Part shown: positions 1 to 17,319 of the stretch, one piece after another
Numbering within the stretch: the first letter of the stretch is position 1
Layout: the number at the start of each line of letters is the position of its first letter
DNA from: a virus
Taxonomy: Duplodnaviria > Heunggongvirae > Uroviricota > Caudoviricetes
Direction: 5' to 3' (one strand)
Virus record (IMG/VR): IMGVR_UViG_2547132281_000005
Length of the DNA stretch: 17,319 nt
Translations under genes and position numbers: made by a program
The notes under the pieces: model-generated
Seen by the model: the letters and a program-made list of their open reading frames with translations, nothing else
What the model was told of the DNA's origin: nothing
Database searches by the model: none

Positions 1-558
1 ATGAATACAGCTATAACTTTTTCTAACGAGTCACCAAAAGTCTTTTTCAAAGATGGTCGCCTGGTTACCACCTCTCAAGCTGTTGCCGACTACTTCGATA
101 AACAACATAAACACGTTTTAGCTAAGATTGACACACTCGACTGCTCTCCCGAATTTACATCAGCCAACTTTTCGGCCGATGTTCAGACTGTCGAAATTGG
201 CAACGGCGCAGAACGTGAATCACGATGCTACCTGATCACAAAAGACGGCTTCATGTTCCTCGTAATGGGATTTACTGGCAAAAAAGCAGCCAGACTAAAA
301 GAAGCTTACATTGAAAAATTTAACGCAATGGAAGAAGAACTCCACAAACGTCCTCCTGCAGCACAAAACTCCCCCGCCCCAAATAATGGATGCGCATTAC
401 TGATCCACTTCGATAAACACGGTCAGGTCGAGTTCACAGAAAAAGTCCCCGCCGATGCGATGGTATGCACGCTGGAACGGTTTAAATTTTATCTGGAGCA
501 ACATGGGTGGATCGTTGCCCGTAAAGAACAATTGGTGGAAAGGTTGATGCGGTTTTAA
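1..558 (+). CDS. Rha family phage regulatory protein (antirepressor-like)
   Basis: 185-aa ORF with stop TAA at 556-558; N-terminus (VFFKDGRLVTTSQAVADYFDKQHKHVLAKID) matches the Rha-domain pattern as I recall it. The start coincides with the window edge, so upstream context is unseen. Confidence 0.75.
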   Translation: MNTAITFSNESPKVFFKDGRLVTTSQAVADYFDKQHKHVLAKIDTLDCSPEFTSANFSADVQTVEIGNGAERESRCYLITKDGFMFLVMGFTGKKAARLKEAYIEKFNAMEEELHKRPPAAQNSPAPNNGCALLIHFDKHGQVEFTEKVPADAMVCTLERFKFYLEQHGWIVARKEQLVERLMRF

Positions 559-565
559 TGAATGC

Positions 566-598
566 AAAACCCCGGATGATCACCGGGGTTAATTTTAT
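566..598 (+). terminator. Rho-independent terminator after the Rha gene
   Basis: GC stem CCCCGG (570-575) / CCGGGG (583-588) with 7-nt loop, followed by TTAATTTTAT. Confidence 0.6.
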
Positions 599-684
599 CG
601 AGCGTGATTGCCGCTAATCGCCATCGCTCTGATTGAGCGTAAATCATTCAGGTTATTCAGTTCTTCCTTCTGCTCTCGCTGACG

Positions 685-864
685 TCAATAAATCCCATCA
701 TTGCGATCAACCTCATCCTTAACCATTGATGCGAGCAGTTCTTCCAGTTTCTGCGCTGACAGCTTTACCTGGTGATCTTCAGCATCTTCCCGGGCTATTG
801 TGGTTCGCGCAGTGGCTGATTTTGCTGACATCACCACAGGGGGCAGACGGACCATTGAACCATG
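685..864 (-). CDS. Hypothetical small protein (about 56 aa from ATG at 864)
   Basis: Track ORF 685-966 starts at a TTG inside the repeat hairpin. The internal ATG at 864 (MVRLPPVVMSAKS...) has a GGAGG 10 nt upstream, and another ATG lies at 840. No recognisable family. Confidence 0.2.
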   Translation of the reverse strand, partial: HGSMVRLPPVVMSAKSATARTTIAREDAEDHQVKLSAQKLEELLASMVKDEVDRNDGIY

Positions 865-918
865 GCCTCCGGAACAAATAAGGGCAAAAATAACAACCAC
901 TATCGAAAGCTCACAAAC

Positions 919-1135
919 TAACCGCAGCACGTTCCTGCATACGACGTGTCTGCGGCATAATCCCAATGATTACTCCCTGACAGGATTTGCAGGCCACTCA
1001 ATATCAGGTGCAGTTGATGTATCAACACGATTCAACAATACCCGATATTTATTCCATGCCTCCAGCAACGATCTTTCTTCCTCCGTTGCGATTTCCAGAT
1101 CTACAGCATCCTGCAGTGGCGCAATATACTCACTG
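919..1135. repeat. Direct repeat copy A (tfa 3' end plus downstream hairpin)
   Basis: About 217 bp, roughly 85-90% identical by eye to 1969-2185 (constant offset 1050 bp), same orientation. Contains hairpin 922-955 about 15 nt after the tfa-like stop. Confidence 0.7.
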
Positions 1136-1239
1136 AATTCCTGGATGTAGAACTGTGTGGTGACGGTCTTCCAGCCATTCGGCTCCTGCTGTATCGAAGC
1201 ATACCAGGCTATTTCAATATCGCTATGCTGCGGCAGCAT
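970..1239 (-). CDS. Short chimeric tail fibre assembly (Tfa)-like protein, 89 aa
   Basis: C-terminal 52 aa ([52 protein letters not shown]) differ at only 5 positions from the Tfa C-terminus at 2019-2603. N-terminal 36 aa are unrelated. ATG at 1239 is preceded by AAGGGG with a 4-nt spacer. Confidence 0.5.
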
Positions 1240-1295
1240 TTAACCCCTTGTAATTCATCGCCATAATTGATTTAATTCACAAATAAAACTATAAC

Positions 1296-1964
1296 ATGGT
1301 GAAATCAATGAAAAAAAACACAGATGATGGGGCTAAAATTTACACACCACTTACCCTAAAGCTTTATGACTGGTGGGTTTTGGGAGTATCAAATCGGCTT
1401 GCATGGGGATGTCCTACAAAGGAACACCTTCTTCCACACTTTCTGGAACATGTAGGTAACAACCATCTGGATATTGGTGTTGGAACTGGGTTTTACCTTA
1501 CTCACGTACCTGAGAGTAGTCTGATATCTTTAATGGATTTGAACGAAGCTAGCCTGAACGCGGCATCTACAAGGGCTGGGGAATCAAAAATTAAACATAA
1601 AATTAGCCATGATGTTTTTGAACCTTATCCCGCGGCGTTACATGGTCAATTTGATTCCATTTCCATGTTTTACCTTCTTCACTGCCTGCCTGGAAATATA
1701 TCTACAAAAAGCTGTGTAATACGCAATGCGGCGCAGGCCTTAACTGACGATGGAACTCTATACGGAGCCACAATTCTTGGCGATGGAGTTGTGCACAATA
1801 GCTTCGGTCAAAAACTGATGCGCATTTACAATCAGAAAGGCATCTTTTCAAACACAAAAGATTCCGAAGAAGGCTTAACACATATACTCTCAGAGCATTT
1901 CGAGAATGTTAAAACCAAGGTTCAAGGTACTGTAGTAATGTTTTCCGCTTCAGGGAAAAAATAG
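1296..1964 (+). CDS. Class I SAM-dependent methyltransferase (about 220 aa)
   Basis: Motif I LDIGVGTGFYL, acidic residue after beta-2 (MDLN), and later FDSISMFYLLHCLP and LTDDGTLYGATI blocks typical of the Rossmann-fold methyltransferase layout. Alternative start ATG at 1308 has GGTGA 5 nt upstream. Stop TAG at 1962-1964. Confidence 0.7.
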   Translation: MVKSMKKNTDDGAKIYTPLTLKLYDWWVLGVSNRLAWGCPTKEHLLPHFLEHVGNNHLDIGVGTGFYLTHVPESSLISLMDLNEASLNAASTRAGESKIKHKISHDVFEPYPAALHGQFDSISMFYLLHCLPGNISTKSCVIRNAAQALTDDGTLYGATILGDGVVHNSFGQKLMRIYNQKGIFSNTKDSEEGLTHILSEHFENVKTKVQGTVVMFSASGKK

Positions 1965-1968
1965 CATC

Positions 1969-2185
1969 CAACCGCAGCACGTTCTTGCTTAAGACGAGCT
2001 GCGGCATAATCCCAATGATTACTCCCTGACAGGGTTCGTAGGCCACTCAATATCAGGTGCAGTTGATGTATCAACACGGTTCAGCAACACCCGATACTTT
2101 TTCCAGGCTTCCAGCAATGAGGTTTCTTCCTCCGTTGCAATTTCCAGATCTGCAGCATCCTGAAGCGGCGCAATATGCTCACTGG
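1969..2185. repeat. Direct repeat copy B (tfa 3' end plus downstream hairpin)
   Basis: Partner of 919-1135; contains hairpin 1972-2004 immediately after the convergent stops of the methyltransferase and tfa. Confidence 0.7.
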
Positions 2186-2603
2186 CTACCTGCATCAGGT
2201 TGTTTTTTGTTTCTTCCGCCTCCCGGATCCGGAACAGTTTTTCTGCTTCCGTATCCTTCACCCAGGCTGTGCCGTTCCACTTCTGAAACTCCCCTTCCGG
2301 CGATAACCAGGTAACATTTTCCGGTAACGGACCGAGTTCAGAAATAAATAACTCGTCCCCTGACGCTACGTCATAAACCGTTTTACCCCGATGGTCTTCA
2401 ACGAGATGCCACGATGCCTCATCACTGTTGAAAACAGCCACAAAGCCAGCAGGAATATCTGGTGGTGCAATATCGGTACTGTTTGCTGGCAGACCTGTAT
2501 GAGGCGGAATATATGCGTCACCTTCACCAATAAATTCATTAGTTCCGGCCAGCAGATTATAAATTTTTATGGTCCGTGCTTGTTCACTCATTCTGAATGC
2601 CAT
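2019..2603 (-). CDS. tfa: Tail fibre assembly protein Tfa (194 aa)
   Basis: Same length as lambda Tfa (194 aa) and conserved Tfa C-terminal block. Its ATG (2603-2601) overlaps the stop of the upstream fibre ORF in a TAATG arrangement, as in the lambda stf-tfa pair. Confidence 0.85.
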
Positions 2604-3550
2604 TATGCAAGCCTCACAATATAGTTAAATGCGATGTTTTTGACGGTGTTTTCCGCGTTACCCGCAGCGTTAACGGTGATGGTGTGTCCATGTGAACCAA
2701 TCGCAACGGAGTGCGTATGCGCACCAATACCTACAGTATGTGCATGTGCGCCAGAACTTGCTGCAGTACCAGACAGCGAGTGGGTATGAGCACCTGCTGA
2801 CTGTGTCTGAATACGTTGATAATACGATCTATAGGAAGAAGTCTCCGGGCTTACTTGATACTGTGAATTCTGGACATAAGTGAACCCACCGCCATCATAA
2901 AATGCTAACGCAGAACCGCCGCCTCCTGGCCAACGAATACCATTACCATGAGTATGAACACCGGCAGACCCCGTAGAGCCACTCAGACTGTGCGTATGCG
3001 CCCCGGTGTTATTCGTGGATTTAGTGCCGTAATCAAACGACGATGTGGTTTTCGTCCCCAAATCCGTACTGGATGCGCTGGCGCTGTGGGTGTGCGATTT
3101 AATGCCGTCCTGTTCCTGAGACAATACGGCCCGGCCACTGGCGGGTTTGCCCTTGATTGTCCAGCCGCGCATATCTGGAATAACACCTGAAGGATAGGCA
3201 ATAGCCAGTTTCGGATATGCTGCCTTATCAAACGTCTGCCCCTGCATGATTGCATAACCTGCAGGTGGTGTATCTGATGGCCACGGCAGCGGAACACCTG
3301 GCGGAAACGCTTCAATATTTGCCGAGCCGTCAAATTTTACGCCGTTAATTGTCCTTGCAGTTTGCAATTTGGTTGCTGTGCTTGCATTAGTCGAGGCTAA
3401 GGGCTTTTTTAACCTCGCATCCGCGCCTGCGGTAACACTGAATGAGCCATTCGGCCTGTTCTTCAGTGCATGGGGGGTGCTGGTACCAGTCTGACTTAAA
3501 TGCATGAGAATACCGCTCGTGCGTGTGGGCAAGAACGGTCGAATTATCAT
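2603..3550 (-). CDS. stf: Side tail fibre protein, C-terminal fragment (lambda orf-314-like), N-terminally truncated
   Basis: 315-aa ORF rich in G/S/T/A with repeated GAHTHS / HxH motifs and a [13 protein letters not shown] block typical of Stf C-terminal regions. The frame hits a stop at 3602-3604 just upstream and the ATG at 3550 has no RBS, so the N-terminal shaft portion is missing. Confidence 0.6.
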
Positions 3551-3578
3551 GATTGTAATATTTTGCGTTGCGTGCCAT
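3387..3578 (-). CDS. Hypothetical 63-aa protein overlapping the stf fragment in another frame
   Basis: ATG at 3578 preceded by GGAGA with a 6-nt spacer; sequence is not fibre-like ([23 protein letters not shown]...). Could instead be a chance ORF. Confidence 0.35.
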
Positions 3579-3644
3579 CGGTTTTCTCCGGTGGCACGGT
3601 GTTACTCAGCGGGAGTTCAGCCCCGCGCAAGATTGTAGATGAGT

Positions 3645-3896
3645 TTATTCTTCTGAAAAAGCAGAAAAGCCAGCTTTTATTCCGATCTCTTTCAATGCCT
3701 GTAATGAAGTGACAAACTCACCGTCGCGCAAGATAAATCCGTCCGTCACTCGGGCATCCACAAAATTAATTAACGCAGCCCCATTTTTTTGCAAACACAC
3801 AATGCGGTAATGACTAACAATATTTCCATTTTCAACGCACACAGCATAGAGGCCATCTTCACAAAAAATTTTACGCAGTTCTTCGATGTTCATCAT
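3645..3896 (-). CDS. Hypothetical 83-aa protein
   Basis: Tandem ATG ATG at 3896-3891 preceded by GGAAGGA with a 5-nt spacer. No recognisable family. Confidence 0.5.
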   Translation of the reverse strand: MMNIEELRKIFCEDGLYAVCVENGNIVSHYRIVCLQKNGAALINFVDARVTDGFILRDGEFVTSLQALKEIGIKAGFSAFSEE

Positions 3897-4011
3897 CAGA
3901 ATCCTTCCGGATAATTAGCTCTCCCCTTTAAGGGACCATCCCTCTTATCCCTGCGCGCTACTTAAGTATTTTTGATTCTATTCCGGCACCGTCCAGAACT
4001 TCAAACGCGTT

Positions 4012-4043
4012 GAAAATAAAAACAAAAACCCGCCGAAGCGGGT
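4012..4043 (-). terminator. Rho-independent terminator of the hok transcript
   Basis: On the minus strand: stem ACCCGC / GCGGGT (4028-4043) with 4-nt loop, followed by TTTTTGTTTTTATTTT (complement of 4012-4027). Confidence 0.55.
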
Positions 4044-4112
4044 TAAGTGCGGGTGCGTTGAGGATGCCTGCCACATCAGAGGTGGCGAGGGATTTCTCCC
4101 TCGCCGGGTCTC

Positions 4113-4268
4113 TTACTCCTCAGGTTCGTAAGCTGTGAAGACAGCGACCTCCGTCTGGCCGGTTCGGATTCGTACCTCGCAGAGGTCTTTCCTCGTTACC
4201 AGTGCCGTCACTATGACGGTTAAACAGATGACGATCAGGGCGATTAGCATCGCCTTTTGCTGCTTCAT
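4113..4268 (-). CDS. hok: Hok/Gef family type I toxin (51 aa)
   Basis: MKQQKAMLIALIVICLTVIVTALVTRKDLCEVRIRTGQTEVAVFTAYEPEE closely matches the Hok/Gef family as I recall it. ATG at 4268 preceded by GGAGA; stop TAA at 4113-4115. Confidence 0.85.
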   Translation of the reverse strand: MKQQKAMLIALIVICLTVIVTALVTRKDLCEVRIRTGQTEVAVFTAYEPEE

Positions 4269-4325
4269 AGCCTGCTTCTCCTTGCCTTTCGGCACGTAAG
4301 AGGCTAACCTACGTGTGTAGAGCAT
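4113..4325 (-). CDS. mok: Mok (modulator of killing) reading frame, in-frame N-terminal extension of hok
   Basis: 70-aa ORF sharing the stop and frame with hok, as in chromosomal mokC/hokC. Confidence 0.55.
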   Translation of the reverse strand: MLYTRRLASYVPKGKEKQAMKQQKAMLIALIVICLTVIVTALVTRKDLCEVRIRTGQTEVAVFTAYEPEE

Positions 4326-4370
4326 AGGTATGGCCTCAGATTAATGTTAAGCGTCTTGCCGGACGCGTAA
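4295..4370 (+). ncRNA. sok: Putative Sok-like antisense RNA (position inferred, boundaries approximate)
   Basis: Inferred from hok/sok organisation: the antisense RNA should overlap the mok initiation region. A plus-strand hairpin GCGTC-ttgccg-GACGC lies at 4351-4366 but lacks a clean U-run, so the end is uncertain. Confidence 0.25.
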
Positions 4371-4443
4371 TGTTAACTGGGGCTTTTCTCTATCTGCCTT
4401 TGGTGTTGATGCCCGAGGCAGATAGCCTCAAGCACCCGCAGCA

Positions 4444-4472
4444 ATTCTACTTAACTACCGTTACCTCGCCAA
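4444..4472 (-). promoter_or_regulatory. Candidate sigma-70 promoter for the hok/mok mRNA
   Basis: Minus strand reads TTGGCG (complement of 4467-4472), 17-nt spacer, TAGAAT (complement of 4444-4449). A 9-bp stem 4390-4398 / 4417-4425 sits in the predicted 5' leader. Confidence 0.4.
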
Positions 4473-4479
4473 TATGAAA

Positions 4480-4569
4480 TCAATCAGAAAGGTGATCCAT
4501 AAGAACAACAGCAAGACAATAAATTGCCATTACAGCAGCAATAGCCAGCGCACATTTGAGAACCAGCAC
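4480..4569 (-). CDS. Candidate small hydrophobic peptide (29-30 aa, type I toxin-like)
   Basis: AGGAGG (complement of 4575-4580), 5-nt spacer, GTG at 4569; encodes VLVLKCALAIAAVMAIYCLAVVLMDHLSD, then TGA (4482-4480). The DNA here is TGY-repetitive and open in several frames, so this may be chance. Confidence 0.25.
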   Translation of the reverse strand: MLVLKCALAIAAVMAIYCLAVVLMDHLSD

Positions 4570-4947
4570 CACAACCTCCTGTATTGGACGTACACCAGTC
4601 CTGATAAATATGAGGCTGTCTCGTCAGTGATTCAATACAACTACTGGGTATAGTTTCTATGATTTTGTTCTGTGGAAATGGAAAACAGCAACCAGTCACC
4701 ACCAGCACTTCTTTAAACATGCCAAGTCACACGCAAGCCAACATTATAGTTCCCTTTGAGCGAGCAGATGAAGCTAGCAAAAATATTGATCACTTAGGAT
4801 GCATTACTAACGTTGCTATGTGTTAACGAACAGGGAGTGGGTCATCAGCATAAATATTTATGCAGTAGGTTTCTTTTAGGACTAGATTAATCAAAAACAT
4901 TTAGATAAAATTATAAAATCAAGAAATTGGTGGCAATTAATCTTTAA

Positions 4948-4976
4948 TTGTGCCAGCTGAATTTCGTTATTATAGA
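4948..4976 (+). promoter_or_regulatory. Candidate promoter for the membrane-protein/methyltransferase operon
   Basis: TTGTGC (4948-4953), 17-nt spacer, TATAGA (4971-4976) in an AT-rich region upstream of the GGAGAG SD and ATG at 5011. Confidence 0.3.
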
Positions 4977-5326
4977 AGATTAGCTTTTTTTTGAATGTTT
5001 GGAGAGTAAAATGTTAGAACCACCAAAGAGTTATAATGAAATGTTGCCTATGCTCCATAAGGCGACTTTTATTACTACATTTATATTTTACCTATCATTA
5101 GTCATTTATGGCTACATGCCATTGGTTGGCATTAATGCCAAGTATATCCCCCCCGTTAAAGACTACGAGGAATTTATTAAATGGATATTAACCTTTGGCA
5201 TATTACCAATTGCATCTTCAGTTTTTTGGTCAGTAATTAGTGGAGCTTTAGATCTACATAATAATGTAGCAAAAATTATTGGAATAAGGAAGATGTGGGA
5301 TAGTCATTTAATTATTAAACCATTAG

Positions 5327-6521
<1,195 letters not shown>

Positions 6522-6911
6522 TTAGCAAAAATTGCAGGCGTTACGAGAAAATTAACTACTGATGAATCTCACAAGGTAATGAGTAAACTGTATTACCCAG
6601 AAGTTAAAGAGTTAAAAGACAAACATTACGTTGAACTTTTCTGGAACAAAGTTTATTACTTTTGGGTTTTCTTTGAACATACAGTAATCGCATTTGTTAC
6701 TATTTTAATAATAAGTATCGCCAAATTAACAAATATATTCTCTGTTACTGGCTCTTTAATTAATCTTTGGTTGTGGATTATTTCTCTTGTCGCATTTGAC
6801 TTCCTTATTTTCATAGCATCAGTTAAACCAAGAACAGAAAGCCAAGTAAGACAAATACCTGATAGCAAAATAAAAGAATTCTTTAACAATAACAATATTT
6901 TTTAAACGAGG

Positions 6912-7571
6912 TTGATTTTGAATTACAAAATAAATGGAATAAACATACGTTCAGAAAATGCAGCGAAACCGCACACTATGCCATCTAACTATCTCTGTAA
7001 ACAGATTGAAAGCACTAATAAAAATGGCAATGCCCTTGATTTTGGATGTGGAAAACTTAGATATTCAGAACAATTAGTAAATAAATTTGAAACTGTGACA
7101 TTTTTAGATTCCAGAAGACAACTAGAAAGAGTGCAAATTATCAGAGGTGTACAAACCACGATTCCAGATTACGTGATAAATAACTATAAGAATGCTAATA
7201 TTGTTTCTTATGAAAATATAGATAAAATAACAAATCATTATGATTTCATACTTTGCGCAAACGTGCTTTCCGCAATTCCATGTGAATCCACAATTCACAA
7301 AGTCCTCAGTGCGATTAGAGAATTATTAAAGAGTGATGGTGAAGCACTGATTGTCAATCAATACAAAAGTTCTTATTTCAAGAGGTACGAGAGCGGTATT
7401 AAACATTTGCATGGGTATATATACCAAAACTCTCGTAATGCTTTCTACTATGGTTTATTAGATGTGGATACTGTAAGTAAAATATGCTCAGATAATAATT
7501 TAGAAATAATAAAATCATGGAGCAAAGCAGGTAGTTCATATGTGGTTGTTGGTAAACATATACATATTTAG
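6912..7571 (+). CDS. TehB-like class I SAM-dependent methyltransferase (about 217-219 aa)
   Basis: Motif I ALDFGCGKL, acidic LDSR, YDFILCANVLSAIP and LKSDGEALIV blocks resemble TehB-type methyltransferases. Likely start is TTG 6918 (GAGG 6908-6911, 6-nt spacer) or TTG 6912; begins 7 nt after the membrane-protein stop. Confidence 0.7.
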   Translation: MILNYKINGINIRSENAAKPHTMPSNYLCKQIESTNKNGNALDFGCGKLRYSEQLVNKFETVTFLDSRRQLERVQIIRGVQTTIPDYVINNYKNANIVSYENIDKITNHYDFILCANVLSAIPCESTIHKVLSAIRELLKSDGEALIVNQYKSSYFKRYESGIKHLHGYIYQNSRNAFYYGLLDVDTVSKICSDNNLEIIKSWSKAGSSYVVVGKHIHI

Positions 7572-7885
7572 TTTATTTCAACAAATTATTAGAAAGAGTG
7601 ATTTGCTTGTTAATTATTAGCTCGGCAGTGCCGGATCAACATGACCCTGCCACTTAGGCCATTGCCGGTTTACCTACTTTTGTAAGGTTCAGCATGAAGT
7701 TTTTATATACTCTTCCTAATATCAATAGTGATGCTCGCTTATGTTAGCTGCTTCTTGTACATAGTAGCCTTCTCCGACAGTACTGCAATGAGCGGAGAGT
7801 AAAAGTCGATAAACAATAAGGAGGTTCACAATAAATATTTCTCGGTGAAACTTTCAAAGCATTCTCTGTTTTGCTAAATCGACAA

Positions 7886-8785
7886 TTATAAATCAACAAC
7901 ATTTAGTGTTATATCAATATTATTTAGCCTTGCAATCTCTGATGAATCACTTGCTATTTTAGCTTTTAATTTATCAATATTAATCATATCTTCATGGCTT
8001 ATATAAACCATATCACCTTGGTTAACTTTAGATTTGTTCACTATGGCTTGAATAACAGACAAATCATCCATTACACCTCTCATAAATTTCACCATGCTTT
8101 GATCTTTGAAGTCAGATATCGATTTTGAGCGTTGCTTACGTTGAATTGTTCCTTTTGTAATTACTTCATTAATTTCTTTTAAACCAGTGAGCATATCAGA
8201 CAGACTGCCTTCGCAACTCATCCGATGTTTTATTGCATTGCGATTAATAATATTGAGTATAATTTCGAGTGAATCTTTATCACTCCATGGATGTAATGAT
8301 GTATAATCATGATGGCGTCGAATGGCGTCAATCATATCCTGGACCATATCTTCATCTGCTTTATCGCAAAGTTCATTCACGAAATAGCTGGGGTCGATTA
8401 TTTTACAATAACTTGGAGTTAGGTATCTTGAGGCTTTACAAAAACCAAAAATATATAAAGTAGAGTATTTATCTTTCAGACTCTCTCCTATTTCATTTGT
8501 TTCCTCAAAAGATTCGATAGTTTTTTTAATTTTTGCTGGACTTGCATTCGTAGTAACTTGAACTGCTATCATGTTTTTATTATCAGCTAAATCAATGGCG
8601 GGAAAATTAACTTTAATCTGATTCATGTTTACCAGTTCACCCATTTTCAGCGCGCGAAACATAAAGATGGTCAATGACTCAATTATTCTTTCCATGTCAT
8701 GAAAGCCTGCCTGTTTGCGTTGCGCGATATAAAGCTGGAGTAGTGCAATATCACTCTGTAAGTTTCTAATAAGTGGATCAATCAT
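7886..8785 (-). CDS. Hypothetical 299-aa protein, AT-rich orphan (candidate defence/abortive-infection gene)
   Basis: ATG at 8785 with AGGA upstream; long uninterrupted ORF, convergent with the methyltransferase. No recognisable catalytic motif (no HExxH, no Walker A, no TM segments). Confidence 0.7.
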   Translation of the reverse strand: MIDPLIRNLQSDIALLQLYIAQRKQAGFHDMERIIESLTIFMFRALKMGELVNMNQIKVNFPAIDLADNKNMIAVQVTTNASPAKIKKTIESFEETNEIGESLKDKYSTLYIFGFCKASRYLTPSYCKIIDPSYFVNELCDKADEDMVQDMIDAIRRHHDYTSLHPWSDKDSLEIILNIINRNAIKHRMSCEGSLSDMLTGLKEINEVITKGTIQRKQRSKSISDFKDQSMVKFMRGVMDDLSVIQAIVNKSKVNQGDMVYISHEDMINIDKLKAKIASDSSEIARLNNIDITLNVVDL

Positions 8786-9037
8786 AGCTAATAATCCTTT
8801 TCAATGAAGCTGGAGGTGTGTTTAACTATTAGTTAAATTTCTATTTTTATAGAAACAAGCTTTACAACTTCATCAAAGTTTCTCAAATCCTAATCCACTT
8901 TGCAAATCCACTAACCATGCTGAATGCTTTCTGTTGTTAAACATATCCGCTGCTGGCACCAAGCAGACAAACACACTAACTCTACCCTACTCCACAAAAG
9001 AGCCAATCAATATCTGAACTAATAAACTTTAATCTCA

Positions 9038-9460
9038 TCACTTCAATAAATATCGAGCATTTCCCTGATAGAATGCTAGTATGCGCTGCATAACTTCACT
9101 CTTCCGGCACTCGCGACAGATTATGTTCTGACGCCTGTCGTAGCGACGTATTTCTCCGTCAGGTAATGACCAGATAAGGTCCGGATCAACCGCAGATGGT
9201 TCCTTCAGCTTTGCCCTTGAGAGCTTTTTACGGGCATTTTGCCAGTCCTTACGCGCCTGTTCAGACGGGAATAACCCGTAACCAGAGTTGTATACATCGC
9301 CGCTGGCAACCAGCTCTCTTGCGAGAACGCTCATCAGATATCTTGTCGCACCTGTCTTGACTTCCAGTTGCCGTAACGTCTCACGACCGCTCTGGCGCAC
9401 GAGTTCCACCACCTGCCCTTTAATTTTTTCCCGCTCTTCTTGTGTAAAAACTTTTGCCAC
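9038..9460 (-). CDS. Hypothetical 140-aa protein (possible DNA-binding protein)
   Basis: GTG start at 9460 preceded by AAGGGGG with a 4-nt spacer. N-terminal helical region (ETLRQLEVKTGATRYLMSVLARELV) and basic C-terminus. Confidence 0.55.
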   Translation of the reverse strand: MAKVFTQEEREKIKGQVVELVRQSGRETLRQLEVKTGATRYLMSVLARELVASGDVYNSGYGLFPSEQARKDWQNARKKLSRAKLKEPSAVDPDLIWSLPDGEIRRYDRRQNIICRECRKSEVMQRILAFYQGNARYLLK

Positions 9461-9500
9461 AAGTCCCCCTTAAAATTACCTCATGACCTGAAATCAAAAC

Positions 9501-10520
9501 TTATCCTCTGAAACCAGGCGGAATTTCTGTATCCGGTTCAGAAATATGATTAACACAACGCTGTACAGGTGAACGCCCCAGGCGGATGACCAGTTCGTCC
9601 CATTTTTCGCGGAGCTTTGACGGGCTCATGATGTTTTTTACCCAGAACGGATCCCGCTGTACCCGACCAAACATTTCACAAATTTGTCTGTGGCTTCTGC
9701 CATCCAGCATCCGCATTGTGCGCACATCATTGGCCCAGACAGTCCAGTTAGGCTCTTTTGGTCGCATGATCTCGCCATCATCACTGGCGGCCTGTTCGTA
9801 GAGACCCACGATCCGCCCCCATATCCACTGCGCACACGCCAGATCCTCCTGGCTACCCCACTGGCGTTTTTTCGCACTAAACACAACTGCGCCAGGGTGC
9901 CGGATTAAAAAATCCTGTTCAGCCGTCTGCGGGTCCGGTTGCGAAGCTTCCGGACGAAAAGTGTTTTTATTCTCTGTAGTAATCTCTGTTGTATTCTCTG
10001 TAGGATCATCGGGCCATTTTGACCCGATGACATTGGGTCGTTTTGAACCAATGGAGCGTTTCATTTTGACCTCTTCCATCGTGTCATTTTGACCTGATGG
10101 AGCGGCGCATTTTGAACCGATGGATTCGCTCAATTTGCCATCATCTAAAAGCTCGCTCCCATAGTTAATCGTGTAGAAATTGGTCATATCGCGCTTTGAT
10201 TTATTGAGCTTTTCACAACGCAAGAGCCCCAGCGTTTTCAGACTTGCAAACGCGCGCTTTAACGTTGACTCTGACCAGAATGGGAACTGTTCCAGCCATT
10301 GTTCCGTTGTGTTGTAAATCCAGCGAACACCATCACATTCCATGCCGGAATTGGTATCTCTCAACCAGTAATGCAACTGCTGCAACACAATGGCTTCATT
10401 TAAGCCAATCTTCATCGCAAGCTGTGTGTTTATAACCAGTGGGCGTTCAGCAAAAAGAAGGCTCATAATTCCATCCAGCTTTTTGTTGGTATTGCTGTCG
10501 ATACGCAAGTTTGAAAGCAA
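9501..10520 (-). CDS. Phage replication initiation protein (replisome organiser, O-like) with internal origin iterons
   Basis: N-terminal region (LNEAIVLQQLHYWL...WIYNTTEQWLEQFPFWSESTLKRAFASLKTLGLL) resembles phage replisome-organiser N-domains; repetitive middle encoded by the iterons. Real start may be ATG 10466 (MSLLFAERP...), which shortens the overlap with the upstream gene to 20 nt. Confidence 0.7.
   Translation of the reverse strand: MLSNLRIDSNTNKKLDGIMSLLFAERPLVINTQLAMKIGLNEAIVLQQLHYWLRDTNSGMECDGVRWIYNTTEQWLEQFPFWSESTLKRAFASLKTLGLLRCEKLNKSKRDMTNFYTINYGSELLDDGKLSESIGSKCAAPSGQNDTMEEVKMKRSIGSKRPNVIGSKWPDDPTENTTEITTENKNTFRPEASQPDPQTAEQDFLIRHPGAVVFSAKKRQWGSQEDLACAQWIWGRIVGLYEQAASDDGEIMRPKEPNWTVWANDVRTMRMLDGRSHRQICEMFGRVQRDPFWVKNIMSPSKLREKWDELVIRLGRSPVQRCVNHISEPDTEIPPGFRG
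10015..10123. repeat. Iteron array (candidate replication origin) inside the replication gene
   Basis: Five copies of CATTTTGA(C/A)C-N-GATGG at 10015, 10039, 10062, 10085 and 10108 (23-24 bp spacing; third copy degenerate), preceded by three TCTCTGT(A/T)G repeats at 9971-10004. Confidence 0.6.
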
Positions 10521-10968
10521 TTGCTTTTTCTATAAGTTCGTCAGTTTCACGATCCACTACGGCAGGATCAGCAAAAAGCAGTCCGGACTCCACCACATCG
10601 CCATATTCTTTGTTTAACCCGGCGATCATGTACGTGATGCTTTTTCCGTCACTAATTTCACGATACAACCTGAAATCATTAATCCGGATAGCCTCCATAA
10701 TTGCAGGCACTAGCGCCGTGAACTTTTCACGCTTATCCCTGGTGTCGATAGCCTTCCAGCGTTCGAATATCTTCACTCGATTAACGCCAAGCGCTCGCTG
10801 ATCAACCGCGCCACCTTCATCTGTGACACGCTGAACATCGATGTTCGGGCGCTCTTTCAAAGCCCAGAATGCTTCAGTGATTAATATCGTCGCCTGCTCC
10901 TGTGTCATTCCTGGTCGACATATCCAGGCATCCAGAGCCTCACGAGCCTGTTCAGGAGTGATTTTCAT
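10447..10968 (-). CDS. Hypothetical 173-aa protein in the cII / YdaT position
   Basis: Lies between the Cro-like gene and the replication gene on the same strand and overlaps the Cro-like stop by 17 nt. Family assignment is positional only. Confidence 0.55.
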   Translation of the reverse strand: MKITPEQAREALDAWICRPGMTQEQATILITEAFWALKERPNIDVQRVTDEGGAVDQRALGVNRVKIFERWKAIDTRDKREKFTALVPAIMEAIRINDFRLYREISDGKSITYMIAGLNKEYGDVVESGLLFADPAVVDRETDELIEKAIAFKLAYRQQYQQKAGWNYEPSFC

Positions 10969-11179
10969 TGTTCAACCGCCCCGCCCGCTTCGTCTTACGA
11001 TATTCGTCATAAACCTTGGGATCATACAGAAGCTCGCCGCCAGATGCCTCCTGTAGACGCATCGCGCGACCTTCAGGAACTAGCTCTTGCCATTGAGAAA
11101 CAGCAGATGGGTCAACGCCAGCAGCTTTCGCTACTTTGGCTTTCGTACCGTAAAAATTAATTACGTCTGATTTAAACAT
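10952..11179 (-). CDS. Cro-like / YdaS-like HTH regulator (about 75 aa)
   Basis: ATG at 11179 preceded by GGAGG (complement of 11184-11188) with a 4-nt spacer; HTH segment TKAKVAKAAGVDPSAVSQW; divergent from the repressor gene. Confidence 0.65.
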   Translation of the reverse strand: MFKSDVINFYGTKAKVAKAAGVDPSAVSQWQELVPEGRAMRLQEASGGELLYDPKVYDEYRKTKRAGRLNNENHS

Positions 11180-11191
11180 CGCACCTCCAAT

Positions 11192-11207
11192 ATTGAGTTT
11201 TCTCAAT
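11192..11207. promoter_or_regulatory. Palindromic operator candidate in the divergent repressor/cro promoter region
   Basis: Perfect 16-bp palindrome ATTGAGTTTTCTCAAT; the same TTGAGTTTTCTCA core recurs twice at 11729-11778. Confidence 0.45.
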
Positions 11208-11664
11208 GCTAATCACTCAAGGAATCTCAAGTCAAGGATTATTAAGATATCTAAATATGAACGAGAAAACTTTAGGTCAACGCATTAGAGAAAGACGTAA
11301 GCAGGTAGGCTTAAGTCAAAACGGTTTAAGCAAAGCTGCTGGCGTATCTGGCTCATCAATTTCATTATGGGAAAGTGACCATACAGCCCCGCGCGGGCAA
11401 AATTTGCATCGCCTCGCCGAGGTATTGCAATGTTCACCAACCTGGATACTGTTTGGCGACGAGGACAAAACACCAGCTCCCCCTGTTTCACTCGATAGTA
11501 CCCTAGACTTATCGGAAGATGAGTTAGAGATGCTGCGTTTGTATCGCGCACTTCCTAAATCAGAGCAACAAGCACAACTCAGCGAACTCCGCGCCCGCGT
11601 TGAGAATTTTAATCGCCTGTTCACCGAGCTATTAGAGGCTCGCAAACGCAACAAGCATCAATAA
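11206..11664 (+). CDS. cI/C2-like prophage repressor, N-terminal HTH (XRE family), no S24 peptidase domain
   Basis: From the internal ATG 11257 the protein starts MNEKTLGQRIRERRKQVGLSQNGLSKAAGVSGSSISLWE, like the P22 C2 / RacR-type N-terminus as I recall it. Either 11206 or 11257 may be the start; both lack a strong SD (possibly leaderless). Confidence 0.8.
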   Translation: MLITQGISSQGLLRYLNMNEKTLGQRIRERRKQVGLSQNGLSKAAGVSGSSISLWESDHTAPRGQNLHRLAEVLQCSPTWILFGDEDKTPAPPVSLDSTLDLSEDELEMLRLYRALPKSEQQAQLSELRARVENFNRLFTELLEARKRNKHQ

Positions 11665-11728
11665 TCATCCCTTCACAAAATTTTAAAGCCTTACATTTCA
11701 ATGTATTGGCTTTATCTTGCGCCAACAC

Positions 11729-11780
11729 TTGAGTTTTCTCATCAAAAAACCTTGACGAAAAATAATGAGAAAACTAAATT
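11729..11780 (+). promoter_or_regulatory. Candidate early-left promoter flanked by operator half-sites
   Basis: TTGACG (11752-11757), 17-nt spacer, TAAATT (11775-11780), bracketed by the inverted repeat TTGAGTTTTCTCAT (11729-11742) / ATGAGAAAACT (11765-11775). Confidence 0.4.
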
Positions 11781-11856
11781 ACCTCCATCAACACACCGCA
11801 CGGTGTTCTCCGCAAACAGTTCCGCTACCCCGGCGTTAAGGGGAAATGAGGTCAGC

Positions 11857-12012
11857 ATGGATACTATCGATCTTGGCAACAACGAATCTCTGGTGTACGG
11901 CGTGTTTCCAAACCAGGACGGCACGTTCACCGCAATGACGTATACCAAAAGCAAAACGTTTAAAACCGAAAATGGTGCCCGTCGCTGGCTGGAAAGAAAC
12001 TCAGGTGAGTGA
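11857..12012 (+). CDS. Hypothetical 51-aa protein (YdaF-like position and size)
   Basis: ATG 11857 with GAGG 5 nt upstream; MDTIDLGNNESLVYGVFPNQDGTFTAMTYTKSKTFKTENGARRWLERNSGE; stop TGA 12010-12012. Confidence 0.55.
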   Translation: MDTIDLGNNESLVYGVFPNQDGTFTAMTYTKSKTFKTENGARRWLERNSGE

Positions 12013-12013
12013 T

Positions 12014-12142
12014 ATGGATTTCGACACAATCATGGAAAAGGCTTACGAAGAATACTTCGAAGGCCTTGCCGAAGGCGAAGAAGCTCTCAGCTTCAGTGAG
12101 TTTAAACAGGCGCTTTCCAGCTCGGCAAAATCTAACGGCTGA
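12014..12142 (+). CDS. Hypothetical 42-aa acidic protein (YdaG-like position and size)
   Basis: ATG 12014 two nt after the upstream stop, with AGGTGA 5 nt upstream; MDFDTIMEKAYEEYFEGLAEGEEALSFSEFKQALSSSAKSNG. Not in the ORF track because it is under 60 aa. Confidence 0.4.
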   Translation: MDFDTIMEKAYEEYFEGLAEGEEALSFSEFKQALSSSAKSNG

Positions 12143-12171
12143 TAAGCGAAGCAGCACCGCGAGGAATCAGT

Positions 12172-12390
12172 ATGCAGAAACGAGAACCCGTCATCATCGC
12201 GCCAGACTATACCGATGATGAACTTTATGAGTGGATGCACCAGAAAATTAATGCAGCGCAGGATCTGAAATGGGCCAATGAAGCCAGGGCTAAGCAGGCT
12301 GAAAATCTGTCCGCTCTGGAGCAGGATATCACTAATCTGGAAAAAGCAGCGGCATTAAGCATTGCCAGAATGATTACATACCCGCGTTAA
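12172..12390 (+). CDS. Hypothetical 72-aa protein
   Basis: ATG 12172 with GAGGAA 5 nt upstream; stop TAA 12388-12390. Confidence 0.6.
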   Translation: MQKREPVIIAPDYTDDELYEWMHQKINAAQDLKWANEARAKQAENLSALEQDITNLEKAAALSIARMITYPR

Positions 12391-12393
12391 TAG

Positions 12394-12791
12394 CTAACCA
12401 ACGAAGCTAAGGTTGGTAATTAAGGAGTTCTCCACGGATGAGGTGGAGTGCGTGCGCCGGACACGGGTGAGCATCCGGCACAGACAGTTTACTGAAAGGA
12501 TATTTCCCTGAAAGGTCAGACCATAACGCGAAAGCGCACGGCGAGGTAGCTGGTTCATAGATAGCCTGTCGTTAAATTTTCGTCGACCGTGCGCTTCCGG
12601 TTGTGGCAATCCGCGAAATGGCGCGGCGGTGAGTATGGCGGGGTTATTCCTTCCCCGTTGAGGACACCGGGTTGTCAGGTTGACCATACGCTTAAGTGAC
12701 AACCCCGCTGCAACGCCCTCTGTTATCAATTTTCTGGTGACGTTTGGCGGTATCAGTTTTACTCCGTGACTGCTCTGCCGCCCTTTTTAAA
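12394..12791 (+). ncRNA. GC-rich structured non-coding region (candidate ncRNA or structured leader), strand assumed from the flanking operon
   Basis: No plausible ORF on either strand. Consecutive perfect stems: ACCAAC/GTTGGT (12397-12417), CTCCAC/GTGGAG (12430-12448), GCCGGA/TCCGGC (12456-12479), CGC-GAAA-GCG (12527-12536), GCGCACGG/CCGTGCGC (12534-12594), CCGCG/CGCGG (12611-12626), CGGGG/CCCCG (12639-12657), GGGTTGTCA/TGACAACCC (12669-12705), and GGCGG...CCGCC followed by CTTTTT (12746-12788). Confidence 0.3.
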
Positions 12792-12795
12792 GTGA

Positions 12796-12937
12796 ATTTT
12801 GTGATGCGGTGAATGCGGCTGAGCGCACGCGGAACAGTTAAAACCAAAAACAGTGTTATGGGTGGATTCTCTGTATCCGGCGTTAATTGTTAACTGGTTA
12901 ACGTCACCTGGAAGCACCAGGCACCGCATCACAAAAT
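12796..12937. repeat. Perfect 16-bp inverted repeat pair bracketing about 110 bp
   Basis: ATTTTGTGATGCGGTG (12796-12811) and its exact reverse complement CACCGCATCACAAAAT (12922-12937); interior carries GTTAAC-tg-GTTAAC palindromic sites. Confidence 0.5.
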
Positions 12938-12957
12938 TCATTGTTGAGGACGCGATA

Positions 12958-13146
12958 ATGGAAACGTTATTACCAAACGTTAATACGTCTGAAGGTTGTT
13001 TTGAAATTGGTGTCACTATCAGTAACCCTGTATTTACTGAAGATGCCATTAACAAGAGAAAACACGAACGGGAGCTATTAAATAAAATATGCATTCTTTC
13101 AATGTTGGCCCGTTTACGTCCGATACAAAAAGGATGCTGGCAATGA
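12958..13146 (+). CDS. Hypothetical 62-aa protein
   Basis: ATG 12958 with GAGGA 7 nt upstream; its stop TGA (13144-13146) overlaps the next ATG in an ATGA arrangement. Confidence 0.45.
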   Translation: METLLPNVNTSEGCFEIGVTISNPVFTEDAINKRKHERELLNKICILSMLARLRPIQKGCWQ

Positions 13147-13334
13147 ATACAGCATTTGCACTTGTTCTGACAGTTTTTCTTGTTTCCGGAGAGCCAGTTG
13201 ATATTGCAGTCAGTGTTCACAGGACAATGCAGGAGTGTGTGACTGCAGCAACCGAACAGAAAATTCCCGGTAACTGTTACCCGGTCGATAAAGTTATTCA
13301 CCAGGATAATAACGAAATCCCGGCAGGTCTTTAA
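13143..13334 (+). CDS. Small exported protein candidate (63 aa, N-terminal hydrophobic signal-like segment, two Cys)
   Basis: ATG 13143 with AAAGGA 8 nt upstream; MNTAFALVLTVFLVSGEPVDIAVSVHRTMQECVTAATEQKIPGNCYPVDKVIHQDNNEIPAGL. Confidence 0.5.
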   Translation: MNTAFALVLTVFLVSGEPVDIAVSVHRTMQECVTAATEQKIPGNCYPVDKVIHQDNNEIPAGL

Positions 13335-13426
13335 AACAGTTCCGTAATAAACATCCGATTTCATTCTTATATGCCAGCAATGGCAGGGATTTGTTCACCC
13401 TTAAATCTGTAATGAGGTAAAACAAA

Positions 13427-15898
13427 ATGAGTAAAGTCTTTATTTGCGCCGCCATTCCGGACGAACAGGCAATAAAGGAAGAAGGTGCCGTCGCTGTAGC
13501 CACTGCCATTGAAGCCGGTGATGAACGTCGCGCCCGCGCAAAATTTCACTGGCAATTCCTGGAACATTATCCGGCTGCTCAGGACTGCGCTTATAAATTT
13601 CTTGTTTGCGAGGATAAACCCGGTATACCCCGCCCTGCCCTCGATTCCTGGGATGCTGAATATATGCAGGAAAACCGCTGGGATGAGGCGTCTGCTTCCT
13701 TTGTCCCGGTCGAGACTGAATCCGATCCGATGAACGTCACTTTTGACAACCTAGCCCCTGAAGTACAGAACGCTGTCATGGTTAAGTTCCACACATGTGA
13801 AAAAATCACTGTTGATATGGTGATTAGCGCACAGGAATTGTTGCAGGAAGACATGGCAACATTCGACGGCCATATCGTTGAAGCGTTGATGAAAATGCCA
13901 GAAGTTAACGCTATGTATCCGGAGCTTAAGCTGCATGCCATCGGGTGGGTTAAGCATAAATGTAAGCCTGGTGCCAAATGGCCCGAAATTCAGGCAGAGA
14001 TGCGCATCTGGAAAAAACGTCGCGAAGGTGAACGCAAGGAAGCCGGAAAATACACGTCTGTTGTTGATCTCGCCCGCGCCAGAGTCAATCAACAGCACAC
14101 TGAAAATTCAACAGGAAAAATCAACCCGGTCATTGCTGCCATTCATCGCGAATACAAGCAGACATGGAAAACACTGGATGACGAACTGGCCTACGCTCTC
14201 TGGCCTGGTGATGTGGATGCCGGAAACATTGACGGCAGCATCCATCGCTGGGCAAAAAATGAAGTTATCGACAACGACCGCGAAGACTGGAAGCGTATCT
14301 CGGCATCAATGCGCAAACAGCCTGATGCCCTTCGCTACGACCGCCAGACTATTTTTGGCCTTGTCCGTGAACGTCCGATCGACATTCACAAAGACCCTGT
14401 GGCACTGAACAAATACATTACTGAATACCTGACTACAAAGGGCGTGTTTGAAGATGAAGGAAGAAATCAGAGCGCAACTGATACTCTCTCGTCGCCAGTA
14501 CCAGAAACTGATGCAGTGGAAACGGCAATTCCGGACAACGAAAAAACCGAATGCAAAGTGGAAGTCGAACCATCTGTAGAGCGTGAGGGGCCGTTCTACT
14601 TCCTCTTCACCGACAAGGATGGCGAAAAATACGGTCGCGCAAACAAACTTTCTGGTCTGGATAAGGCGCTGGCTGCCGGGGCAACTGAAATCACGAAAGA
14701 AGAATATTTTGCCCGCAAAAACGGCACATACACAGGTTCACAACAAAATACTGATGCATCTGACACGACCGCACAACCAGACCTGGTAAAAGTTACCGCT
14801 GACGAAGTAAACAAAATTATGCAGGCAGCCAGTATCAGCCAGCCTGACGCTAATAAGTTGCTCGCTGCATCACGTGGTGAATTTGTTGAAGGGATTAGCG
14901 ACCCGAATGATCCGAAATGGGTGAAGGGGATTGAAACCCGCGATTCTGTGCACCAGAACCAGTCAGAAACGGAACAGTACGACCAAAAAGCGGAACAAAA
15001 CAGCCAAAATGCGTTACAAAACGAGCCAGAAACGAAACAACCTGAACCAGTCGTGCAACAGGAAGAGGAAAAAGTTTGTACCGCATGCAATCAGACTGGT
15101 GGTGGTAACTGCCCTGATTGTGGCGCAGTGATGGGTGACGCAACCTACCAGGAGACATTCAACGAAGAAAGCCAGGATGAAGCCCGGGAAAAAGATCCAG
15201 AGGAAATAGAAAATGCCGGACTCCCGAACAAGGAGTGCACCGAAGGCGATCAACATGCCAATGACAATAATGAAATAGGCGAGACAGCAAATCCCTTAAT
15301 TAAGGTGAACAGTCATCGTAAAAGCACATCCACCAGCAGGTTGTGGCACCATCTGATGATTGACCTTGAAACCATGGGAAAAAATCCTGATGCCCCGATT
15401 ATCTCAATAGATGCAATATTTTTCGATCCGCAAACCGGAGATATGGGACCGGAATTTAGTAAGACTATCGATCTGGAAACTGCTGGCGGAGTCATTGATC
15501 GTGACGTCATTAAAAGGTGGCTGAAGCAATCACGTGAAGCGCAGTCTGCCATTATGACCGATGAAATCCCGTTAGATGATGCACTGTTACAATTGCGGGA
15601 ATTTATCGACGAAAACTCCGGTGAATTTTTTGTTCAGGTCTGGGGAAATGGAGCCAACTTCGAAAACACGATTTTGCGCCGTTCATACGAACGGCAGGGG
15701 ATCCCCTGCCCATGGCGTTACTACAACGATCGCGATGTACGCACAATCGTTGAGCTGGGGAAAGCCATAGACTTCGATGCCAGAACGGCTATTCCATTCG
15801 AAGGTGAGCGCCATAATGCACTTGATGACGCCCGTTACCAGGCAAAATACGTTTCAGTTATCTGGCAAAAACTGATCCCGAATCAGGCTGATTTTTAA
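13427..15898 (+). CDS. Large multidomain protein (823 aa) with C-terminal DnaQ/Orn-like DEDDh 3'-5' exonuclease domain
   Basis: ATG 13427 with GAGG upstream. Central acidic/Gln-rich linker and CxxC-x9-CxxC zinc-ribbon-like motif (CTACNQTGGGNCPDCG, about 15076-15123). C-terminal about 185 aa (15341-15895) carry MIDLETMG (Exo I), VWGNGANFENTIL (Exo II-like) and HNALDDARYQAKY (Exo III). Confidence 0.85.
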   Translation: MSKVFICAAIPDEQAIKEEGAVAVATAIEAGDERRARAKFHWQFLEHYPAAQDCAYKFLVCEDKPGIPRPALDSWDAEYMQENRWDEASASFVPVETESDPMNVTFDNLAPEVQNAVMVKFHTCEKITVDMVISAQELLQEDMATFDGHIVEALMKMPEVNAMYPELKLHAIGWVKHKCKPGAKWPEIQAEMRIWKKRREGERKEAGKYTSVVDLARARVNQQHTENSTGKINPVIAAIHREYKQTWKTLDDELAYALWPGDVDAGNIDGSIHRWAKNEVIDNDREDWKRISASMRKQPDALRYDRQTIFGLVRERPIDIHKDPVALNKYITEYLTTKGVFEDEGRNQSATDTLSSPVPETDAVETAIPDNEKTECKVEVEPSVEREGPFYFLFTDKDGEKYGRANKLSGLDKALAAGATEITKEEYFARKNGTYTGSQQNTDASDTTAQPDLVKVTADEVNKIMQAASISQPDANKLLAASRGEFVEGISDPNDPKWVKGIETRDSVHQNQSETEQYDQKAEQNSQNALQNEPETKQPEPVVQQEEEKVCTACNQTGGGNCPDCGAVMGDATYQETFNEESQDEAREKDPEEIENAGLPNKECTEGDQHANDNNEIGETANPLIKVNSHRKSTSTSRLWHHLMIDLETMGKNPDAPIISIDAIFFDPQTGDMGPEFSKTIDLETAGGVIDRDVIKRWLKQSREAQSAIMTDEIPLDDALLQLREFIDENSGEFFVQVWGNGANFENTILRRSYERQGIPCPWRYYNDRDVRTIVELGKAIDFDARTAIPFEGERHNALDDARYQAKYVSVIWQKLIPNQADF

Positions 15899-15962
15899 TG
15901 TTCAACCCCGGTCGTTGCCCACCAGCTATAGTGGCGGCGACCATGATTAGCGAACGACGCTC

Positions 15963-16211
15963 ATGGCAAGACTTATTCTGCTCACTGAGTGGGCAAAAGA
16001 GGAATTCAGTGAACCGGTCCCAACTCCGAGTACGTTAAGTAAATACGCTAAAGCCGGAATGATATTTCCTCTCCCCAAAAAAGTTGGAAGACGCTGGCGA
16101 GTGGATCCGCAAGCTCGCTTTGTCGGAATGGTAAACAAGCCGGAGGTGATCGCCACAGATCACCCTGCTTTGAAGAGGATACTGGAAGATGGCGCGCCCG
16201 CGAAAATATAA
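15963..16211 (+). CDS. xis: Excisionase (Xis)-like protein, 82 aa
   Basis: Small basic protein immediately upstream of and overlapping the integrase start; KYAKAGMIFPLPKKVGRRWRV resembles excisionase-type DNA-binding motifs. Confidence 0.7.
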   Translation: MARLILLTEWAKEEFSEPVPTPSTLSKYAKAGMIFPLPKKVGRRWRVDPQARFVGMVNKPEVIATDHPALKRILEDGAPAKI

Positions 16212-17319
16212 AACCAATGTTCCGGGATTATCTCCTTATTTTGACAAAAGAAATAACAAAGTTTACTGGCGTTACAGGCATCCCATAACAGGCAAAAATC
16301 ACGGTCTCGGCAGTATTGACCAGAAACTGGCAGAAACTATTGCAGCAGAAGCGAACAGCCGTCTTGCCCGGCAGCAAATGGAACAAATGCTCAGTCTGCA
16401 GGAGAAAATTATTAGTGATACCGGCGGTTCATCAACCGTTACCATTTTTCTGAATAATTACAGAAAAATTCAACAGGAAAGATATGAAAACGGCGAGATC
16501 AAACTCAACACGCTGAAACAGAAAGCGGCCCCTCTCAGGGTATTTGATGAACGTTTTGGCACCAGACCGTTAGATGCCATAACCGTAAAAGATGTGGTAT
16601 CAGTACTGGAAGAGTACAAGGCCAGAGGACATAACAGAATGGGACAAATTTTCAGGAAGGTACTGATCGATGTTTTCCGGGAAGCTCAGCAAACGGGCGA
16701 TGTCCCGCCAGGCTTTAACCCTGCAGAATCGGCAAAAAAACCGCAGGTGCGGATATCAAGACAGCGACTGACTTTTGATGAGTGGATGATGATTTATAAC
16801 GCAGCGGAAAAGGATGGTTACTTTTTACAGCGCGGTATGCTGCTGGCACTGATGACAGGCCAGCGCCTTTCAGATATTTGCAAAATGCAATTTTCGGATA
16901 TCCGGGATGGTTATCTTCATGTCGAACAGCAAAAAACAGGAACCCGGATTGCCATCCCTCTGGCTCTGCGTTGCGATAAATTAAATCTCACCCTGGATGA
17001 TGTAGTGTCATCCTGCCGCGATTGTGTTCTTAGTCCGTGGCTATTGCACCACCATCACGCGAAAGGGACAGCTAAGCGCGGCGGGATGGTTAAGCCAGCA
17101 ACATTAACCGTTGCATTTAAAAAAGCCCGGGATTCTGTGGATTACAACTGGCGTGCTAATGGCACCCCACCCTCTTTCCATGAGCAGAGATCTTTATCAG
17201 AGCGATTGTTCAGAGAGCTGGGGGTTGATACCAAAATTTTGCTAGGCCATTCGAATCAAAAAATGACCGATATTTACAACGATGTACGCGGTAAGGAGTG
17301 GAAAAAACTGGTCATTTGA
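16189..17319 (+). CDS. int: Lambda-family tyrosine integrase (376 aa)
   Basis: N-terminal arm-binding motif LSPYFDKRNNKVYWRYRHPITGKNHGLG parallels lambda Int (LPPNLYIRNNGYYCYRDPRTGKEFGLG); C-terminus LLGHSNQKMTDIYNDV carries the catalytic Tyr region. Stop TGA is the last codon of the window. Confidence 0.9.
   Translation: MARPRKYKTNVPGLSPYFDKRNNKVYWRYRHPITGKNHGLGSIDQKLAETIAAEANSRLARQQMEQMLSLQEKIISDTGGSSTVTIFLNNYRKIQQERYENGEIKLNTLKQKAAPLRVFDERFGTRPLDAITVKDVVSVLEEYKARGHNRMGQIFRKVLIDVFREAQQTGDVPPGFNPAESAKKPQVRISRQRLTFDEWMMIYNAAEKDGYFLQRGMLLALMTGQRLSDICKMQFSDIRDGYLHVEQQKTGTRIAIPLALRCDKLNLTLDDVVSSCRDCVLSPWLLHHHHAKGTAKRGGMVKPATLTVAFKKARDSVDYNWRANGTPPSFHEQRSLSERLFRELGVDTKILLGHSNQKMTDIYNDVRGKEWKKLVI

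Follow-up and report, generated by a model that had tools for sequence, protein, structure and literature searches.

The stretch of DNA analysed here (hereafter the window; 17,319 nucleotides in full) holds integration, immunity and replication genes of a lambdoid prophage together with a truncated tail-fibre gene, and raises the question of why this particular set of genes is left. The initial annotation answered that the element is a domesticated remnant, shaped by selection on accessory or defence functions. A domesticated prophage, as Bobay et al. 2014 are said to use the term, is one retained by selection.

The window represents a lambdoid prophage that is defective and belongs to the PPompW type, a widespread type integrating at ompW; it comes from the lineage of enterotoxigenic E. 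coli (ETEC) TW14425. It is 100% identical to its source contig (AELE01000002.1, ETEC TW14425) and covers about 96% of an 18-kb prophage (attL to attR) lying between yciE and ompW. The reconstructed order of the TW14425 locus is trpA-yciG-yciF-yciE, ompW' (attL), ash, the window, ompW (attR) and yciC-yciB-yciA-tonB. Both att sites, which lie outside the window, could be located. The attR site is the ompW 3' end beyond int, starting 44 bp past the window edge, and attL is an ompW-like fragment of 128 bp that lies between yciE and ash; an ompW fragment has been called as a gene in locus L004. The 128-bp fragment aligns with the ompW 3' end 44-186 bp past int, with 94-96% identity at both ends of the duplication. 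The features that mark a PPompW prophage were all found: insertion in the ompW 3' end, a fragment of which is displaced to the other side of the prophage (att of about 121 bp), an integrase and an excisionase of the intE/xisE type, and a lambda-like modular order, the retained part of which is syntenic with 14EC017, PPompW_132418 and mEp460.

The genes from the replication module to the integrase are as follows.

9038-9460, minus strand: DUF977/LygF (Pfam DUF977; 93% amino acid identity to the mEp460_ev081 counterpart)
9501-10466, minus strand: O-like initiator, 321 aa (96.6% amino acid identity to the mEp460_ev081 counterpart)
10447-10968, minus strand: YdaT-family protein (Pfam YdaT_toxin)
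10952-11179, minus strand: DicC/Cro-like protein (Pfam P22_Cro)
11257-11664, plus strand: DicA-type repressor (NCBIfam DicA, E=1.5e-71)
11857-12012, plus strand: ydfA, dicBF operon
12014-12142, plus strand: ydfB, dicBF operon
12172-12390, plus strand: ydfC, dicBF operon
12732-12783, plus strand: DicF sRNA (Rfam, 76.7 bits against a gathering score of 48)
12958-13146, plus strand: dicB, dicBF operon (Pfam DicB)
13143-13334, plus strand: ydfD, dicBF operon
13427-15898, plus strand: early-operon exonuclease, 823 aa (YdfE_N/YdfE_C regions and an Rv2179c-like 3'-5' exonuclease domain, Pfam PF16473, E=1e-60)
15963-16211, plus strand: excisionase (Pfam Exc; 100% amino acid identity to PPompW_132418 xisE)
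16189-17319, plus strand: lambda-type tyrosine integrase (Pfam Arm-DNA-bind_1, Phage_integrase; 99.2% amino acid identity to PPompW_132418 intE)

The xis and int genes lie at the right edge, and a DicA/DicC-type immunity region is present (10952-11664), both as initially annotated. The immunity proteins (10447-11664) share 99-100% amino acid identity with those of mEp460_ev081. The succession of dicA, ydfABC, and then DicF, dicB and ydfD is that of a Qin-type dicBF region, and the operon (11857-13334) shows Pfam DicB, DUF1391 and DUF1482 matches and 96.3% nucleotide identity to K-12 Qin. Other readings of this region had to be revised. The replication module, regarded as partial, is the same two-gene module (O-like and DUF977/LygF) as in the isolated phage mEp460_ev081, and an iteron array (the origin; 10007-10145, spacing 23 bp) is kept inside the O-like gene. 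Loss of a helicase loader had also been claimed; the mEp460 relative is likewise without one, and the claim was therefore rejected. The exonuclease fusion, which had been counted as cargo, is a standard early gene of 823 aa, found at the corresponding place in mEp460 (91% identity) and in intact relatives.

Neither the window nor its flanks in the reconstructed TW14425 locus contained genes for head, tail, terminase, lysis or Q. Structural genes just outside the window, the finding that by the initial annotation would have refuted it, were thus not seen. The lambda cos 12-mer is absent from the window, where a single one-mismatch match, a chance one, lies inside IS5. The reported lack of head, tail-shaft, terminase and lysis genes extends as far as the att sites. 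The late genes are not hidden nearby, because only ash (276 nt, the sole gene separating Rha from attL) and the att copies belong to the element outside the window; the rest of the flanks is host genes. Since the window and its flanks lack the genes indispensable for lysis, packaging and virion assembly, and since cos and Q are also absent, the prophage is defective.

The way in which the late genes were lost was analysed on the basis of the PPompW copy of E. coli 14EC017 (NZ_CP024134.1, 2,760,450-2,815,260, 54.7 kb), which was taken as the state before the loss. In BLAST comparisons, window positions 1-3389 are 100% identical to this prophage, and positions 3388-5326 and 6522-17319 are 99.9% identical to it. 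In this one prophage, the stretches matched by the two halves lie 37,924 bp from each other. The features up to the junction are as follows.

1-558, plus strand: Rha-family regulator, 185 aa, at the attL-proximal end (Pfam PF09669, E=3e-27; 100% identical to 14EC017)
595-873, minus strand: DUF4376 pseudogene fragment (14EC017 RefSeq annotation mapped by 100% identity)
970-1146, minus strand: tail-fibre-assembly fragment, second tfa (14EC017 RefSeq annotation mapped by 100% identity)
1296-1964, plus strand: class I SAM-dependent methyltransferase, 222 aa, a moron flanked by the tfa copies (Pfam Methyltransf_12/23/25)
2019-2603, minus strand: intact tail fibre assembly protein, 194 aa (Pfam Caudo_TAP, E=2e-44)
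2603-3389, minus strand: 3' part of the side tail-fibre gene stf, 262 of 1,008 codons (100% identity to 14EC017 stf as far as the junction; Pfam Collar, Phage_fiber)
3388-3389, no strand: deletion junction, a 2-bp 'ta' microhomology common to both parental sequences (read directly; BLAST coordinates)

The missing interval runs from within the side tail-fibre gene to the small gene beside rem. According to the 14EC017 annotation, it contains lom, J, tail, head, portal and terminase genes, lysis genes (holin, lysozyme and Rz), three tRNAs, a DNA methyltransferase, Q, RusA and DUF968, as well as an accessory SASA esterase and a beta/sce7726 pair; the lambda cos 12-mer was also found there. The 14EC017 prophage, although 99.9-100% identical to the window on each side of the junction, differs in that it carries this 37.9-kb late region, has a 231-aa cargo gene whole and without IS5, and carries an ISEc23 plus an IS3 that sits in its small terminase gene. 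Since two IS elements lie inside the deleted interval of the 14EC017 copy, the size of the ancestor can be taken from it approximately. Rha and a fragmentary tail-fibre end are present as had been described, the latter as the 3' fragment (2603-3389), the intact tfa gene and the second tfa fragment. The two fragments at 595-1146 are older debris; both are present in the undeleted 14EC017 too. An Rfam match to IS009 was observed at 2062-2260, within the intact tfa gene.

The junction is followed by small genes and the cargo (moron) block.

3388-3578, minus strand: hypothetical gene cut by the deletion, 5' 63 of 92 codons (maps to 14EC017 WP_001515373.1)
3645-3896, minus strand: rem, 83 aa (RefSeq annotation of the relative; Pfam Rem; 96% nucleotide identity to K-12 Qin)
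4113-4437, minus strand: hokD toxin gene and hok leader/sok region (CDS 4113-4268; mok-like frame to 4325; leader/sok 4263-4437; Pfam HOK_GEF; Rfam RF01794, 115 bits)
5011-6905, plus strand: predicted membrane protein gene, 231 aa, split by IS5 (parts 5011-5326 and 6522-6905; whole in 14EC017 as WP_000892866.1)
5327-6521, minus strand: IS5, 1,195 bp (BLAST break points, ends read directly; transposase 5473-6453, Pfam DDE_Tnp_1)
6918-7571, plus strand: class I SAM-dependent methyltransferase, 217 aa (Pfam Methyltransf_12/23, TehB)
7886-8785, minus strand: SMEK-domain protein, 299 aa (PF21941, E=2e-22; NF033859, E=5e-31; PADLOC Aga_REase, E=1e-20)

The IS5 element is of canonical length and is flanked by a 4-bp target duplication, 'ttag' (5323-5326 and 6522-6525). 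The interrupted 231-aa membrane protein showed no family match in Pfam, NCBIfam or PADLOC. The hok gene noted before is hokD, with an Rfam sok match, and the two methyltransferases noted before are both class I SAM-dependent enzymes, the 217-aa one being encoded in a moron of low GC content (31-35%). A match to a DNA methyltransferase family (N6_N4, Dam, Dcm) was seen for neither. All NCBIfam matches are under the cut-off, those of the 222-aa protein (1296-1964) being weak matches to small-molecule methyltransferases only. A restriction-modification or anti-restriction role was therefore rejected, the models matched being generic class I SAM ones (Methyltransf_12/23/25, TehB-like). The true DNA methyltransferase of the prophage lay in the deleted segment. 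The 299-aa gene, described as an orphan, belongs to the SMEK-domain family PF21941/NF033859, with 108 homologue clusters across Proteobacteria. Its product has a predicted nuclease-type N-terminal domain and an uncharacterised C-terminal half, and its homologues in other bacteria are placed among defence-type genes. A conserved operon of membrane protein, methyltransferase and SMEK genes was considered and discarded, since the neighbours of the homologues in Pseudomonas, Cupriavidus, Vibrio and Citrobacter are unrelated. The supposed enrichment for cargo did not hold: every accessory gene that was retained is found at the corresponding position of the undeleted relative, and there were accessory genes in the deleted segment too.

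It should be considered that the junction might be a mis-join in a draft genome, the late genes being really present. The source is indeed a draft assembly, and the junction was found in none of 5,426 complete E. coli genomes; an exact 38-mer across it gave no match in the GTDB species representatives, among which the source genome is not included. The junction, however, lies in unique sequence without any repeat, the shared stretch being only 2 bp. Gene callers join the stf stump across it into a chimeric 300-aa ORF (2603-3505). In a look-up by exact protein, this form, which uses the second Met start, was matched, and the 315-aa form is not on record. The exact 300-aa ORF occurs in about 26 assembly blocks, which come from independent NCBI and Logan assemblies made in different projects, in contigs of up to 643 kb. 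A mis-join is therefore rejected, and we give it practically no weight. Another explanation is a phage satellite of the PICI type, namely a dedicated mobile island with int, repressor and replication genes that is packaged by a helper phage. The int/xis pair, the repressor/cro pair, the initiator with iterons, the lack of capsid genes and the size of about 18 kb match such an island superficially. Both sides of a single junction, however, are collinear with a full-length prophage at 99.9-100% identity, stumps of the tail-fibre and hypothetical genes remain at that junction, cos has gone with the deletion, and no capsid-redirection or helper-interference genes were detected with Pfam, NCBIfam or PADLOC. 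The collinearity, the stumps and the missing cos led us to set the satellite aside as highly improbable.

The explanation by domestication requires a closer look. According to it, the host lineage would keep beneficial genes (DicA immunity, DicB/DicF, hok/sok, the methyltransferases and SMEK), and selection would have purged the lysis and morphogenesis genes. Across E. coli, the early regions of PPompW are generally better conserved and the late regions variable (PMC8112680), and the dicBF region shares 96% identity with its counterpart in K-12 Qin, for which host effects are documented: DicB gives protection from infection by phages, and stress tolerance is helped by cryptic prophages (PMC6832061, PMC3105296). 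The defence-type surroundings of SMEK homologues and the persistence of the deleted form in a sampled ETEC lineage point in the same direction. The single contiguous deletion, however, accounts for the whole pattern, and it also removed accessory genes (lom, the DNA methyltransferase, the tRNAs, the SASA esterase and the beta/sce7726 pair). Long retention was not seen, since no complete genome has the junction and only near-identical assemblies carry it. The window differs from undeleted or sister copies by 0-9 substitutions per 11-15 kb, some of them clustered like recombination patches, and this divergence is therefore too low for dN/dS or dating; with 0-7 substitutions against undeleted copies, no selection signal can exist yet. 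Nor has the cargo been kept intact. The 231-aa gene is split by IS5 in the window and, independently, by IS1 in strain 14EC047, and in the sister isolate SRR33774643 an IS5-adjacent deletion took the rest of this gene, the methyltransferase and the SMEK gene. The cargo module is present in 150 genomes, against 1,720 of the 5,426 complete E. coli genomes that carry the same xis-int. Other PPompW remnants keep other parts: B-1109 retains lysis genes and Q and has lost Rha and ash, and in ERZ1309437 the whole early region is gone and int now adjoins late genes. Domestication is thus improbable. What stands of the initial annotation is a remnant devoid of morphogenesis and lysis genes out to the att sites; selection on accessory or defence functions found no support, given the one deletion, the absence from complete genomes, the low divergence and the decay of the cargo. 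Some benefit of the retained genes to the host is possible. It might also be proposed that the gene for the SMEK protein of about 300 aa, located in the variable moron slot that separates the replication genes from hok, acts on its own as a nuclease-type gene against phages or for their exclusion. Combined with DicB and with homo-immunity through DicA, it would turn the non-lytic, excisable remnant into a net defence asset for the ETEC lineage, and the repeated IS hits in the 231-aa gene would be selection against a toxic partner. We regard this proposal as rather doubtful.

These facts make it very probable that a common PPompW-type prophage lost its late region in one deletion of about 38 kb and received an IS5 insertion, which is ordinary prophage decay. 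The retained gene content would be set by where the deletion fell and not by gene-by-gene selection, because the deletion is single and contiguous and the survivors are what lay outside its 37.9-kb interval. The full-length ancestor at ompW would have been about 50-55 kb. Illegitimate recombination at the 2-bp microhomology probably removed the whole late half (about 38 kb) in one step, and with it DUF968, RusA, the Q antiterminator, the DNA methyltransferase, the tRNAs, holin, lysozyme, Rz, cos, terminase and all head and tail genes. IS5 may have entered the 231-aa cargo gene after or before the deletion. The remainder of about 18 kb would be the contiguous early region and the moron block beyond the tail fibres. 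In this remainder, the DicA-type repressor presumably holds both early operons silent, and host cell lysis, packaging and particle formation would no longer be possible for the element. As int, xis, both att copies and the O-like initiator with its iterons are kept, the element probably excises, and perhaps replicates transiently, once derepressed. Host effects, if any, would arise only as side effects of ordinary phage genes, the candidates being homo-immunity to mEp460-like phages, DicB/DicF effects, stabilisation by hok/sok and possibly the SMEK protein.

The junction-bearing assembly blocks are 99.94-100% identical to the window wherever they overlap it, and the deleted form was sampled repeatedly, from a 1996 isolate through recent read sets. 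Given this repeated sampling, the deleted form is at least stable. As judged from flanks 99.9-100% identical to the undeleted copy, and from a junction seen in no complete genome, the deletion appears to be recent and lineage-restricted.

It is worth noting that the loss of morphogenesis genes recurs in independent remnants (B-1109 and K-12 Qin) and that early regions are better kept (PMC8112680), observations that we count against neutral decay alone. Selection, either against lysis or in favour of functions of the early region, could lie behind the recurrent loss of late regions, beyond neutrality alone.

The locus provides a base-pair-resolved case of the 'grounding' of a lambdoid prophage by one microhomology deletion and an IS insertion, and otherwise amounts to little beyond bookkeeping. 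It also gives a caution, namely that an apparent enrichment for cargo can come from one deletion, with no selection needed. The sole lead to follow, in our view, is the uncharacterised SMEK-domain family, whose genes travel in defence islands and in the moron slots of phages.

Degraded PPompW prophages have been described before (Nakamura et al. 2021, PLoS Pathog, PMC8112680). PPompW was found in 44% of 767 complete genomes, with all copies appearing defective, and the PPompWs of two O145:H28 strains were excised after mitomycin C and not packaged (PMC8112680). The window element shares with PPompW (e.g. PPompW_132418, LC567822) the site at the ompW 3' end with a duplicated segment of about 121-128 bp, the early order of dicA/dicC, two replication genes, moron slot, hok, rem, ydfU, rusA and Q, and membership in a family described as universally defective, with variable and deleted late regions. 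The O145:H28 copies, however, keep most of the late region (44 kb), all of which is missing from the window element. Their moron slot between DUF977 and hok holds Paa/AdfO, whereas that of the window holds the membrane protein, methyltransferase and SMEK genes. A further difference is that no type III effector locus was seen at the attL end of the window element. The replication initiator is a different allele from that of PPompW_132418, with no BLASTP match between the two.

K-12 Qin (Kim) is, like the window element, a lambdoid remnant with a truncated stf plus tfa. The two share ydfA-ydfB-ydfC-dicF-dicB-ydfD and the start of ydfE at 96% nucleotide identity, rem-hokD at 96% and the tfa/stf 3' end at 95%; dicA is a diverged allele without a nucleotide match. 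Qin lies at ydfJ, its integrase has decayed and its ydfE is disrupted by IS2, whereas the window has an intact int, an intact xis and the whole 823-aa exonuclease. Qin retains Q and the lysis cassette and has lost its replication genes, and the window element is the reverse. Phage mEp460_ev081 (LR597641; 45.9 kb, deposited as the complete genome of a phage) has the same order of DicA-like, DicC-like, YdaT-like, O-like and LygF/DUF977 genes, with proteins 93-100% identical, the 823-aa exonuclease at 91% identity, and hok and rem after the moron slot. It differs in its integrase and attachment site, in its moron-slot gene and in its full late region, and it shows the module set in the undeleted state.

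The window was compared by megablast with 5,426 complete E. coli genomes. Positions 1-3389 matched one prophage of strain 14EC017 at 100% identity, and positions 3388-17319, excluding IS5, matched the same prophage at 99.9% identity; the two matching places in this prophage are 37,924 bp apart. The 14EC017 prophage is an undeleted member of PPompW, the family of lambda-like E. coli prophages inserted at ompW. Reading of the three sequences showed that the junction (3388/3389) is clean. Since the parental sequences have just the dinucleotide "ta" in common there, illegitimate recombination appears to have produced the deletion. The IS5 is 1,195 bp long, with a target duplication "ttag". A map of the window was built from six-frame ORFs, Pfam, NCBIfam and Rfam:

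1-558, Rha regulator
595-1146, old tail-fibre-assembly and DUF4376 fragments
1296-1964, class I SAM methyltransferase (222 aa)
2019-2603, intact tail-fibre assembly gene (tfa)
2603-3389, side-tail-fibre gene, last 262 codons
3388-3578, small gene, 63-codon stump
3645-3896, rem
4113-4437, hokD with Rfam sok match
5011-5326 and 6522-6905, predicted membrane-protein gene (231 aa), interrupted by IS5
5327-6521, IS5
6918-7571, second class I methyltransferase
7886-8785, SMEK-domain protein, 299 aa
9038-9460, DUF977/LygF
9501-10466, O-like initiator
10447-10968, YdaT-family protein
10952-11179, DicC/Cro
11257-11664, DicA-type repressor
12732-12783, DicF sRNA, preceded by ydfA, ydfB and ydfC and followed by dicB and ydfD
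13427-15898, exonuclease, 823 aa
15963-16211, xis
16189-17319, int

No tRNA genes were found in the window. The GC content is 31-35% at 6.5-9 kb vs about 47% in the rest, as expected for a moron (an accessory gene block). Within the tfa gene, Rfam IS009 matches over its full length (225 bits; 2062-2260, minus strand). The tfa 3' end is present in two copies of 89% identity, one in the old fragment (920-1135) and one in the intact gene (1970-2184), flanking the 222-aa methyltransferase. This duplication is a footprint of past tail-fibre module exchange, and the undeleted relative has both copies too.

According to the 14EC017 annotation, the absent interval holds the 5' three-quarters of the tail-fibre gene, lom, J, the entire tail module, the head, portal and terminase genes, a beta-family/sce7726 gene pair, Rz, lysozyme, holin, SASA esterase, three tRNAs, a DNA methyltransferase, Q, RusA and DUF968; two IS elements within it are private to 14EC017. 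In the relative, this interval contains the lambda cohesive-end 12-mer, which is missing from the window; the sole near-match there (one mismatch, inside IS5) is due to chance.

When two ORFs specific to the junction were looked up as exact proteins, about 26 assembly blocks proved to have the same arrangement. Among them, AELE01000002.1 (GCA_000166615.2; from ETEC strain TW14425, a 1996 isolate from Guinea-Bissau, PMC4309559) was 100% identical to the window across the 15,364 bases fetched, and the whole TW14425 locus was reconstructed from two joined pieces of it. The left flank runs trpA-yciG-yciF-yciE, a 128-bp ompW-like fragment and ash (276 nt) to the window; on the right, intact ompW is followed by yciC, yciB, yciA and tonB. 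The ompW-like fragment, 457-584 bp left of position 1, is attL, and the 3' end of ompW, 44-186 bp past int, is attR. Between its att copies the element thus measures about 18 kb, of which ash alone falls outside the window. The initial annotation had proposed a remnant devoid of structural and lysis genes, with att sites to be sought outside the window. Both sites were located, and the flanks out to them carry no structural or lysis genes. We therefore concluded that the element is truly a remnant. Another contig, LRLS01000281.1 (GCA_001911255.1), is 100% identical to the window from 2041 rightwards; to the left it has another integrase and a DinI gene, adjoining a Dus-family (PF01207) gene and dnaB. 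Either two prophages recombined at the tfa 3' end, which is repeated, or the contig is chimeric.

It had also been proposed that the remnant was domesticated, with cargo selectively kept. All retained accessory genes, however, occupy the same positions in undeleted 14EC017, and the deletion took accessory genes too. The junction was found in none of the 5,426 complete genomes, 1,720 of which have xis-int of this type; the low-GC cargo module occurs in just 150. Just 2-7 substitutions in 10.8-12.7 kb separate undeleted copies from the window, and 9, in three tight clusters, separate a sister assembly with the same deletion. With so few substitutions, the deletion should be recent, and dN/dS has no power. 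The 231-aa gene was disrupted twice independently, by IS5 in the TW14425 lineage and by IS1A in 14EC047 (locus positions 1190-2362), which could reflect an A+T-rich target preference or selection for its inactivation. In SRR33774643, a Logan read set of the same lineage with the 38-kb deletion and IS5, a further IS5-adjacent deletion (6522-8975) fuses the IS5 end straight to 8976 and eliminates the methyltransferase and SMEK genes along with what remained of the membrane gene.

Different parts survive in other remnants of this prophage type. B-1109, like the other top matches with its coordinates and 98.7% identity, among which it was the one inspected, has lost the stretch from stf through Nu1 and kept Q and lysis genes; it also lacks Rha and ash. 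The ompW-site remnant ERZ1309437 (ENA, NODE_57) shows the opposite pattern to the window: the whole early region from xis through Q is gone, int sits beside an N6_N4 DNA methyltransferase that is truncated, and the genes retained are SASA esterase, holin, lysozyme and Rz, with fragments of Nu1, lom and a tail fibre. On the side of some benefit stand the repeated sampling of the deleted form and the greater conservation of early over late regions reported for PPompW, whose copies in phylogroup A are strongly degraded (Nakamura et al., PMC8112680). Also favouring some benefit, ydfABC-dicF-dicB-ydfD is 96% identical to that of Qin, the cryptic prophage of K-12; DicB has been reported to shield K-12 from phage infection (PMC6832061), DicF to govern both metabolism and the division of cells (PMC5069750), and cryptic prophages to help with stress tolerance (PMC3105296). 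Taken together, the evidence leans against domestication, which is a hypothesis at best.

Several genes counted as lost or as cargo also read differently. The replication module had been called partial but is complete: Escherichia phage mEp460_ev081, which has a full late region, shows the identical early-right order (DicC-like, YdaT-like, O-like, LygF/DUF977, one variable gene, hok, rem, ydfU, rusA, Q) at 93-100% protein identity, and its deposited genome likewise has no DnaC/P-type loader. The O-like gene retains five or six iterons at 23-bp spacing followed by an A+T-rich stretch, presumably the replication origin. The iterons (10007-10145; consensus about CATyGGGyCATTTTGAmCyGATG) are dyad-symmetric, and a short A+T-rich repeat pair follows them (9965-10003). 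The supposed exonuclease fusion is an ordinary early-left gene of equal length in relatives and mEp460, of which K-12 ydfE is a decayed remnant. Neither methyltransferase in the window matched a DNA methyltransferase family in Pfam or NCBIfam; the true DNA methyltransferase of the prophage was lost in the deletion.

The 299-aa gene, described as an orphan, is not one: it encodes PF21941 and NF033859 SMEK domains. The literature describes SMEK as a nuclease domain that partners short Argonautes (PMC10810196), and the protein matches the PADLOC "Aga_REase" model; its C-terminal half matched no family. Homologues of about 300 aa with a SMEK_N domain (108 clusters) make up a family found across the Proteobacteria. 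They range from Enterobacteria to Pseudomonas, Xanthomonas, Cupriavidus and Vibrio, and elsewhere adjoin Lamassu-like (LmuB_C/CTD7/MC3), AAA_15/AAA_21, Abi_alpha, SLATT (SLATT_5) and SymE toxin genes. Their neighbours vary by genome, with no conserved partner. Such defence-island-like but changing surroundings suggest a stand-alone defence gene, and these proteins are plausible candidates for single-gene defence.

As for likely behaviour, the DicA-type repressor would silence the dicC-side and dicB-side operons. Since Q, lysis, cos and structural genes are lost, derepression would yield neither lysis nor particles. In the PPompW family, members of which excised after mitomycin C in two O145:H28 strains (PMC8112680), int and xis match those here at 99-100% identity. 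Since both att copies are present and neither the initiator nor the origin is damaged, the element should remain able to excise, perhaps with transient replication. It should also confer homo-immunity against mEp460-type phages.

Among known systems, the PPompW prophages, K-12 Qin and phage mEp460 come closest. Degraded PPompW prophages have already been described, and the element is therefore not novel in kind. It is a defective, ompW-integrating lambdoid prophage with a Qin-type dicBF region; it is neither a PICI-type satellite nor a carrier of intact retained cargo, and the hallmarks of domestication that could be assessed are lacking. The dicBF operon and dicC side are 96-98% identical to those of Qin, whereas, in the comparison of window 11083-11785 with Qin, the dicA repressor gene itself has no nucleotide match. 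This mismatch in an otherwise common region looks like a swap of immunity specificity.

Follow-up and report, generated by a model that had tools for sequence, protein, structure and literature searches.

The window analysed here, a 17,319-nucleotide stretch of DNA, is a decayed E. coli prophage and very probably carries the tfa-ybcY-tfaX module of lambdoid prophages, the module known as tfaD-ybcY-tfaX in the DLP12 prophage of K-12. In this module a methyltransferase gene lies on the opposite strand between two direct repeats of the tfa 3' end (Table 1). We read the two repeats as deriving from two tfa alleles that differ by 12%, with mostly synonymous changes in the core; exchange between phages and not a local duplication would have brought their 3' ends together. 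Judging from the sequences compared below, the joining most likely took place when lambdoid phages underwent homologous exchange, using the conserved 3' end of tfa and the hairpin behind it.

Table 1. Features of the module and its flanks, in window coordinates.
Feature	Positions	Strand	Basis or remark
DUF4376-domain pseudogene remnant	595-873	-	PGAP on identical 14EC017 sequence (L001 15036-15314): internal stop, N-terminus missing
Direct repeat copy A	920-1146	-	hairpin, 14-nt spacer, last 58 codons and stop of a tfa frame
Hairpin A	922-955	both senses	CCGCAGCACGTTCCTGCATACGACGTGTCTGCGG; then UUAGUUUGUG in the tfa sense; identical to a hairpin of the lambda b region
89-aa ORF, equivalent of K-12 TfaX (PHROG 2341)	970-1239	-	Caudo_TAP (PF02413), 6e-25
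Predicted sigma-70 promoter TTGATT-17-TATAAC	1267-1295	+	read from the sequence; for the methyltransferase
YbcY-type class I SAM-dependent methyltransferase (PHROG 2132)	1296-1964	+	several class I methyltransferase Pfam families matched
Direct repeat copy B	1970-2195	-	hairpin, spacer, last 58 codons and stop of full-length tfa
Hairpin B	1972-2004	both senses	8 nt past the stop of the methyltransferase and 14 nt past that of tfa; common to both convergent genes
Full-length tail fibre assembly gene tfa, 194 aa	2019-2603	-	PF02413, 1.9e-44
Rfam RF02111 'IS009' match	2062-2260	-	inside the tfa coding sequence; 225.2 bits, gathering score 117
stf (side tail fibre) 3' remnant	2603-3389	-	aligns with the intact stf (3027 nt) of strain 14EC017

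The arrangement itself is already known and has long been annotated in K-12. Positions 993-2457 match DLP12 of MG1655 with 96.9% identity over 1465 bp, and the MG1655 annotation of tfaD, ybcY (as a pseudogene) and tfaX (b0561-b0563) has the same order and orientation as the window. The two modules also share the direct repeat of the tfa 3' end (157 bp and 85% in MG1655), the hairpin after ybcY and the promoter hexamers. They differ in that ybcY of DLP12 is a frameshifted pseudogene, its tfaX is cut to 61 aa and its flank is appY-ompT, whereas the window has an intact ybcY, an 89-aa short ORF and a flank consisting of the DUF4376 relic and rha beside ompW. The original prediction for this DNA had described the region without recognising it as the annotated K-12 module. 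Of 5426 complete E. coli genomes, 3843 contain the cassette core (1147-1969) at 95% identity or more, with up to four copies each; the full arrangement is found in 376 genomes. Phages 2G7b and ev243 carry the cassette behind non-lambda tail fibres, and in PhiR68_2 it lies beyond pin-ynaE, with pin between tfa and the cassette. Since the module is annotated in K-12 and present in roughly 70% of complete E. coli genomes, we consider the cassette real but ordinary, and as a discovery it carries little weight.

The two repeats are identical at 200 of 227 positions (88.1%) in a global alignment, with one 1-nt indel. A repeat search recovers 950-1146/1999-2195 at 89% together with 920-946/1970-1996, and BLAST aligns the copies with E = 3e-77; they have exact runs of 39 and 35 nt in common. 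The pair of same-orientation repeats of about 217 bp and 85-90% identity that had been proposed (919-1135 and 1969-2185) is therefore confirmed, extending about 10 bp further than supposed, as is the presence of a tfa 3' end and a hairpin in each copy: the tfa stops lie at 970-972 and 2019-2021, each preceded by 58 codons of the repeat, with the hairpins 14 nt beyond. Codon by codon the copies differ by 11 synonymous and 8 non-synonymous changes, and four of those eight fall within the first seven codons, at the repeat edge. Because the substitutions are mainly synonymous, both copies appear to have diverged as working genes. Copy A is itself a mosaic, as read from allele typing and from the left breakpoints of the cassette in other contexts (992/993/1015): it corresponds to the native tfa-downstream sequence as far as about 990-1029, and from about 1015-1030 onwards it is tfaX-type cassette.

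To the right of the cassette, full-length tfa scores 151.5 bits against PF02413, above the gathering threshold and over profile positions 1-130, and the segment that spans it (1970-2740) is 92.5% identical to lambda. The stf homology stops at 3389, so the listed ORF at 2603-3550 crosses a deletion junction. To the left, the DUF4376 remnant is the relic of another tail-fibre-associated gene; this flank is common to occupied and empty variants and is found in all empty-site loci. As the prophage lacks any structural genes, tfa can have no role in phage assembly in the window.

The moron concept is that of Hendrix and Juhala, with lom and bor of lambda as lambdoid examples. The methyltransferase gene, whose likely true start is the ATG at 1308 (the curated K-12 start and the start of the PHROG profile), fits this definition on account of its own predicted sigma-70 promoter, its lower GC and its 3'-end hairpin. 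It is present or absent at the same position, and its base composition is unlike that of its neighbours (GC 0.411, against 0.47-0.51 for tfa, stf and the repeats). A stable hairpin stands 8 nt past its stop, though a T-run in the ybcY sense is absent here. Like lambdoid morons it is an extra gene among late genes that is missing from near-identical genomes, and the opposite-strand methyltransferase moron of the original prediction, bracketed by direct repeats of the tfa 3' end, is borne out. It differs from the classical examples in lying between the copies of a 227-bp direct repeat of the end of a neighbouring gene, which morons do not need, and in having no cargo-side U-tract after the hairpin in the present context. 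A list of RpoD-holoenzyme sites in K-12 gives the same promoter hexamers for ybcY, in its spacer with tfaX, and also notes H-NS (PMC3946193).

YbcY is a very widespread prophage methyltransferase, and its ORF is intact in each of the 116 sampled copies, a sample partly biased toward intact copies. As to the origin of the cargo, homologues with 61-64% identity reside in Enterobacter chromosomes, where they have no tfa flanks. Only generic class I domains of the small-molecule type match the protein, and among solved structures it comes closest to UbiG and juvenile-hormone acid methyltransferases (E about 1e-3). A defence-system search with PADLOC returned a weak mad2 match alone (E = 0.009, 12.9 bits), NCBIfam gave only matches far below cut-off, and the literature held nothing useful on ybcY function. 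A role of the cargo as a DNA methylase, of a restriction-modification system or orphan, or in defence finds no profile support in Pfam, solved structures, PADLOC or NCBIfam, and we set it aside.

The cassette is polymorphic. In twenty records or genomes the left flank is the one seen here but only one tfa is present, and sister prophages at the same ompW site, sharing both flanks, have one tfa and no methyltransferase. The single-tfa relatives for which a comparison had been suggested are thus found, and the outcome that would have spoken against the proposal, two paralogues fixed in all relatives with no insertion/deletion polymorphism, is contradicted by the empty sisters. NMBU-W13E19 agrees with the predicted product of a repeat-to-repeat deletion at 1738 of 1741 bases outside the 1049-bp segment, with no difference over window positions 1-1029, three over 2079-3389 and one over a further 2.6 kb. 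In all eight sequenced single-tfa variants the switch from A-like to B-like sequence falls in the same interval, 990-1030; seven of the eight are different tfa alleles, 95-97% identical, and one is at a different chromosomal site. Since this interval is also the left boundary of the cassette in unrelated contexts, most single-tfa variants look like unoccupied ancestors and not like independent excisions, while NMBU-W13E19 would fit either a deletion or an unoccupied founder.

These variants bear directly on the idea that recombination between copies A and B is a working excision device, one that repeatedly deletes or circularises the methyltransferase in an ongoing, reversible polymorphism. 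We regard this as possible but doubtful. The exact runs of 39 and 35 nt would suffice for RecA or Red, the region is deletion-prone (760-1187, and with it copy A, is missing from the IMG/VR variant L051), and NMBU-W13E19 not only comes close to the predicted product but has, at two of its three differences, copy-A alleles in B-like sequence, as patchy heteroduplex repair would leave them. The A-type alleles, however, also segregate among other native tfa alleles, so that this patch may be ordinary polymorphism and is weakened as proof of a deletion. The common switch point of all eight single-tfa variants is what unoccupied ancestors should have, and about 350 occupied against 20 empty genomes give no sign of frequent loss. 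The suggestion that the repeats would excise the methyltransferase accordingly stands in part: a near match to the predicted product exists, but most of the single-tfa variants look ancestral.

Homologous exchange, our preferred reading, accounts for both loading and loss. The conserved tfa 3' end and hairpin would serve as natural homology arms, at which RecA- or Red-type recombination between co-resident lambdoid phages or prophages could place the cassette behind any tail-fibre module that a phage happens to carry, and the same homology could delete it again. In the lysogen the methyltransferase would be transcribed from its own predicted promoter, with the hairpin that separates its transcript from the convergent one of tfa as a putative terminator or 3'-end structure. 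Cassette homology breaks on the left at 898, 992/993, 1015, 1032 or 1036 and on the right at 2004, 2116, 2139, 2164 or one of many points within tfa and stf, and such a multitude of different junctions is as expected for homologous exchange. There is a close precedent: lambda takes up markers placed in tfaQ or stfR of the defective prophages of K-12 through Red-beta or RecA, across tfa/stf sequences that are 88-96% identical (De Paepe et al., 2014; PMC3945230). There, as proposed here, DNA within tfa/stf homology moves into an infecting phage, and the repeat identity in the window is 88%; the difference is that the mobile DNA consisted of resistance markers inserted in Rac and Qin and not of the ybcY cassette. 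The cassette offers a clean natural case of lambdoid prophages loading and losing cargo via short and diverged homologous sequence where the tail-fibre operon ends, a process that has been shown by experiment with artificial markers.

Both repeats carry a hairpin of the pattern CCGCAG-N16-26-CTGCGG, which occurs twice in the window against 0.01 occurrences expected by chance. The hairpins are stable in either sense, with folding energies in the tfa sense of -22.0 kcal/mol for A and -24.3 kcal/mol for B (z = -2.6 and -3.6). Their tails in this sense, UUAGUUUGUG (A) and UUGGAUGCUAUUUUUU (B), hold only a patchy U-tract, and a consensus scan gives a terminator-like match only on the minus strand at 939-923, in a partial stem of copy A. 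In the ybcY sense no U-tract follows the hairpin in the window, where it is succeeded by CAUAAUCCC / CATAATCCC. A hairpin stands directly 3' of the ybcY stop in every context, and a T-run comes after it in this sense in three independent non-tfa contexts only. Other tfa alleles have ordinary terminators, a GC-hairpin with a T-run, at the equivalent position. We found nothing useful in the literature on a terminator between tfa and ea47 of lambda.

The original prediction had both hairpins folding despite differing arms, which holds, and called the changes compensatory, which does not. Five differences separate the two: one indel in a bulge, one change in the loop, two that jointly give B an additional inner U-A pair, and one that costs it an A-U pair. 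No compensating pair change is among them, and the substitution that breaks the A-U pair, leaving one mismatch, is rare (one in about 100 sampled copies). Across 19 variants of the family 89.7% of cells are paired and two pairs show a double-sided change; 41 of 500 shuffles reach two such pairs and 12 of 500 reach the observed pairing. Covariation across the family is marginal by this strict measure and we therefore drop the word compensatory; the conservation of the hairpin could simply reflect recent common descent.

The hairpin rather than the tfa homology might be what matters for exchange, the 33-34-nt CCGCAG...CTGCGG element acting as a portable joint that swaps opposite-strand cargo (ybcY, or ea47 in lambda) downstream of tfa. 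On that account such swaps would recurrently leave a duplicated hairpin as their scar, and a step specific for structure or sequence might take part in place of plain homology. Several junctions invite this reading. The hairpin, at 2004, is exactly where cassette homology stops in three independent right-hand contexts; one class of locus spans 898-2004, from just outside the start of hairpin A at 922 to the end of hairpin B; and contig L098 has tfa, one hairpin and the flank of the lambda b region contiguously. In lambda, too, the same hairpin family follows tfa, with the opposite-strand ea47 beyond it and then a second hairpin copy (L005 1418-1451 and 3007-3040), and the outer flank is as here (window 898-956 against lambda at about 24161-24219, 90% identical). 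The lambda b region differs from the window in its cargo, which is not a methyltransferase, and in that only the hairpin with about 25 nt of flank is repeated, with no fragment of tfa coding sequence. We nonetheless judge a dedicated joint improbable: 34 conserved nucleotides give Red-type recombination enough homology to make a special mechanism superfluous, many other breakpoints fall inside tfa and away from the hairpin, no recombinase is associated with it, and selection for intact genes would also place surviving junctions at gene ends. That ea47 is bracketed by the same hairpin nevertheless yields a small, testable idea on where moron junctions form.

The short ORF that overlaps the left repeat, on the promoter side of the methyltransferase, reads as a chimeric relic: its first 35 codons are the start of a small gene like HK225 gp28, and the remaining 54 are the 3' end of a different tfa allele. 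Its match to PF02413 (88.3 bits, above the gathering threshold) covers profile positions 75-130 only, as for a C-terminal fragment; this is residues 36-89, and 970-1146 is a pseudogene according to PGAP. Residues 1-35 (1135-1239), the 5' part that had been taken for novel, resemble in minus-strand translation the N-terminus of PHROG 3893 (1.6e-7) and of HK225 gp28. This part thus stems from the beginning of another small phage gene, and on that ground we call the ORF chimeric. Translated from the plus strand, the 5' part has no match in Pfam or PHROGs. In strain IAI39, PGAP labels that plus-strand translation a DinI-family fragment.

It might still be asked whether the 89-aa product is a functional truncated chaperone or accessory protein, with selection on the protein maintaining the second repeat. 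Most sampled copies (about 80%) keep the ORF whole, at 88-89 aa; it forms a family of its own (PHROG 2341) and is annotated as 'protein TfaX' in MG1655. We find such a function quite improbable, since PGAP treats the gene as a pseudogene with its N-terminus missing, nothing before Caudo_TAP profile position 75 is present, and about one fifth of the sampled copies are truncated or frameshifted, with at least four different 3' ends. The product is 61 aa in K-12 and PhiR68_2 and elsewhere 11, 28, 40, 66 or 68 aa, or 106 aa where a frameshift extends it, the C-terminal tails are of at least four unrelated kinds, and its strong conservation can be put down to the young age of the whole cassette.

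Tandem duplication of the tfa 3' end within one phage, followed by insertion of the methyltransferase, would explain why the copies are direct with near-identical ends, but we reject it as very improbable, because copies 12% apart sit around a cassette that is at least 95% identical in thousands of genomes, their mainly synonymous substitutions are those of functioning genes, allele blocks of copy A recur in tfaX copies behind unrelated tail-fibre modules, and copy A is joined to a fragment of a different gene. A Pin/Gin-type invertible segment is likewise rejected, in agreement with the original prediction: the repeats are direct, inverted repeats of more than 15 nt are absent from positions 1-4000, and the annotation of the matching 14EC017 regions has no invertase; these regions cover the window except for the IS5 segment at 5327-6521, outside that annotation. 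There is only a tyrosine integrase, at 16189-17319. Pin, Gin and Cin segments resemble the module in placing a second tfa-type gene beside the first and in diversifying tail-fibre ends; they differ in that their crossover sites must be inverted and a serine invertase must lie next to them, and in that the two tfa genes point towards each other.

Finally, the repeats match a small RNA family, IS009 (Rfam RF02111), copy B with adjoining tfa sequence over the full length of the model at 225 bits and copy A (1013-1216) at 112.5 bits, just under the gathering score of 117; the match is real, but that the repeats are copies of a small RNA gene is hardly credible, as it lies wholly within the reading frame of tfa, on the coding strand, and leaves out the hairpin, and the differences between A and B show a codon pattern. 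Because both matches are inside coding sequence, membership says little on function, and the family appears to model a tfa fragment. In such regions, IS009 matches and the 89-aa 'tfa-like' ORF alike should be read as tfa relics, not as new genes.

The structure at the left of the window is borne out: the methyltransferase moron is bracketed by two direct repeats of the tfa 3' end, copy A (920-1146) and copy B (1970-2195), which are identical at 200 of 227 aligned positions with one 1-nt indel (BLAST E = 3e-77). The original prediction described these repeats accurately overall, although its coordinates stop about 10 bp too early at the inner ends. Copies A and B are both on the minus strand; each consists of the last 58 codons plus the stop of a frame matching Caudo_TAP (Pfam). 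The CCGCAG/CTGCGG hairpin pattern found in each copy occurs twice in the window (0.01 expected), and both hairpins fold stably in both senses.

Features of the window, with coordinates and strand
Feature	Position	Strand	Remarks
Hairpin A	922-955		CCGCAG/CTGCGG outer arms; 14 nt past the short-ORF stop
tfa pseudogene without N-terminus	970-1146		PGAP, strain 14EC017
Short ORF, 89 aa	970-1239	-	Caudo_TAP profile positions 75-130 only
Promoter TTGATT-17-TATAAC	1267-1295		read in the sequence
Class I SAM-dependent methyltransferase, 222 aa	1296-1964	+	between the repeats
Hairpin B	1972-2004		CCGCAG/CTGCGG outer arms; 14 nt past the tfa stop
Full-length tfa, 194 aa	2019-2603	-	Caudo_TAP profile positions 1-130
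sok antitoxin RNA	4263-4437	-	Rfam, above threshold; adjoins hokD
338-aa ORF	5473-6489	-	inside the 5327-6521 insertion
DicF RNA	12732-12783	+	Rfam, above threshold; adjoins dicB/ydfA-C

The window is a lambdoid E. coli prophage integrated at ompW and adjoining the trp operon. Its positions 1-3389 are 100% identical to strain 14EC017, for which PGAP lists a Rha regulator, a DUF4376 pseudogene, a tfa pseudogene, the methyltransferase, tfa and a side tail fibre gene. The methyltransferase is named 'YbcY' in phage PhiR68_2, and this label led us to compare the locus with K-12. In the DLP12 cryptic prophage of MG1655, tfaD, ybcY and tfaX have the same order and orientation as in the window, the locus is 96.9% identical to window 993-2457, and it has a direct repeat of its own (157 bp). 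On these grounds the finding is the K-12 tfaD-ybcY-tfaX module, here with its cargo intact, whereas ybcY is a pseudogene in DLP12. The module is thus already known and annotated in K-12, and the novelty implied earlier does not hold. At ≥95% identity, the unique core (1147-1969) is found in 3843 of the 5426 complete E. coli genomes, in up to 4 copies per genome; the entire arrangement with the flanks of the window is found in 376.

Searching with an artificial repeat-to-repeat deletion product, we find genomes in which the ompW site and its flanks are the same, a single tfa is present and the methyltransferase is absent. The predicted presence/absence polymorphism is therefore real, with 20 single-tfa records (short junction query) against roughly 350 that are occupied by the methyltransferase cassette. 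We typed eight single-tfa variants at the 33 sites that differ between copies A and B. Each of the eight is A-like as far as 990 and B-like from 1030 onward; seven carry different tfa alleles (95-97% identical), and one lies at another chromosomal site, ompN-uspF. This common switch coincides with the left boundary of the cassette in unrelated contexts, and the single tfa of lambda shows mostly the same pattern, A-like as far as 990 and B-like from 1030 onward. Most single-tfa forms therefore resemble an unoccupied ancestral state. One strain, NMBU-W13E19, stands apart, with 0 differences from the window over 1-1029, 3 over 2079-3389 and 1 over a further 2.6 kb. It could be a very recent deletion between the repeats, in which case the copy-A alleles at two of the three differences would hint at heteroduplex repair; however, the same alleles segregate among other native tfa alleles, and a founder type that received the cassette has about the same chance of being correct.

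How would the cassette reach such a site? Its homology to the window stops on the left at 898, 992/993, 1015, 1032 or 1036 and on the right at 2004, 2116, 2139, 2164 or at many points in tfa/stf. Breakpoints scattered in this way within a conserved segment suggest that related phages exchange the cassette by homologous recombination where the tail-fibre operon ends. Such a mechanism is established in kind, with direct experimental precedent: lambda gains markers inside tfaQ/stfR of K-12 defective prophages through Red-beta or RecA, at 88-96% identity (PMC3945230). Phages 2G7b and ev243 have the cassette after non-lambda tail-fibre modules and retain both tfa fragments only as stubs; in PhiR68_2 it lies past pin and ynaE. 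The codon differences between copies A and B (11 synonymous and 8 non-synonymous, with 4 of the 8 among the first 7 codons, at the edge of the repeat) form the pattern of two alleles whose divergence took place while each was still a working gene.

Lambda offers a parallel. Window 898-956, which is hairpin A with 22 nt of outer flank, is 90% identical to lambda ~24161-24219, between ea47 and ea31, where the hairpin is identical to that of copy A; another hairpin variant follows the lambda tfa, and ea47, also on the opposite strand, is thus bracketed by two copies (1418-1451 and 3007-3040 of the lambda locus L005). On the IMG/VR contig L098, tfa leads through a single hairpin straight into the lambda b-region flank, like an empty site for ea47. 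Together with three contexts in which cassette homology stops exactly at the hairpin, this suggests that crossovers often take place at the 34-nt hairpin itself. Recombination through short homology is enough to explain these junctions; a dedicated mechanism there is possible but unsupported. A Pin/Gin-type invertible segment is rejected, as had been argued from the sequence: the repeats are direct, and the matching regions of 14EC017 have no annotated invertase.

Many tfa alleles on IMG/VR contigs have ordinary terminators (a GC-rich hairpin and a T-run) at the same position, and the CCGCAG hairpin would on this basis be the terminator-type element of this tfa lineage. It lies directly 3' of the ybcY stop in all contexts sampled, and in three independent flanks without a neighbouring tfa it is followed by a T-run in the ybcY sense, a combination that forms a canonical terminator. 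In the window, by comparison, the ybcY side has no U-tract and the tfa side a patchy one, and the two hairpins are putative terminators. Their differences had been called compensatory. Both hairpins do still fold, but compensation is not borne out by the five differences between them: a bulge in A that B lacks, one loop change and three further changes, of which two jointly make an extra inner pair in B and one breaks a pair in B. Nor does an alignment of 19 distinct hairpin variants bear it out. Standard pairs fill 89.7% of pair cells, a level reached by 12 of 500 shuffles, and double-sided change occurs in only two pairs, which 41 of 500 shuffles reach; covariation is therefore marginal. At 1999, hairpin B has a rare base that turns an A-U pair into a mismatch, as it does in 14EC017. 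This variant is seen once among ~100 sampled copies, the others keeping a perfect 11-bp outer stem, and it is probably the source of the single mismatch between 14EC017 and the next-best genomes.

For ybcY, genomic SELEX gives exactly the promoter hexamers of window 1267-1295, in the ybcY/tfaX spacer and as one of the constitutive RpoD-holoenzyme sites, with H-NS noted (PMC3946193). In the window the -10 hexamer runs right up to the annotated ATG (1296); ATG 1308, which corresponds to the curated start in K-12 and to the beginning of the PHROG 2132 profile, is likely the true one. Starting there would leave a very short leader, unless a weaker promoter-like site upstream (1240-1267) is used. 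Domain searches return generic class I matches only, distantly UbiG- and juvenile-hormone-acid-methyltransferase-like (E ~1e-3). The enzyme does not appear to be a DNA methylase, and we find no significant match to it among known defence components. Its GC content is 41%, against 47-51% in the surrounding phage genes, and homologues 61-64% identical occur without tfa flanks in Enterobacter chromosomes; the gene probably originated in such a chromosome, or that of another enterobacterium, and was captured from there. It is intact in 116 of 116 sampled copies, a biased sample selected partly through the protein.

Residues 1-35 of the short ORF show no resemblance to Tfa; they match the N-terminus of PHROG 3893 (E = 1.6e-7) and give a weak match to that of HK225 gp28, a small gene located immediately past tfa and dinI in HK225. 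The short ORF is therefore a fusion of two gene fragments. Most sampled copies encode 89 or 88 aa; minority forms have 61, 11, 28, 40, 66 or 68 aa or are extended by frameshift, and at least four different C-terminal tails occur. We read it as a probable relic. In IAI39, PGAP labels the plus strand of the same stretch (window 1141-1221; 2995-3075 of locus L213) an N-terminal DinI-family fragment. For the plus-strand translation of the window, neither Pfam nor PHROGs gives a match; that of the minus strand matches PHROG 3893, in conflict with the label. One IMG/VR contig (L051) keeps the methyltransferase and has lost window 760-1187, comprising part of the DUF4376 relic, hairpin A and all of copy A. 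The DUF4376 relic (595-873), to the left of hairpin A, is 72% identical to sequence on the opposite side of the cassette, ~2.1 kb to the right, in another class of loci (L068, L072 and L074). Remnants of tail-fibre-associated genes, from several generations, seem to have built up in this region.

Rfam RF02111 ('IS009') matches 2062-2260 with 225 bits and 1013-1216 with 112.5 bits, just under the threshold of 117. Each of the two is contained in the tfa reading frame, in the coding sense, and stops short of the hairpin; we treat the model as one of a tfa fragment and reject a small RNA. Compared with 14EC017, the window breaks off inside the side tail fibre gene at 3389/3390 and resumes in the rem/hokD region, ~37.9 kb away, with head, tail and lysis genes all missing. 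This junction occurs in none of the 5426 complete genomes, and IMG/VR contigs that start at the first base of the window continue with an intact stf, without it. The ORF at 2603-3550 thus crosses the junction, and its start is not that of a real gene. An insertion of 1195 bp compared with 14EC017 (5327-6521, with a 4-bp overlap at its ends), which by size and layout we take to be IS5, interrupts a hypothetical gene upstream of a second class I SAM-dependent methyltransferase. The latter and the adjoining gene for a SMEK-domain protein lie at 6918-7571 and 7886-8785; the sequence of this second methyltransferase shows no relation to that of the YbcY-type enzyme (BLASTP E = 2.9). The early region is of the Qin/dicB type.

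Follow-up and report, generated by a model that had tools for sequence, protein, structure and literature searches.

A short tfa-like open reading frame beside a ybcY-type methyltransferase cassette in a lambdoid prophage is probably a recombination junction relic

The window, a stretch of 17,319 nucleotides of phage DNA, contains a full-length tail fibre assembly (tfa) gene and a short tfa-like open reading frame (ORF), separated by an oppositely oriented methyltransferase gene (Table 1). The short ORF starts with ATG and encodes 89 residues on the minus strand. Its upstream neighbour is the methyltransferase gene and not a fibre gene; the remnant of the side tail fibre gene (stf) lies 1.36 kb upstream, past the full-length tfa. 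The start of the short ORF is preceded on the minus strand by ...ACAAGGGGTTAAATG, in which AAGGGG, a 4-nt spacer (TTAA) and the ATG follow one another. An earlier note on this DNA had described the ORF, its length and its own Shine-Dalgarno (SD) sequence with this spacing, and all of these are seen in the sequence. AAGGGG pairs with the anti-SD sequence with one G·U wobble, and a spacer of 4 nt is near the lower limit of usual spacings.

Table 1. Features of the methyltransferase cassette and its flanks in the window
Feature	Position	Strand	Basis or remark
DUF4376-type chaperone C-terminal pseudogene, internal stop	595..873	-	third tfa-like 3' remnant in series
Repeat R2: tfa 3' end (about codons 32-89 of the short ORF) and about 50 nt downstream with hairpin	920..1146	-	
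Terminator-like hairpin CCGCAG...CTGCGG 3' of the short ORF	922..955	-	same element 3' of lambda tfa
89-aa short Tfa-like ORF, K-12 tfaX (b0563/ylcE) orthologue	970..1239	-	translation, Pfam, K-12 identity
N-terminal ~34-36 codons of the short ORF, non-Tfa: upstream DNA of the methyltransferase cassette read on the opposite strand	1137..1239	-	
56-bp divergent spacer, promoter-like hexamers facing the methyltransferase	1240..1295	.	
Class I SAM-dependent methyltransferase, ybcY homologue, cassette cargo	1296..1964	+	
Repeat R1: 3' end of full-length tfa and its hairpin (1972-2004)	1970..2195	-	
Full-length lambda-type Tfa, 194 aa	2019..2603	-	Caudo_TAP profile 1-130/131
Side tail fibre gene, 5'-truncated, 315 codons left	2603..3550	-	cut by ~38-kb prophage-internal deletion

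Both tfa segments lie on the minus strand, as direct repeats. R2 and R1 were identical at 200 of 227 positions (88.1%), and the match ran about 50 nt past the stop codons, through the hairpin. The cassette between these two diverged copies of the tfa 3' end and hairpin extends over about 0.85 kb. At one of its ends the methyltransferase stop codon is 6 nt from the R1 hairpin, which therefore lies between the convergent tfa and methyltransferase genes. In the divergent spacer, a -35-like hexamer directed toward the methyltransferase (TTAACC) overlaps the SD and ATG that belong to the short ORF on the opposite strand. All loci checked had a divergent spacer of the same length. Immediately before the ATG at 1296 stands TATAAC (1290-1295), a promoter-like -10 hexamer taken from Shimada 2014. 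The true start of the methyltransferase is probably the ATG at 1308 (MKKNTDD) rather than the one at 1296; homologues in Enterobacter begin at the equivalent MKK/MNK position, and a Citrobacter-like copy of the cassette (L013) begins at MKSMKK. With the DUF4376-type remnant, three tfa-like 3' ends stand in series (2019-2603, 970-1239 and 595-873). A 40-aa deletion variant, present on 19 contigs (P0139), joins codon 16 of the short ORF to the DUF4376 remnant.

The window as a whole corresponds to a lambdoid prophage at ompW, with an internal deletion of about 38 kb that removed all tail genes. In strain 14EC017, the equivalents of window positions 1 to ~3400 and 3388-17319 sit 38 kb apart. The deletion junction (~3388-3550) brings the 315-codon stf remnant up against the rem/hokD early region. 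With all tail genes and most of stf lost from the prophage, the window encodes no client fibre in cis. Rfam matches fell in the prophage early region, with sok antitoxin RNA at 4263-4437 (-) beside hokD and DicF RNA at 12732-12783 (+). The early region also carries a second class I SAM-dependent methyltransferase gene (6912-7571, +), which is unrelated to the ybcY type (BLASTP E = 2.9) and is adjoined by a SMEK-domain gene (7886-8785, -).

The protein encoded by the short ORF has two parts of different origin. Residues 36-89 matched the last 54 residues of the full-length Tfa with 49 identities. The earlier note had called this C-terminal block near-identical; the block is real, and the wording is slightly generous because the repeat is 88.1% identical in DNA. 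In the alignment with the full-length Tfa, a check that the note had suggested, the protein match starts at residue 36, and the DNA repeat starts at about codon 32 (position 1146). The note's claim of an N-terminus differing from Tfa also held: over the first ~34-36 codons, local and global DNA alignments with the colinear part of tfa, compared with shuffled sequences, gave no significant similarity (P = 0.14-0.65). Hidden homology of these codons to tfa was rejected on this ground, and the alignment that appears in an Rfam IS009 match to this region was forced. A search of 5.8 billion proteins with a 40-aa query found no relative of the N-terminal peptide outside the cassette. We therefore also rejected the idea of a parent protein for the N-terminal 36 residues, as the query returned only cassette members.

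The Pfam profile Caudo_TAP (PF02413) matched the short ORF over residues 31-86 only, which correspond to profile positions 75-130 of 131 (E = 6e-25), compared with positions 1-130 in the neighbouring 194-aa Tfa. Likewise, the C-terminal part aligned only to residues 123-174 of the 175-residue Mu TfaU. The ORF retains the conserved helical domain of the Tfa C-terminus, including the YRV.L.RVD...WP motif, and by both the profile and the TfaU alignment the variable N-terminal (beta-sandwich) fibre-binding domain is absent. None of the NCBIfam profiles matched the short ORF. An AlphaFold2 (AF2) model of the 89-aa protein, built on an alignment of 10 sequences, had a pLDDT of 58.5 and predicted two C-terminal helices, with nothing usable at the N-terminus. 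Of the short ORF, PGAP calls only the equivalent of 970-1146, and labels it a pseudogene ("tail fiber assembly protein, missing N-terminus"); the DUF4376-type remnant at 595-873 is a second PGAP pseudogene call. Intact copies in other genomes and databases are named "tail fiber assembly protein".

We compared 131 loci taken from phage records, IMG/VR contigs and genome contigs, which were collected by an 18-nt pattern or by protein look-ups. The block that was always conserved comprised the methyltransferase, the 56-bp spacer and roughly 30 codons from the start of the short ORF. In many loci, similarity to the window stopped within the tfa-homologous segments on both sides. From the conserved block and the places where similarity stops, it follows that the N-terminal ~34-36 codons are part of the methyltransferase cassette and not of tfa. 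The earlier note had also considered that this part might match non-coding sequence in relatives; instead, the DNA upstream of the methyltransferase always had the same sequence in relatives, with its ATG start. We looked to chromosomal methyltransferase homologues as a source of the upstream region and rejected them, since the Enterobacter loci (61-64% amino acid identity) have unrelated upstream DNA. Our search found no reported function for a ybcY-type methyltransferase, although the gene is clearly under purifying selection.

The cassette is common in E. coli. An 833-bp segment (window 1132-1964) was present at 95% identity or more in 3,843 of 5,426 complete E. coli genomes (71%). Single genomes carried as many as four copies, and nine of the places were on plasmids. 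Its contexts varied: it follows a lambda-type tfa in the window and P2-type H/G genes in two loci (L007 and L008), and it follows P2 gpD in L006, by way of a deletion. A shared repeat boundary at the L006 junction was considered and rejected; this junction, a simple deletion, is located about 45 nt upstream of the supposed boundary. In L010 the cassette comes after a tailspike gene, and no tfa gene is called on its left. In the 10-kb stretch of phage ev243 that we examined, the annotation has no full-length tfa, only a 3' remnant to the left of the methyltransferase.

The Citrobacter-like copy (L013, positions 360-994 of IMG/VR UViG_2878904576_000003) is the most diverged one, with about 92% DNA identity, and abuts a 5'-truncated umuD-like gene. 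In this copy, umuD-like DNA takes the place of a Tfa end after the same ATG, SD and ~35 codons; the N-terminal codons thus accompany the methyltransferase even where the Tfa part is missing. The right end of the conserved block falls at about codon 33-37 in both the tfa and the umuD-like contexts. Citrobacter database entries give the first 22-26 residues of the same peptide the name "DNA polymerase V, partial".

By its sequence and gene order, the short ORF is an orthologue of a gene that has already been catalogued, tfaX (b0563, ylcE) of the E. coli K-12 prophage DLP12, and in this sense it is already known. As in the window, DLP12 has a full tfa, an oppositely oriented ybcY methyltransferase and a short tfa in succession (tfaD–ybcY–tfaX–appY–ompT). 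The 61 residues of K-12 TfaX are all identical to the window ORF (61/61). The DNA has the same 56-bp spacer, SD and ATG, and differs at only two nucleotides up to codon 60. After codon 60, unlike in the window, K-12 tfaX switches abruptly to another tfa allele, and a TGG to TGA change at codon 62 ends its product at 61 aa. In contrast, the copy in the window is the uninterrupted 89-aa form ending in ...WPANPVRE. The K-12 ybcY gene is a pseudogene.

Several observations bear on how the two tfa ends came to flank the cassette. Across 76 distinct arrangements, the two tfa 3' copies of one locus were at most about 83% identical, and in the window 88% by local alignment. Because the copies within a locus are diverged, the pair is neither a recent tandem duplication nor homogenised; recent tandem duplication and gene conversion between the tfa ends were both rejected, as the within-locus copies were always diverged. 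Among short-ORF alleles, the C-terminus took at least seven forms, for example WPQQPVS, each of them a proper Tfa end. These varied ends, together with the K-12 breakpoint after codon 60, indicate repeated crossovers inside the conserved C-domain coding sequence. Recombination of this kind has been observed experimentally: phage lambda gains Rac and Qin DNA across stf-tfa homology by Red-beta/RecA recombination (PMC3945230). We infer that the repeat has acted as a homology arm that carries the methyltransferase between phages.

Intactness differed strongly between the two genes of the cassette. One set of loci was anchored on the SD/ATG pattern and a second set on the methyltransferase, and a short ORF of 86-89 aa was counted as intact. 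In the pattern-anchored set, the short ORF was intact in 78 loci and disrupted in 46, and the methyltransferase, which is 2.5-fold longer, was intact in 113 and disrupted in 11. In the methyltransferase-anchored set, the short ORF was intact in 54 of 70 loci. The short ORF was thus broken in 23-37% of sampled copies, compared with an adjacent methyltransferase that was intact in about 91%. We distinguished at least 12 lesion types, including nonsense and frameshift changes, an in-frame deletion and junction truncations. Apart from the in-frame deletion, the disrupted products were 11, 28, 32, 55, 61, 66, 68, 82, 101, 106, 108 and 110 aa long. The protein collection records 998 contigs with the 82-aa form and 694 with the 55-aa form. 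Of the other forms, the 61-aa one is that of phage PhiR68_2, and the 101-aa junction form is that of phage ev243. A propagation host is listed for PhiR68_2 and for the PhiR relatives of ev243; the ev243 record itself lists none.

Polymorphism was counted in 59 aligned haplotypes, after misaligned ones had been filtered out. The N-terminal 36 codons contained 40 distinct variants, 14 of them synonymous, an excess with P = 0.01 when unweighted and P = 0.08 at the observed transition/transversion ratio. Two nonsense variants were present where 2.2-2.8 were expected, meaning that nonsense changes had not been purged. The methyltransferase behaved differently: 52 of its 105 variants were synonymous (P about 1e-6) and none was nonsense, as expected of a gene under purifying selection. 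Variant density in the N-terminal codons (0.37 per nt) was about equal to that at synonymous sites of the methyltransferase (0.35). The SD and ATG were invariant in all 70 methyltransferase-anchored copies, which are very closely related to one another. This conservation may be explained by the overlap with the TTAACC hexamer of the methyltransferase.

Weak purifying selection in the frame of the short ORF, present or past, is possible judging from two further comparisons. Against the most diverged copy (L013), codons 1-33 gave a dN/dS of about 0.18, from 8.7 synonymous and 8.3 non-synonymous differences. The C-terminal changes that are specific to the short copy, relative to lambda and to the full tfa, were mostly synonymous (about 9 against 4, a hand count in one alignment). 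This C-terminal excess could equally date from the time the sequence spent inside a full-length tfa.

The next question is whether the short ORF could be expressed, and as what. No sigma-70-like promoter was found upstream of it on its own strand. In K-12, genomic SELEX placed an RpoD-holoenzyme site, together with H-NS, in the spacer between the divergent ybcY and tfaX (Shimada 2014, PMC3946193), and a ylcE/tfaX transcript is reported to be induced 2.55-fold in mixed biofilm (PMC3646849). In an intact prophage, antiterminated late transcription could cover the short ORF; such read-through could reach it because it lies downstream of tfa on the late-operon strand. The variable N-domain of Tfa is described as binding the fibre and the conserved C-domain as acting in assembly or multimerisation (PMC7882524, PMC9608196), where the two papers differ slightly on the fibre-binding domain and both cite North 2019. 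One suggestion of the earlier note, an expressed alternative chaperone, is not borne out by these results: the product lacks the fibre-binding N-domain, 23-37% of copies are disrupted, and the N-terminal codons are without significant purifying selection.

Compared with lambda Tfa (orf-194) and Mu TfaU, the short ORF shares about 54 C-terminal residues, the two-helix region and the ...YRVLLNRVD...WP motif. It differs from them in lacking the N-terminal fibre-binding domain, in its unrelated first 36 residues, and in having no fibre gene directly before it. Phage morons, in the concept of Hendrix and Juhala, are units with a promoter, gene and terminator of their own that have inserted between conserved genes of a phage. 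The ybcY unit resembles a moron in several respects: it has promoter-like hexamers and the reported RpoD/H-NS SELEX site, abuts a hairpin and is oriented against the late operon. It is also an extra gene absent from lambda, where the tfa stop and hairpin are directly followed by the ea47 region. Unlike a typical moron, the unit has on each side a diverged copy of the neighbouring gene's 3' end, the two in direct orientation, and this arrangement creates a chimeric ORF.

The presence of two tfa-type sequences close together downstream of a fibre gene is also reminiscent of the invertible segments of Mu (G/Gin), P1 (C/Cin), e14 (P/Pin) and p15B (Min). In contrast to those segments, the tfa copies of the window are direct and not inverted, and no second fibre C-terminus accompanies the short copy. 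No serine invertase was found in the annotation of the stretches of the closest genome that match the window. PhiR68_2 has a pin gene between tfa and the cassette, not flanking the cassette. The earlier note's other suggestion, a fossil of tail-fibre switching rather than simple debris, was therefore right in one part. The ORF appears to be a widely conserved recombination junction product at the fibre/chaperone module, and not a fossil of Gin/Pin-type switching, because the tfa segments are direct and no invertase is annotated in the window-matching stretches.

Our preferred reading, to which we assign a probability of roughly 0.7, is that recombination at a hotspot of tail-fibre exchange left the short ORF as a junction relic: it is the right-hand tfa 3' repeat, without its head, next to a methyltransferase moron. 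The left repeat copy ends the intact tfa, and the C-domain DNA would be the crossover site. By homologous recombination at this DNA, between two phages or between a phage and a prophage, the methyltransferase moron would be moved between tail modules. Through its fusion to the upstream DNA of the cassette, the right repeat copy has an ATG, the SD-like AAGGGG and 34-36 foreign codons in frame. The inferred recombination would repeatedly replace the short ORF's 3' end by that of another tfa allele. If the short product is made, for example by Q-antiterminated late read-through, it would consist of the two-helix C-terminal assembly or multimerisation domain only, and would be dispensable.

A functional protein is one alternative. 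A translated C-domain-only product might assist or compete with the full Tfa in trimerisation of the side tail fibre. Consistent with this, most copies (63-77%) are intact at 86-89 aa, several of them with proper alternative Tfa ends, and the start signals are conserved; the retained domain is the one said to mediate assembly or multimerisation (PMC7882524, PMC9608196). The position downstream of tfa in the orientation of the late operon, the weak synonymous excess and the reported K-12 transcript (PMC3646849) also fit. However, the fibre-binding domain is missing, the remaining copies are disrupted, including those of ev243, PhiR68_2 and K-12, and nonsense variants are unpurged. The short ORF is also found by tailspike or umuD-like genes with no fibre client nearby, it has no sigma-70-like promoter on its own strand, and its AF2 confidence is low (58.5). 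We consider such a role unlikely on balance. A more specific proposal is that the 89-aa protein, made by late read-through or from a cryptic promoter, is a minimal generic chaperone or a dominant-negative decoy. As a decoy, it could let the prophage sabotage the fibre assembly of related superinfecting phages, and the truncations would then be lineage-specific losses. We regard this proposal as very improbable.

Two other origins for the region were weighed. The N-terminal ~36 codons might be the start of a once-real small gene, divergent from the methyltransferase in the source genome, which was later truncated and joined by illegitimate recombination to a tfa 3' end, or to umuD-like DNA in the Citrobacter-like copies. 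The comparison of codons 1-33 with L013 (dN/dS about 0.18, third-position changes in the middle) would suit such a history, as would the same ATG and SD in both fusion contexts and a block end near codon 33-37 in both. Against this, no longer protein containing the peptide turned up among the 5.8 billion proteins, the chromosomal Enterobacter homologues of the methyltransferase have unrelated upstream DNA, and the polymorphism signal within the family loses significance when transition bias is taken into account. A small ancestral gene is therefore a doubtful explanation of the N-terminal codons. The region might instead act as an RNA and not through a protein, as an sRNA like Rfam IS009 or an antisense or terminator element. 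The IS009 model (RF02111) matched the 3' part of the full tfa at 2062-2260 (-) with 225 bits, and the short copy at 1013-1216 (-) with 112.5 bits, just below the gathering score of 117. However, in K-12 tfaD as in the window, what the model matches is tfa coding sequence, and the 5' third of the model aligned only weakly to the short copy; we give an RNA role hardly any credence. Judged by where its matches fall, the Rfam "sRNA" family IS009 coincides with tfa coding DNA.

The recombination junction relic that we favour has little importance beyond annotation hygiene, as K-12 already has a catalogued gene fragment of which the ORF is one allele. Proof of an action of the short product on fibre assembly would bear on whether the Tfa C-domain is active alone. 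The modestly useful point lies in the anatomy of the cassette, which suggests that conserved chaperone C-domain DNA can serve as a homology arm. Such an arm may move cargo and shuffle tail-fibre modules between lambda-like and P2-like phages.

Follow-up and report, generated by a model that had tools for sequence, protein, structure and literature searches.

The type system of the hok/sok family is the parB module of plasmid R1, which is plasmid-borne and for which post-segregational killing has been proven. Its mRNA switch, including a transient structure formed by the nascent transcript, has been described (PMC9841398), and the truncated mRNA, Tr-hok, is destabilised by mutations in its 3' stem (PMC9841398). 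Modules of this kind are already known and ordinary, and a phage homologue, hokW/mokW/sokW of the Stx phage 933W/Sp5 (AF125520), has been characterised experimentally as a working type I toxin-antitoxin pair (PMC8621323). In Escherichia coli K-12, the family includes the chromosomal loci hokC/mokC/sokC (gef) and hokB/mokB/sokB, neither of which is prophage-borne, as well as hokD (relF), located in the Qin prophage.

Here we describe a locus of this family in a 17,319-nucleotide stretch of DNA from a tailed phage (hereafter the window), and compare it with these systems. We conclude, with a probability of about 0.9, that it is an intact hok/mok/sok type I toxin-antitoxin module, representing the complete, ancestral form of E. 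coli hokD and closely related to hokW/sokW of 933W/Sp5. An earlier note on this DNA had proposed a full module of the hok/mok/sok type in a cryptic prophage, and this proposal is borne out by Rfam, Pfam and PHROG matches, by identity to 933W and by family-wide covariation; each sequence feature that the note listed was found at or near the position given for it. The positions of the individual regulatory elements are now given exactly, with the fold-back inhibitory element (fbi) reassigned and Sok delimited (Table 1).

Table 1. Elements of the hok/mok/sok locus in the window, in the order of hok transcription; the two Sok entries, on the opposite strand, stand last
Element	Coordinates	Strand	Description and basis
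hok/mok promoter	4472..4444	-	-35 TTGGCG (4472..4467), 17-nt spacer, -10 TAGAAT (4449..4444); 9/12 matches in promoter scan
tac (translational activator element)	4437..4426	-	GGGUGCUUGAGG; 5' end of hok mRNA; folds, covariation
Metastable 5' hairpin (predicted)	4436..4408	-	nascent transcript; tac paired with the sequence immediately downstream
Conserved 5' stem-loop	4425..4390	-	arms 4425-4417 and 4398-4390; MFE folds, Rfam model helix
ucb (anti-SD box)	4385..4377	-	AAGCCCCAG region; pairs with mok SD (full-length form) or tac (open form)
mok Shine-Dalgarno (SD)	4337..4334	-	GAGG, 8 nt upstream of mok AUG; read from sequence
mok reading frame	4325..4113	-	70 aa; in frame with hok, as its N-terminal extension; ORF list
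hok toxin gene	4268..4113	-	51 aa plus stop; MKQQKAMLIALIVICLTVIVTALVTRKDLCEVRIRTGQTEVAVFTAYEPEE; Pfam HOK_GEF, K-12 comparison
3' stem-loop	4105..4084	-	GGCGAGGG/CCCUCGCC; 9 bp; follows hok stop codon
fbi (fold-back inhibitory element)	4063..4051	-	CCUCAACGCACCC; 49 nt after hok stop codon; pairs with tac in MFE fold
Intrinsic terminator	4044..4017	-	AACCCGC-UUCG-GCGGGUU (4044..4027), then U run; terminator scan
Sok promoter	4282..4310	+	-35 TTGCCT (4282..4287), 17-nt spacer, -10 TAACCT (4305..4310); identical to sokW in alignment
Sok antisense RNA (predicted)	4317..4387	+	71 nt; ends transferred from annotated sokW misc_RNA of AF125520

The family assignment rests in part on the leader of the hok mRNA. 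The Rfam search recommended in the earlier note matched RF01794 at 4437..4263 on the minus, hok-sense strand, with 115.3 bits (gathering score, 59; E = 4.5e-26) and over the full model, positions 1-157; R1, hokB, hokC and hokW give RF01794 matches likewise, the leader being conserved in both sequence and structure. Since this Rfam family, named 'sok', actually models the hok-sense leader, the strand of the hit is not to be taken as the antitoxin strand. The predicted fold of the whole mRNA is far more stable than that of shuffled sequences (z = -8.9), and the mok product matches PHROG 251, 'MokW-like host killing', with 113 bits. At the DNA level, identity to loci annotated as hokD in RefSeq is 99.8%, and the same locus, one base apart, bears that annotation across hundreds of complete E. 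coli genomes, with at least 99% identity over 571 bp in 770 records. At least 2,944 of 5,426 complete E. coli genomes carry the complete form, as do many lambdoid phages.

The hok gene lies in frame within mok, as the earlier note had it, and the 51-aa product scores 81.6 bits with Pfam PF01848 (HOK_GEF), the cut-off of which is 22. All 12 columns that are invariant among six aligned Hok proteins are kept, including C15, T25, R26, E31, R35 and G37. Inactivating substitutions relative to functional homologues were looked for and none was found; the coding sequence differs from K-12 hokD by a single synonymous base (CTA vs TTA, both Leu), so that the two proteins are the same, and a HokD peptide of identical sequence is toxic on over-expression (bioRxiv 10.1101/2025.08.07.668861). 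No apparently disabling change was recognised in the locus as a whole. In an NCBIfam scan the Hok family models stayed below their cut-off (48.5 bits, where 73 are required), and none of the hits was a HokD model. The mok frame has its own SD and ATG and overlaps hok in the same layout as annotated mokW and mokC; its SD corresponds to the R1 mok SD, G105-G108 (PMC9841398). Upstream of the module, a 78-aa Cys-rich ORF (4484..4720) gave no family match in Pfam, PHROG or NCBIfam.

At the 5' end, the promoter proposed earlier, TTGGCG-17-TAGAAT, was recovered by the promoter scan, in which three promoter-like sites were found in the region compared with 0.7 expected from shuffles. 933W, phage Rac and HannyBb all have the same -10 hexamer, and the Rfam leader model begins 7 nt downstream of it. 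The first 35 nt of the mRNA are predicted to form a 12-bp hairpin (-21.4 kcal/mol, z = -5.8) accounting for 95% of the ensemble, which matches the transient structure of the nascent transcript known from R1 (PMC9841398). The 5' stem that had been read as 9 bp long is real, gains a tenth base pair in the MFE fold and coincides with a helix of the RF01794 model; across 51 aligned hok loci, 92% of its cells are paired and compensatory changes occur in 5 of its 10 pairs. In the leader-only fold the partner of tac is ucb (4385..4379), as in the Rfam consensus, and this helix is paired in 99.1% over the 51 loci and shows a compensatory change from UA to CG. In the full-length fold, ucb (4383..4377) pairs instead with the mok SD region (4333..4339). 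An alternative placement of ucb at AGCCUCUUAC (about 4305..4296) was rejected, given that the anti-SD described for R1 (A70-C74; PMC9841398) and the folds both place it at the position in Table 1. In the Rfam consensus structure, the nearby GCCUC (4304..4300) is the partner of the mok SD, GAGGC; it fits the 'dcb' of PMC9841398.

At the 3' end, the MFE fold joins the two extremities of the mRNA, tac (4437..4426) pairing with fbi (4063..4051) in a duplex of -21.5 kcal/mol, a value that 10 of 2000 shuffled 3' UTRs also reached. Alignment columns 4 and 448, which belong to this duplex, carry UA in 28 and CG in 23 of the 51 loci and are unpaired in none; binding of non-cognate tac variants is 4.7 kcal/mol worse on average, and cognate pairs outperform non-cognate ones in 91% of comparisons. 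The earlier note had suggested that an 8-bp stem at 4084-4105 could be the fold-back element. The stem itself is real and has 9 bp, -19.7 kcal/mol, z = -5.6 and compensatory changes in 7 of 9 pairs across the 51 loci; the role was rejected, because the stem is self-paired and the 5' end of the mRNA pairs with the downstream element. By its position we infer that this 3' stem-loop corresponds to the one that both ends and protects the processed (truncated) hok mRNA of R1. The terminator that had also been noted was found by the scan, its stem-loop being followed by a T run in the DNA, and it is identical in K-12 hokD and in E. coli 55989. Over the whole alignment of 51 loci, the covariation score was 0.190, compared with at most 0.096 for slid controls.

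These folds are consistent with a tac/ucb switch that frees the mok SD: GAGG is buried in the full-length fold and is left unpaired once the leader folds without fbi, the 3' stem-loop being present as well. For a truncated RNA of 4437..4080, one assumed end, the MFE structure opened the SD only partly. This computation is low in power, because MFE folding of the truncated R1 control also misses the published open form.

The antisense RNA was placed by homology. The earlier note had inferred Sok without delimiting it cleanly, pointing to a plus-strand RNA at about 4295-4370; at the level of sequence a cis-encoded candidate Sok, with promoter and terminator, does lie over the mok initiation region, and its ends, which can be set from sokW, are shifted rightward by about 20 nt from the interval guessed before. 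The predicted RNA begins with a single-stranded tail of 15 nt that is complementary to the mok start region; a long hairpin (4332..4384) and a U run follow. The fold of this RNA (-28.6 kcal/mol, z = -4.5) has the shape of sokW, and the RNA is colinear with annotated sokW, sokC and sokB. The Sok promoter was not listed by a generic promoter scan of the region, its -10 hexamer agreeing with the consensus at 3 of 6 positions, so that homology was required to place Sok. This -10 is the one mutated in sokW, where the 'pro-less' primer YO-421 replaces exactly TAACCTA and antitoxin activity is abolished (Takada et al. 2021, PMC8621323). RefSeq annotates the hok CDS alone at this locus, Sok being left out by genome annotation pipelines.

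Among the described systems, hokW/mokW/sokW of the Stx2 phage 933W and of Sp5, a Sakai prophage, shares 93.3% DNA identity over 88% of the locus and is likewise carried by a lambdoid phage. It has the same in-frame nesting, with both CDS sharing one stop, and its tac, ucb, fbi, hok promoter -10, Sok promoter hexamers and Sok hairpin are identical to those of the window. The two Hok proteins are 92% identical and diverge at the C terminus (TAYEPEE in the window, VDYESEK in 933W). Unlike the window, 933W has no terminator after fbi, and its locus lies near L0136-L0141, whereas that of the window lies beside rem.

The R1 system is more distant, its Hok being 41% identical to that of the window; nevertheless, the order and spacing of the elements are shared (tac to fbi, 387 nt in the window and 396 nt in R1), the Sok promoter is likewise placed, RF01794 matches both, and the full-length fold follows the same logic of tac/fbi and SD/anti-SD pairing. 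The tac and fbi elements, GGCGC with GCGCC in R1 and GGGUGC with GCACCC in the window, constitute a compensatory pair. Read from the sequences, mok and hok share one frame in the window but not in R1, and the hokD-type leader carries a 16-nt insertion relative to R1, which lengthens the Sok terminator hairpin. Both hokC and hokB of K-12 give RF01794 matches, and their annotated sok RNAs align with the Sok of the window. HokC is 82% identical to the window Hok, and mokC is in frame with hokC, as in the window, whereas the mokB frame as annotated finishes 40 nt short of the hokB stop codon and is thus not in frame. In K-12, IS186 lies 20 bp after the hokC stop codon, removing fbi, while hokB has a tac/fbi variant, GGGUGCC with GGCACCC.

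Identity between the K-12 hokD locus and that of the window begins 14 nt before the hok AUG and continues past the terminator, two substitutions excepted; the protein, fbi, 3' stem-loop and terminator are the same, and rem is the downstream neighbour in both. Further upstream, K-12 carries relB-relE where the window has its promoter, tac, ucb, mok start and Sok gene, and a scan of K-12 hokD with RF01794 gave no match. Because relBE replaces the leader and the RF01794 match is absent, K-12 hokD is a rearranged, truncated derivative, and the locus in the window is the complete form.

The mechanism demonstrated in R1 and hokW would apply to the window by virtue of the conserved elements. The hok promoter would give rise to a stable mRNA of about 415 nt, the 5' end of which would be kept in the local hairpin during transcription. 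In the finished RNA, tac would pair with fbi and ucb would bury the mok SD, allowing neither translation nor Sok binding. Slow 3' trimming back to the 3' stem-loop would remove fbi, upon which tac would pair with ucb, the mok SD would open and the mok start region would be exposed. As long as Sok, an unstable RNA, is synthesised, its 5' tail would pair with that region and block translation of mok and, by coupling, of hok, the duplex being cut by RNase III. Should Sok synthesis stop, owing to DNA loss, transcription shut-off or prophage induction, Hok would be made and inserted into the inner membrane, and the cell would be killed or arrested.

The module occupies its standard place in a lambdoid (PPompW-type) prophage, flanked by the replication/nin region on one side and by rem-Q on the other. 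This prophage is defective, with a 37.9-kb (about 38 kb) late-gene deletion, the joint of which (3388/3389) is spanned by none of the complete E. coli genomes, and with an IS5 insertion nearby. Most plausibly, the module is a selfish stabiliser, or addiction element, of the prophage remnant, or else a neutral passenger.

Two other views of its role deserve consideration. The locus might be structurally intact and physiologically a silent relic, transcribed and repressed by Sok as in other chromosomal hok/sok copies, never triggering killing and hitch-hiking in the prophage remnant; we consider this a serious possibility, at rather less than even odds. Native chromosomal hokA, hokB and hokC show neither post-segregational killing nor activation by rifampicin (bioRxiv 10.1101/2025.08.07.668861), the surrounding prophage is decaying, as its deletion and IS5 insertion indicate, and the window has a private SNP shortly before the mok AUG. 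Against silence stand the intact state of all regulatory elements, the structural constraint visible across the family, the retention of a near-identical locus in those 2,944 or more E. coli genomes, and the activity of the close homologue hokW/sokW from a single copy in a lysogen (PMC8621323).

The selected role might otherwise be related to phages and not to maintenance, either in abortive infection or exclusion, where shut-off of host transcription by an infecting lytic phage would lead to decay of Sok and killing by Hok, or as a helper of induced lysis in the intact ancestor, as in hokW/sokW; on balance, we hold this to be somewhat unlikely. It draws on the observations that the Sp5 burst after mitomycin C is twice as large with hokW/sokW and that Sok vanishes on induction (PMC8621323), on the reduction of T4 plating by R1 hok/sok, as cited in PMC8621323, on the roughly fourfold enrichment of hok genes in prophages (bioRxiv 10.1101/2025.08.07.668861) and on homologues of the locus in 110 phage records. 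Assistance in lysis is moot here, however, because the prophage has lost Q and the lysis and morphogenesis genes, and hok is not enriched beside defence systems (bioRxiv 10.1101/2025.08.07.668861). Nor did Mok or Hok match any model of the PADLOC defence-system catalogue at E <= 0.001, a result that does not argue decisively against abortive infection, because hok is absent from that catalogue.

That the locus resembles such a module by chance only, or as a degenerate pseudo-hok without an antisense gene, such as K-12 hokD, a truncated copy with relBE upstream of its hok SD, is scarcely credible, being refuted by the complete leader (RF01794, 115 bits), the mok frame with SD and ATG, a Sok promoter and body laid out as in annotated sokW, the cognate, covarying tac/fbi pair and the K-12 comparison itself.

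Taking the locus as an intact module, the part that varies most is the one that would determine recognition between the two RNAs. The Sok recognition tail and its target at the mok AUG (4330..4316) constitute the fastest-evolving transcribed block among hokD-type copies, and the block reads GUAGAGCAUAGGUAUGG in the window and GUUCAGCAUGGAUUGAG in 933W; several positions differ, which makes cross-repression doubtful. The private SNP of the window, at 4328, falls in the Sok tail and precedes the mok AUG by 3 nt; exact-match searches found its allele neither in the 5,426 complete E. coli genomes nor in IMG/VR. By replacing a U.G with a C-G pair, it strengthens the predicted hairpin that holds the mok AUG. 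Co-resident prophage hok/sok copies might be under diversifying selection for mutual orthogonality, so that each Sok silences its own hok only, an idea that we regard as quite improbable. If it were true, the window allele would be a fresh specificity variant, the C-G pair of which would also tighten the mok start-codon hairpin.

The reading of this locus as a hok/sok-type module, put forward in the earlier note, is supported, with corrections to the positions of the fold-back inhibitory element (fbi) and of Sok. The in-frame nesting of hok within mok, the promoter, the stems, and the terminator are all present, and the Rfam match described below, together with a candidate transcript (4437..4022) folding 8.9 standard deviations better than shuffled sequences, shows that these features are real and did not arise by chance. 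The longer protein matched Pfam HOK_GEF (81.6 bits; cut-off 22) and PHROG 251 'MokW-like host killing' (113 bits). The start codons, SDs, both promoters, tac (the 5' end of the hok mRNA), ucb (the anti-SD box), fbi, and terminator are all intact. No inactivating substitutions, which the earlier note had considered, were found in hok, and its product is the same protein as K-12 HokD, which is toxic when over-expressed (bioRxiv 10.1101/2025.08.07.668861). We put the probability that the module is intact at about 0.9.

Features of the hok/mok/sok locus and of the neighboring insertion sequence (window coordinates)
Feature	Position	Strand	Description or basis
hok/mok promoter-like site	4472..4444	minus	TTGGCG-17-TAGAAT; upstream of the ORFs (scan)
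mok ORF	4325..4113	minus	70 codons; encloses hok in frame
hok ORF	4268..4113, including stop	minus	51 codons; in frame inside the 70-codon ORF
Intrinsic-terminator-like hairpin and T run	4044..4027	minus	downstream of the ORFs (scan)
Sok promoter	TTGCCT 4282..4287; TAACCT 4305..4310	plus	17-nt spacer; sequence and alignment
Sok (predicted)	4317..4387	plus	71 nt; ends transferred from annotated sokW
IS5, complete	5327..6521		1195 bp; 16-bp terminal inverted repeats; 4-bp target duplication TTAG
IS5 DDE transposase	5473..6489		338 aa

The Rfam search suggested in the earlier note returned RF01794, named 'sok antitoxin (CssrC)', matched over the whole model at 4437..4263 with 115.3 bits (gathering score 59, E = 4.5e-26). 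The match lies on the hok-sense strand in the window, as it does in four reference loci, namely R1-type hok/sok, K-12 hokC and hokB, and 933W hokW; sokC and sokB are annotated opposite to the hok-sense strand in K-12. RF01794 is therefore a model of the leader, the part of the hok mRNA between its 5' end and the hok AUG, rather than of the antisense RNA, and so its matches lie on the strand opposite to annotated sokB, sokC, and sokW. Its consensus represents the open conformation, with a tac/ucb stem and an SD/dcb stem. In the R1 plasmid system, the match starts at position 427, one base ahead of position 428, which, taken as +1, fits the mutant numbering of PMC9841398 (A70, C74, G105, A106) to the sequence. 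By analogy, the window transcript would start at 4437, 7 nt past the -10 hexamer.

In the full-length minimum free energy fold, tac GGGUGCUUGAGG (4437..4426) pairs with CCUCAACGCACCC (4063..4051) with one bulged C, and the R1 control gave the same tac/fbi fold. Among 77 hok loci gathered from one genome per species, the tac motif and a sufficient 3' UTR could be located in 65, in which the best partner of the 5' end lies 24-138 nt, mostly 41-58 nt, past the stop codon. The fbi varies in step with tac (GGGUGC/GCACCC, GGCGC/GCGCC, GGGUGCC/GGCACCC, GGGCGCC/GGCGCCC); with non-cognate tac variants, binding is weaker by 4.7 kcal/mol on average, and it is weaker in 91% of comparisons. In a 51-sequence alignment, the variable tac/fbi pair is UA in 28 loci, CG in 23, and unpaired in none. 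The whole-structure covariation score was 0.190 compared with 0.071-0.096 for slid partners, although the tested structure came from the window sequence itself, which favors it over slid versions; 0 of 500 shuffles reached 0.190. The pairing, the in-step changes, and the covariation thus identify 4063..4051 as the fbi. The stem at 4084-4105, which the earlier note had proposed as a possible fold-back element, does exist, but as a self-contained 9-bp hairpin (-19.7 kcal/mol), and was rejected as fbi. It shows compensatory changes at seven of nine pairs across the family and lies directly past the hok stop, the place occupied in R1 by a stem-loop at the end of the truncated mRNA that protects this RNA against 3' exonucleases (PMC9841398).

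The folds also describe a switch. In the full-length RNA, the mok SD (GAGG, 4337..4334) pairs with 4383..4377; in a fold of the leader lacking the 3' part, 4385..4379 becomes the partner of tac and the mok SD is left unpaired. Across 51 loci, this tac/ucb helix is 99.1% paired and shows a compensatory change from UA to CG. A 12-bp hairpin (-21.4 kcal/mol, 95% of the ensemble) is predicted for the first 35 nt of the transcript and fits the R1 transient structure preventing co-transcriptional translation. According to the R1 model (PMC9841398), an inert full-length hok mRNA would be made first, the fbi would be removed by slow 3' trimming, and the trimmed RNA would refold into the open form, accessible to the ribosome and Sok. 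Sok would then repress translation, with the Sok/mRNA duplex cleaved by RNase III, and Hok would be produced only once Sok was no longer replenished. The conserved parts of the locus fit this model, every step of which would apply to the window allele by analogy.

The Sok promoter hexamers line up with the sok regions of 933W, phage Rac, hokC, hokB, and R1, and are identical to those of 933W sokW. The -10 hexamer is a poor consensus match and was missed by a generic promoter scan. In the sokW 'pro-less' mutant of Takada et al., primer YO-421 replaces exactly TAACCTA, and antitoxin activity is lost (PMC8621323). The sokW ends shift Sok from the region around 4295-4370 proposed in the earlier note. 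The predicted RNA starts with a tail of 15 unpaired nt complementary to 4331..4317, the mok AUG included, and continues with a long hairpin (4332..4384) and UUUU; its fold (-28.6 kcal/mol, z = -4.5) equals sokW in shape.

The only peculiarity of the module is position 4328, C on the minus strand versus T in E. coli 55989. The surrounding 61-mer had no exact match in 5,426 complete E. coli genomes (best 98.4% identical), nor did a 30-mer have one in IMG/VR. The site lies 3 nt 5' of the mok AUG and is nucleotide 12 of predicted Sok; the change converts U.G to C-G in a small hairpin holding the mok AUG in the folds and leaves Sok-target complementarity unaffected. Among 11 hokD-type copies, no other 15-mer of the transcript varies as much as the Sok-tail/mok-AUG block (4316..4330; 0.25 vs at most 0.13 elsewhere). 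Taken with the private SNP, this would be consistent with selection that keeps co-resident copies orthogonal; the block is the only lead here that is mildly new. The hok Tyr47 codon UAC is followed by G (GCU UAC GAA; 4127..4130, minus strand), and the site is conserved; UACG is the TadA recognition motif. For K-12 hokD, A-to-I editing that changes the corresponding Tyr to Cys is reported at about 6% (PMC12214031).

Both the type of element and the place where it lies were known before. The 571 bases around it are 99.8% identical to DNA annotated as hokD by RefSeq; some match occurs in 4,725 of 5,426 complete E. coli genomes, and a copy covering at least 80% of the query in 2,944. K-12 hokD is identical from 14 nt 5' of the hok AUG to past the terminator apart from two substitutions, one of them in the CDS and synonymous, hence the shared protein. 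Upstream of this stretch, K-12 carries relE and relB, and its locus has no RF01794 match; K-12 hokD is therefore a rearranged remnant and the window copy a complete module. In a phage collection, 110 records match the locus. 933W (93.3% identity) annotates mokW, hokW, and sokW antisense RNA, and in phage Rac and HannyBb the locus lies directly 5' of rem and the Q region, as in the window. Near-identical enterobacterial hok loci (L018, L027, L033, L038-L040, L054, L072) also occur on contigs labeled Veillonella, Acinetobacter, Xanthomonas, Ferruginibacter, Streptomyces, Oscillibacter, Dysgonomonas, and Vagococcus, most likely through contamination or mis-binning rather than in real hosts, because most of these contigs are short or MAGs.

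From 3388 to the integrase gene at its end, the window is colinear with the PPompW-type prophage of 55989 (96-99.9% identity), except 12001-12450, which did not align and lies just upstream of a DicF sRNA gene (12732..12783, plus strand, 76.7 bits) in the early-left region, as in K-12 Qin. IS5, about 850 bp 5' of the hok promoter, is absent from the 55989 prophage and splits a hypothetical gene that 55989 keeps intact. The adjacency to the tail fibre remarked on earlier is present but not original: at a deletion joint (3388/3389), hok and rem, its normal neighbor, abut the C-terminal part of the tail-fibre gene and its assembly gene. The two sides (2400..3389 and 3388 onward) are each 99.9-100% identical to E. 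coli prophages; intact ones, such as that of strain 14EC017, have them separated by 37.9 kb in the same orientation, and none of the complete E. coli genomes runs across the joint. The 315-aa 'tail fibre' ORF (2603..3550) is thus a fusion across it. The gap region carries Q, lysis, and terminase genes in the part of it retrieved from 55989, and presumably head and tail genes farther on; the prophage is therefore defective and the tail-fibre adjacency secondary.

Elsewhere in the window, an Rfam IS009 match (225 bits, 2062..2260, minus strand) lies wholly within the tail-fibre-assembly ORF (2019..2603; Pfam Caudo_TAP), and this 'sRNA' family probably reflects coding sequence conserved among prophage tfa genes. 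At 7886..8785 (minus strand), a protein with a SMEK domain matches PADLOC candidate-defence model PDLC02399 (72 bits) and adjoins a SAM-dependent methyltransferase (6912..7571, plus strand), itself a weak PADLOC mad2 match; located between hok and the replication genes, the two (6912..8785) may form a defence or restriction-like pair carried by the prophage. A 78-aa cysteine-rich ORF (16 Cys; 4484..4720, minus strand), immediately upstream of the hok promoter, had no match in Pfam, PHROG, or NCBIfam, is unannotated in 55989, and is probably not a gene.

As for its role, hokW/sokW assists lysis, and phage yield after induction is twice as high with it (PMC8621323); the window prophage retains no lysis genes. 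For R1 hok/sok, PMC8621323 cites a weak exclusion of T4, and tested native chromosomal hok loci showed no post-segregational killing (bioRxiv 10.1101/2025.08.07.668861). Given an intact module, we regard addiction or stabilisation of the prophage remnant, or a neutral passenger, as its likeliest present-day state.

Follow-up and report, generated by a model that had tools for sequence, protein, structure and literature searches.

The window analyzed here, a stretch of 17,319 nucleotides, contains three overlapping open reading frames directly upstream of a prophage-borne hok/sok locus. Among these, only the 29-codon frame of the minus strand is a selected gene and the other two are chance ORFs. 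With good though not complete confidence, we regard positions 4569-4480 (minus) as a genuine gene for a single-helix inner-membrane small protein of Escherichia/Shigella lambdoid prophages. An earlier note on this DNA had described the region as a low-complexity TGY repeat open in three frames, and had singled out a short hydrophobic ORF behind a Shine-Dalgarno (SD) sequence as a possible small membrane peptide gene. The latter suggestion proved to be well founded, as the ORF is conserved without exception among the loci compared, is subject to purifying selection, and has a translated homologue.

Genomic setting and layout of the peptide gene

The window corresponds to a defective Rac/Qin-type lambdoid prophage of E. 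coli. Its right side encodes an integrase, an excisionase, a large exonuclease-like gene for which no search gave an identification, a repressor/Cro, YdaT, an O-like replication gene, and a DUF977 gene, while the left side is composed of tail-fibre fragments. Between positions 3388 and 12000, the window matches a prophage from E. coli 55989 at 99.6-99.9% identity, an IS5 insertion excepted. The peptide ORF is encoded in the direction of early rightward phage transcription and is located in the nin region just 5' of the hok promoter, with 8 nt between its stop codon and the -35 side of the hokD promoter-like site. The genes upstream of the ORF in the window are cargo genes of divergent orientation. 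One of these neighbors, a SMEK-domain cargo protein, matches the PADLOC-DB model Aga_REase-PNTD1-PNTD2. When Rfam was searched over 3800-5400, sok on the hok leader was the sole family to be found at its threshold; a weak isrK-like match at 4023-4104 corresponds to the hok terminator region. The features of the locus are as follows:

4113..4325, minus: mok (70 residues) with hokD inside (4113-4268, 51 residues), from the ORF listing; the same region is annotated hokD in E. coli 55989
4263..4437, minus: hok mRNA 5' leader / sok region (Rfam RF01794, 115.3 bits, E=4e-27)
4444..4472, minus: hokD promoter-like sequence TTGGCG-17-TAGAAT, from the promoter scan; the hok leader runs from ~4437
4474..4653, plus: 59-residue ORF, a chance ORF (start lost, early stops, pN/pS 0.60)
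4480..4569, minus: 29-codon small-protein gene, GTG 4569-4567 to TGA 4482-4480, encoding M/V-LVLKCALAIAAVMAIYCLAVVLMDHLSD (intact in 160/160 loci, pN/pS 0.29)
4484..4720, minus: 78-residue Cys-rich ORF, a chance ORF (variable length, pN/pS 1.35)
4575..4580, minus: Shine-Dalgarno AGGAGG, 5 nt (spacer TTGTG) before the conserved GTG (sequence and conservation across loci)
4584..4595, minus: leader motif GTGTACGTCCAA (GTrYrCGTC[A/C]A), from conservation
4607..4612, minus: -10-like hexamer CATATT of the putative peptide gene promoter, from its conservation across lineages with an unrelated spacer and upstream flank
4630..4635, minus: putative -35-like hexamer TTGAAT, 17 nt upstream of CATATT (conservation 0.83)

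The AGGAGG located 5 nt before GTG 4569 and the 29-residue hydrophobic minus-strand ORF behind it are both present where the earlier note had placed them. Translation of the ORF in the window yields VLVLKCALAIAAVMAIYCLAVVLMDHLSD (29 codons). According to the ORF listing, an in-frame GTG at 4572-4570 would give a 30-residue version of the peptide, and this codon varies freely in homologues. The peptide has a GRAVY value of 1.86, and its best 19-residue window reaches a hydropathy of 2.70, in keeping with a membrane helix.

The characterization of the region as a TGY repeat of low complexity is only partially accurate. TGY trinucleotides are certainly enriched, with 17 in 247 nt vs. 8.3 +/- 3.4 in stretches of equal size (top 1.3%), which is a consequence of the Ala/Val/Leu/Cys codons, and both TGCTGCTG and TGCTGTTG can be found within 4474-4720. 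However, Tandem Repeats Finder reported no tandem repeat in the region and its compressibility is ordinary (0.437 vs. 0.441 +/- 0.008). A tandem repeat or low-complexity reading of the region was dropped for these reasons, as the label overstates what is simply a compositional enrichment.

Conservation and selection in the three overlapping frames

A 281-nt stretch of this locus is present in 2648 of 5426 complete E. coli genomes, with at least 80% coverage in about 1590 of these, and it occurs in four sequenced phages as well. In an alignment of ten homologues, including three with an unrelated upstream flank (phage HannyBb, strain ECamp083, and a Shigella-type pINV plasmid), the segment spanning SD through TGA is preserved and the differences are mostly located at third codon positions. 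Loci were also drawn from IMG/VR using two independent DNA patterns, one for the C-terminal half and the other for the SD/N-terminal half. The peptide ORF is uninterrupted, 29 codons in length, and free of indels in all 160 loci with complete sequence, many of which are closely related, meaning the counts are not independent. GTG serves as the start codon in 159 of the 160 and ATG in one (the pINV copy), TGA is the stop codon in 159 and is mutated in one, and nearly all loci have an SD of AGGAGG, AGGAGA, or GGGAGG at a fixed spacing. Frameshifts or stops inside the peptide frame, which the earlier note had named as observations that would speak against the gene, are absent from all of these loci.

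The substitution pattern of the homologous loci, a check that had likewise been proposed, is of the coding type in the 29-codon frame only. In the peptide frame, pN/pS over 26 distinct ORF sequences amounts to 0.29. The corresponding values are 1.35 for the 78-residue frame (measured in the overlap) and 0.60 for the frame of the plus-strand ORF, the latter being what one expects of a frame that lies antisense to coding sequence. The distinct variants in the peptide frame, counted solely in the ORF half that the retrieval pattern leaves free, comprise 24 synonymous, 22 non-synonymous, and 0 stop-creating changes, which is a synonymous share of 24/46 vs. a uniform expectation of 26% (binomial p=1.5e-4). 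Pairwise Nei-Gojobori dN/dS values of the peptide lie between 0.10 and 0.38 overall and between 0.15 and 0.22 vs. the most divergent copies of subfamily 1 (i.e. the 29-residue form), and the replacements are all conservative (A/V/T/I, D/E/N, H/R, and L/F). Meanwhile, both flanks of the peptide gene change, with variable cargo located upstream and hok, a DUF1971 gene, or icsP located downstream.

The two remaining ORFs exist largely as described in the earlier note. The 78-residue Cys-rich ORF is found at 4484-4720 on the minus strand and the plus-strand ORF begins with ATG 4474, neither being preceded by an SD, although the latter encodes 59 residues rather than 58. It is extremely unlikely that either of them is the real gene of the region. 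Both are open in the window and the annotation of phage HannyBb calls plus-strand ORFs here, but among 115 loci the length of the 78-residue frame varies between 11 and 125 residues, the 78-residue form of the window occurs in just 8, and the frame exhibits shifting starts together with upstream indels in several lineages. Similarly, the start of the plus-strand ORF is ATA or TTA in 52/158 loci and a premature stop truncates it to 39 residues or fewer in 50/158. The initial caution that all three frames could be due to chance was consequently appropriate for these two frames, given their varying lengths and starts and their stops, whereas it does not apply to the 29-codon ORF.

Relatives, distribution, and translation of the family

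An IncY plasmid, matched by tblastn at 46% identity, encodes a 34-residue product annotated as "hypothetical protein", MSDDLSLAMEGALAVISVVGVYCLVVFLMDRMGN, directly 5' of another hok. In EHEC-type prophages, relatives of this length (e.g. WP_077779993.1) are found in the corresponding slot 5' of hok, and they are ~50% identical to the 29-residue form. The relationship between the two subfamilies is supported by hhalign at 97.6% probability (E=4e-12, with 52% identity in the alignment), and both have in common the core A-L-A-[IV]-x2-V-x3-Y-C-L-x-V-x-L-M-[DE]-[RH] within a total length of 29-34 residues, which is likewise found in the window peptide. The 34-residue subfamily 2 is very common in EHEC-type prophages, accounting for 8485 blocks in the index, and in 8/8 contexts shown it is co-oriented with hok and separates hok from nin-region genes. 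The two forms are alike in their strand, their place just 5' of the hokD promoter, their one predicted transmembrane helix, and their restriction to Escherichia. Despite these parallels, the 34-residue form starts with ATG and carries an acidic N-terminal extension, MSDD(I/L)S. Upstream of it are another small ORF and same-strand nin genes, whereas the 29-residue form is preceded by a divergent cargo slot, and in the 34-residue form a 22-nt palindrome is situated between the ORF and the hok promoter.

Since DNA identity between the subfamilies is only 60-65% with a dN/dS of 0.32-0.38, the constraint acts upon the protein and not the DNA. This bears directly upon the possibility that the ORF yields no functional product and that conservation operates at the DNA or RNA level, for example through an upstream element of the hok promoter or a recombination junction of the cargo slot, such that the reading frame is incidental. 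The 3' end of the ORF does stay beside the hok promoter when the remainder is replaced, and the region adjoins a recombination-prone cargo slot. However, a non-coding explanation is difficult to reconcile with the excess of synonymous changes and exclusively conservative replacements, with the retention by subfamily 2 of the frame, length class, SD, and YCL...LMDR core, with the change from GTG to ATG as the start in one copy, or with the ribosome footprints borne by a homologue. We therefore consider it very unlikely.

The footprints in question come from an O157:H7 Sakai RIBOseq study performed in LB, in which the 34-residue ORF falls within XECs145. XECs145 was reported with 79 RPKM in the transcriptome and 346 RPKM in the translatome (Hucker et al. 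2017, PMC5597208), corresponding to a ribosome coverage value of 4.35 and a coverage of 0.99 in LB, and it was classed as "real" with a predicted inner membrane location and one transmembrane helix (PMC5597208). The start of XECs145 was set 60 nt too far upstream, and its interval overlaps the 3' end of pepA, a small ORF considered below, so its signal is not assignable to one ORF with certainty; in addition, the footprints stem from a region that is multi-copy in Sakai. This ribosome-profiling evidence belongs to the 34-residue form.

In the sequence collections searched, the family is confined to Escherichia/Shigella and its evolutionary depth is small. A profile search of 1.84 billion protein representatives yielded only this family, with 22 representatives, and every one of those whose source was looked up derives from Escherichia or Shigella. 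When one genome per species was scanned with a degenerate DNA pattern, matches came only from Escherichia/Shigella and from three MAG contigs carrying the labels of other genera, and the protein searches, one of which used the in-frame 47-residue translation as its query, gave Escherichia/Shigella only. The peptide ORF is also found in Shigella/EIEC virulence plasmids (143 plasmid records), and the identical 29-residue sequence has been deposited from E. coli B genomes (REL606 and BL21(DE3)-type). In K-12, no copy is present upstream of ompT in DLP12.

Pfam, PHROG, NCBIfam, and PADLOC gave no significant match for the peptide (none at E<=10 in the case of Pfam), and neither the peptide nor its relatives match the defence models of PADLOC-DB 2.0. 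Among 40 records sampled across the ranking of E. coli matches, no feature is annotated under the 281-nt stretch, and nothing is annotated at the position of the peptide in any RefSeq record inspected. One phage annotation, that of HannyBb, calls the wrong strand. An exact-sequence look-up revealed that older GenBank records name the 29-residue form "membrane protein", "hypothetical protein", or "conserved hypothetical protein", and a literature search on the peptide strings and on small proteins of the hok/nin region returned nothing besides XECs145 in a supplement. Accordingly, the peptide gene has been predicted previously under generic names and a relative is included in a high-throughput list, whereas no family, function, or name exists.

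Expression, association with hok, and probable mode of action

Based upon the sequences upstream of the ORF, the peptide gene probably has its own weak sigma-70 promoter, TTGAAT-17-CATATT, and its transcription in the lysogen would begin near 4600. Lineages with otherwise unrelated flanks have in common TTGAAx, a variable 17-nt spacer, and CATATT, and the columns of the -10 and the SD (both 0.93) are better conserved than those of the -35 (0.83) or the spacer (0.76). The putative promoter agrees with the consensus at 8/12 positions, which is below the threshold of the promoter scan, and the -35-like hexamer is replaced in about 10 loci. Further downstream, five consecutive positions of the leader motif (the CGTC core) show a conservation of at least 95% in a set of 46 distinct upstream sequences. 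As the upstream neighbors in the window are divergent cargo genes, lysogenic expression of the peptide would require a promoter of this kind. During lytic growth, the gene would presumably also be read from the early rightward transcript, which has the same direction. No terminator was found between the peptide ORF and the hok promoter, so read-through of the peptide transcript into hok/sok is likely.

The earlier note had also remarked upon a resemblance to type I toxins, and it is true that the peptide, being hydrophobic and 29 residues in length, has the size and character typical of type I toxin-antitoxin systems. Were it a type I toxin silenced by an antisense RNA and by mRNA structure, it would constitute a second toxin-antitoxin unit beside hok/sok. 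A small hydrophobic single helix adjoining a type I locus is in keeping with this scenario, as is an RNAalifold prediction in which the leader motif and SD are paired with the last ORF codons (13 pairs, with 95.6% of cells paired). However, this helix exhibits 0 compensatory changes and does not beat its shuffle control, while shuffled sequences fold as well as the leader plus ORF does (MFE z = -0.32). A conserved mRNA structure hiding the SD is accordingly considered unlikely. Furthermore, sok for hok is the only Rfam family of the region, the promoter scan identified no promoter-like site on the opposite strand, either across the ORF or immediately downstream, and the SD is strong, optimally spaced, and probably accessible. 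Translation of the homologue during exponential growth of EHEC, with a high ribosome coverage value, also differs from the silence of type I toxins.

Comparison with established toxins leads to the same view. The short type I toxins of enterobacteria (TisB, ZorO, ShoB, DinQ, Ibs, and Ldr) consist of 19-35 residues forming a single hydrophobic helix, and they are characterized by long structured leaders, sequestered ribosome-binding sites, dedicated antisense RNAs, and scant translation in growing cells. The peptide is similar to these in size and helix, whereas the leader structure, ribosome-binding site sequestration, antisense RNA, and translational silence are not seen for it. Like Hok/Gef toxins (PF01848), the peptide is small, prophage-borne, and has an N-terminal hydrophobic helix, and it is both adjacent to and co-oriented with one of them, but it lacks the periplasmic C-terminal domain and the mok-like overlapping frame, and neither a sok-like antisense RNA nor a fold-back structure was found for it. 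Membership in the Hok/Gef family was rejected, as there is no Pfam match and hhalign against HokD gives a probability of 0.6%. A type I toxin reading is thus not supported, and we judge such a role to be quite improbable.

The close association with hok raises a separate possibility, namely that the peptide is a functional partner of Hok, acting either as a membrane-level modulator (antidote or enhancer) or through transcription into the hok promoter that tunes hok/sok, which would create a three-part unit. Two subfamilies of ~50% identity both adjoin the hok promoter on its 5' side in the same orientation, with no intervening terminator in the window, hok is located downstream in 127 of the 142 subfamily-1 loci with enough downstream sequence, and several hok loci that have neither this ORF nor pepA keep only the last peptide-ORF codons fused to the hok promoter (e.g. 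beside queH). Conversely, unrelated DNA follows in the remaining 15/142, as in the annotated example ECamp083 with its convergent DUF1971 gene, and the pINV copy is kept beside a decayed hok, of which a remnant of the promoter and leader is present before icsP. When sampling was performed on the hok leader alone (120 stretches scanned, about 115 classifiable), a family member was found upstream in only ~40% (46/~115), the unrelated pepA alone in ~18%, and neither in ~42%. Lastly, Hok is almost invariant while the peptides differ at about half of their residues with no sign of co-evolution, an observation that speaks against an obligate partnership. The two genes are frequent neighbors but separable modules, and the peptide is not an obligate partner of Hok; a functional partnership of the kind outlined above seems unlikely.

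The pepA ORF encodes a hydrophobic product of 25-27 residues, MNWPEAFAITGVAMAIAFLVYVICR[WG] (MNWPEAF...), and is located just 5' of hok in 35/91 hok loci. It is comparable to the peptide gene as a small hydrophobic ORF in the same slot of EHEC-type prophages. However, its start overlaps the stop of a DUF551 gene, it is missing from the window, and it is not detectably homologous to the peptide, such homology being ruled out by an hhalign probability of 2.5%.

Returning to the reading of the peptide as an inner-membrane small protein, several inferences can be made regarding its functionality. The product would insert into the inner membrane as one transmembrane helix comprising approximately residues 6-24, flanked by K5 on one side and D25-R/H26...D29 on the other. 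Like other bacterial small membrane proteins, it may then make helix-helix contacts to itself or to a larger protein of the membrane. AcrZ, MgrB, and MgtS are among the small E. coli proteins with a single membrane pass whose binding partners are larger membrane proteins. The predicted peptide is similar to these in its length class, one predicted transmembrane helix, short charged ends, good SD, and presumed constitutive-type expression, whereas it has no sequence relationship to them and is prophage-borne as well as confined to Escherichia/Shigella. By analogy, binding of a larger membrane protein in the manner of AcrZ, MgrB, and MgtS is most likely the way in which the peptide works. A more specific role for the family, perhaps together with pepA, is conceivable, in which it would serve as a membrane-level component of the hok locus (i.e. 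an antidote or potentiator of Hok) or as a small membrane effector, expressed by the prophage, that blocks the entry of superinfecting phage DNA by binding an inner-membrane transporter, though we would give either proposal only a small chance of being correct. If true, a classic toxin locus under RNA control, carried by a large share of E. coli genomes, would gain a small-protein layer.

While nothing known about hok/sok is overturned by these results, the peptide gene is a well-supported addition to the unannotated small membrane proteins of bacteria. It shows that the space just 5' of prophage hok loci is a recurrent home for genes of this kind, and its occurrence in common laboratory strains makes it a clean target for asking what prophage micro-proteins do.

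Cargo slot and prophage decay

Comparison with other loci (L003, L004, L005-L008 and L137-L139) identifies the interval between the DUF977 gene and the 29-codon peptide gene (window 4740-9000) as a variable cargo slot. Its content in the window is a SMEK-domain protein and a methyltransferase, while the other loci carry a YobI NTPase, AIPR, LysR plus a polyketide cyclase, QueH, 1.3-kb unknown genes, or nothing at all. The SMEK protein matches the PADLOC-DB model Aga_REase-PNTD1-PNTD2, which gives the slot the look of a hotspot for defence genes or morons, with the peptide gene as its apparent conserved right border. One of the cargo genes on the plus strand, found unbroken in E. coli 55989 as a 696-bp "hypothetical protein" gene, is divided here into two parts (4999-5326 and 6522-6905) by an insertion sequence:

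window 5327-6521: IS5 copy, 1195 bp, with a TTAG target duplication

Homology between the window and the 55989 prophage ends at 3388 (leftward region 2603-3896). Here, rem (3645-3896) is directly adjoined by tail-fibre and tail-fibre-assembly fragments; therefore, the Q, lysis and head genes have been deleted and the prophage is defective.

Sequence signals and small ORFs around hok

Several elements lie near the peptide gene and hok:

L167 4113-4134 and L165 1595-1616: perfect 22-nt palindrome CGATATGGGAATTCCCATATCG, between the subfamily-2 ORF (encoding the 34-residue relative of the peptide) and the hok promoter
L137 and L138, ~1501-1546; also L175, L182 and L215: fusion of an ORF remnant to the hok promoter
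window 4584-4595 (-): leader motif GTGTACGTCCAA (GTrYrCGTC[A/C]A)
L167 3883-3960 and L165 1365-1448: pepA examples

The palindrome is retained even at loci with a truncated subfamily-2 ORF and is not an obvious terminator, since no T-run follows it. At the queH-adjacent hok loci, including that of O157:H7, the peptide ORF is reduced to its final 21 nt (ATGGATCACCTTTCTGATTGA), which are joined to the hok promoter. Such a remnant would reflect either a recombination junction within the ORF or a requirement of the hok promoter for this stretch. The leader motif is conserved above its surroundings in all lineages, and is accounted for neither by coding nor by the model of the promoter. At window 4023-4104 (-), Rfam gives a weak isrK-like match (25.7 bits versus a gathering score of 50). 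It overlaps the 3' end of hok together with the terminator hairpin (4044-4027), and probably reflects terminator similarity only.

A second family of small hydrophobic ORFs upstream of hok, pepA (MNWPEAFAITGVAMAIAFLVYVICR[WG] / MTWPEAFTTVGIAMAVALVVYSICRWG), is unrelated to the peptide and was present at 35 of 91 hok loci in a sample drawn on the hok leader. Its ATG overlaps the stop of a DUF551 gene. In some Shigella records, pepA falls into one cluster with 121-residue proteins that carry a DUF551-domain annotation, and to which it may be fused in these records.

Annotation of related copies and the virulence plasmid relic

The deposited annotation of phage HannyBb (L002 2411-2700) places two plus-strand "hypothetical proteins" across the hok promoter and the gene for the peptide. 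One of them is equivalent to the plus-strand ORF of the earlier note (window 4474-4653). Conservation data indicate that both are wrong-strand calls.

Among 143 plasmid records with the peptide ORF, 124 are from Shigella. On pINV of EIEC strain RMDEC364 (L009 1419-1704), the ORF is intact with an ATG start and is accompanied by a hok promoter/leader remnant, both ~290-380 bp upstream of icsP within the icsP-ospZ intergenic region of Shigella/EIEC virulence plasmids. This region is the subject of VirB/H-NS control studies. Given the ORF and hok remnant upstream of icsP, the intergenic region is in part a lambdoid prophage relic.

Follow-up and report, generated by a model that had tools for sequence, protein, structure and literature searches.

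Published work describes the SMEK domain as an 'Mrr-like' PD-(D/E)xK nuclease and, in the accounts available, places it in the APAZ-fused effectors of clade S2B short-Argonaute systems. One of these, the short-Argonaute system of Kordia jejudonensis ('SPARMA'; clade S2B short pAgo), is the closest characterised relative of the gene described here, and the N-terminal nuclease domains of the two are homologous. Indirect reports attribute weak collateral DNase activity to its SMEK-APAZ/Ago complex. The literature searched yielded no paper on stand-alone SMEK proteins, on PF21941, on 'Mrr-APAZ', or on the mechanism of SPARMA. An Mrr-like PD-(D/E)xK domain also characterises Mrr and the Type IV and Type ISP nucleases (AF1548, the nuclease domain of LlaBIII). 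At a more general level, Shedu SduA and effectors of the Cap4/NucC type are REase-fold nucleases, encoded in defence islands, that are restrained by an attached domain.

The stretch of DNA analysed here, called the window throughout, is 17,319 nucleotides long (IMG/VR record IMGVR_UViG_2547132281_000005). At 7886-8785 on its minus strand it carries a gene of 299 codons plus stop whose product is already known to RefSeq as 'SMEK domain-containing protein' (WP_000566847.1). We classify as new its architecture, in which a known SMEK nuclease effector occurs in an undescribed, Argonaute-independent, single-gene form. The output presumed to be common to this protein and the Kordia SMEK/Mrr-APAZ protein, so far as indirect reports on the latter go, is DNA cleavage by the Mrr-like domain under a C-terminal module. 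The Kordia effector has APAZ, whereas the SMEK protein lacks it: the Argonaute-associated 'REase' (Aga) model of PADLOC matches residues 8-146 (E = 1e-20), over model positions 9-143 of 463 only. No short pAgo (MID-PIWI) gene lies beside the SMEK gene among the window ORFs scanned against Pfam, and the called neighbour genes of the other SMEK loci inspected include no Piwi domain. With neither APAZ nor an Argonaute gene, the protein therefore cannot be triggered through guide-directed recognition of a nucleic acid. The SMEK gene may work like the Kordia effector, yet it is not a member of a short-Argonaute system.

Mrr has Lys where the SMEK protein has Thr, and it places a DNA-reader domain ahead of the nuclease, whereas in the SMEK protein, which matches neither Mrr_cat nor Mrr_N of Pfam, an N-terminal nuclease is followed by a helical bundle. 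The general logic of an attached domain joined to an REase-fold nuclease is that of Shedu SduA and the Cap4/NucC type, but PADLOC finds no sequence match to these, and both domain order and regulatory domain differ. PADLOC v2 called no system on the SMEK protein and recognised only its N-terminal domain, through the Argonaute-associated model. Kiwa, PD-T7-1 and PDC-S06 occupy the same position between DUF977 and hokD and have the same 'moron' lifestyle, but their proteins are unrelated to the SMEK protein; each of them is an acknowledged defence system or a candidate for one, whereas no defence catalogue searched lists the SMEK gene.

The gene, its two domains and its family

By the ORF list and the translation, the reading frame runs uninterrupted from an ATG through 299 aa, with a Shine-Dalgarno sequence, AAGGA, at 8795-8799, 9 nt ahead of the start. 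A sequence-only reading of the window had described a long clean ORF with a plausible ribosome-binding site, low in GC, rich in Lys, Asp and Ile, flanked by AT-rich non-coding DNA, and free of HExxH, Walker A and transmembrane segments. All of this holds. GC content is 33.2% (GC3 27%), against 47.5% in the prophage backbone (9038-17319), and the non-coding flanks have 37.6% (7572-7885) and 34.5% (8786-9037). Ile makes up 12% of the protein, Asp 8.7%, Lys 8.4%, and Ser another 8.4%. Scans of the protein found neither HExxH nor Walker A; its maximum Kyte-Doolittle value over 19 residues, 1.21, falls below the customary threshold of ~1.6 for a TM helix, and it therefore has none. The same reading had taken the gene for an orphan with no recognisable catalytic motif, and here it was mistaken, since 108 homologues are known and the protein matches two curated SMEK models and an invariant E...D...QxT...K signature. 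The protein is soluble and has two domains, a SMEK domain and a four-helix-bundle domain, and we regard these two domain identities as nearly certain.

The SMEK domain (residues ~1-145; 8351-8785, minus strand) has an Mrr-like PD-(D/E)xK fold and is a predicted nuclease effector. Pfam model SMEK_N (PF21941) matches residues 10-120 (E = 1.6e-22, 80.3 bits against a cutoff of 27) and NCBIfam model NF033859 matches residues 5-97 (E = 4.9e-31, 106.4 bits against a cutoff of 30), so that membership in the SMEK family stands above the curated cutoffs of both collections, in agreement with the RefSeq product name. The family profile matches one solved structure, deposited as PDB 26bh under the title 'the Mrr domain from Kordia jejudonensis Mrr-APAZ pAgo' (E = 8.6e-13). 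There, E36, N60, D65, D68, Q76, T78 and K85 align to identical residues; NFPAIDLAD, Q-x-T and K are common to the two proteins. The alpha-beta-beta-beta-alpha-beta core of the PD-(D/E)xK superfamily, Mrr-like branch, is present. Within it, E36 (codon 8678-8680) lies in helix 1, D65 of 'FPAID' (8591-8593) lies ahead of strand 2 (66-68), Q76 (8558-8560) and T78 (8552-8554) belong to Q76-V-T78 of strand 3 (73-81), and K85 (8531-8533) starts the next helix, the putative active-site codons thus spanning 8531-8680 on the minus strand. These five residues are invariant in 36 aligned family members with 32-80% identity to the query, and the E...NFPAID...QxT...K core can be recognised by eye in six more distant subfamily sequences, which were left unaligned. 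D65 and Q76 may correspond to the acidic and the D/E/Q positions of the canonical motif, but the Lys position of (D/E)xK is Thr78; the invariant K85 on the following helix may stand in for the missing Lys. To judge from sequence, E36, D65, Q76, T78 and K85 are the putative catalytic residues. The gene is a true member of the SMEK family and, by fold, of the REase-fold superfamily, with a non-canonical catalytic motif.

Other architectures of the domain were seen in plasmid records, where SMEK_N is N-terminal on proteins of 344, 888 and 1105 aa, one of them with TPR repeats, and where TIR, HEPN and RT genes lie beside it. When the protein database was searched with a profile of the N-terminal domain, most hits were fragments, and the other architectures were not among them.

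The C-terminal domain (residues ~146-299; 7889-8350, minus strand) is family-specific; its fold is an up-down bundle of four helices, accompanied by small beta elements. Its invariant residues are R182, A184, E192, G193, K221 and F226, and it is conserved as strongly as the nuclease half. Comparison with Pfam and with PDB sequences gave no significant match. When 1.84 billion cluster representatives were searched exhaustively with HMMER, only 92 proved to contain the domain, nearly always at about positions 140-300 of a protein of ~290-320 aa, and SMEK_N precedes it in all nine of the most distant full-length hits scanned. SMEK and this domain are a fixed two-domain family, outside which no homologue of the C-terminal half was detectable in Pfam, PDB or the 1.84 billion representatives. 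Likeness to the four-helix bundles of sensor proteins is generic. We propose that the domain is a sensor, a regulator or an oligomerisation module, the word 'sensor' being a guess.

A database search found 108 homologues with 31-99% identity, 106 of these with at least 41%. Nearly all are ~300 aa in length, align over their full length, and come from Gammaproteobacteria, Betaproteobacteria and some Alphaproteobacteria; a genome scan extends the family to Epsilonproteobacteria, Verrucomicrobia and Planctomycetes. The family is mainly one of Proteobacteria. Some homologues carry the name 'regulator' at NCBI, and one phage record has 'regulator of acetyl CoA synthetase'; these are legacy annotations without support. 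The sequence-only reading had named homology to a housekeeping or phage structural family, or a pseudogene, as results that would speak against it. No such homology was found, and dN/dS is 0.20 against the Citrobacter orthologue and 0.14 against the Enterobacter orthologue, values that indicate purifying selection on a functional, selected gene and argue against a pseudogene.

Upstream of the ORF, a region of its own (8786-8968, minus strand), which includes the Shine-Dalgarno sequence, moves with the gene. Between the window and the loci of Enterobacter and Salmonella, DNA homology is limited to 7899-8968, which is the ORF plus ~180 bp upstream, and the SMEK gene therefore travels with its own regulatory region. 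Alignment with relatives shows a conserved block, 'GATGA..TTGT.AAGCTT...TAAAAA', that is possibly the promoter, and a distal conserved block, 'GTGCCAG.AGC.GAC', at the edge of the homology. A sigma-70 scan gave no minus-strand site within 8786-9037 and no convincing SMEK promoter. Two adjacent palindromes occupy 8821-8855. The palindrome TTCTAT-tttt-ATAGAA in the sequence-only reading does exist, at 8839-8854, 2 nt from the 8841-8856 given there, and with 7-nt arms it covers 8838-8855; a second, TTTAACTA-t-TAGTTAAA, adjoins it at 8821-8837. The pair exceeds dinucleotide-shuffle expectation (p ~0.006-0.035). In the closest relatives (C. koseri, Enterobacter) the DNA upstream of the gene retains neither palindrome, and a conserved operator was rejected on that ground.

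The prophage slot and neighbourhoods of homologues

The prophage that makes up the window is defective, lambdoid (Qin/Rac-like) and integrated beside ompW. Its order is int-xis-exo…dicB-DicF-ydfABC-cI/cro-ydaT-O-like-DUF977(Ren-like), followed by [SMEK]-[MTase, hyp231]-hokD/sok-rem. The SMEK gene is cargo of a hypervariable accessory slot (4113-9460) between the DUF977/Ren-like gene (9038-9460, minus strand) and hokD/sok (4113-4437, minus strand). When the window is set beside five other E. coli prophages that carry the O-like + DUF977 module, the six prophages have six different cargoes. The sister prophages hold, respectively, QueH with KwaA/KwaB, which is Kiwa (PADLOC E = 1e-101 and 3e-159); PDC-S06, a 798-aa ATPase (PADLOC E = 0); PD-T7-1 (PADLOC E = 7e-157) alongside further unknown genes; an orphan DNA methyltransferase accompanied by IS66 elements; and a lone unknown gene of 269 aa. 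The DUF977-hokD junction is a prophage defence hotspot, with Kiwa, PD-T7-1, PDC-S06 and SMEK among its contents. The O-like + DUF977 replication module matches 4227 of 5426 complete E. coli genomes, and the SMEK gene is present in 150 of the 5426, always on the chromosome.

No neighbour family recurs around the homologues. An all-vs-all BLASTP comparison that took in 19 loci of different taxa, with 252 neighbour ORFs, found no recurrent family, and a conserved partner gene for SMEK was accordingly rejected. Neighbours at individual loci are often genes of defence type or of mobile elements. The Cupriavidus locus has Hachiman, a DUF87 ATPase and SymE as neighbours; the Vibrio locus has Abi_alpha; the Xanthomonas locus has H-NS, PIN, and an OLD-family ATPase with UvrD helicase (Gabija-like); the Citrobacter locus has Lamassu and an AAA_15/21 pair. 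The Pseudomonas locus is an integrase island with SLATT_5, and the loci of Enterobacter and Salmonella are resolvase/integrase islands with either an AAA_13 ATPase or SymE and TacAT. Pooled neighbours, scanned with PADLOC and Pfam and tallied as per-family counts from which defence association was read, include a defence-type reverse transcriptase, IetA/IetS, integrases, RepB and TrwC. Some SMEK loci lie between ordinary housekeeping genes. By locus inspection together with the pooled counts, SMEK neighbours are frequently defence or mobile-element genes, and the SMEK gene is an autonomous unit that hops among prophages, plasmids, integrative islands and chromosomal islets.

The sequence-only reading had likened the gene, by size and context, to single-gene abortive-infection proteins. 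That likeness agrees with all of the findings, among them the lack of a partner, the gene's own upstream DNA, the defence and mobile neighbours and the slot; the premise of an orphan gene with no recognisable catalytic motif does not stand.

Proposed mechanism and competing explanations

By domain and by context, the SMEK gene is a good single-gene defence candidate, and a defence role for the protein is probable. The explanation that we lean towards, taken as a whole, is an Argonaute-independent single-gene immune nuclease in which the bundle controls the SMEK domain. The C-terminal bundle would replace APAZ and Argonaute as the controlling module and would keep the SMEK nuclease inactive before infection. 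A cue of infection, sensed by the bundle, would then bring about dimerisation or oligomerisation of the nuclease domains, and the oligomers would degrade DNA, either in direct restriction of the invader or in abortive infection. The target would be phage or other mobile elements. Catalytic activity, trigger and defence phenotype are all predictions of this proposal. Counting against it are the Thr at position 78, the generic nature of the bundle's likeness to sensors, the housekeeping surroundings of some loci, the lack of a full-length homologue in 50,697 isolated phage genomes, the lack of a clear sigma-70 promoter, a Foldseek search of PDB with no significant match, and the fact that PADLOC v2 calls no system. 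The oligomerisation step would follow from the general need of REase-fold enzymes to dimerise or oligomerise, and filament formation by SPARDA offers a precedent for it (PMC12205087). The combined sensing-and-oligomerisation scheme for the C-terminal domain is possible and somewhat doubtful. A broader form of the proposal, that the ~300-aa SMEK + bundle proteins are a new Argonaute-independent single-gene anti-phage family of Proteobacteria and a few other phyla, with the bundle as a new infection sensor that activates an Mrr-like nuclease by oligomerisation, is put forward tentatively.

Among the alternatives, the one that survives best, unlikely as it is, takes the protein for a Type IV-like modification-dependent REase, acting constitutively against modified phage DNA with the bundle aiding recognition. 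The SMEK domain is indeed Mrr-like, and the genes pooled from around the homologues include three of Mrr_cat type. Type IV enzymes are expected to stand alone, with no cognate DNA methyltransferase, and the SMEK gene does so. However, Mrr_cat, Mrr_N, winged-helix, SRA and other DNA-reader domains were all undetected in the SMEK protein, the C-terminal domain is no more than a helical bundle, and in the one setting in which it has been studied, the SMEK domain is reported to be a triggered effector.

An improbable second alternative is that the protein serves the prophage or mobile element itself, either as a nuclease of lytic growth (in host DNA degradation or recombination) or as an addiction toxin. 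It draws on the arrangement of the window, where the SMEK gene points the same way as the early-right operon (cro, ydaT, O-like, DUF977), where no terminator-like site was found across 7500-9100, the gap between DUF977 and SMEK included, and where hok/sok and other toxin-antitoxin genes adjoin; the SMEK gene was, moreover, counted as always on or near mobile elements. Yet it also occurs where phage genes are absent, in small chromosomal islets and in defence islands, and of the 4227 E. coli genomes with a match to the module only 150 have it, which marks it as dispensable cargo. No antitoxin-like partner is conserved over the 19 loci, and 50,697 genomes of isolated phages, virulent or temperate, contain no full-length homologue.

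Still less probable is a nuclease domain that is catalytically dead, Thr having replaced Lys, in a protein that would act as a DNA-binding regulator or scaffold. This would account for T78 in the canonical Lys position and for the 'regulator' names, including that in the phage record, and a Foldseek search of the full model against PDB found nothing significant (best E = 0.17, too weak to be informative). Conservation speaks against it: E36, D65, Q76 and K85 do not vary in the 36 aligned sequences, nor by eye in the six distant ones, and active sites typically show polar residues conserved in this way. The signature is, in addition, that of the Kordia Mrr domain, whose complex, according to indirect reports, cleaves DNA.

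The genes convergent with SMEK raise the question of a larger system. The methyltransferase (6912-7571, plus strand), which opposes the SMEK ORF as the sequence-only reading had said, is a class I SAM-dependent enzyme of small-molecule type by its matches to Pfam Methyltransf_12/23/11 and to TehB, and Pfam and NCBIfam scans gave it no match to a DNA-methyltransferase family. Before it lies hyp231 (5011-6905, plus strand), a gene for a 231-aa protein of the WP_000892866.1 family. An IS5-type element of 1195 bp (5327-6521), with a 4-bp target duplication, has divided this gene into two parts, 5011-5326 and 6522-6905; comparison with an IS-free locus shows the insertion, and the transposase (5473-6489, minus strand) matches Pfam DDE_Tnp_1 and DUF772. 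Without the IS, hyp231, the methyltransferase and SMEK make up a low-GC cassette (4845-8968; ~3 kb, 32% GC) with 87-88% nucleotide identity to the IncHI2 plasmid pK820-1 of C. koseri. The trio is retained in five IMG/VR loci, down to 83% SMEK identity, and, over a range of 83-100% SMEK identity, stays together in no fewer than three flank contexts (the prophage slot, the IncHI2 plasmid, other prophage contigs), as one system, for instance a nuclease with a modification or immunity function, would have it. But SMEK occurs without the other two at 82%, 77% and 69% identity and at all 18 deeper loci, while SMEK is missing where the hyp231-methyltransferase pair follows immediately upon ogr in P2-like prophages and where it lies near a relaxase. 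Given also that the methyltransferase families are not those of DNA methyltransferases and that the IS5 destroyed hyp231 in the window and left SMEK intact, a three-gene system is highly improbable, and we rejected it. The methyltransferase and hyp231 are a two-gene module that is adjacent to SMEK and independent of it.

Equally improbable, and not supported, is a C-terminal domain that is a divergent HEPN RNase in a dual DNase/RNase effector: the domain is an all-alpha four-helix bundle, R182-N-A-I-K-H187 of the main clade fits what is reportedly the HEPN signature, Rx4-6H (RNxxxH), and HEPN genes adjoin another SMEK protein, but none of 25 C-terminal domain sequences matched a HEPN family of Pfam even at E<=10, and H187 is lost to Asp or Cys in a distant subfamily.

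Implications

For a specialist, the reading of this gene as a SMEK effector is plausible rather than surprising, and the family is compact, widespread and directly testable. If the single-gene immune nuclease proposed above is real, the SMEK effector of short pAgo systems would be a plug-in module that is also combined with sensors of quite another kind, and the known set of prophage-borne immune systems would gain, on confirmation, a compact single-gene nuclease of 0.9 kb that brings its own promoter. The bundle would then be a new sensor or regulatory domain, and the protein would give a second, simpler experimental model for the SMEK/Mrr-like effector, which the accounts available describe so far from one Argonaute complex. 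Whatever SMEK does, the DUF977-hokD junction can be mined for more systems, its flank matching 4227 of 5426 E. coli genomes. Prophage defence genes in clinical E. coli lineages are, finally, of relevance to host range in phage therapy.

Prophage left part and the DUF977-hokD junction

The left part of the window (1-4437) is a rearranged, defective prophage. It carries a Rha-family gene (1-558), a class I SAM methyltransferase gene (1296-1964) unrelated to the one at 6912-7571, and, on the minus strand, a tail-fibre assembly gene (2019-2603) and a tail-fibre gene (2603-3550), and these two tail-fibre loci directly border rem and hokD. Compared with strain 14EC017, the prophage lacks the DUF968-rusA-Q region. 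Three RNA families were called as Rfam matches exceeding the gathering score: the sok antitoxin RNA adjoining hokD (4263-4437, minus strand), the DicF small RNA (12732-12783, plus strand), and the family named 'IS009', which lies within the tail-fibre assembly gene (2062-2260, minus strand).

The junction that runs from the DUF977/Ren-like gene to hokD (4113-9460) is a hypervariable hotspot in Qin/Rac-like prophages. Its cargo varies by strain, and among five comparison loci (L027-L031) consists of Kiwa, PD-T7-1, PDC-S06, an orphan DNA methyltransferase, or uncharacterised genes; the last, encoding proteins of 269, 314 and 326 aa, could be further defence candidates. Positions 9038-10520 match E. 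coli 55989 (NC_011748.1) with 100% identity, suggesting that strain, or one closely related to it, as the origin of the window.

The hyp231-methyltransferase module

The gene for a 231-residue hypothetical protein (hyp231) and the class I SAM methyltransferase gene that follows it form an independent two-gene module (5011-7571), confined to enterobacteria (loci L068-L073). Enterobacter and Providencia carry the pair in P2-like prophages, immediately after ogr; elsewhere it is found close to a relaxase gene. No match to hyp231 was found in Pfam or PADLOC. The pair may be an accessory or defence candidate in its own right.

In the window, hyp231 is interrupted by an IS5-type element of 1195 bp (5327-6521), flanked by a 4-bp target duplication and encoding a transposase on the minus strand (5473-6489), which leaves hyp231 fragments at 5011-5326 and 6522-6905. 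The hyp231 locus of strain 14EC017 is arranged without the element. The whole window, with this insertion included, had no match among the complete E. coli genomes of the collection.

Boundary, motif and relatives of the SMEK gene

The SMEK gene (7886-8785, minus strand) moves together with flanking DNA, and in E. coli, C. koseri, Enterobacter and Salmonella the outer limit of this DNA is marked by a conserved block, GTCTGCT.GGTGCCAG.AGC.GAC, at 8940-8968, with a short CTGCT/AGCAG inverted repeat. The block may act as a regulatory site or as a terminator of transcription coming from upstream, or it may be a boundary of recombination.

Within the C-terminal helical bundle of the SMEK protein, the Rx4H motif RNAIKH (residues 182-187; 8225-8242) resembles the HEPN RNase signature. 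The motif is kept in the main clade, while the distant subfamily lacks the His; Arg182 and Glu192 are universal. Truncated alleles (protein clusters P0111 and P0035) are present in E. coli, where they measure 119 aa and count 15 member sequences, and among partial entries from Salmonella. They may reflect inactivation of the gene now and then, a pattern familiar from defence genes that are costly or toxic.

Other proteins with the SMEK_N domain, encoded on B. cereus pAH820_272 (L066), Herpetosiphon pHAU01 (L065) and a Rhodobacter plasmid (L067), have quite different C-terminal parts. Among them, a 344-aa protein adjoins TIR-domain and HEPN-domain genes, an 1105-aa TPR protein has a reverse transcriptase alongside, and an 888-aa protein is followed by a radical-SAM gene. 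This variety suggests that SMEK_N is an effector module in wide reuse.

Follow-up and report, generated by a model that had tools for sequence, protein, structure and literature searches.

In lambdoid phages, the origin of replication can lie in the middle of the gene for its own initiator: within gene O of phage 434, ori-lambda is made up of iterons (ATCCCTCAAAACGAGGGA) at nucleotides 349-433 of the gene, spaced 20, 24 and 23 bp apart and followed by an A-rich zone. The initiators of RepA_N-type plasmids and Gram-positive phages likewise have their origin inside the rep gene. Rac-type modules are a third point of reference, in which a phage DnaC-like loader gene, often with DUF1627, is found between a DUF1376 initiator and a DUF977 gene; DUF1376 is presumably the YdaU family, and we take the genes of this module to be those named YdaU, YdaV and YdaW in Rac. 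Finally, O-only modules have been reported in 34 of 314 lambdoid phages, phage LLS among them, with a mode of replication that is ‘not yet understood’; that study describes neither origin anatomy nor a mechanism, and mentions neither DnaT nor DnaC (PMC12315714, Genome Res 2025).

The locus analysed here has points in common with each of these systems, and we think it reasonably probable that it represents a lambdoid prophage origin placed where its own O-like initiator gene codes for the linker, lacking a loader gene of its own and using a DnaT-like tail on the initiator to borrow the DnaC of the host. It lies in a stretch of 17,319 nucleotides (the window), which belongs to a lambdoid (Qin/CP-933O-like) prophage; positions 9000-10600 recur at 100% identity in E. 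coli 55989, where the homologous prophage adjoins ompW. A divergent CI-like repressor gene (11206-11664, plus strand) was identified by HTH_3 and Phage_CI_repr matches and by the repressor annotation in relatives. The early genes on the minus strand comprise a Cro-like gene (ORF 10952-11206; PF14549, P22_Cro) and a YdaT/CII-like gene (10447-10968; PF06254, YdaT_toxin), which as a pair also match phrog_409 and phrog_163, then the gene for the 321-aa O-like replication initiator (9501-10466, with its ATG at 10466; phrog_391) and a 140-aa DUF977/LygF gene (9038-9460; PF06163 and phrog_142). The AT-rich island that had been noted past the 140-aa gene is real, with a GC content of about 0.30 over 7000-9000.

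The middle of the initiator gene (nucleotides 322-460 of 966) is occupied by an iteron array at 10007-10145, minus strand, consisting of five 23-bp units (10007-10029, 10031-10053, 10054-10076, 10077-10099 and 10100-10122) and a degenerate sixth (10123-10145). The units share the sense consensus CATCGGGTCAAAATGACCCGATG and start 24, 23, 23 and 23 bp apart; three of them are near-palindromic, with 8-9 of 10 arm positions complementary, and two are half-sites. Exact copies of CATTTTGAMC number four in the 17.3-kb window, all within 10015-10117, against an expectation of 0.15, and none of 200 shuffles contained as many, whilst a fifth copy at 10039 carries one mismatch. Directly downstream in the sense of the gene, an AT-rich and purine-skewed zone (9961-10003, minus strand; AT and purine fractions both 0.67) has a GC content of 0.33 versus 0.49 for the whole initiator gene, and contains three tandem 12-mers (9968-10003) that read CTACAGAGAATA, CAACAGAGATTA and CTACAGAGAATA in sense order. 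TCTCTGTWG is present three times in the window, only at 9971-10003, where 0.22 copies would be expected, and again no shuffle out of 200 reached that number. Both repeat families singled out in the preliminary description, five repeats at 23-24 bp spacing and three TCTCTGT(A/T)G repeats within the coding sequence, are thus real and beyond chance, the latter as a 12-bp tandem array. DnaA boxes were also considered and set aside, as TTWTNCACA is not enriched and has no copy inside the initiator gene.

The likeness to lambda ori that the same description proposed holds in each of its anatomical elements: at least four regular repeats, dyad symmetry and a downstream AT-rich zone. Array and 12-mers together span nucleotides 322-499 of the gene, in the same order of iterons and then A-rich zone as in ori-lambda, and both systems place at least four iterons of around 18-23 bp, spaced by around 20-24 bp, in mid-gene. 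The iterons of the window and of 434 even have a central TCAAAAYG in common between their inverted arms. Unlike in lambda, the arms themselves differ, and the AT-rich zone takes the form of three tandem 12-mers.

Comparison with relatives indicates what is held constant in this region. Iterons and 12-mers are both present in functional relatives, whose lack of them had been named as grounds for rejecting the preliminary reading. Where the N-terminal domain of the initiator is 77% identical, the number and spacing of the iterons are kept; in the locus L011, where this domain is 60% identical, the iterons have been swapped for a different, GGGCAAATTGCACTCATCGA-like repeat, with the 12-mers unchanged. 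Indeed, the 12-mers are retained even in relatives with differing iterons, and nothing else in the initiator gene is as invariant as the stretch that contains them (0.80), though this stretch codes for a low-complexity linker. Natural in-frame variants in copy number also occur, some lacking 31 aa (93 nt, or four iteron periods) and others carrying a fourth 12-mer. With this repeat anatomy, the conservation at the DNA level and the co-variation of iterons and N-terminal domain, the reading as an origin is well supported. We presume that the iterons are sites for dimers of the N-terminal winged-helix domain, as the joint change of the two suggests, and, by analogy with ori-lambda, that the 12-mer zone is an unwinding element or a site for a host factor.

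The initiator itself is a composite protein. Over its full length it matches phrog_391 (‘replication initiation O-like’, E = 3.5e-92), whereas no match was obtained in Pfam (E<=0.01) or NCBIfam; in contrast to lambda O, its N-terminal domain is not recognised as Phage_rep_O (PF04492) in Pfam at that threshold, although another initiator with the same kind of tail (cluster 5) is. This N-terminal domain (aa 3-139) is instead 43-46% identical to staphylococcal phage initiators, in line with a RepA_N-type or Gram-positive phage affinity. On the other hand, and unlike the RepA_N type, the C-terminal domain is of the lambda O type, with 32-37% identity over aa 147-315 to the O proteins of lambda, 434 and 933W and to phi80 gp15 (tblastn, E 1e-17 to 2e-18). 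A structure model of low confidence (mean pLDDT 55) predicts a winged helix at about residues 11-100, a disordered linker at about 84-175, which is the part coded by the origin, a helical lambda-O-type C-terminal domain at about 183-296, and a disordered tail at 298-321. The best hit of a fold search with this low-confidence model was the N-terminal domain of the pSK41/pTZ2162 RepA, also in its DNA complex, and was weak (E ~0.06); the search gave nothing beyond weak matches of winged-helix and RepA_N type. We also considered whether the C-terminal domain could be related to a DnaT domain or to any known fold, and rejected this idea, as a profile built from 23 such domains found no Pfam family and no PDB sequence. 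Resemblance to DnaT, searched against the DnaT chains in the PDB, is confined to residues 301-321 in the tail; the N-terminal domain of DnaT is missing, and its DNA-binding domain (PF17948) gave no match in the initiator. The protein therefore differs from DnaT in these domains, and would be an origin-binding initiator, judging by its sequence relationships, and not a restart factor.

No P gene lies directly downstream of this initiator, as one does in lambda, and the preliminary observation that no P- or DnaC-like loader gene follows it agrees with both tblastn and annotations across the window. Using lambda P, phi80 gp14, a P homologue from the locus L333, a phage DnaC-like protein and P22 gp12 as queries, with positive controls that were all detected, we found no P-, DnaC- or P22 gp12-like gene at E<=0.01 in the window, in the complete 45-kb genome of phage HannyBb, or in the early regions fetched for mEp460_ev081, PhiR42_1 and SfIV; nor was a DnaB-like gene found in any of these. 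The annotations of relatives agree in showing no loader gene. The arrangement of initiator and DUF977 is found at 95-96% nucleotide identity in the deposited phage isolates HannyBb, mEp460_ev081 and PhiR42_1, and a contiguous O+DUF977 stretch is present in 1594 of 5426 complete E. coli genomes. SfIV, which carries a related O-only module, was induced by UV, plaque-purified and propagated on strain SFL124, and it lysogenises (PMC3851460), whilst the record of PhiR29_2 gives E. coli C as its host. The module in the window thus belongs to the O-only class, which is already known and viable, and the proposal that the replicon is probably non-autonomous is not supported.

Could the 140-aa protein be the loader in disguise? 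It is a real gene product and not a loader, by Pfam, PHROG, NCBIfam and fold searches alike, which disposes of the concern that it might prove to be a bona fide helicase loader. It matches PF06163 (E = 1.7e-30) and phrog_142, ‘Ren-like exclusion protein’ (E = 1.5e-46), with no match in NCBIfam, and neither its sequence nor its fold showed any likeness to P (PF06992) or to the AAA+ family of DnaC and IstB (PF01695). Its N-terminal 80 residues are modelled as a winged helix (pLDDT ~90), for which Foldseek matches were confined to regulators of the MarR, GntR and ArsR types. In relatives, the DUF977 gene is found downstream of true P or DnaC-like genes, and a protein that co-occurs with true loaders is no stand-in for them. 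A full homology with Ren was likewise rejected, since direct alignment to 434 Ren yields a common C-terminal motif of 20 aa only and the link is otherwise a matter of PHROG 142 membership and the position of the gene. The DUF977 gene is an accessory gene for a small winged-helix protein, located in the position of lambda ren.

The most distinctive element of the locus is the last 21 codons of the initiator gene (9504-9566, minus strand), which encode the tail VQRCVNHISEPDTEIPPGFRG. Aligned with residues 159-179 of E. coli DnaT (PDB 2ru8, 6aep and 9zbt_D), it has the same residue at 15 of 21 positions, and it fits the DnaT pattern ...VN.(V/I)SEPD..IP.GFRG-COOH, a stretch that in DnaT lies outside the DNA-binding domain defined by Pfam (residues 89-154). 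Within the initiator family IPxGFRG is kept, whilst the linker before it varies. The initiator of the window ends in IPPGFRG, unlike lambda O with its tail of the NTDW type that accompanies P. The chromosomal DnaT tail is conserved in 63 species representatives of the Enterobacterales, with dnaC as the next gene in 58 of the 63; of the remaining five loci, four are cut off within 1 kb beyond dnaT, and in the fifth (L412), with 3.4 kb available, no dnaC-like ORF was found. Many phage modules repeat the order of this operon, with the tailed protein first and a DnaC-family loader second. Rac-type modules, indeed, resemble the window in the tail, in the terminal DUF977 gene and in the Cro/YdaT-type genes upstream, and differ from it in the core domains of the initiator as well as in their phage loader.

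Scanning viral contigs for D..IP.GFRG-stop listed at least 120 loci, and nearly all of the matches listed mark the C-terminal end of a phage initiator of 260-370 aa. These initiators group into 24 clusters, among which at least five architectures are represented, featuring a lambda-O-type C-terminal domain, DUF1376, HTH_36+Phg_2220_C, Phage_rep_O or a DnaT domain. Among the matches listed with at least 1 kb of downstream sequence, a DnaC-like gene was found in 54 of 98, a P-like gene in none and neither in 44; a search of the whole locus at the 120 loci listed gave 61 with a DnaC-like gene and none with a P-like or a DnaB-like one. The phage DnaC-like gene has an IstB_IS21 match, as well as a full-length one to the NCBI DnaC model (E = 2e-89). 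As a control, we scanned for the lambda/phi80-type tail D[LF].NTDW, counting only O proteins with enough downstream sequence: a P-like gene was present in 81 of the 84 matches listed, a DnaC-like gene alone in none, and neither in three. This control was a scan for a tail pattern, as a profile search with the C-terminal domain gave one close subfamily only (69-75% identity) and was left unused. All of these counts of tail and loader come from related, non-independent contigs and carry no phylogenetic correction.

Natural exchanges at the same locus offer a closer view. The initiator of the locus P0034 is 75% identical to that of the window and shares the Cro-YdaT-O-...-DUF977 backbone, the iterons and the 12-mers, yet its last residues are DWNSADGWEDVL and the next gene is a Phage_lambda_P one; at the DNA level, homology between the two stops at around residue 296, exactly where C-terminal domain and tail meet. 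Conversely, a sister initiator of 320 aa differs in its N-terminal domain and has linker repeats of its own, with a C-terminal domain and tail that are about 93% the same, and it is found either directly before DUF977 or with a 1.5-kb cassette of DnaC-like and DUF1627 genes inserted exactly between its stop codon and DUF977. An early idea, that the tail replaces the loader and its presence predicts the absence of a loader gene, had to be abandoned, as about half of the tailed initiators adjoin a DnaC-like gene; judging by these co-occurrences, it would rather be the type of tail that predicts the type of loader.

How might such an origin work? We suggest that dimers of the initiator would bind the 23-bp, partly palindromic iterons through the N-terminal winged helix, and that the duplex would open at the AT-rich 12-mer zone beside them. 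The flexible tail that copies DnaT, positioned after the lambda-O-type C-terminal domain, may then recruit the host DnaB-DnaC complex, with host DnaC taking the role that P has in lambda. That the type of tail tracks the loader, though both kinds of loader deliver the same host DnaB, is most simply read as a contact of the tail with either the loader or a surface formed by DnaB and loader, and an initiator with a DnaT-type tail and no phage loader would accordingly use host DnaC. The pattern of co-occurrence leads us to infer a coupling of the initiator, by its tail, to loaders of the DnaC type, in this case to DnaC, or DnaB-DnaC, of the host. Going further, the C-terminal tail could serve as a portable ‘loader address’, in which IPxGFRG directs the initiator to the DnaC family (phage or host) and NTDW or WxxxxWE to loaders of the lambda P type, a tentative generalisation to which we would give slightly less than an even chance. 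Literature searches yielded nothing specific on this tail motif or on ‘DnaT-like’ phage proteins beyond the motif of DopC, which is O-like, bears the C-terminal domain or motif of DnaT and is paired with a P-like protein (Brezellec et al. 2017), a pairing by which DnaT-like C-termini are not exclusive to DnaC partners. For DnaT itself, it has been proposed that the N-terminal domain, and not the tail, may recruit DnaB/DnaC, by a mechanism that ‘remains unknown’ (PMC13377028, a 2026 paper on the preprimosome), and DnaT from which residues 154-179 had been removed bound ssDNA only modestly less well in vitro (PMC4132743).

Other explanations deserve to be weighed against this one, beginning with the repeats themselves, which might simply provide the protein with a repetitive, flexible linker and have no role as DNA. 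Disorder is predicted for the linker in the structure model, and repeated peptides had been read from the repeats in the preliminary description; this stands for the 12-mers, which encode TEN/TEI/TEN, and for only three of the 23-bp units, which encode (S/V)IGSK, the rest coding for no such repeat. Yet a period of 23 bp is not a multiple of three, and the codon phases of the units (0, 2, 1, 0, 2, 2) present one DNA motif in all three phases; units read in this way, and co-varying with the DNA-binding domain, indicate that selection acts on DNA. Considering also that the iteron units are palindromic, and that the DNA of the 12-mers is the most invariant in the gene despite its low-complexity product, we regard a pure linker role as highly improbable. 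An initiator gene whose repeats are DNA sites could still be unable to start replication by itself for want of a loader, leaving the iterons as a relic or as a mere means of titrating the initiator or host factors. The lack of a loader gene in the window and the state of the prophage copy, a remnant that carries an IS5 insertion and lacks its late region, would suit this reading; it is, however, difficult to reconcile with the same module in deposited phage isolates, the related one in plaque-forming SfIV and the share of lambdoid phages that are O-only (PMC12315714). The initiator ORF is moreover intact and belongs to clusters of 705 and 3664 member sequences, and the constraint on iterons and 12-mers is visible at the DNA level. 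We therefore consider such a relic very unlikely, and attribute the defect of this prophage copy to the loss of its late genes, not to the absence of a loader.

If the origin is functional, it might also bypass DnaC altogether, whether through direct contact of the initiator with DnaB, through a PriA/PriB primosome assembled by the tail at the opened origin, or through replication that is mainly dependent on recombination. DnaT does act in the PriA-PriB-DnaT preprimosome, in which PriA is docked by the C-terminal domain of DnaT (PMC13377028), and the O-only phage LLS came out of a screen that looked for an effect of host RecBCD on phage growth (PMC12315714). Against this, the initiator of the window is without the PriA-docking DnaT DNA-binding domain, many tailed initiators are directly followed by a dnaC-like gene, just as on the chromosome, and the switch of tail between DnaC-like and P contexts, with the same DnaB being delivered, points to the loader as partner; we hold a bypass of DnaC to be unlikely. 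A loader might, alternatively, be supplied in trans by a second resident prophage with a DnaC-like or P gene, with O-only modules living as dependent satellites. DnaC-like genes are indeed common in E. coli prophages, and the sister initiator exists with or without its DnaC-like cassette. On the other hand, O-only phages have been grown lytically on indicator strains (SfIV on SFL124, and PhiR29_2 on E. coli C according to its record), and the tail most resembles the one on host DnaT, next to whose gene lies host dnaC. Dependence on another prophage thus appears very improbable to us, and recruitment of host DnaC remains our preferred reading.

Taken alone, the origin is unremarkable, being a lambda-style ori from a widespread family of E. 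coli prophages, within a module type that has already been catalogued. What merits follow-up is the DnaT-like tail, together with the way in which it co-varies with the type of loader. If the ‘loader address’ holds true, it would explain the replication of O-only lambdoid phages as the borrowing of host DnaC by DnaT mimicry, and would predict that the tail of DnaT is the missing contact between the PriA-PriB-DnaT preprimosome and DnaB-DnaC. Two questions, namely how the helicase is loaded in O-only phages and how DnaT recruits DnaB/DnaC, thereby become testable through one motif of 7-21 residues, and the natural swap variants, in which the same origin and initiator core come with another tail and loader, are ready-made controls.

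As for the prophage copy in the window, it is a deletion remnant that has lost its late genes and retains an intact replication module. A 5'-truncated tail-fibre gene (2603-3550) adjoins rem/hok-like ORFs, an IS5-type transposase lies at 5473-6489, and in no complete E. coli genome does a contiguous match exceed 80% of the window. With its late genes lost, the origin of this particular copy may never fire productively. Upstream of the initiator gene, the Cro-like and YdaT/CII-like genes (10447-11206, minus strand) form the first part of the rightward operon of the initiator, and transcription runs on from them into the initiator gene.

Proteins with a lambda-O-type C-terminal domain (representatives P0121-P0269; loci L209-L212) end in only a few recurrent short tails: IPxGFRG (the DnaT-like end carried by the window initiator), D[LF]xNTDWxxG[VL], WNSxExWE[DN]xL and a few others. 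This pattern suggests that a general code links tail and partner protein. Other initiators without an annotated adjacent loader end in ...DPQFRF or ...NSGFRT (Vibrio phage K67, L212 2081-3010, and vB_EcoS-733R5, L008 3408-4325), and these ends are possibly divergent forms of an F-R-x C-terminal motif. The full DnaT DNA-binding domain (PF17948), together with the tail, also occurs in phage and prophage proteins of 270-360 aa (L073, 6479-7342 on the minus strand; L336; L402; L450; L452). The gene that follows these proteins is often DnaC-like. Together, these features hint at a common ancestry of the dnaT-dnaC pair of the chromosome and the initiator-dnaC pairs of phages.

Natural variants of the origin are known among the related initiators and loci P0018, L133/P0100 and L011 (6035-6925): in one allele 31 aa are missing (93 nt, the length of four iteron periods), another carries four AT-rich 12-mers instead of three, and in L011 the iterons differ whilst the 12-mers are the same. 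A 1.5-kb cassette of DnaC-like and DUF1627 genes (L058 2924-4468) is present in some and absent from others of a set of otherwise homologous modules; its place is exactly between the stop codon of the initiator gene and DUF977.

Outside the replication module, the prophage in the window is a deletion remnant (region 2019-6489). Here, the similarity of the tail-fibre ORF (2603-3550) to fibre profiles is confined to their last third; this ORF is adjoined by rem/hok-like ORFs (3645-3896 and 4113-4325), and an IS5-type DDE transposase lies at 5473-6489. A contiguous match to more than 80% of the window was found in no complete E. coli genome. Directly after the replication module comes an island of low GC (about 0.30; about 7000-9000), with genes for a class I SAM-dependent methyltransferase (6912-7571) and a SMEK-domain protein (7886-8785, minus strand); these island genes (6912-8785) look like moron or defence cargo. 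Another methyltransferase is encoded at 1296-1964. Finally, the gene for the 823-aa exonuclease (13427-15898) contains a 21-nt tandem repeat, in three copies with indels, at 14979-15040.

Follow-up and report, generated by a model that had tools for sequence, protein, structure and literature searches.

A predicted operator map for a probably heteroimmune DicA/DicC-type immunity switch in a Qin-like prophage

Main finding

The viral DNA analysed here (17,319 nucleotides, below called the window) carries a repeated motif on both sides of a repressor gene. We consider it likely, with a probability of roughly 0.85 given the sequence comparisons made, that these copies serve as operators for a DicA/DicC (P22-type) switch, in a heteroimmune allele carried by a Qin-like lambdoid prophage. 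Among the phage P22-like DicA/DicC immunity switches found in Qin-type prophages of E. coli, this one is an ordinary variant.

Results

Layout of the immunity locus

The features on which the analysis is based are listed by position; operators and promoters are predicted, and operator sites are given without strand.

3648..3896, minus strand: rem, antirepressor gene; 83-aa ORF, 100% identity with the Rem annotated in strain B-1109
10952..11179, minus strand: cro-like gene (DicC homologue, 75 aa); PGAP CDS, Pfam P22_Cro E=3e-16
11192..11207: O1, strong operator, ATTGAG-TTTT-CTCAAT; counterpart of K-12 Oc and P22 OR1
11206..11235, minus strand: cro promoter (dicCp equivalent), -35 TTGACT 11235-11230, 18 bp, -10 TAGCAT 11211-11206; consensus scan
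11215..11232: Om, weak operator-like site, ACTCAAG-GAAT-CTCAAGT; P22 OR2 position
11241..11256: Oa, weak operator-like palindrome, ATTAAG-ATAT-CTAAAT = ATTAAGATATCTAAAT, adjoining the repressor ATG at 11257; position of P22 OR3 and K-12 Oa
11257..11664, plus strand: repressor gene (DicA homologue, 135 aa); HTH_3 E=2.5e-15, start per PGAP
11684..11714, plus strand: hairpin between repressor stop and O2; RNA fold -11.3 kcal/mol, z = -3.5
11728..11743: O2, operator, CTTGAG-TTTT-CTCATC, upstream of the -35; P22 OL2 position, matrix rank 2
11752..11780, plus strand: dicBp-equivalent (PL-like) promoter, TTGACG 11752-11757, 17 bp, TAAATT 11775-11780; consensus scan
11764..11779: O3, operator, ATTTAG-TTTT-CTCATT on the minus strand, between -35 and -10; P22 OL1 position, matrix rank 3
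11857..17319, plus strand: operon proposed as controlled (ydfA, ydfB, ydfC, DicF, dicB, DUF1482, exonuclease, xis, int); PGAP annotation of the identical region
12732-12783, plus strand: DicF RNA; Rfam 76.7 bits
12958-13146, plus strand: dicB; from the translation
13427-15898, plus strand: exonuclease
15963-16211, plus strand: xis
16189 onward, plus strand: int

With this gene set, in which Pfam DUF1391 was also found, the locus is the immunity region of a Qin-type (lambdoid) prophage. The rem product is 94% identical to K-12 Rem. At least 80% of a 1.3-kb query for the window allele is covered in 766 of 5,426 complete E. coli genomes, and the allele is also present in O157:H7 and in the isolated phage HannyBb, whose repressor is 99.3% identical.

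The repressor and the Cro-like protein

The repressor and cro-like genes are divergently transcribed from the operator-bearing region. The repressor is 57% identical to K-12 DicA over 127 aligned residues, with equal length and a more conserved C-terminal half, and the Cro-like protein is 70% identical to K-12 DicC and 47% to P22 Cro. In both comparisons with K-12 the differences are concentrated in the helix-turn-helix. The best solved match of the repressor is the N-terminal domain of P22 c2 (1ADR/2R1J), over residues 1-72 and with identical residue numbering. Matches to P22 c2 end at residue 72. The C-terminal domain, of the DicA type, has no relation to the oligomerisation domain of c2/CI, and neither cooperativity nor looping can therefore be assumed. 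A LexA-like (S24) RecA-cleavable domain is absent from the 135-aa repressor, for which Pfam returns helix-turn-helix families only.

A preliminary description of this DNA had favoured the ATG at 11257 over the upstream ATG at 11206 as the repressor start, and five observations agree with that choice. It is the start called by RefSeq/PGAP; its M1 lines up with the M1 of both P22 c2 and the 135-aa DicA; the upstream ATG is missing in Buttiauxella L005 and in L028; positions 11206-11256 contain the -10 and -35 of the cro promoter as well as Oa; and the P22 repressor maintenance transcript begins only 4 nt before its ATG.

Copies of the motif and their expected frequency

Exact copies of TTGAGTTTTCTCA occur in the window at 11193-11205 and 11729-11741 on the plus strand, and the minus strand at 11766-11778 reads TTTAGTTTTCTCA, an inverted copy with one mismatch to that core. 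The recurrence of the core as an inverted pair downstream of the repressor gene, as described before, thus holds in both coordinates and sequence, apart from the single mismatch. The site around the first copy (11192-11207, ATTGAGTTTTCTCAAT) had been called a perfect 16-bp palindrome; this is incorrect, as only 12 of the 16 positions are self-complementary, and the layout is one of 6-bp inverted arms (ATTGAG/CTCAAT) around a non-palindromic TTTT centre.

The repeated motif is real and lies well past chance level. Base composition predicts approximately 0.0008 exact copies of the 13-mer per whole window (0.0005 in the two intergenic regions) and 0.03 copies per whole window if one mismatch is allowed. 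Using a weight matrix of the arms only, O1, O2 and O3 take ranks 1, 2 and 3 among 17,304 positions, O1 having the highest score in the window. These composition-based expectations and the matrix ranking were used to judge chance in place of a loose shuffle test with up to two mismatches, which reached three matches in 9 of 200 shuffles and is weak taken alone. A 'longest repeat' statistic on Markov shuffles was dropped, being inflated by local palindromes. The motif is not common background either: the 11-mer core with at most one mismatch gave 20 off-target matches in 1.19 Mb of related viral contigs against about 19 expected, which is the chance level.

The preliminary description had overlooked two weak operator-like sites in the divergent region, Om and Oa. 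A candidate fourth copy at 11260-11275, containing the 9-mer GAGAAAACT at 11263-11271 at the start of the repressor gene, was rejected: it ranks 106 with the arms matrix and is missing from Buttiauxella and other relatives (locus L062 retains it). The match is probably a by-product of the codons for N-E-K-T. A literal search of papers for the operator sequence of the window allele returned no match.

The cro side

O1 covers the last 2 bp of the cro-promoter -10 plus the start site predicted by the consensus scan, and its sequence is identical in Buttiauxella. The predicted start for cro is at about 11199 on the minus strand; the repressor mRNA is predicted to begin at 11253-11256 on the plus strand and to be leaderless. 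The -35 of this promoter (AGTCAA) is unchanged across all alleles and P22. Om combines one good half-site (TTGAG, minus strand) with a poor one and ranks 15 with the matrix; its TGAG half-site is kept in the family, and in a manual comparison 14 of its 18 positions are identical to P22 OR2 (ACTAAACGAATCTTTAGT), which falls in the same alignment columns. Oa ranks 5 of 17,304 and is nearly invariant, at a constant distance of 49 bp to O1 in 115 of 115 loci; it is a candidate for a site preferred by Cro. The cro side of the window holds one strong and two weak predicted sites, spaced 24/25 bp.

The downstream promoter

The rightward promoter TTGACG-17-TAAATT reported downstream of the repressor gene was recovered by the consensus scan. 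It is the sole consensus promoter on the plus strand between its position and the window end, with a start predicted at A11787 inside a conserved CCATCA. The operator pair brackets its -35 as claimed: O2 ends 8 bp before this element, and O3 begins 6 bp past it and shares 5 bp with the -10. The O3 half-site in the -10 is always TTAG and is the source of the TA of the -10. Among 41 spacer variants compared, conservation between O2 and O3 is limited to the -35. With 36 bp (~3.4 helical turns) between their centres, the two operators are not placed in an obvious way for cooperativity of adjacent dimers.

No third operator was found at the OL side of the window. A conserved TTTCAATGT(A/G)TTG upstream of O2 was discarded as a possible OL3; it has half-site similarity at best and lies within the hairpin. 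None of 200 shuffles was as stable as this hairpin, the U-tail of which is poor, and it is likely a weak terminator that insulates the downstream promoter. Searching the viral contigs for flipped O2/O3 orientations gave 0 matches and 1 unrelated match; the fixed orientation may simply be inherited, because P22 OL2 also has a TTTT centre. Folding the conserved leader that follows the promoter gave an uninformative consensus.

Conservation and co-variation across alleles

O1 was absent from the search pattern used to collect viral contigs, and the conservation of O2 and O3 in the 119 contigs found is by construction; only O1 and the loci of Buttiauxella and E. coli give independent evidence of conservation. 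Of 110 viral contigs picked solely by O2..O3, 108 have O1 as well, approximately 536 bp upstream of O2, and a DicA-like 135-aa protein is encoded between the sites in every contig with enough upstream sequence. The Buttiauxella loci, found through protein similarity, keep all of O1-O3 within diverged flanks (their repressors are 73-76% identical).

Four allele types were distinguished, given here as repressor helix, Cro helix and operator.

Window allele: SGSSISLWESD, VDPSAVSQW, TGAG-TTTT-CTCA
K-12 allele: SHVSVSQWERG, IRLASLYSW, TGTTAGT-CATA-ACTAACA
E. coli L132 allele: AHVTISQWERD, VRLASVAAW, TGTTAGA-CTTT-TCTAACA
C. braakii allele: intermediate type

Across these types all three operator positions change jointly, in step with the recognition helices of repressor and Cro. 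In C. braakii the Cro helix is of the window type (VDRSAVSQW) and Oa is identical, whereas neither the repressor helix nor O1-O3 match that type. The same pattern is seen in its seven near-identical viral copies, all of one lineage. Searching for more recombinant alleles through the C. braakii-type Oa returned near-identical copies of that one lineage and unrelated matches only.

Discussion

Alternative explanations

The strongest competitor holds that O1-O3 are mainly operators of Cro, or serve both proteins equally, with the specificity of the repressor lying elsewhere. Repressor and Cro use the same operators in lambda and P22, Cro helix and operator type vary together for three of the four alleles, and the K-12 DicC protein has ChIP-seq peaks at the dicCp and dicB promoters (PMC11430063). 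However, C. braakii and its seven viral copies share the window-type Cro helix and Oa but are of another type in the repressor helix and in O1-O3, therefore O1-O3 track the repressor; also, K-12 DicA acts sequence-specifically at Oc in vivo (PMC3441716). We regard a main role for Cro as unlikely, and the proposal is a refinement more than a real rival, shared use being expected.

It is very improbable that the inverted repeats act in RNA, as hairpins with a 6-bp stem and a loop of UUUU, such as one in the cro 5' leader near the Shine-Dalgarno sequence. O1 does lie in the predicted cro 5' leader, 3 nt from the GGAGGTG ribosome-binding site, and its arms could pair. However, O2 and O3 are upstream of the predicted start and hence outside the transcript, their arms are imperfect (CTTGAG/CTCATC and ATTTAG/CTCATT), and what is conserved is the identity of the half-sites. 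Moreover, in the other alleles the sequence is exchanged at each of the three places along with the DNA-binding helices, and the positions coincide with footprinted P22 operators. More remote still is the idea that the repeats are chance matches, inert remnants of a duplication or host-factor sites without a role for the repressor. The 9 of 200 shuffles with three matches at up to two mismatches speak for it; the expectations of 0.0008 exact and 0.03 near-exact copies per window, the position of the top three matrix matches exactly on promoter elements, their retention in diverged relatives and the chance-level off-target frequency in 1.19 Mb speak against it. The sites are also replaced as a set with the immunity genes, unlike a host-factor site.

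Proposed mechanism

Under the operator reading, a dimer of the 135-aa repressor would read a pair of 6-7-bp half-sites, (A)TTGAG, with a 4-bp A/T tract between them that is probably uncontacted, as in P22 c2 operators. Bound to O1 (11192-11207) it would cover the -10 and the start of the leftward cro promoter and, by analogy with K-12, may also support transcription of its own gene. Bound to O2 and O3 it would flank the -35, cover spacer and -10 and thereby block RNA polymerase. This would silence ydfABC-DicF-dicB, and via read-through also exonuclease, xis and int. DicF of K-12 has its own terminator, and control of these last three genes would thus depend on read-through. The same region should also be a target of the Cro-like protein, whose preferred site is likely Oa; from there it would shut off the repressor gene. 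Because the repressor lacks a LexA-like domain, induction is expected to proceed via the Rem antirepressor and not through RecA cleavage. Rem relieves DicA repression in K-12 (PMC10448788). Its presumed target is the conserved C-terminal half of the repressor.

A more speculative extension concerns the division of labour between the two proteins. Under the lambda/P22 scheme, repressor and Cro bind one set of operators, in competition and with affinities ranked in opposite order. The two proteins of the window might instead have largely private sites, which we consider doubtful. A hint in that direction comes from a single lineage, C. braakii, in which the repressor helix and O1-O3 have changed but neither Oa nor the Cro helix has. 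The repressor would then have shifted to TTGAG half-sites with the recognition helix G32/S33/S34/L37, and R46 may read the obligatory A-tract centre through the minor groove, whereas Cro would have stayed close to P22 in its helix (SAVSQW) and in its TTAAG site, Oa, over the repressor start.

Significance

The analysis provides a concrete, predicted operator map for a common and uncharacterised immunity allele of Qin-type prophages. The pairing of a repressor allele with the promoter it silences predicts cross-immunity, or its absence, among co-resident prophages, and four alleles with matched helices and operators form a small natural data set on the recognition code of P22 c2-type helix-turn-helix proteins. 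No concept is changed by this, the architecture having been known for K-12 since 1986-1988 and for P22 earlier.

Comparison with known systems

An immunity-like locus dicA-dicC-dicBp in the Qin cryptic prophage of E. coli K-12 was reportedly described by Bejar and colleagues in 1986 and 1988. The window has in common with it the gene order (dicC-like cro, 135-aa DicA-like repressor, then ydfABC-DicF-dicB) and the presence of rem upstream. DicA of K-12 binds Oc (TTGTTAGTCATAACTAACAA) in vivo in a sequence-specific manner, represses dicC and activates dicA, and showed no binding in vivo at Om and Oa (PMC3441716). The dicBp promoter is the source of the polycistronic dicBF RNA and is strongly repressed by DicA; the same paper treats the binding of DicA to the sites there as a prediction (PMC10448788). 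Operator positions agree between K-12 and the window within 1-2 bp: in each, the dicCp -10 shares 2 bp with a site that also covers the start site, a further site adjoins the repressor ATG, and of the two dicBp sites one lies 19 bp before the -35 centre and the other 16-17 bp beyond it. The centres of the downstream pair are 36 bp apart in the window against 35 bp in K-12. The operators themselves differ, however (TGAG-TTTT-CTCA in the window, TGTTAGT-CATA-ACTAACA in K-12), as do the recognition helices of repressor and Cro. On these sequence differences the window locus appears to have a different immunity specificity, being a heteroimmune allele with respect to K-12 DicA. Its operon is also intact through exonuclease, xis and int, whereas that of K-12 ends in pseudogenes. 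Gifsy-type prophages with GfoR/GfhR resemble the window in combining a short non-cleavable repressor with an antirepressor gene elsewhere in the prophage (rem in the window); the parallel is drawn from PMC10448788.

The control DNA of P22 is colinear with that of the window within 1-2 bp, over OR1-3/PR as well as OL2/OL1/PL. As genes, promoters and site positions line up with K-12 dicCp/dicBp and with both P22 control regions, the OR/OL-like arrangement suggested in the preliminary description is supported. The three sites at the OR side are spaced 23/25 bp in P22 and 24/25 bp in the window, and P22 OR3 adjoins the repressor ATG just as Oa does. In P22 each operator follows a 7+4+7 scheme whose centre is left uncontacted, and binding is best when that centre is an A-tract (PMC5175364, PMC4267663); the window operators are arranged likewise. 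O2 aligns with P22 OL2 (ATTTAAGTTTTCTTCAAA), which likewise has a TTTT centre. Differences concern the half-site (TTGAG in the window, TTAAG in P22), the recognition-helix positions 32, 33, 34 and 37 (G, S, S, L against N, V, A, Q), residues 44/46 (A/R against E/N) and the C-terminal domain of the repressor, which is of the short DicA type in the window and RecA-cleavable and LexA-like in P22. Also unlike P22, the window has a single strong site on its OR side and a pair on its OL side, with no counterpart of OL3, and no homologue of gene 24/N follows its PL-like promoter. P22 PL and the window promoter have in common the -35 TTGAC, the -10 TAAATT and CCATCA, the P22 start being annotated at that same A. 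The window promoter, the second one with predicted operators, lies beyond the repressor gene and reads away from it, as in lambdoid OL.

Putative operator sites and promoters

Re-reading of the sequence and a consensus promoter scan confirmed the sequences, the coordinates and the promoter that the preliminary description had reported for 11192-11780. The features of this region, with those of the adjacent operon, are as follows.

Features of the immunity region and operon
10952-11179, - strand: Cro, 75 aa, homologue of DicC
11192-11207: putative operator O1, ATTGAGTTTTCTCAAT, arms ATTGAG/CTCAAT, centre TTTT
11235-11206, - strand: leftward cro promoter, TTGACT (11235-11230), 18 bp, TAGCAT (11211-11206)
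11215-11232: weak operator-like site Om, ACTCAAGGAATCTCAAGT, one good and one poor half-site
11241-11256 (11240-11257 in the 18-bp P22 register): weak operator-like site Oa, ATTAAGATATCTAAAT, matrix rank 5, abutting the repressor ATG
11257-11664, + strand: repressor, 135 aa, homologue of DicA
11684-11714: hairpin between repressor stop and O2, -11.3 kcal/mol, z = -3.5
11728-11743: putative operator O2, CTTGAGTTTTCTCATC
11752-11780, + strand: rightward operon promoter, TTGACG (11752-11757), 17 bp, TAAATT (11775-11780)
11764-11779, - strand: putative operator O3, ATTTAGTTTTCTCATT
12732-12783: DicF RNA (Rfam)
12958-13146: dicB (translation)

O1 had been called a perfect 16-bp palindrome. Its inverted 6-bp arms are indeed perfect, but the TTTT centre is not self-complementary, leaving 12 of 16 positions palindromic. 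The 13-mer TTGAGTTTTCTCA has an exact second copy at 11729-11741, and the opposite strand at 11766-11778 reads TTTAGTTTTCTCA, with one mismatch. Oa, with P22-like half-sites (TTAAG/TTTAG), hardly varies among 115 loci.

An additional exact 9-mer, GAGAAAACT, equal to the O3 core, lies in repressor codons 3-5 (11263-11271). It is kept in one diverged locus (L062) but not in others such as Buttiauxella; coding constraint probably accounts for it, or it may be a weak autoregulatory site.

Background frequency of the motif

Base composition predicts 0.0008 further exact 13-mer copies over the whole 17.3 kb (0.03 with at most one mismatch) and 0.0005 within the two intergenic regions. A shuffle test allowing two mismatches gave at least three hits in 9 of 200 shuffles, which is much weaker than the composition-based expectation and makes this test unfit as sole evidence. 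A weight matrix that took only the 6-bp arms from family members and left the spacer unconstrained ranked O1 first, O2 second and O3 third over 17,304 positions. Related viral contigs totalling 1.19 Mb contained the 11-mer core (at most one mismatch) 20 times outside the three expected positions, against about 19 by chance; hence the motif is not a common background sequence, a possibility that the preliminary description had raised against its own proposal.

A palindromic pair, GAGTTTTCTCA-N17-TGAGAAAACTC, is also present at 5594-5633 of an unrelated viral contig (IMGVR_UViG_3300020112_001986). A search upstream of this pair found no DicA-like ORF, and it may be the operator of another repressor with a similar half-site.

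Conservation and co-variation with the DNA-binding proteins

Scanning viral contigs with a pattern for O2...O3 returned at least 119 loci, in which conservation of O2 and O3 follows from the construction of the pattern. Evidence independent of the pattern comes from O1 in the viral loci and from O1 to O3 in the loci of Buttiauxella and E. coli. Among the matches listed, O1 is located about 536 bp upstream in 108 of 110 loci, O2...O3 spans 45 bp (rarely 44), and only the -35 TTGAC is conserved in the interval, across at least 41 spacer variants. Every listed locus with sufficient upstream sequence carries a DicA-like protein of 133-135 aa immediately upstream; these show at least 23 sequence variants, with identities down to 67%. 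Two Buttiauxella loci, found by protein similarity and hence independently of the motif (repressors 76% and 73% identical), have GAGTTTTCTCA at each of the three positions, in intergenic DNA that has otherwise diverged.

Four alleles could be compared, each with its own operator sequence at every operator position.

Recognition helices and operators of four immunity alleles
Window type: repressor SGSSISLWESD; Cro VDPSAVSQW; operator TGAG-TTTT-CTCA
K-12 type: repressor SHVSVSQWERG; Cro IRLASLYSW; operator TGTTAGT-CATA-ACTAACA
E. coli L132: repressor AHVTISQWERD; Cro VRLASVAAW; operator TGTTAGA-CTTT-TCTAACA
Citrobacter braakii: repressor SHATISLWESD; Cro VDRSAVSQW; operator TGTTGAG-TTTA-TTTAACA

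Operator sets that are specific to each allele classically mark an immunity cassette. The sites might instead be bound by a host factor or act as RNA-level elements, but against both speaks that all operator positions change with the allele. Overall, the comparative evidence supports the OR/OL-like operator arrangement proposed earlier.

Prophage identity

Positions 10900-12200 are 100% identical to E. coli B-1109. The repressor is annotated from 11257 (135 aa), next to an opposite-strand 75-aa 'Cro/CI family' gene, and is followed by ydfA, ydfB, ydfC, dicB, a DUF1482 gene, exonuclease, excisionase and integrase. Pfam assigns HTH_3 to the repressor, P22_Cro to the divergent gene, YdaT_toxin to the gene after that and DUF1391 to ydfA. 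The locus is a Qin-type (dicBF) lambdoid prophage whose immunity allele is not the K-12 one. Megablast aligns K-12 with the query in the flanks only, as two pieces that together cover 46%. A single place covering at least 80% of the query exists in 766 of the 5,426 complete E. coli genomes, O157:H7 included, and the isolated phage HannyBb (PP925841) has the same sites and a 99.3% identical repressor.

Relative to B-1109, the immunity region and right arm are 98.5-100% identical. The window left of about 6520 is rearranged, with 3388-5326 matching at a shifted position and the remainder unmatched. Judged from these alignments, the prophage is a mosaic. Rfam also reports IS009 RNA and sok antitoxin RNA at 2062-2260 (-) and 4263-4437 (-); the sok match implies a hok/sok-type toxin-antitoxin locus beside rem.

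Repressor start and transcript boundaries

Several observations agree with the earlier preference for the ATG at 11257 as repressor start: the PGAP call, the alignment of M1 with M1 of both DicA and P22 c2, the lack of the 11206 ATG in one Buttiauxella locus (L005) and in locus L028, the occupation of 11206-11256 by the cro promoter -10 and -35 and two operator-like sites, and the P22 maintenance transcript, which begins 4 nt before the ATG. Since this P22 start is so close and no Shine-Dalgarno sequence precedes 11257, the analysis suggests a leaderless repressor mRNA. In HannyBb (5950-6408) the repressor is annotated as a 152-aa ORF; because its upstream ATG lies inside O1, this is probably an over-extension of the start codon.

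The hairpin at 11684-11714 probably terminates repressor transcripts ahead of the operon promoter. It contains TTTCAATGT(A/G)TTG, which is kept across diverged relatives. The consensus scan of the + strand from 11780 to the window end found no further promoter. The operon 5' leader (11787-11856) is conserved, with two possible hairpins (11793-11806 and 11822-11844) and an invariant GTTCCGC; its consensus fold was uninformative.

Proposed regulation

In the window, the sites sit on promoter elements, are conserved and co-vary with two DNA-binding proteins. On the cro promoter, a repressor dimer bound at O1 would span roughly -8 to +8; the operon promoter would be blocked by dimers occupying O2 (about -59 to -44) together with O3 (about -23 to -8). 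Cro would also act in this region and would probably prefer Oa: in C. braakii (one lineage only) the repressor helix and O1 to O3 differ, but neither Oa nor the Cro helix does. Repressor and Cro may each prefer a largely different set of sites; this is the one possibility here that is mildly unusual.

Induction would proceed through Rem, an antirepressor encoded at 3648-3896 (-). As Rem is 94% identical to its K-12 counterpart but the repressors only 57%, the comparison suggests that Rem targets the C-terminal half, which is conserved among DicA-type repressors, whatever the immunity allele.

Comparison with P22 and K-12

The solved structures nearest to the repressor are those of the P22 c2 N-terminal domain, free and DNA-bound (1ADR, 2R1J, 3JXB), which aligns with residues 1 to 72 in identical numbering; the Cro proteins of window and P22 share 47% identity. 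To either side of the repressor gene, the window is colinear with the annotated P22 immC. The cro promoter -35, AGTCAA, is invariant, O1-Om-Oa are centred 24 and 25 bp apart (23 and 25 bp for OR1-OR2-OR3), Om shares 14 of 18 positions with OR2 in a manual comparison, and Oa abuts the repressor ATG as OR3 does in P22. On the other side, O2 aligns with OL2 (ATTTAAGTTTTCTTCAAA; both have a TTTT centre) and O3 with OL1. The operon promoters have the same -10, TAAATT, and share the start-site motif CCATCA, from which we predict a transcription start at A11787. The leader occupies the place of P22 nutL, and no N/gene-24 homologue follows in the window.

P22 operators are 18 bp long (consensus ATTTAAGATATCTTAAAT) and contacted at positions 2-7 and 12-17, the four central bp remaining uncontacted (PMC5175364); binding is tightest with an A-tract centre, in which a narrow minor groove is pre-formed (PMC4267663). 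By homology, this accounts for the TTTT centre of the putative operators in the window, which need not be palindromic. The half-sites differ mainly at position 5 (TTGAG here, TTAAG in P22). The repressors differ at helix positions 32, 33, 34 and 37, and A44/R46 here replace E44/N46; that R46 reads the A-tract via the minor groove is speculation.

Compared with K-12, the repressor is 57% identical to DicA and Cro 70% to DicC, with the differences concentrated in both helix-turn-helix motifs. K-12 has its operator Oc, TTGTTAGTCATAACTAACAA (PMC3441716), in the dicC-dicA intergenic region, where it overlaps the dicC -10; the Oc-related ATGTTAGCTATAGCATACAA and ATGTTAGTCATGGCTAATCT flank the dicBp -35 TTGACC, the second covering the -10 TAATCT. 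In both systems 2 bp of the cro-promoter -10 fall within the upstream site, the first downstream site is centred 19 bp from the -35 centre in both, and the two downstream sites are 36 bp apart in the window and 35 bp in K-12 (centre to centre). An additional operator-like palindrome abuts the repressor ATG in the window and lies 2 bp before it in K-12. K-12 DicA was found at Oc in vivo, and not at Om or Oa in that assay; it acts as repressor of dicC and activator of dicA (PMC3441716). It strongly represses dicBp, the source of the dicBF transcript; DicA lacks a RecA cleavage site, and the antirepressor Rem lifts its repression (PMC10448788). DicC gives ChIP-seq peaks at these same promoters (PMC11430063).

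The operator sequence of this common allele was found in no paper of the library searched. The architecture itself is already known from P22 and from the work on K-12 dicA/dicC/dicB; between the window and K-12, the positions of the putative operators are conserved and their sequences are not.

Follow-up and report, generated by a model that had tools for sequence, protein, structure and literature searches.

The putL and putR RNAs of phage HK022 are cis-acting, protein-independent antiterminators that bind the zinc-binding domain of the RNA polymerase beta' subunit and suppress pausing and termination, an action abolished by rpoC mutations in that domain such as Y75N, and the prophage sRNA DicF represses ftsZ and other mRNAs together with Hfq. 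In the Bacillales, the EAR element, reportedly described by Irnov and Winkler in 2010, is said to be a structured intra-operon RNA that promotes read-through of distal terminators. DicF is among the oldest known bacterial sRNAs, and the sequence that precedes it has so far been treated as spacer. The dicBF untranslated region has long been known and its 190-nt and 53-nt RNA products have been mapped experimentally, with the 137 nt upstream of DicF regarded as precursor or as a 'long untranslated region' (PMC10448788, PMC5069750). These two papers do not describe the fold of the element that we report here, its occurrence without DicF or its wider range; Faubladier and Bouche (1994) and Lobocka et al. 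(2004) may already describe a conserved block. The finding of a covarying, pseudoknotted domain within this spacer turns an 'untranslated region' into a discrete, testable element.

Organization of the ydfC-dicB leader

The stretch of DNA analysed here (IMG/VR record IMGVR_UViG_2547132281_000005, Caudoviricetes; 17,319 nt, hereafter the window) carries a Qin-like lambdoid prophage in which positions 12394-12791 form the untranslated leader of the dicBF operon that separates ydfC from dicB. The gene order ydfA-ydfB-ydfC-spacer-dicF-dicB-ydfD is the same in K-12 Qin and, by RefSeq annotation, in strain 14EC017, the ydfC-dicB spacer is 97% identical to that of the K-12 derivative MC4100, and Pfam matches DicB, YdfA and YdfD in the window. 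The leader has four parts: lineage-specific hairpins, a long hairpin that is probably cut by RNase III, a 115-nt junction RNA (the core), and a linker followed by DicF with its terminator. These parts and their flanking features are as follows.

11752-11780, + strand: best sigma70-like promoter candidate, equivalent to dicBp (TTGACG-17-TAAATT, 9/12), with a predicted transcription start at ~11787
12172-12390, + strand: ydfC, 72 aa, the ORF that immediately precedes the untranslated stretch (annotated in RefSeq at the identical locus and in K-12 Qin)
12394-12520, + strand: lineage-specific 5' module with small hairpins at 12397-12417, 12430-12448, 12453-12482 and others (folds, inverted repeats)
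12521-12606, + strand: long imperfect hairpin, probable RNase III substrate (minimum free energy -37.4 kcal/mol, z -2.46; inverted repeat)
12600-12714, + strand: conserved core, a 115-nt four-way junction with a loop-loop pseudoknot (fold, RNAalifold, covariation)
12715-12742, + strand: linker and small hairpin 12721-12728/12735-12742 (fold)
12731-12788, + strand: DicF sRNA (53 nt, 12731-12783) with terminator stem and U-run 12784-12788 (Rfam, K-12 annotation)
12793-12940, + strand: long hairpin after DicF with 28-nt arms, in the same leader (inverted repeat, fold)
12943-12951, + strand: dicB ribosome-binding site, GUUGAGGAC
12958-13146, + strand: dicB, first gene after the leader (Pfam PF05358, DicB, 1.7e-37; annotation)

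The first-pass annotation, made from the letters alone, had described this region as GC-rich and dense in hairpins, and both descriptions hold. GC content reaches 0.553 at 12451-12750, compared with 0.48-0.50 on the upstream side and 0.41-0.43 on the downstream side, and the stems that it listed are present, including the perfect 9-bp stem 12669-12677/12697-12705; a GTATGG/CCATAC pairing lies at 12633-38/12684-89 and a 13-nt duplex at 12529-41/12587-99. Positions 12391-12731 (341 nt) fold to -127.3 kcal/mol compared with -112.8 +/- 5.5 in dinucleotide shuffles (z -2.64, with 0 of 100 shuffles as good), and the folding z-score of the whole 570-nt ydfC-dicB spacer is -4.40. The reverse strand also folds well (z -3.86), so that energy alone cannot tell which strand matters. 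The leader is richer in G than in C, with a skew of +0.08 to +0.11, and such a skew is unfavourable for Rho loading. No tRNA or tmRNA was found by ARAGORN anywhere in the window.

The 5' module at 12394-12520 has the behaviour of an independent mosaic block, whose truncation points fall at query positions 18, 40, 58 and 129-132. Phage phiSTEC1589-Stx1c has no core but does have window ~12411-12605, which comprises the greater part of this module and the hairpin after it. Within the 3' strand of the hairpin 12521-12606, GUUGUGG (12600-12606) also serves as the 5' strand of core helix P0. Among 33 close relatives no compensatory change was seen in 12394-12599, a comparison of low power. Covariation across homologous prophages, which the first-pass annotation had proposed as a check, supports stems of the 115-nt core and is lacking for the first ~200 nt, including a proposed CGC-GAAA-GCG tetraloop hairpin; the bases of that hairpin are present, but the best fold places its GAAA within the long RNase III-type duplex.

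A covarying four-way junction with a pseudoknot

The helices of the core, all on the + strand, are these.

12600-12607/12707-12714, + strand: helix P0
12611-12615/12622-12626, + strand: hairpin P1
12628-12630/12666-12668, + strand: helix P2a
12639-12643/12653-12657, + strand: P2, a variable arm
12669-12677/12697-12705, + strand: helix P3
12633-12638/12684-12689, + strand: pseudoknot

Minimum free energy folding of 12597-12790 alone yields the same four-way junction, and consensus folding by RNAalifold recovers P1, P2a, P2 and P3. Across 22 sequences aligned with MAFFT, 93.9% of the positions expected to pair do so, with 10 covarying pairs against 3.1 +/- 1.3; across 78 distinct sequences in a model-based alignment the corresponding values are 96.4% and 12 covarying pairs against 4.9 +/- 1.4 in shuffles. 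In the larger set the 12 covarying pairs were reached by none of 500 shuffles, and slid controls gave 0-3. The compensatory changes, which exceed every shuffle and slid control, are located in P0, P2a, P2, P3 and the pseudoknot. Helix P3 contributes six covarying pairs in its 9 bp (78 sequences), and covariation in the pseudoknot is found at a single position (UA 71, UG 4, CG 3). Phage P1 naturally carries C at 12634 and G at 12688, a compensatory double change in the pseudoknot. Hairpin P1 shows no compensatory change among the same 78 sequences. Of 22 distinct versions of the core, 19 form the P2 hairpin. G.U or U.G wobbles are the commonest pairs at two neighbouring positions of P0, which identifies the + strand as the strand that folds.

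Beyond its shape, the core is conserved in sequence, with ~40 positions, many of them unpaired, invariant across the phage P1, lambdoid and Erwinia/Izhakiella versions. Part of this invariance could reflect recent spread, given the restriction of the core to Enterobacterales and its frequent horizontal exchange. The core has no Rfam match at E <= 10 in a search of 12300-12960, nor at E <= 0.01 in four other lineages. The remaining Rfam matches in 12300-12960 are DicF, STnc100 and two chance hits that lie outside the core or antisense to it.

DicF, its terminator and processing of the leader

While the first-pass annotation recognised no named RNA family here, the Rfam search that it had suggested as a check identifies the 3' end as DicF. 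The match to RF00039 scores 76.7 bits against a gathering score of 48 and spans model positions 1-52 of 52 at 12732-12783; the location between ydfC and dicB of a lambdoid prophage agrees with it, and the K-12 annotation puts dicF in the same position. The terminal GC stem that had been noted (GGCGG 12746-50 / CCGCC 12778-82), followed by TTTTT at 12784-88, is a real intrinsic terminator, with a fold of -15.9 kcal/mol. A simple terminator scan misses it because of an internal loop, and its support comes instead from Rfam, folding and the literature.

Published processing data can be laid over this architecture. The 190-nt DicF-containing species accumulates in stationary phase, increases when RNase E is inactivated and disappears without RNase III, which cuts 'between positions 813 and 814', and the 5' end of DicF is RNase E-dependent (PMC10448788). 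With the predicted start at ~11787, the 813/814 cut falls at 12599/12600, and 813 + 190 = 1003 fits the distance to the terminator; as a consistency argument, this makes the cut coincide with the first base of P0 by two independent counts. We therefore infer that the published 190-nt species is core plus DicF, with the core forming its 5' body, the mapping onto window bases being part of the same inference. In the predicted fold the linker stem pairs the first DicF bases with the linker. RNase E would act in the A/U-rich loop of this hairpin, where the mature 5' end of DicF lies at 12731 when the K-12 annotation is transferred to the window. The hairpin at 12793-12940, which matches STnc100 below threshold (38.4 bits against a gathering score of 47), is probably a second RNase III site that gives rise to the 72-nt DicF species described earlier (PMC5069750).

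These elements suggest a pathway in which RNase III would cut the operon transcript at ~12599/12600, removing the strand that competes with P0 and leaving a 190-nt RNA composed of the junction and DicF. RNase E would then cut the loop of the linker hairpin to free 53-nt DicF, and polymerases passing the DicF terminator would continue to dicB. In K-12 the major ydfA-containing transcript has been inferred to end at the DicF terminator, and a read-through form was seen only with RNase E inactivated (PMC10448788), so any antitermination at this locus must be partial or conditional.

Distribution and genomic position of the core

Among 5,426 complete E. coli genomes, 4,417 (~80%) carry the core, with 9,462 copies altogether against 7,242 copies of DicF; the core is also found in other Enterobacterales and in phage P1, where DicF is absent. 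It is a separate, older and more widespread module than DicF. All true matches in a scan of species-representative genomes are from Enterobacterales or are P1-like. High-GC matches (Halomonas, Solirubrobacterales, Flavonifractor and others) were set aside as coincidences within coding genes, whose reverse complement reads ATG GTC AAC CTG, and metagenome-assembled genomes labelled Veillonella, Collinsella and Bacillota carry copies identical to those of E. coli or P1 and are probably contaminated. RefSeq has no feature at the core in 28 of 30 sampled records and occasionally a hypothetical protein.

In many enterobacterial temperate phages the core stands at the head of repressor-controlled early operons, ahead of unrelated cargo genes. 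At least 20 of 24 representative lineages have an intrinsic terminator 40-125 nt beyond the core, and in lambdoid lineages these terminators share the base UUUGGCGG...CCGCCCUUUUU beneath a variable upper stem, of which DicF is one variant. In phage P1 the core sits ~50 nt after the C1-controlled Pban and before the only + strand terminator ahead of ban, 2.6 kb away. The repressor gene precedes the core in the cdtI, Stx2c, Salmonella F1055 and pPE4 lineages. In the window it lies ~800 nt from the predicted promoter, after the three ORFs ydfABC and before the first terminator. Same-strand repressors are recurrent neighbours and the first downstream gene is heterogeneous; among the best 25 of 141 PHROG families no conserved protein partner accompanies the core, repressors alone recurring upstream. 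Around 19 diverse core loci, Pfam and the same best 25 of 141 PHROG families revealed no N-type antiterminator, and in one N-bearing relative the flanks are present and the core is missing.

Possible functions of the core

Our preferred reading, which we hold tentatively and place somewhat short of probable, is that the core exerts cis control over transcription through its coupled terminator. Acting in cis, on either the transcribing complex or the nascent transcript, the core would set the fraction of transcription that passes the terminator and the long untranslated leader, making it an RNA-based antitermination or anti-polarity device analogous, though not homologous, to HK022 put or Bacillus EAR. 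Antitermination was also among the roles that the first-pass annotation had suggested. Transcripts that do terminate would become the stable core-plus-sRNA species. In favour of cis control are the head-of-operon position after a repressor with a terminator downstream and heterogeneous cargo, the failure to detect N in core lineages together with the N-bearing relative that lacks the core, and the G-over-C skew of the leader. Against it, the Qin-lineage core is far from its promoter and behind three ORFs, the anticorrelation with N comes from one N-bearing relative plus the lack of N matches elsewhere, covariance models in both directions separate the core from the put RNAs, and the two differ in topology. 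A more specific form of this reading, possible but in our judgement rather unlikely, is that the junction represents a new class of phage cis-regulatory RNA acting on host RNA polymerase, Rho or Nus factors, with which temperate enterobacterial phages lacking N, including P1 at its ban operon, would read through terminator and leader, DicF-type sRNAs being a by-product of the terminated fraction.

Read-through control would explain how genes are expressed past a strong promoter-proximal terminator in N-less lambdoid prophages and in the P1 ban operon, and would bear on when cryptic prophages express their toxic dicB, kil and recombination genes. In the main rival account, which we regard as possible while leaning against it, the junction would be the stable 5' body of an sRNA precursor with no effect on RNA polymerase. 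The base-paired 5' end made by RNase III and the compact fold would protect the RNA from 5'-end-dependent RNase E, the linker hairpin would hold the DicF 5' bases paired until RNase E frees the 53-nt form, and the core would time or limit the output of active sRNA, DicF here and other terminator-borne sRNAs in other phages. If so, it would be a modular way for phages to package interchangeable sRNAs. The 190-nt species is real, with its stationary-phase accumulation and its dependence on RNase E and RNase III (PMC10448788), the RNase III cut coincides with the P0 edge, the first DicF bases are paired to the linker in the fold, and terminator hairpins with a conserved base and variable top are the design expected for interchangeable sRNA modules. 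Yet such a scaffold requires shape rather than sequence, whereas ~40 positions are invariant and many of them unpaired; the core also outnumbers DicF and is followed by unrelated 3' modules, one of which, in phage P1, is no more than a strong terminator, and its generic position at the head of operons would be left unexplained. Whether the core controls read-through or serves as a precursor body, it merits an Rfam family and annotation.

We consider it improbable that the junction is a riboswitch-like or factor-sensing attenuator, that is, an aptamer for a host metabolite or protein that decides whether the terminator forms and so gates early-left expression on host physiology. The core resembles aptamers in its architecture, a four-way junction that has a loop-loop pseudoknot and invariant unpaired bases and stands ahead of an intrinsic terminator; by inspection, some lineages (Izhakiella, CACAAC...GUUGUG; L009 type) repeat the 5' strand of P0 downstream, so that the 3' strand could pair there instead, and DicF accumulates in stationary phase (PMC10448788). 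However, the 40-125 nt between core and terminator hold unrelated intervening sequence, inspection of the sequences revealed no alternative pairing common to all lineages, Rfam has no riboswitch match at the core, and the heterogeneous gene context suggests no ligand.

The core could also be the product itself, a trans-acting RNA that might, for example, bind a host protein as decoy or sponge or, as the earliest RNA produced upon derepression, counteract host defence, with the terminator merely ending the RNA; this seems to us quite unlikely. In phage P1 and cdtI-type phages it is one of the earliest stretches that transcription from the early promoter reaches, it gives rise to a stable RNA (PMC10448788), and its invariant loops suggest a conserved host partner; no phage protein partner co-occurs among the best 25 of 141 PHROG families. 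In the Qin type, however, 800 nt of mRNA precede the core and RNase III has to free it, and the pyrimidine-rich P2 loop varies independently of the downstream module and has no obvious base-pairing target.

Membership of the core in the HK022 put family of polymerase-binding antiterminator RNAs, as a sequence-diverged member, is very improbable. The position is analogous, putL lying just after pL, and short motifs are shared and keep their order, beginning with a 5-bp hairpin whose loop reads AA..GG; a NANNAT resembling a -10 element follows after 3-4 nt, and then CGGGUU..CAGG.UGA.C. Trained on putL and putR from six phages, a covariance model recovers every put RNA at 60-102 bits, among them, at 60 bits, a putR outside the training set; run with filters off and E <= 10, it has no match at the core in the window or at 9 other core loci, and the covariance model of the core in turn has no match at put sites. 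In place of the local put hairpin (GUUC/GAAC) stands the 9-bp P3 with its six covarying pairs, a helix that excludes it, and on these grounds the family assignment was rejected despite the resemblance seen by eye.

A decayed or unrecognised protein-coding gene across the core is scarcely credible: although the window has a 111-aa stop-free minus-strand stretch and the PGAP annotation of a single strain, 14EC017 (RefSeq), places a hypothetical protein of 97 aa over the core on the minus strand, 33 full-length homologs show neither a conserved frame nor a third-position excess (variable sites by codon phase 17/18/13 upstream and 7/5/5 in the core), a 1-nt indel breaks the frame of this only long stop-free stretch in about one third of them, P2 length differences between lineages are not multiples of three, and nearly all other RefSeq records leave the core unannotated. 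The original view that the region has no credible ORF and is a structured, processed non-coding RNA inside the early-left operon, rather than a decayed gene, is upheld.

Comparison with known systems

HK022 put and the core are both structured RNAs that follow a repressor-controlled early promoter and precede terminators in lambdoid phages without an N gene of their own, and both have nearly invariant unpaired bases with a few short motifs in the same order. The promoter-then-terminator position of put is matched in phage P1 and in the cdtI/Stx2c/F1055-type phages, while the Qin-type core lies inside the operon, ~800 nt downstream in the window, rather than at the promoter. The put RNAs comprise two stems in ~70 nt, in contrast to the 115-nt four-way junction with pseudoknot described here.

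The lambda-type nut sites share the map position of the core, which is equivalent to that of nutL, and many core lineages carry a boxA-like UGCUCU(C/U)U 1-2 nt before P0 and ~12 nt before hairpin P1. The window copy of this motif is degenerate (GUGCGCUU), however, the phage P1 and L062-type versions do without it, the core is far larger than boxB, and no N-type protein appears around the 19 loci in the best 25 of 141 PHROG families; with a boxA-like motif confined to some lineages and N undetected around these loci, the core does not match the lambda-type nut sites.

In phage P1, a 'dicF-like region' (misc_feature 68791-68892, AF234172) overlaps the 3' half of the core and the terminator after it, which indicates that the P1 annotators had noticed a similarity to the dicF region. 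It was annotated as similarity alone, without structure or function; Rfam does not find DicF in the P1 locus, and the similarity is to the upstream core rather than to DicF proper. HnrS, a multicopy EHEC prophage sRNA that was also considered, is unrelated, being a 66-nt RNA of the late region.

The EAR element parallels the Qin arrangement, as it is a conserved, structured RNA of ~120 nt located between genes in a long operon and has a proposed effect on elongation in cis. It differs in phylum and sequence, and no terminator or sRNA is known to follow it immediately. If the core does act as a cis antiterminator, it would constitute a third RNA-only processive antitermination system after put and EAR, one that is carried unannotated in ~80% of E. 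coli genomes.

Identity of the leader

The stretch at 12394-12791 is the dicBF leader carrying DicF and its precursor, and as such is already known biology. The window is a lambdoid prophage adjoining ompW, matched at 100% identity by E. coli 14EC017, and its genes are ordered as in the cryptic prophage Qin of K-12 (dicA-like repressor, ydfA, ydfB, ydfC, a 340-nt gap, dicF, dicB, ydfD, exonuclease VIII, xis, int); this order, together with Pfam matches to DicB, YdfA (DUF1391) and YdfD (DUF1482), identifies the stretch as untranslated sequence between ydfC and dicB.

12172-12390, ydfC, the gene 5' of the stretch
12732-12783, DicF (RF00039) by Rfam, 76.7 bits against a gathering score of 48
12958-13146, dicB, the gene 3' of the stretch

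The first-pass annotation had seen no named RNA family here, a view overturned by the Rfam placement of DicF at the 3' end (12731-12783 when the K-12 annotation is mapped onto the window); the terminal GC stem with CTTTTT that it described is present and is the DicF terminator. Its observation as a whole is confirmed: GC content peaks at 0.553, above the 0.48-0.50 of upstream and the 0.41-0.43 of downstream sequence, all listed stems occur in the sequence, and variable sites in 33 full-length homologs are spread evenly over codon phases, in keeping with its finding of no credible ORF. A protein-coding reading was rejected on these even phases and because the frame of the sole long stop-free stretch, on the minus strand, shifts in one third of the same homologs. 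The 97-aa hypothetical protein WP_064772786.1 (12394-12687, minus strand, over the conserved core), annotated by RefSeq/PGAP in strain 14EC017 only, is almost certainly an artefact; the region carries no annotation in nearly all other genomes, and PGAP likewise skips DicF in most. Folding z-scores were -2.64 for the 341 nt 5' of DicF and -4.40 for the complete 570-nt ydfC-dicB spacer.

Elsewhere in the window, Rfam gathering-level matches mark the sok antitoxin RNA (4263-4437, minus strand, adjoining hokD) and IS009 (2062-2260, minus strand, within an IS66-family element). Between hokD and the replication genes, an island of low GC content (0.28-0.37, ~6200-8800) has the look of moron or defence-type cargo; the 14EC017 annotation gives it a hypothetical protein, a class I SAM-dependent methyltransferase and a SMEK-domain protein.

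A conserved four-way junction

Folded alone, 12597-12790 yields a four-way junction of P0, P1, P2a-P2 and P3, whose core comprises 115 nt (12600-12714, plus strand; "helix P1" is kept distinct from the temperate phage P1).

12600-12607 / 12707-12714, P0, closing stem
12611-12615 / 12622-12626, helix P1
12628-12630 / 12666-12668, P2a
12639-12643 / 12653-12657, P2, variable arm
12669-12677 / 12697-12705, P3
12633-12638 / 12684-12689, pseudoknot between the P2a/P2 internal loop and the P3 loop

An alignment of six of the phage sequences revealed two near-invariant blocks around a hairpin that changes in sequence and keeps its pairing, and whose length varies by numbers not divisible by three. In a MAFFT alignment of 22 sequences of less than 95% identity, 93.9% of cells pair and 10 pairs carry changes on both sides, against 3.1 +/- 1.3 after shuffling (0 of 500) and 0-2 in controls that slide the 3' partners; the P2 arm forms a hairpin in 19 of 22 distinct versions, and RNAalifold independently recovered helices P1, P2a, P2 and P3. 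A model-based alignment of 78 distinct sequences, which is fitted to the model and thus biased toward it, is concordant with the MAFFT result: 96.4% of cells pair and 12 pairs covary (4.9 +/- 1.4 shuffled, 0 of 500; 0-3 slid), six in P3, two each in P0 and P2, and one each in P2a and the pseudoknot. Helix P1 is unproven because its changes are one-sided only. At two neighbouring positions of P0 the most frequent pairs are G.U or U.G wobbles, which identifies the plus-strand RNA as the folded molecule.

In the core, P0, P2a, P2, P3 and the pseudoknot are compensated across homologs, and the hairpins at 12394-12599 show one-sided substitutions only, with no compensatory change among 33 close relatives. 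Support for these upstream hairpins is purely thermodynamic, apart from the experimentally backed RNase III hairpin. This segment is a separate mosaic block, truncated at several 5' points in E. coli copies and present without the core in the Stx1c phage phiSTEC1589.

Distribution of the core

BLAST against phage genomes showed that only ~120 nt (12600-12722) recur beyond close relatives, in cdtI, Stx2c-converting phages, Salmonella phage F1055, the Actinobacillus-deposited pPE4, P1, P7 and further P1-like phages, and in each case they run in the same direction as the early operon; the phage P1 record labels part of the core a "dicF-like region". Pattern scans added ~120 IMG/VR contigs and prophages of Escherichia albertii, E. 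ruysiae, Shigella, Citrobacter, Trabulsiella, Erwinia, Izhakiella and Serratia symbiotica; high-GC matches in other phyla were discarded as coincidences inside coding sequence. Across 5,426 complete E. coli genomes the core is present in 9,462 copies (4,417 genomes), 506 of them on plasmids in a version matching that of phage P1, and DicF in 7,242 copies (4,011 genomes). Phage P1 carries the core and lacks DicF. The core is thus a module in its own right.

Copies in metagenome-assembled genomes labelled Veillonella parvula, Collinsella and Bacillota are identical to E. coli Qin-type or P1-type versions and probably reflect bin contamination rather than true hosts. The surroundings in pPE4 are almost identical to E. 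coli prophages, so that its stated Actinobacillus host may be doubtful; in this phage (2600-2800) the linker and DicF-like terminator module is tandemly duplicated 3' of the core.

Rfam searches of the core returned no family even at E <= 10, and none for the core in four other lineages. The junction, its distribution and its modular terminator coupling are absent from Rfam and undescribed in the literature found; two older papers may already describe the conserved block.

Terminator coupling and cargo

A scan placed an intrinsic terminator 40-125 nt 3' of the core in 20 of 24 representative lineages; Erwinia and Izhakiella have, by eye, a GGCGG...CCGCC stem with a U-run, and the terminator of one Shigella lineage appears degenerate. 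Lambdoid lineages keep the terminator base UUUGGCGG...CCGCCCUUUUU and vary the upper stem and loop, and DicF is one allele of this variable top. Beyond the terminator lie a second long hairpin and then lineage-specific cargo (DicB, Kil, a phrog_204 protein, xis/int, Rha/Ant-like regulators, a PAPS-reductase-like protein, and tRNAs in phage P1). The only recurrent same-strand neighbours of the core are cI/DicA-type repressors, upstream. In phage P1 the core starts ~50 nt after the C1-controlled Pban, and the 2.6 kb from Pban to ban hold one plus-strand terminator, directly 3' of the core.

In Citrobacter sp. FP75 (L186, 1400-2350) excisionase and integrase come straight after the core and terminator, so the core can head a very short left operon; this hints at a gating role for it in xis/int expression in some prophages.

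A 36-44 aa ORF beginning MFYRGTA(L/F)FTQQ... has its Shine-Dalgarno sequence and start codon inside the terminator hairpin in lineages of Erwinia, Salmonella F1055, Trabulsiella, Izhakiella and Serratia (L198, 4713-4823; L006, ~2680-2812; also L164, L191 and L200), its first codons being the terminator 3' strand and U-run. Of five differences between Salmonella and Erwinia, three are synonymous, and the ORF may encode a leader peptide whose translation is coupled to termination. The window's lineage is without it.

Processing and function

Two DicF species, of 53 nt (5' end by RNase E) and 190 nt (5' end by RNase III), build up in stationary phase, and an internal promoter was not found (PMC10448788). 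Counting 190 nt back from the DicF terminator leads to 12594-12599; counting the published RNase III cut "between positions 813 and 814" of the transcript (PMC10448788) from a start near 11787, predicted from the best promoter-like site (11752-11780), leads to 12599/12600, the first base of P0. The counts agree (813 + 190 = 1003, approximately the start-to-terminator distance), and because both put the RNase III end at the core edge, the 190-nt RNA corresponds to the junction plus DicF.

A long imperfect hairpin just 5' of the core (12521-12606, folding z = -2.46) is the probable natural RNase III substrate; it has a GUUGUGG strand in common with P0, which cleavage would release for P0 pairing. 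In the predicted fold, a small linker hairpin pairs the first bases of DicF and has the RNase E site in its A/U-rich loop. The dicF-dicB spacer is occupied by a hairpin with 28-nt arms (12793-12940, 86% complementary), probably the RNase III site giving 72-nt DicF; it scores 38.4 bits against Rfam STnc100, below the threshold of 47, and the pPE4 phage (3' of its terminator) and phage P1 (5' of tciA) have similar sub-threshold matches.

We tentatively favour a core that acts in cis to control transcription past its coupled terminator and along the leader. A pro-sRNA scaffold is rated only slightly lower, and the two readings are not mutually exclusive. A ligand- or factor-sensing attenuator is improbable, and a trans-acting RNA equally so.

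The 17-kb window has exactly two copies of the 9-mer GUUGAGGAC (0.12 expected), one in the core linker between P2 and P2a (12657-12665) and one as the dicB ribosome-binding site (12943-12951). The P2 loop, UUCCUU, is rich in pyrimidines and complementary to GAGGA, by chance or as a putative cis interaction.

Comparison with put antiterminators

The position of the core resembles that of HK022 putL, and put membership was therefore tested directly. A covariance model, for which HK022 putL and putR were located along with put RNAs from HK639, CobraSix, phiEt88, S9-5 and PdC23, recovered every put RNA, including an untrained putR (60.5 bits). Run with filters off on ten loci that carry the core, it gave no match there, nor did the reverse model of the core match put sites, and membership of the put family was rejected.

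For a put-like role the evidence is circumstantial, and the main K-12 ydfA-containing transcript, inferred to stop at the DicF terminator, speaks against it (PMC10448788). At the core loci, an N-type gene was not detected by Pfam and PHROGs at the usual lambdoid place (best 25 of 141 PHROG families). One N-bearing relative, phiSTEC1589, keeps the core flanks (a 39-nt match to both at 1672-1710, with the upstream module present) and lacks the core, as would result from a clean deletion of the junction or from its never having been inserted, which makes it a natural core-less comparator.

A boxA-like UGCUCU(C/U)U lies upstream of the core in many lineages, 1-2 nt before P0 and ~12 nt before helix P1. 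It reads UGCUCUUU in Trabulsiella, identical to the first 8 nt of rrn boxA, and GUGCUCUCU in others, is clearer in L191, L006, L198 and L200 than in the window (~12589-12597, degenerate, GUGCGCUU), and is missing from phage P1 and L062-type versions. The leader is long, G-rich, structured and untranslated, and would otherwise lie open to Rho. The core is placed ahead of the first terminator.

Follow-up and report, generated by a model that had tools for sequence, protein, structure and literature searches.

DicF and DicB are textbook cell-division inhibitors of prophage origin; the dicBF operon that specifies them is repressed under standard conditions. Cleavage by RNase III downstream of DicF has been known since 1990. 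[quoted passage not shown] Processing of the operon is still being worked out (J Bacteriol 2023, PMC10448788); that study describes RNase III cleavage of DicF only at the 5' terminus of a species of 190 nt, makes no mention of the 72-nt species, and reports that upstream ydfA transcripts are undetectable in an rnc mutant.

STnc100 is a curated Rfam family (RF02076) with no assigned function. STnc100, EcOnc27 and PasD1/2 are prophage-encoded, expressed and associated with Hfq (PMC5331693, PMC8550237). EcOnc27 is located 75 nt downstream of stx2B, and E. coli O157:H7 EDL933 has 11 copies of STnc100 according to its Rfam annotation (PMC5331693). In EPEC, PasD2 is the chimera partner of highest abundance among those bound to CsrA (bioRxiv 10.64898/2026.08.12.744399). 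No paper linking the dicF-dicB spacer or its RNase III site to STnc100 was found in the literature searched: both names occur in three papers, of which PMC5331693 has them only in a table of non-coding RNAs, and a 2026 survey of Pas and STnc100 small RNAs mentions neither dicB nor DicF nor kilR. Here the spacer is assigned to the STnc100 superfamily, as an embedded variant with a long closing stem and with a pseudoknot.

The window analysed is the whole 17,319-nt (17.3-kb) stretch of viral DNA (Caudoviricetes; IMG/VR record IMGVR_UViG_2547132281_000005). As it contains the DicA repressor gene (11206-11661), DicF, dicB and, 3' of dicB, a ydfD-like ORF and a RecE-like exonuclease, it is identified as the immunity/early-left region of a lambdoid prophage of the Qin type. 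DicF was identified at 12732-12783 on the plus strand (Rfam RF00039, 76.7 bits) and aligns to K-12 dicF (b1574, 1649382-1649434); its terminator exceeds the stem-loop limits of a simple scan and was hence left unflagged, its identity being taken from Rfam and the literature. The dicB gene occupies 12958-13146 (NCBIfam NF049927, 132.7 bits). [quoted passage not shown] Related sequence occurs in 4641 of 5426 complete E. coli genomes, with a median of 2 copies per genome having any, and in these genomes the copy number tracks the lambdoid prophage count, with no dispersed amplification. The inverted repeat described below takes up the whole spacer from the DicF terminator to the ribosome-binding site of dicB; DicF and this ribosome-binding site are the structured region and the next gene's ribosome-binding site between which an earlier note on this DNA had placed the repeats. 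The features of the locus, with window coordinates and strand, are as follows.

12732-12784, plus strand: DicF small RNA, 53-nt form, including the terminator hairpin and the first U of the U-tract (RF00039)
12785-12790, plus strand: U-tract of the DicF terminator, UUUUAA; pairs weakly with UUGAGG at 12944-12949 in the minimum free energy (MFE) fold
12791-12803, plus strand: P1 extension, 5' strand, AGUGAAUUUUGUG; pairs with 12930-12942 (ungapped 21-pair helix, folds)
12804-12811, plus strand: P1 core, 5' strand, AUGCGGUG; pairs with 12922-12929 (P1 columns covary in 102 distinct sequences)
12812-12814, plus strand: junction AAU, within the near-invariant GGUGAAU motif (alignment columns nearly invariant)
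12815-12830, plus strand: P2 hairpin, GCGGC-UGAGC-GC(A)CGC; 3 bp, bulged A12827, 2 bp, loop 12820-12824
12831-12833, plus strand: P3, 5' strand, GGA; pairs with UCC at 12876-12878 and encloses the variable centre
12835-12841, plus strand: pseudoknot, 5' strand, CAGUUAA; complementary to UUAACUG in the P5 loop (12890-12896)
12842-12875, plus strand: variable central segment, differing in sequence and length between copies (alignments)
12876-12878, plus strand: P3, 3' strand, UCC (helix 3 of the covariance analysis)
12879-12905, plus strand: P5 hairpin, stem 12879-12886/12898-12905, with the 11-nt loop UUGUUAACUGG at 12887-12897 (covariation)
12907-12921, plus strand: P6 hairpin, CCUGG-AAGCA-CCAGG, stem 12907-12911/12917-12921; adjoins the P1 3' strand
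12922-12929, plus strand: P1 core, 3' strand, CACCGCAU (pairing, covariation)
12930-12942, plus strand: P1 extension, 3' strand, CACAAAAUUCAUU (folds, pairing, variants)
12946-12960, plus strand: dicB Shine-Dalgarno sequence GAGGA (12946-12950) and start codon (12958-12960), from the sequence

Inspection of the sequence reveals the 16-mer ATTTTGTGATGCGGTG at 12796-12811 and its exact reverse complement at 12922-12937, separated by 110 nt, as the earlier note had described, but a repeat search extends the perfect repeat from 16 to 19 bp (TGAATTTTGTGATGCGGTG, 12793-12811/12922-12940), flanked inwards by imperfect complementarity to give arms of 28 nt (12793-12820/12913-12940, 86% complementary). 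When up to two mismatches are allowed, the 16-mer is found in the 17.3-kb window at just these two sites, against an expectation of 0.02, and none of 200 dinucleotide shuffles contained two or more matches. The repeat is thus not a product of chance, in agreement with the initial judgement. As RNA, the arms form 21 consecutive pairs, i.e., 19 Watson-Crick pairs followed by one G.U and one A-U pair, and the helix comprises 27 pairs in the MFE fold when one bulge is counted. The region 12785-12950 folds with -66.7 kcal/mol as plus-strand RNA (z = -6.4 relative to shuffles); the minus strand also gives a strong fold (-58.3 kcal/mol, z = -6.95).

The repeat pair is an RNA helix on the plus strand, which is real and under selection. 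In the Qin prophage of K-12 the arms read UGAAUUUUGUGAUGUGGUG and CACUGCAUCACAAAAUUCA (also given as TGAATTTTGTGATGTGGTG and CACTGCATCACAAAATTCA), and two adjacent G-C pairs are changed to G.U, so that the symmetry of the DNA is lost while the plus-strand RNA helix stays intact. Because these changes pair only in plus-strand RNA, the conserved entity is the RNA and not a DNA element. In a set of 14 different long-arm copies, taken from contigs of phages and genomes, the arms likewise differ by G.U wobbles and compensatory double changes, including A-U to G-C and U-A to C-G in one copy (L069) and U-A to G-C in another (L062); a single mismatch in the arms is present in only three of them. G.U pairs of the plus strand correspond to A.C mismatches on the minus strand, and all copies examined share the orientation of the flanking DicF, KilS, tRNA or downstream genes. 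Comparison across related loci reveals that pairing of the arms is kept; no empty site, with the DicF terminator joined straight to the dicB leader, was seen among the loci examined. Among the candidates put forward originally, the long-range RNA stem is therefore the one borne out by the wobbles and compensatory changes that preserve pairing.

The repeat helix constitutes P1, the closing stem of a pseudoknotted RNA domain of ~128 nt, in which the five helices P1, P2, P3, P5 and P6 are arranged around one junction. In the alignment of copies the ends of the domain are conserved and its centre is variable. Among 102 distinct sequences P2 is 99.4% paired, and all six P5 pairs (6/6) show changes on both sides. 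Canonical copies have C-G at three of the five P2 pairs, at which copies of the window type have G-C. P6 is 99.8% paired, its middle pair being U-A in 18 sequences and G-C in 80. In the Rac prophage P3 is GGC/GCC, and P5 contains CUGUAA/UUGCAG in place of CGUUAA/UUAACG. The GTTAAC-tg-GTTAAC sequence to which the earlier note drew attention is present at 12889-12902, but its two halves are parts of this fold and not palindromic protein sites: the first GTTAAC (12889-12894) is situated in the P5 loop, which supplies the pseudoknot strand, and nearly all of the second (12897-12902) lies in the 3' strand of the P5 stem. Similarly, the sequence ATGCGGTGAATGCGG at 12804-12818 runs from the P1 core through the junction into the first part of P2, and its internal repetition is not a feature of the family.

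Among phage small RNAs, the domain falls within the STnc100/PasD superfamily. A permissive Rfam scan aligns 12795-12935 on the plus strand with positions 21-154 of the 206-position RF02076 model (E = 3.8e-7, 38.4 bits) and places the repeat arms on the closing stem of this model; the core structure and the junction and loop motifs of the model are all present in the window copy. Its score does not reach the RF02076 gathering score of 47, and the window-like copies L001, L002, L091, L011, L048 and L005 are also not called at that threshold; canonical copies at other loci score 52-132 bits. With the shared 3' motif CACCNGGARGCACCNGGCACC as retrieval query, at least 120 viral contigs with 95 distinct elements were obtained. 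A covariance model built from 32 representatives, with the window included in the seed alignment, identifies 189 copies in 150 sources (137 and 52 in two locus sets). In the window, this covariance model gives exactly one match, which is full-length (12802-12931, 87 bits, with the window in the seed). Related segments are found between sieB and kilR in Rac, before a rha-like gene in another prophage, in the tRNA-ban operon of the P1-like phages P7 and D6 and of a P1-like plasmid, downstream of stx, and in Klebsiella, Actinobacillus and Aeromonas phages.

The window copy shares with STnc100, EcOnc27 and PasD the helix layout P1, P2, P3, P5, P6, the core motifs GGUGAAU and CACCNGGARGCACCNGGCACC and the pseudoknot; the STnc100 type and the window type are linked by intermediate forms. 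Unlike these RNAs, it has three C-G pairs of P2 flipped to G-C, lacks a promoter, linker and terminator of its own, has a P1 of 21-27 bp as against 6-10 bp, and is situated within an early-operon mRNA. In the Hfq RIL-seq lists searched, no RNA from the dicF-dicB spacer was present.

The helices of the domain are strongly supported by covariation. In the 102 distinct sequences, 95.5% of the pair cells form standard pairs, compared with 38-45% when the partners are slid by 1-3 columns, and 21 of 27 pairs are changed on both sides, compared with 9-13 for slid partners. The covariation score is 0.495 versus 0.05-0.12 for slid partners, and values as high as those observed were not attained in any shuffle. 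Because the sequences were aligned with the covariance model, the test is biased toward the structure, but the margin is large. The pseudoknot covaries as well. The mean run of complementarity between cognate strands is 5.48 nt, whereas for non-cognate strands it is 3.96 +/- 0.10 nt, with a maximum of 4.27 in 200 permutations. Across the family the two strands change together, producing at least 14 different complementary pairs, among which are CUGGUG/CACCGG, CCAGUC/GACUGG, CUAGAC/GUCUAG, AAGGUUG/CAACCUU and AGACUGACA/UGUCAGUCU.

The length of P1 follows the genomic context. Free-standing members have a P1 of 6-10 bp, whereas in embedded copies, which follow a DicF or KilS terminator and precede dicB, kilR or rha, P1 extends to 21-30 bp. 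Of 29 distinct copies whose helix has 15 pairs or more, approximately 27 are placed immediately between a DicF/KilS-type terminator and an ORF (dicB, kilR, rha-like); with a single exception, this is also the setting of the copies with 21 pairs or more. The exceptions are a Citrobacter copy (L128), which has 21 pairs without an upstream terminator, and L034, which has 16 pairs and a downstream terminator; apart from these exceptions no downstream terminator was found in the 29 distinct long-helix copies. About 105 copies with a short P1 (4-13 pairs) are free-standing, and around half of these have a detectable Rho-independent terminator downstream, at most 90 nt from P1 and with a linker of roughly 25-35 nt. 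Many free-standing copies also have, by eye, -35 and -10-like hexamers ending 5-8 nt before P1. With these promoter-like hexamers and terminators, the free-standing copies look like ordinary small-RNA genes. The window copy does not have this organization: it abuts the U-tract of DicF on its 5' side and the Shine-Dalgarno sequence of dicB on its 3' side, and no promoter-like site was found for it on the plus strand.

The arrangement closest to that of the window is present in Rac. KilS (b4833), annotated in K-12 at 1418405-1418502, is transcribed from a start of its own and has an Hfq interactome; its 3' end is at the U-tract belonging to a terminator like that of DicF. Directly after KilS there is an STnc100-like domain, followed by kilR (b1352). 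As in the dicF-dicB region, a small RNA with its terminator is thus followed by a domain with a long stem and then by the ribosome-binding site of a division inhibitor that targets FtsZ. The Rac domain is ~78% identical to the window domain. It differs in its centre and in its stem, which consists of 10 + 12 bp around a 1-nt bulge; a further difference is that KilS has a transcription start of its own. KilR and DicB both block division but are unrelated proteins, and the arrangement that the two loci share is therefore a property of the RNA module, not of the gene that follows.

RNase III acts on double-stranded RNA with few interruptions and a length of roughly 20 bp or more (about two turns of the helix), which the P1 helix attains. 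P1 is also the sole long duplex found within ~20 nt 3' of the DicF terminator. From the DicF 5' end at 12732 (K-12 1649382), the 3' end of the 72-nt product quoted in the citing sources falls at 12803 (12732 + 71), inside the 5' arm and 11 nt into the perfect duplex (UGAAUUUUGUG^AUGCGGUG); in K-12, where the processing was described, the duplex contains two G.U pairs, whereas that of the window is perfect. This position is a matter of length arithmetic (53 versus 72 nt) based on secondary sources, and the gel and S1 sizes of 1990 may be off by a few nucleotides. After a cut at ~12803, the part of P1 remaining would be 12804-12811/12922-12929, and these 8 bp equal the canonical P1 length of the family. 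The P1 stem thus very probably contains the long-known RNase III site downstream of DicF. RNase III leaves 2-nt 3' overhangs, and because of this rule a partner cut should occur near 12931/12932.

An RNA-seq screen of an rnc mutant (PMC5371410) lists K-12 position 1649470, between dicF and dicB and equivalent to about 12820 of the window, with 26 reads in the mutant and 0 in the wild type, but the table is very noisy: low-count sites number in the hundreds, positions are resolved only to within hundreds of nucleotides, and the entry is counted as weak support. The kilR-sieB site at 1418510 in the same table is at the 5' end of KilS, outside the domain. The loss of ydfA transcripts in the rnc mutant fits with processing that stabilises the upstream RNA, and does not itself locate the site. 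A degenerate second domain at 12590-12727, by which the 190-nt DicF precursor would consist of domain, seed and terminator, was considered and is unsupported: neither an Rfam E-value scan of 12380-12800 nor the covariance model detected a second domain upstream of DicF.

These observations suggest the following scheme, which as a whole is considered probable. Some dicBF transcripts would read through the DicF terminator, and in the read-through RNA the arms pair to a continuous helix of 21 bp, or of 27 bp with the weak pairs into the terminator U-tract. In the window copy, as in that before kilR in Rac, the domain lacks its own promoter and terminator, and P1 is lengthened to a size that RNase III can cleave. 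RNase III would cut the extension after ~12803 and near 12931/12932, yielding three products: an upstream RNA ending in the 72-nt DicF, the excised domain of ~128 nt with a canonical 8-bp P1, and a dicB-ydfD mRNA whose newly made 5' end leaves a leader of ~27 nt ahead of the AUG. Excision could release the domain as a stable RNA, and might also influence dicB expression. RNase III processing stalks of this type are known from rRNA precursor stems and from phage T7 early mRNA sites. As in those systems, a long duplex is formed from sequences flanking a structured RNA, and a staggered cut would free the enclosed RNA and separate neighbouring cistrons. In contrast to those systems, the enclosed RNA is a phage small-RNA domain of ~128 nt, the release of which is predicted.

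In a different explanation, the long helix would mainly act in cis, controlling dicB translation or stability through the ribosome-binding site, and RNase III would be incidental or no more than a trigger. In its favour, the helix of the MFE fold continues past the bulged G12943 into 12785-12790/12944-12949, where it covers the GAGG of the dicB Shine-Dalgarno sequence; moreover, embedded copies precede the toxic division inhibitors dicB and kilR, and the Rac element is located in the kilR 5' UTR, 3' of the KilS start site. However, the pairs that cover the Shine-Dalgarno sequence are weak, three of the six being G.U, and they are not conserved in Rac-type copies, where the Shine-Dalgarno sequence is ~12 nt further from the helix; on this ground its occlusion was rejected as the main mechanism. 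In addition, the downstream genes vary (dicB, kilR, rha-like and others), and the domain also exists in free-standing form without a downstream ORF. Predominant control in cis is accordingly judged unlikely. A role of the minus strand, as a functional RNA antisense to the dicF-dicB spacer, is scarcely credible. The strong minus-strand fold is expected of any inverted repeat, and the one weak minus-strand promoter-like match inside the element is no more than chance would give. Against such an RNA, the G.U pairs, of which K-12 has two in the arms and which occur at one P5 pair in 59 of the 102 sequences, become A.C on this strand, and every copy is oriented like the flanking DicF/KilS, tRNA or downstream genes.

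Two readings at the level of DNA had also been raised in the earlier note. That the repeats are the ends of a MITE-like mobile insertion between dicF and dicB would agree with the 19-bp perfect terminal inverted repeat around a short non-coding segment, with related segments in unrelated contexts (Qin, Rac, the P1/P7/D6 tRNA region, downstream of stx), and with the median of two copies in copy-bearing E. coli genomes. Yet the flanks TTTAAAG and TTGTTGA contain no target-site duplication, and the supposed terminal repeat is between 6 and 30 bp long, depending on its context, and shows the covariation of a single-strand RNA stem, G.U pairs included. The interior is a conserved structured RNA, free-standing copies resemble small genes, and copies follow prophage number instead of being dispersed, all of which makes a mobile insertion very improbable. 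The remaining reading, in which the arms are DNA sites for DicA, DicC or another regulator, 126 bp apart centre to centre and acting by looping, draws on the identity of the inverted sequences, their regulatory-looking position upstream of dicB and the DicA repressor gene in the window. An operator pair would be expected to keep its DNA symmetry regardless of RNA pairing, but this symmetry is broken in other variants and in K-12, the very strain in which dicB regulation was worked out, and the variation in the arms obeys the rules of RNA pairing. Published control by DicA is exerted at dicBp, far upstream (PMC10448788), and the stem is shared by Rac and P1-like phages, whose repressors are different. 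A looping element is hardly tenable on this evidence.

With the excision scheme, the RNase III cut is placed in a defined stem that is conserved by covariation, and the RNA within this stem belongs to a family of phage small RNAs that is very abundant. A further outcome is a branch of the STnc100 superfamily left uncalled by present annotation with Rfam, and the STnc100 structure gains a covarying pseudoknot, a complexity of fold that is unusual for a simple base-pairing small RNA. The scheme predicts an excised RNA of ~128 nt, a dicB mRNA with a 5' end near 12932, and a like arrangement upstream of kilR in Rac. More tentatively, the STnc100/PasD core might be a compact, pseudoknotted five-helix domain with a biochemical role of its own, for example the binding of a particular host or phage protein, and lambdoid prophages would deploy it in two ways: as free-standing small-RNA genes of the Hfq type, which often lie in tandem immediately 3' of phage tRNA clusters, and, in early operons, as a cassette cut out by RNase III. 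If so, the core would do more than carry a base-pairing seed as a passive scaffold, and on derepression both Qin and Rac would set free a third RNA, so far unrecognised, beside DicF/KilS and DicB/KilR.

A tRNA-like reading of the domain was also considered and rejected: ARAGORN finds no tRNA or tmRNA in the window, the Rfam models of the tRNA clan give no match even at E up to 10, and P1 is not followed by a CCA-like 3' tail. Taken alone, the order of the helices, with a closing stem and four arms of which the last abuts the 3' strand, resembles that of a class II tRNA.

The STnc100-like domain, the pseudoknotted RNA fold of the dicF-dicB spacer, has a counterpart in the Rac prophage, where it carries no annotation in the NC_000913.3 record:

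L007 (NC_000913.3 1417900-1419200), 362-492, (-): STnc100-like domain, Rac prophage of K-12

The stem of the Rac domain is bulged and comprises 22 bp, and kilR is the next feature after the domain. The small RNA KilS (b4833) has its 3′ end at a DicF-like terminator. Rac and Qin share the order of small RNA, STnc100-like domain and division-inhibitor gene, which in Rac corresponds to KilS, domain and kilR.

A different order is found in an AlpA-associated island:

L091, 5950-6075 and downstream, (-): window-like domain with a short closing stem (P1)

Here a KilS/DicF-like sequence (UGCUGUGUGUAGUCCUGGCGG...) with its own terminator lies directly 3′ of the domain, so that domain, DicF-like seed and terminator look like a single small RNA in loci of this type. 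A possible reading of this order is that STnc100-type domains and DicF-type RNAs can be exchanged as modules. The same arrangement occurs in L023, L063, L008, L010, L021, L045 and L113.

STnc100-type domains often form tandem arrays of 2-6 copies, the members of which differ from one another in the sequences of the centre (the variable middle segment) and the pseudoknot:

L028, 3148-3743: tandem array
L018, 2324-3352: tandem array
L085, 4378-5461 and 8378-8517: domains of a tandem array locus
L029, 371-990: tandem array
L041, 1724-2343: tandem array

Among 60 loci, about a dozen have domains that start ∼100-400 nt (mostly ∼100 nt) 3′ of a co-oriented phage tRNA cluster (Met/Ile-CAT, Arg-TCG, Arg-TCT). 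In P1-like phage-plasmids the domain is present as one strong copy plus a maximum of two weak ones, located between tRNA genes in the C1-controlled tRNA-ban operon; none of the copies in pEP91B-2 and P7 is annotated:

L002 (plasmid pEP91B-2), 1382-1483, 2998-3124 and 3605-3721: domain copies
L004 (phage P7), 2998-3119: domain copy

In pEP91B-2 the anti-Thoeris gene Tad2 follows 0.7 kb downstream.

Within the window, further repeats lie upstream of DicF and in the start of dicB:

12529-12541 / 12587-12599: additional inverted repeat upstream of DicF, with 13-nt arms that are 92% complementary
12962-12973 and 12975-12986: direct repeats AAACGTTATTAC and AAACGTTAATAC, first dicB codons

For the 190-nt DicF species, published as dependent on RNase III, arithmetic puts the 5′ end at 12784 - 189 = 12595, a position inside the 3′ arm of the inverted repeat. 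The operon may have its other RNase III stem in this repeat. Two complementary sequences, AAACGU of the direct repeats and ACGUUU of the 5′ seed region of DicF (12735-12745), are paired in the minimum free energy fold of 12732-12975; as the match spans only 6 nt, this complementarity could be due to chance.

The window also contains:

2062-2260, (-): IS009 RNA (Rfam, 225 bits)
4263-4437, (-): sok antitoxin RNA of a hok/sok-type module (Rfam, 115 bits)
12759-13364, (-): 201-aa ORF, antisense to the element, dicB and ydfD, probably spurious
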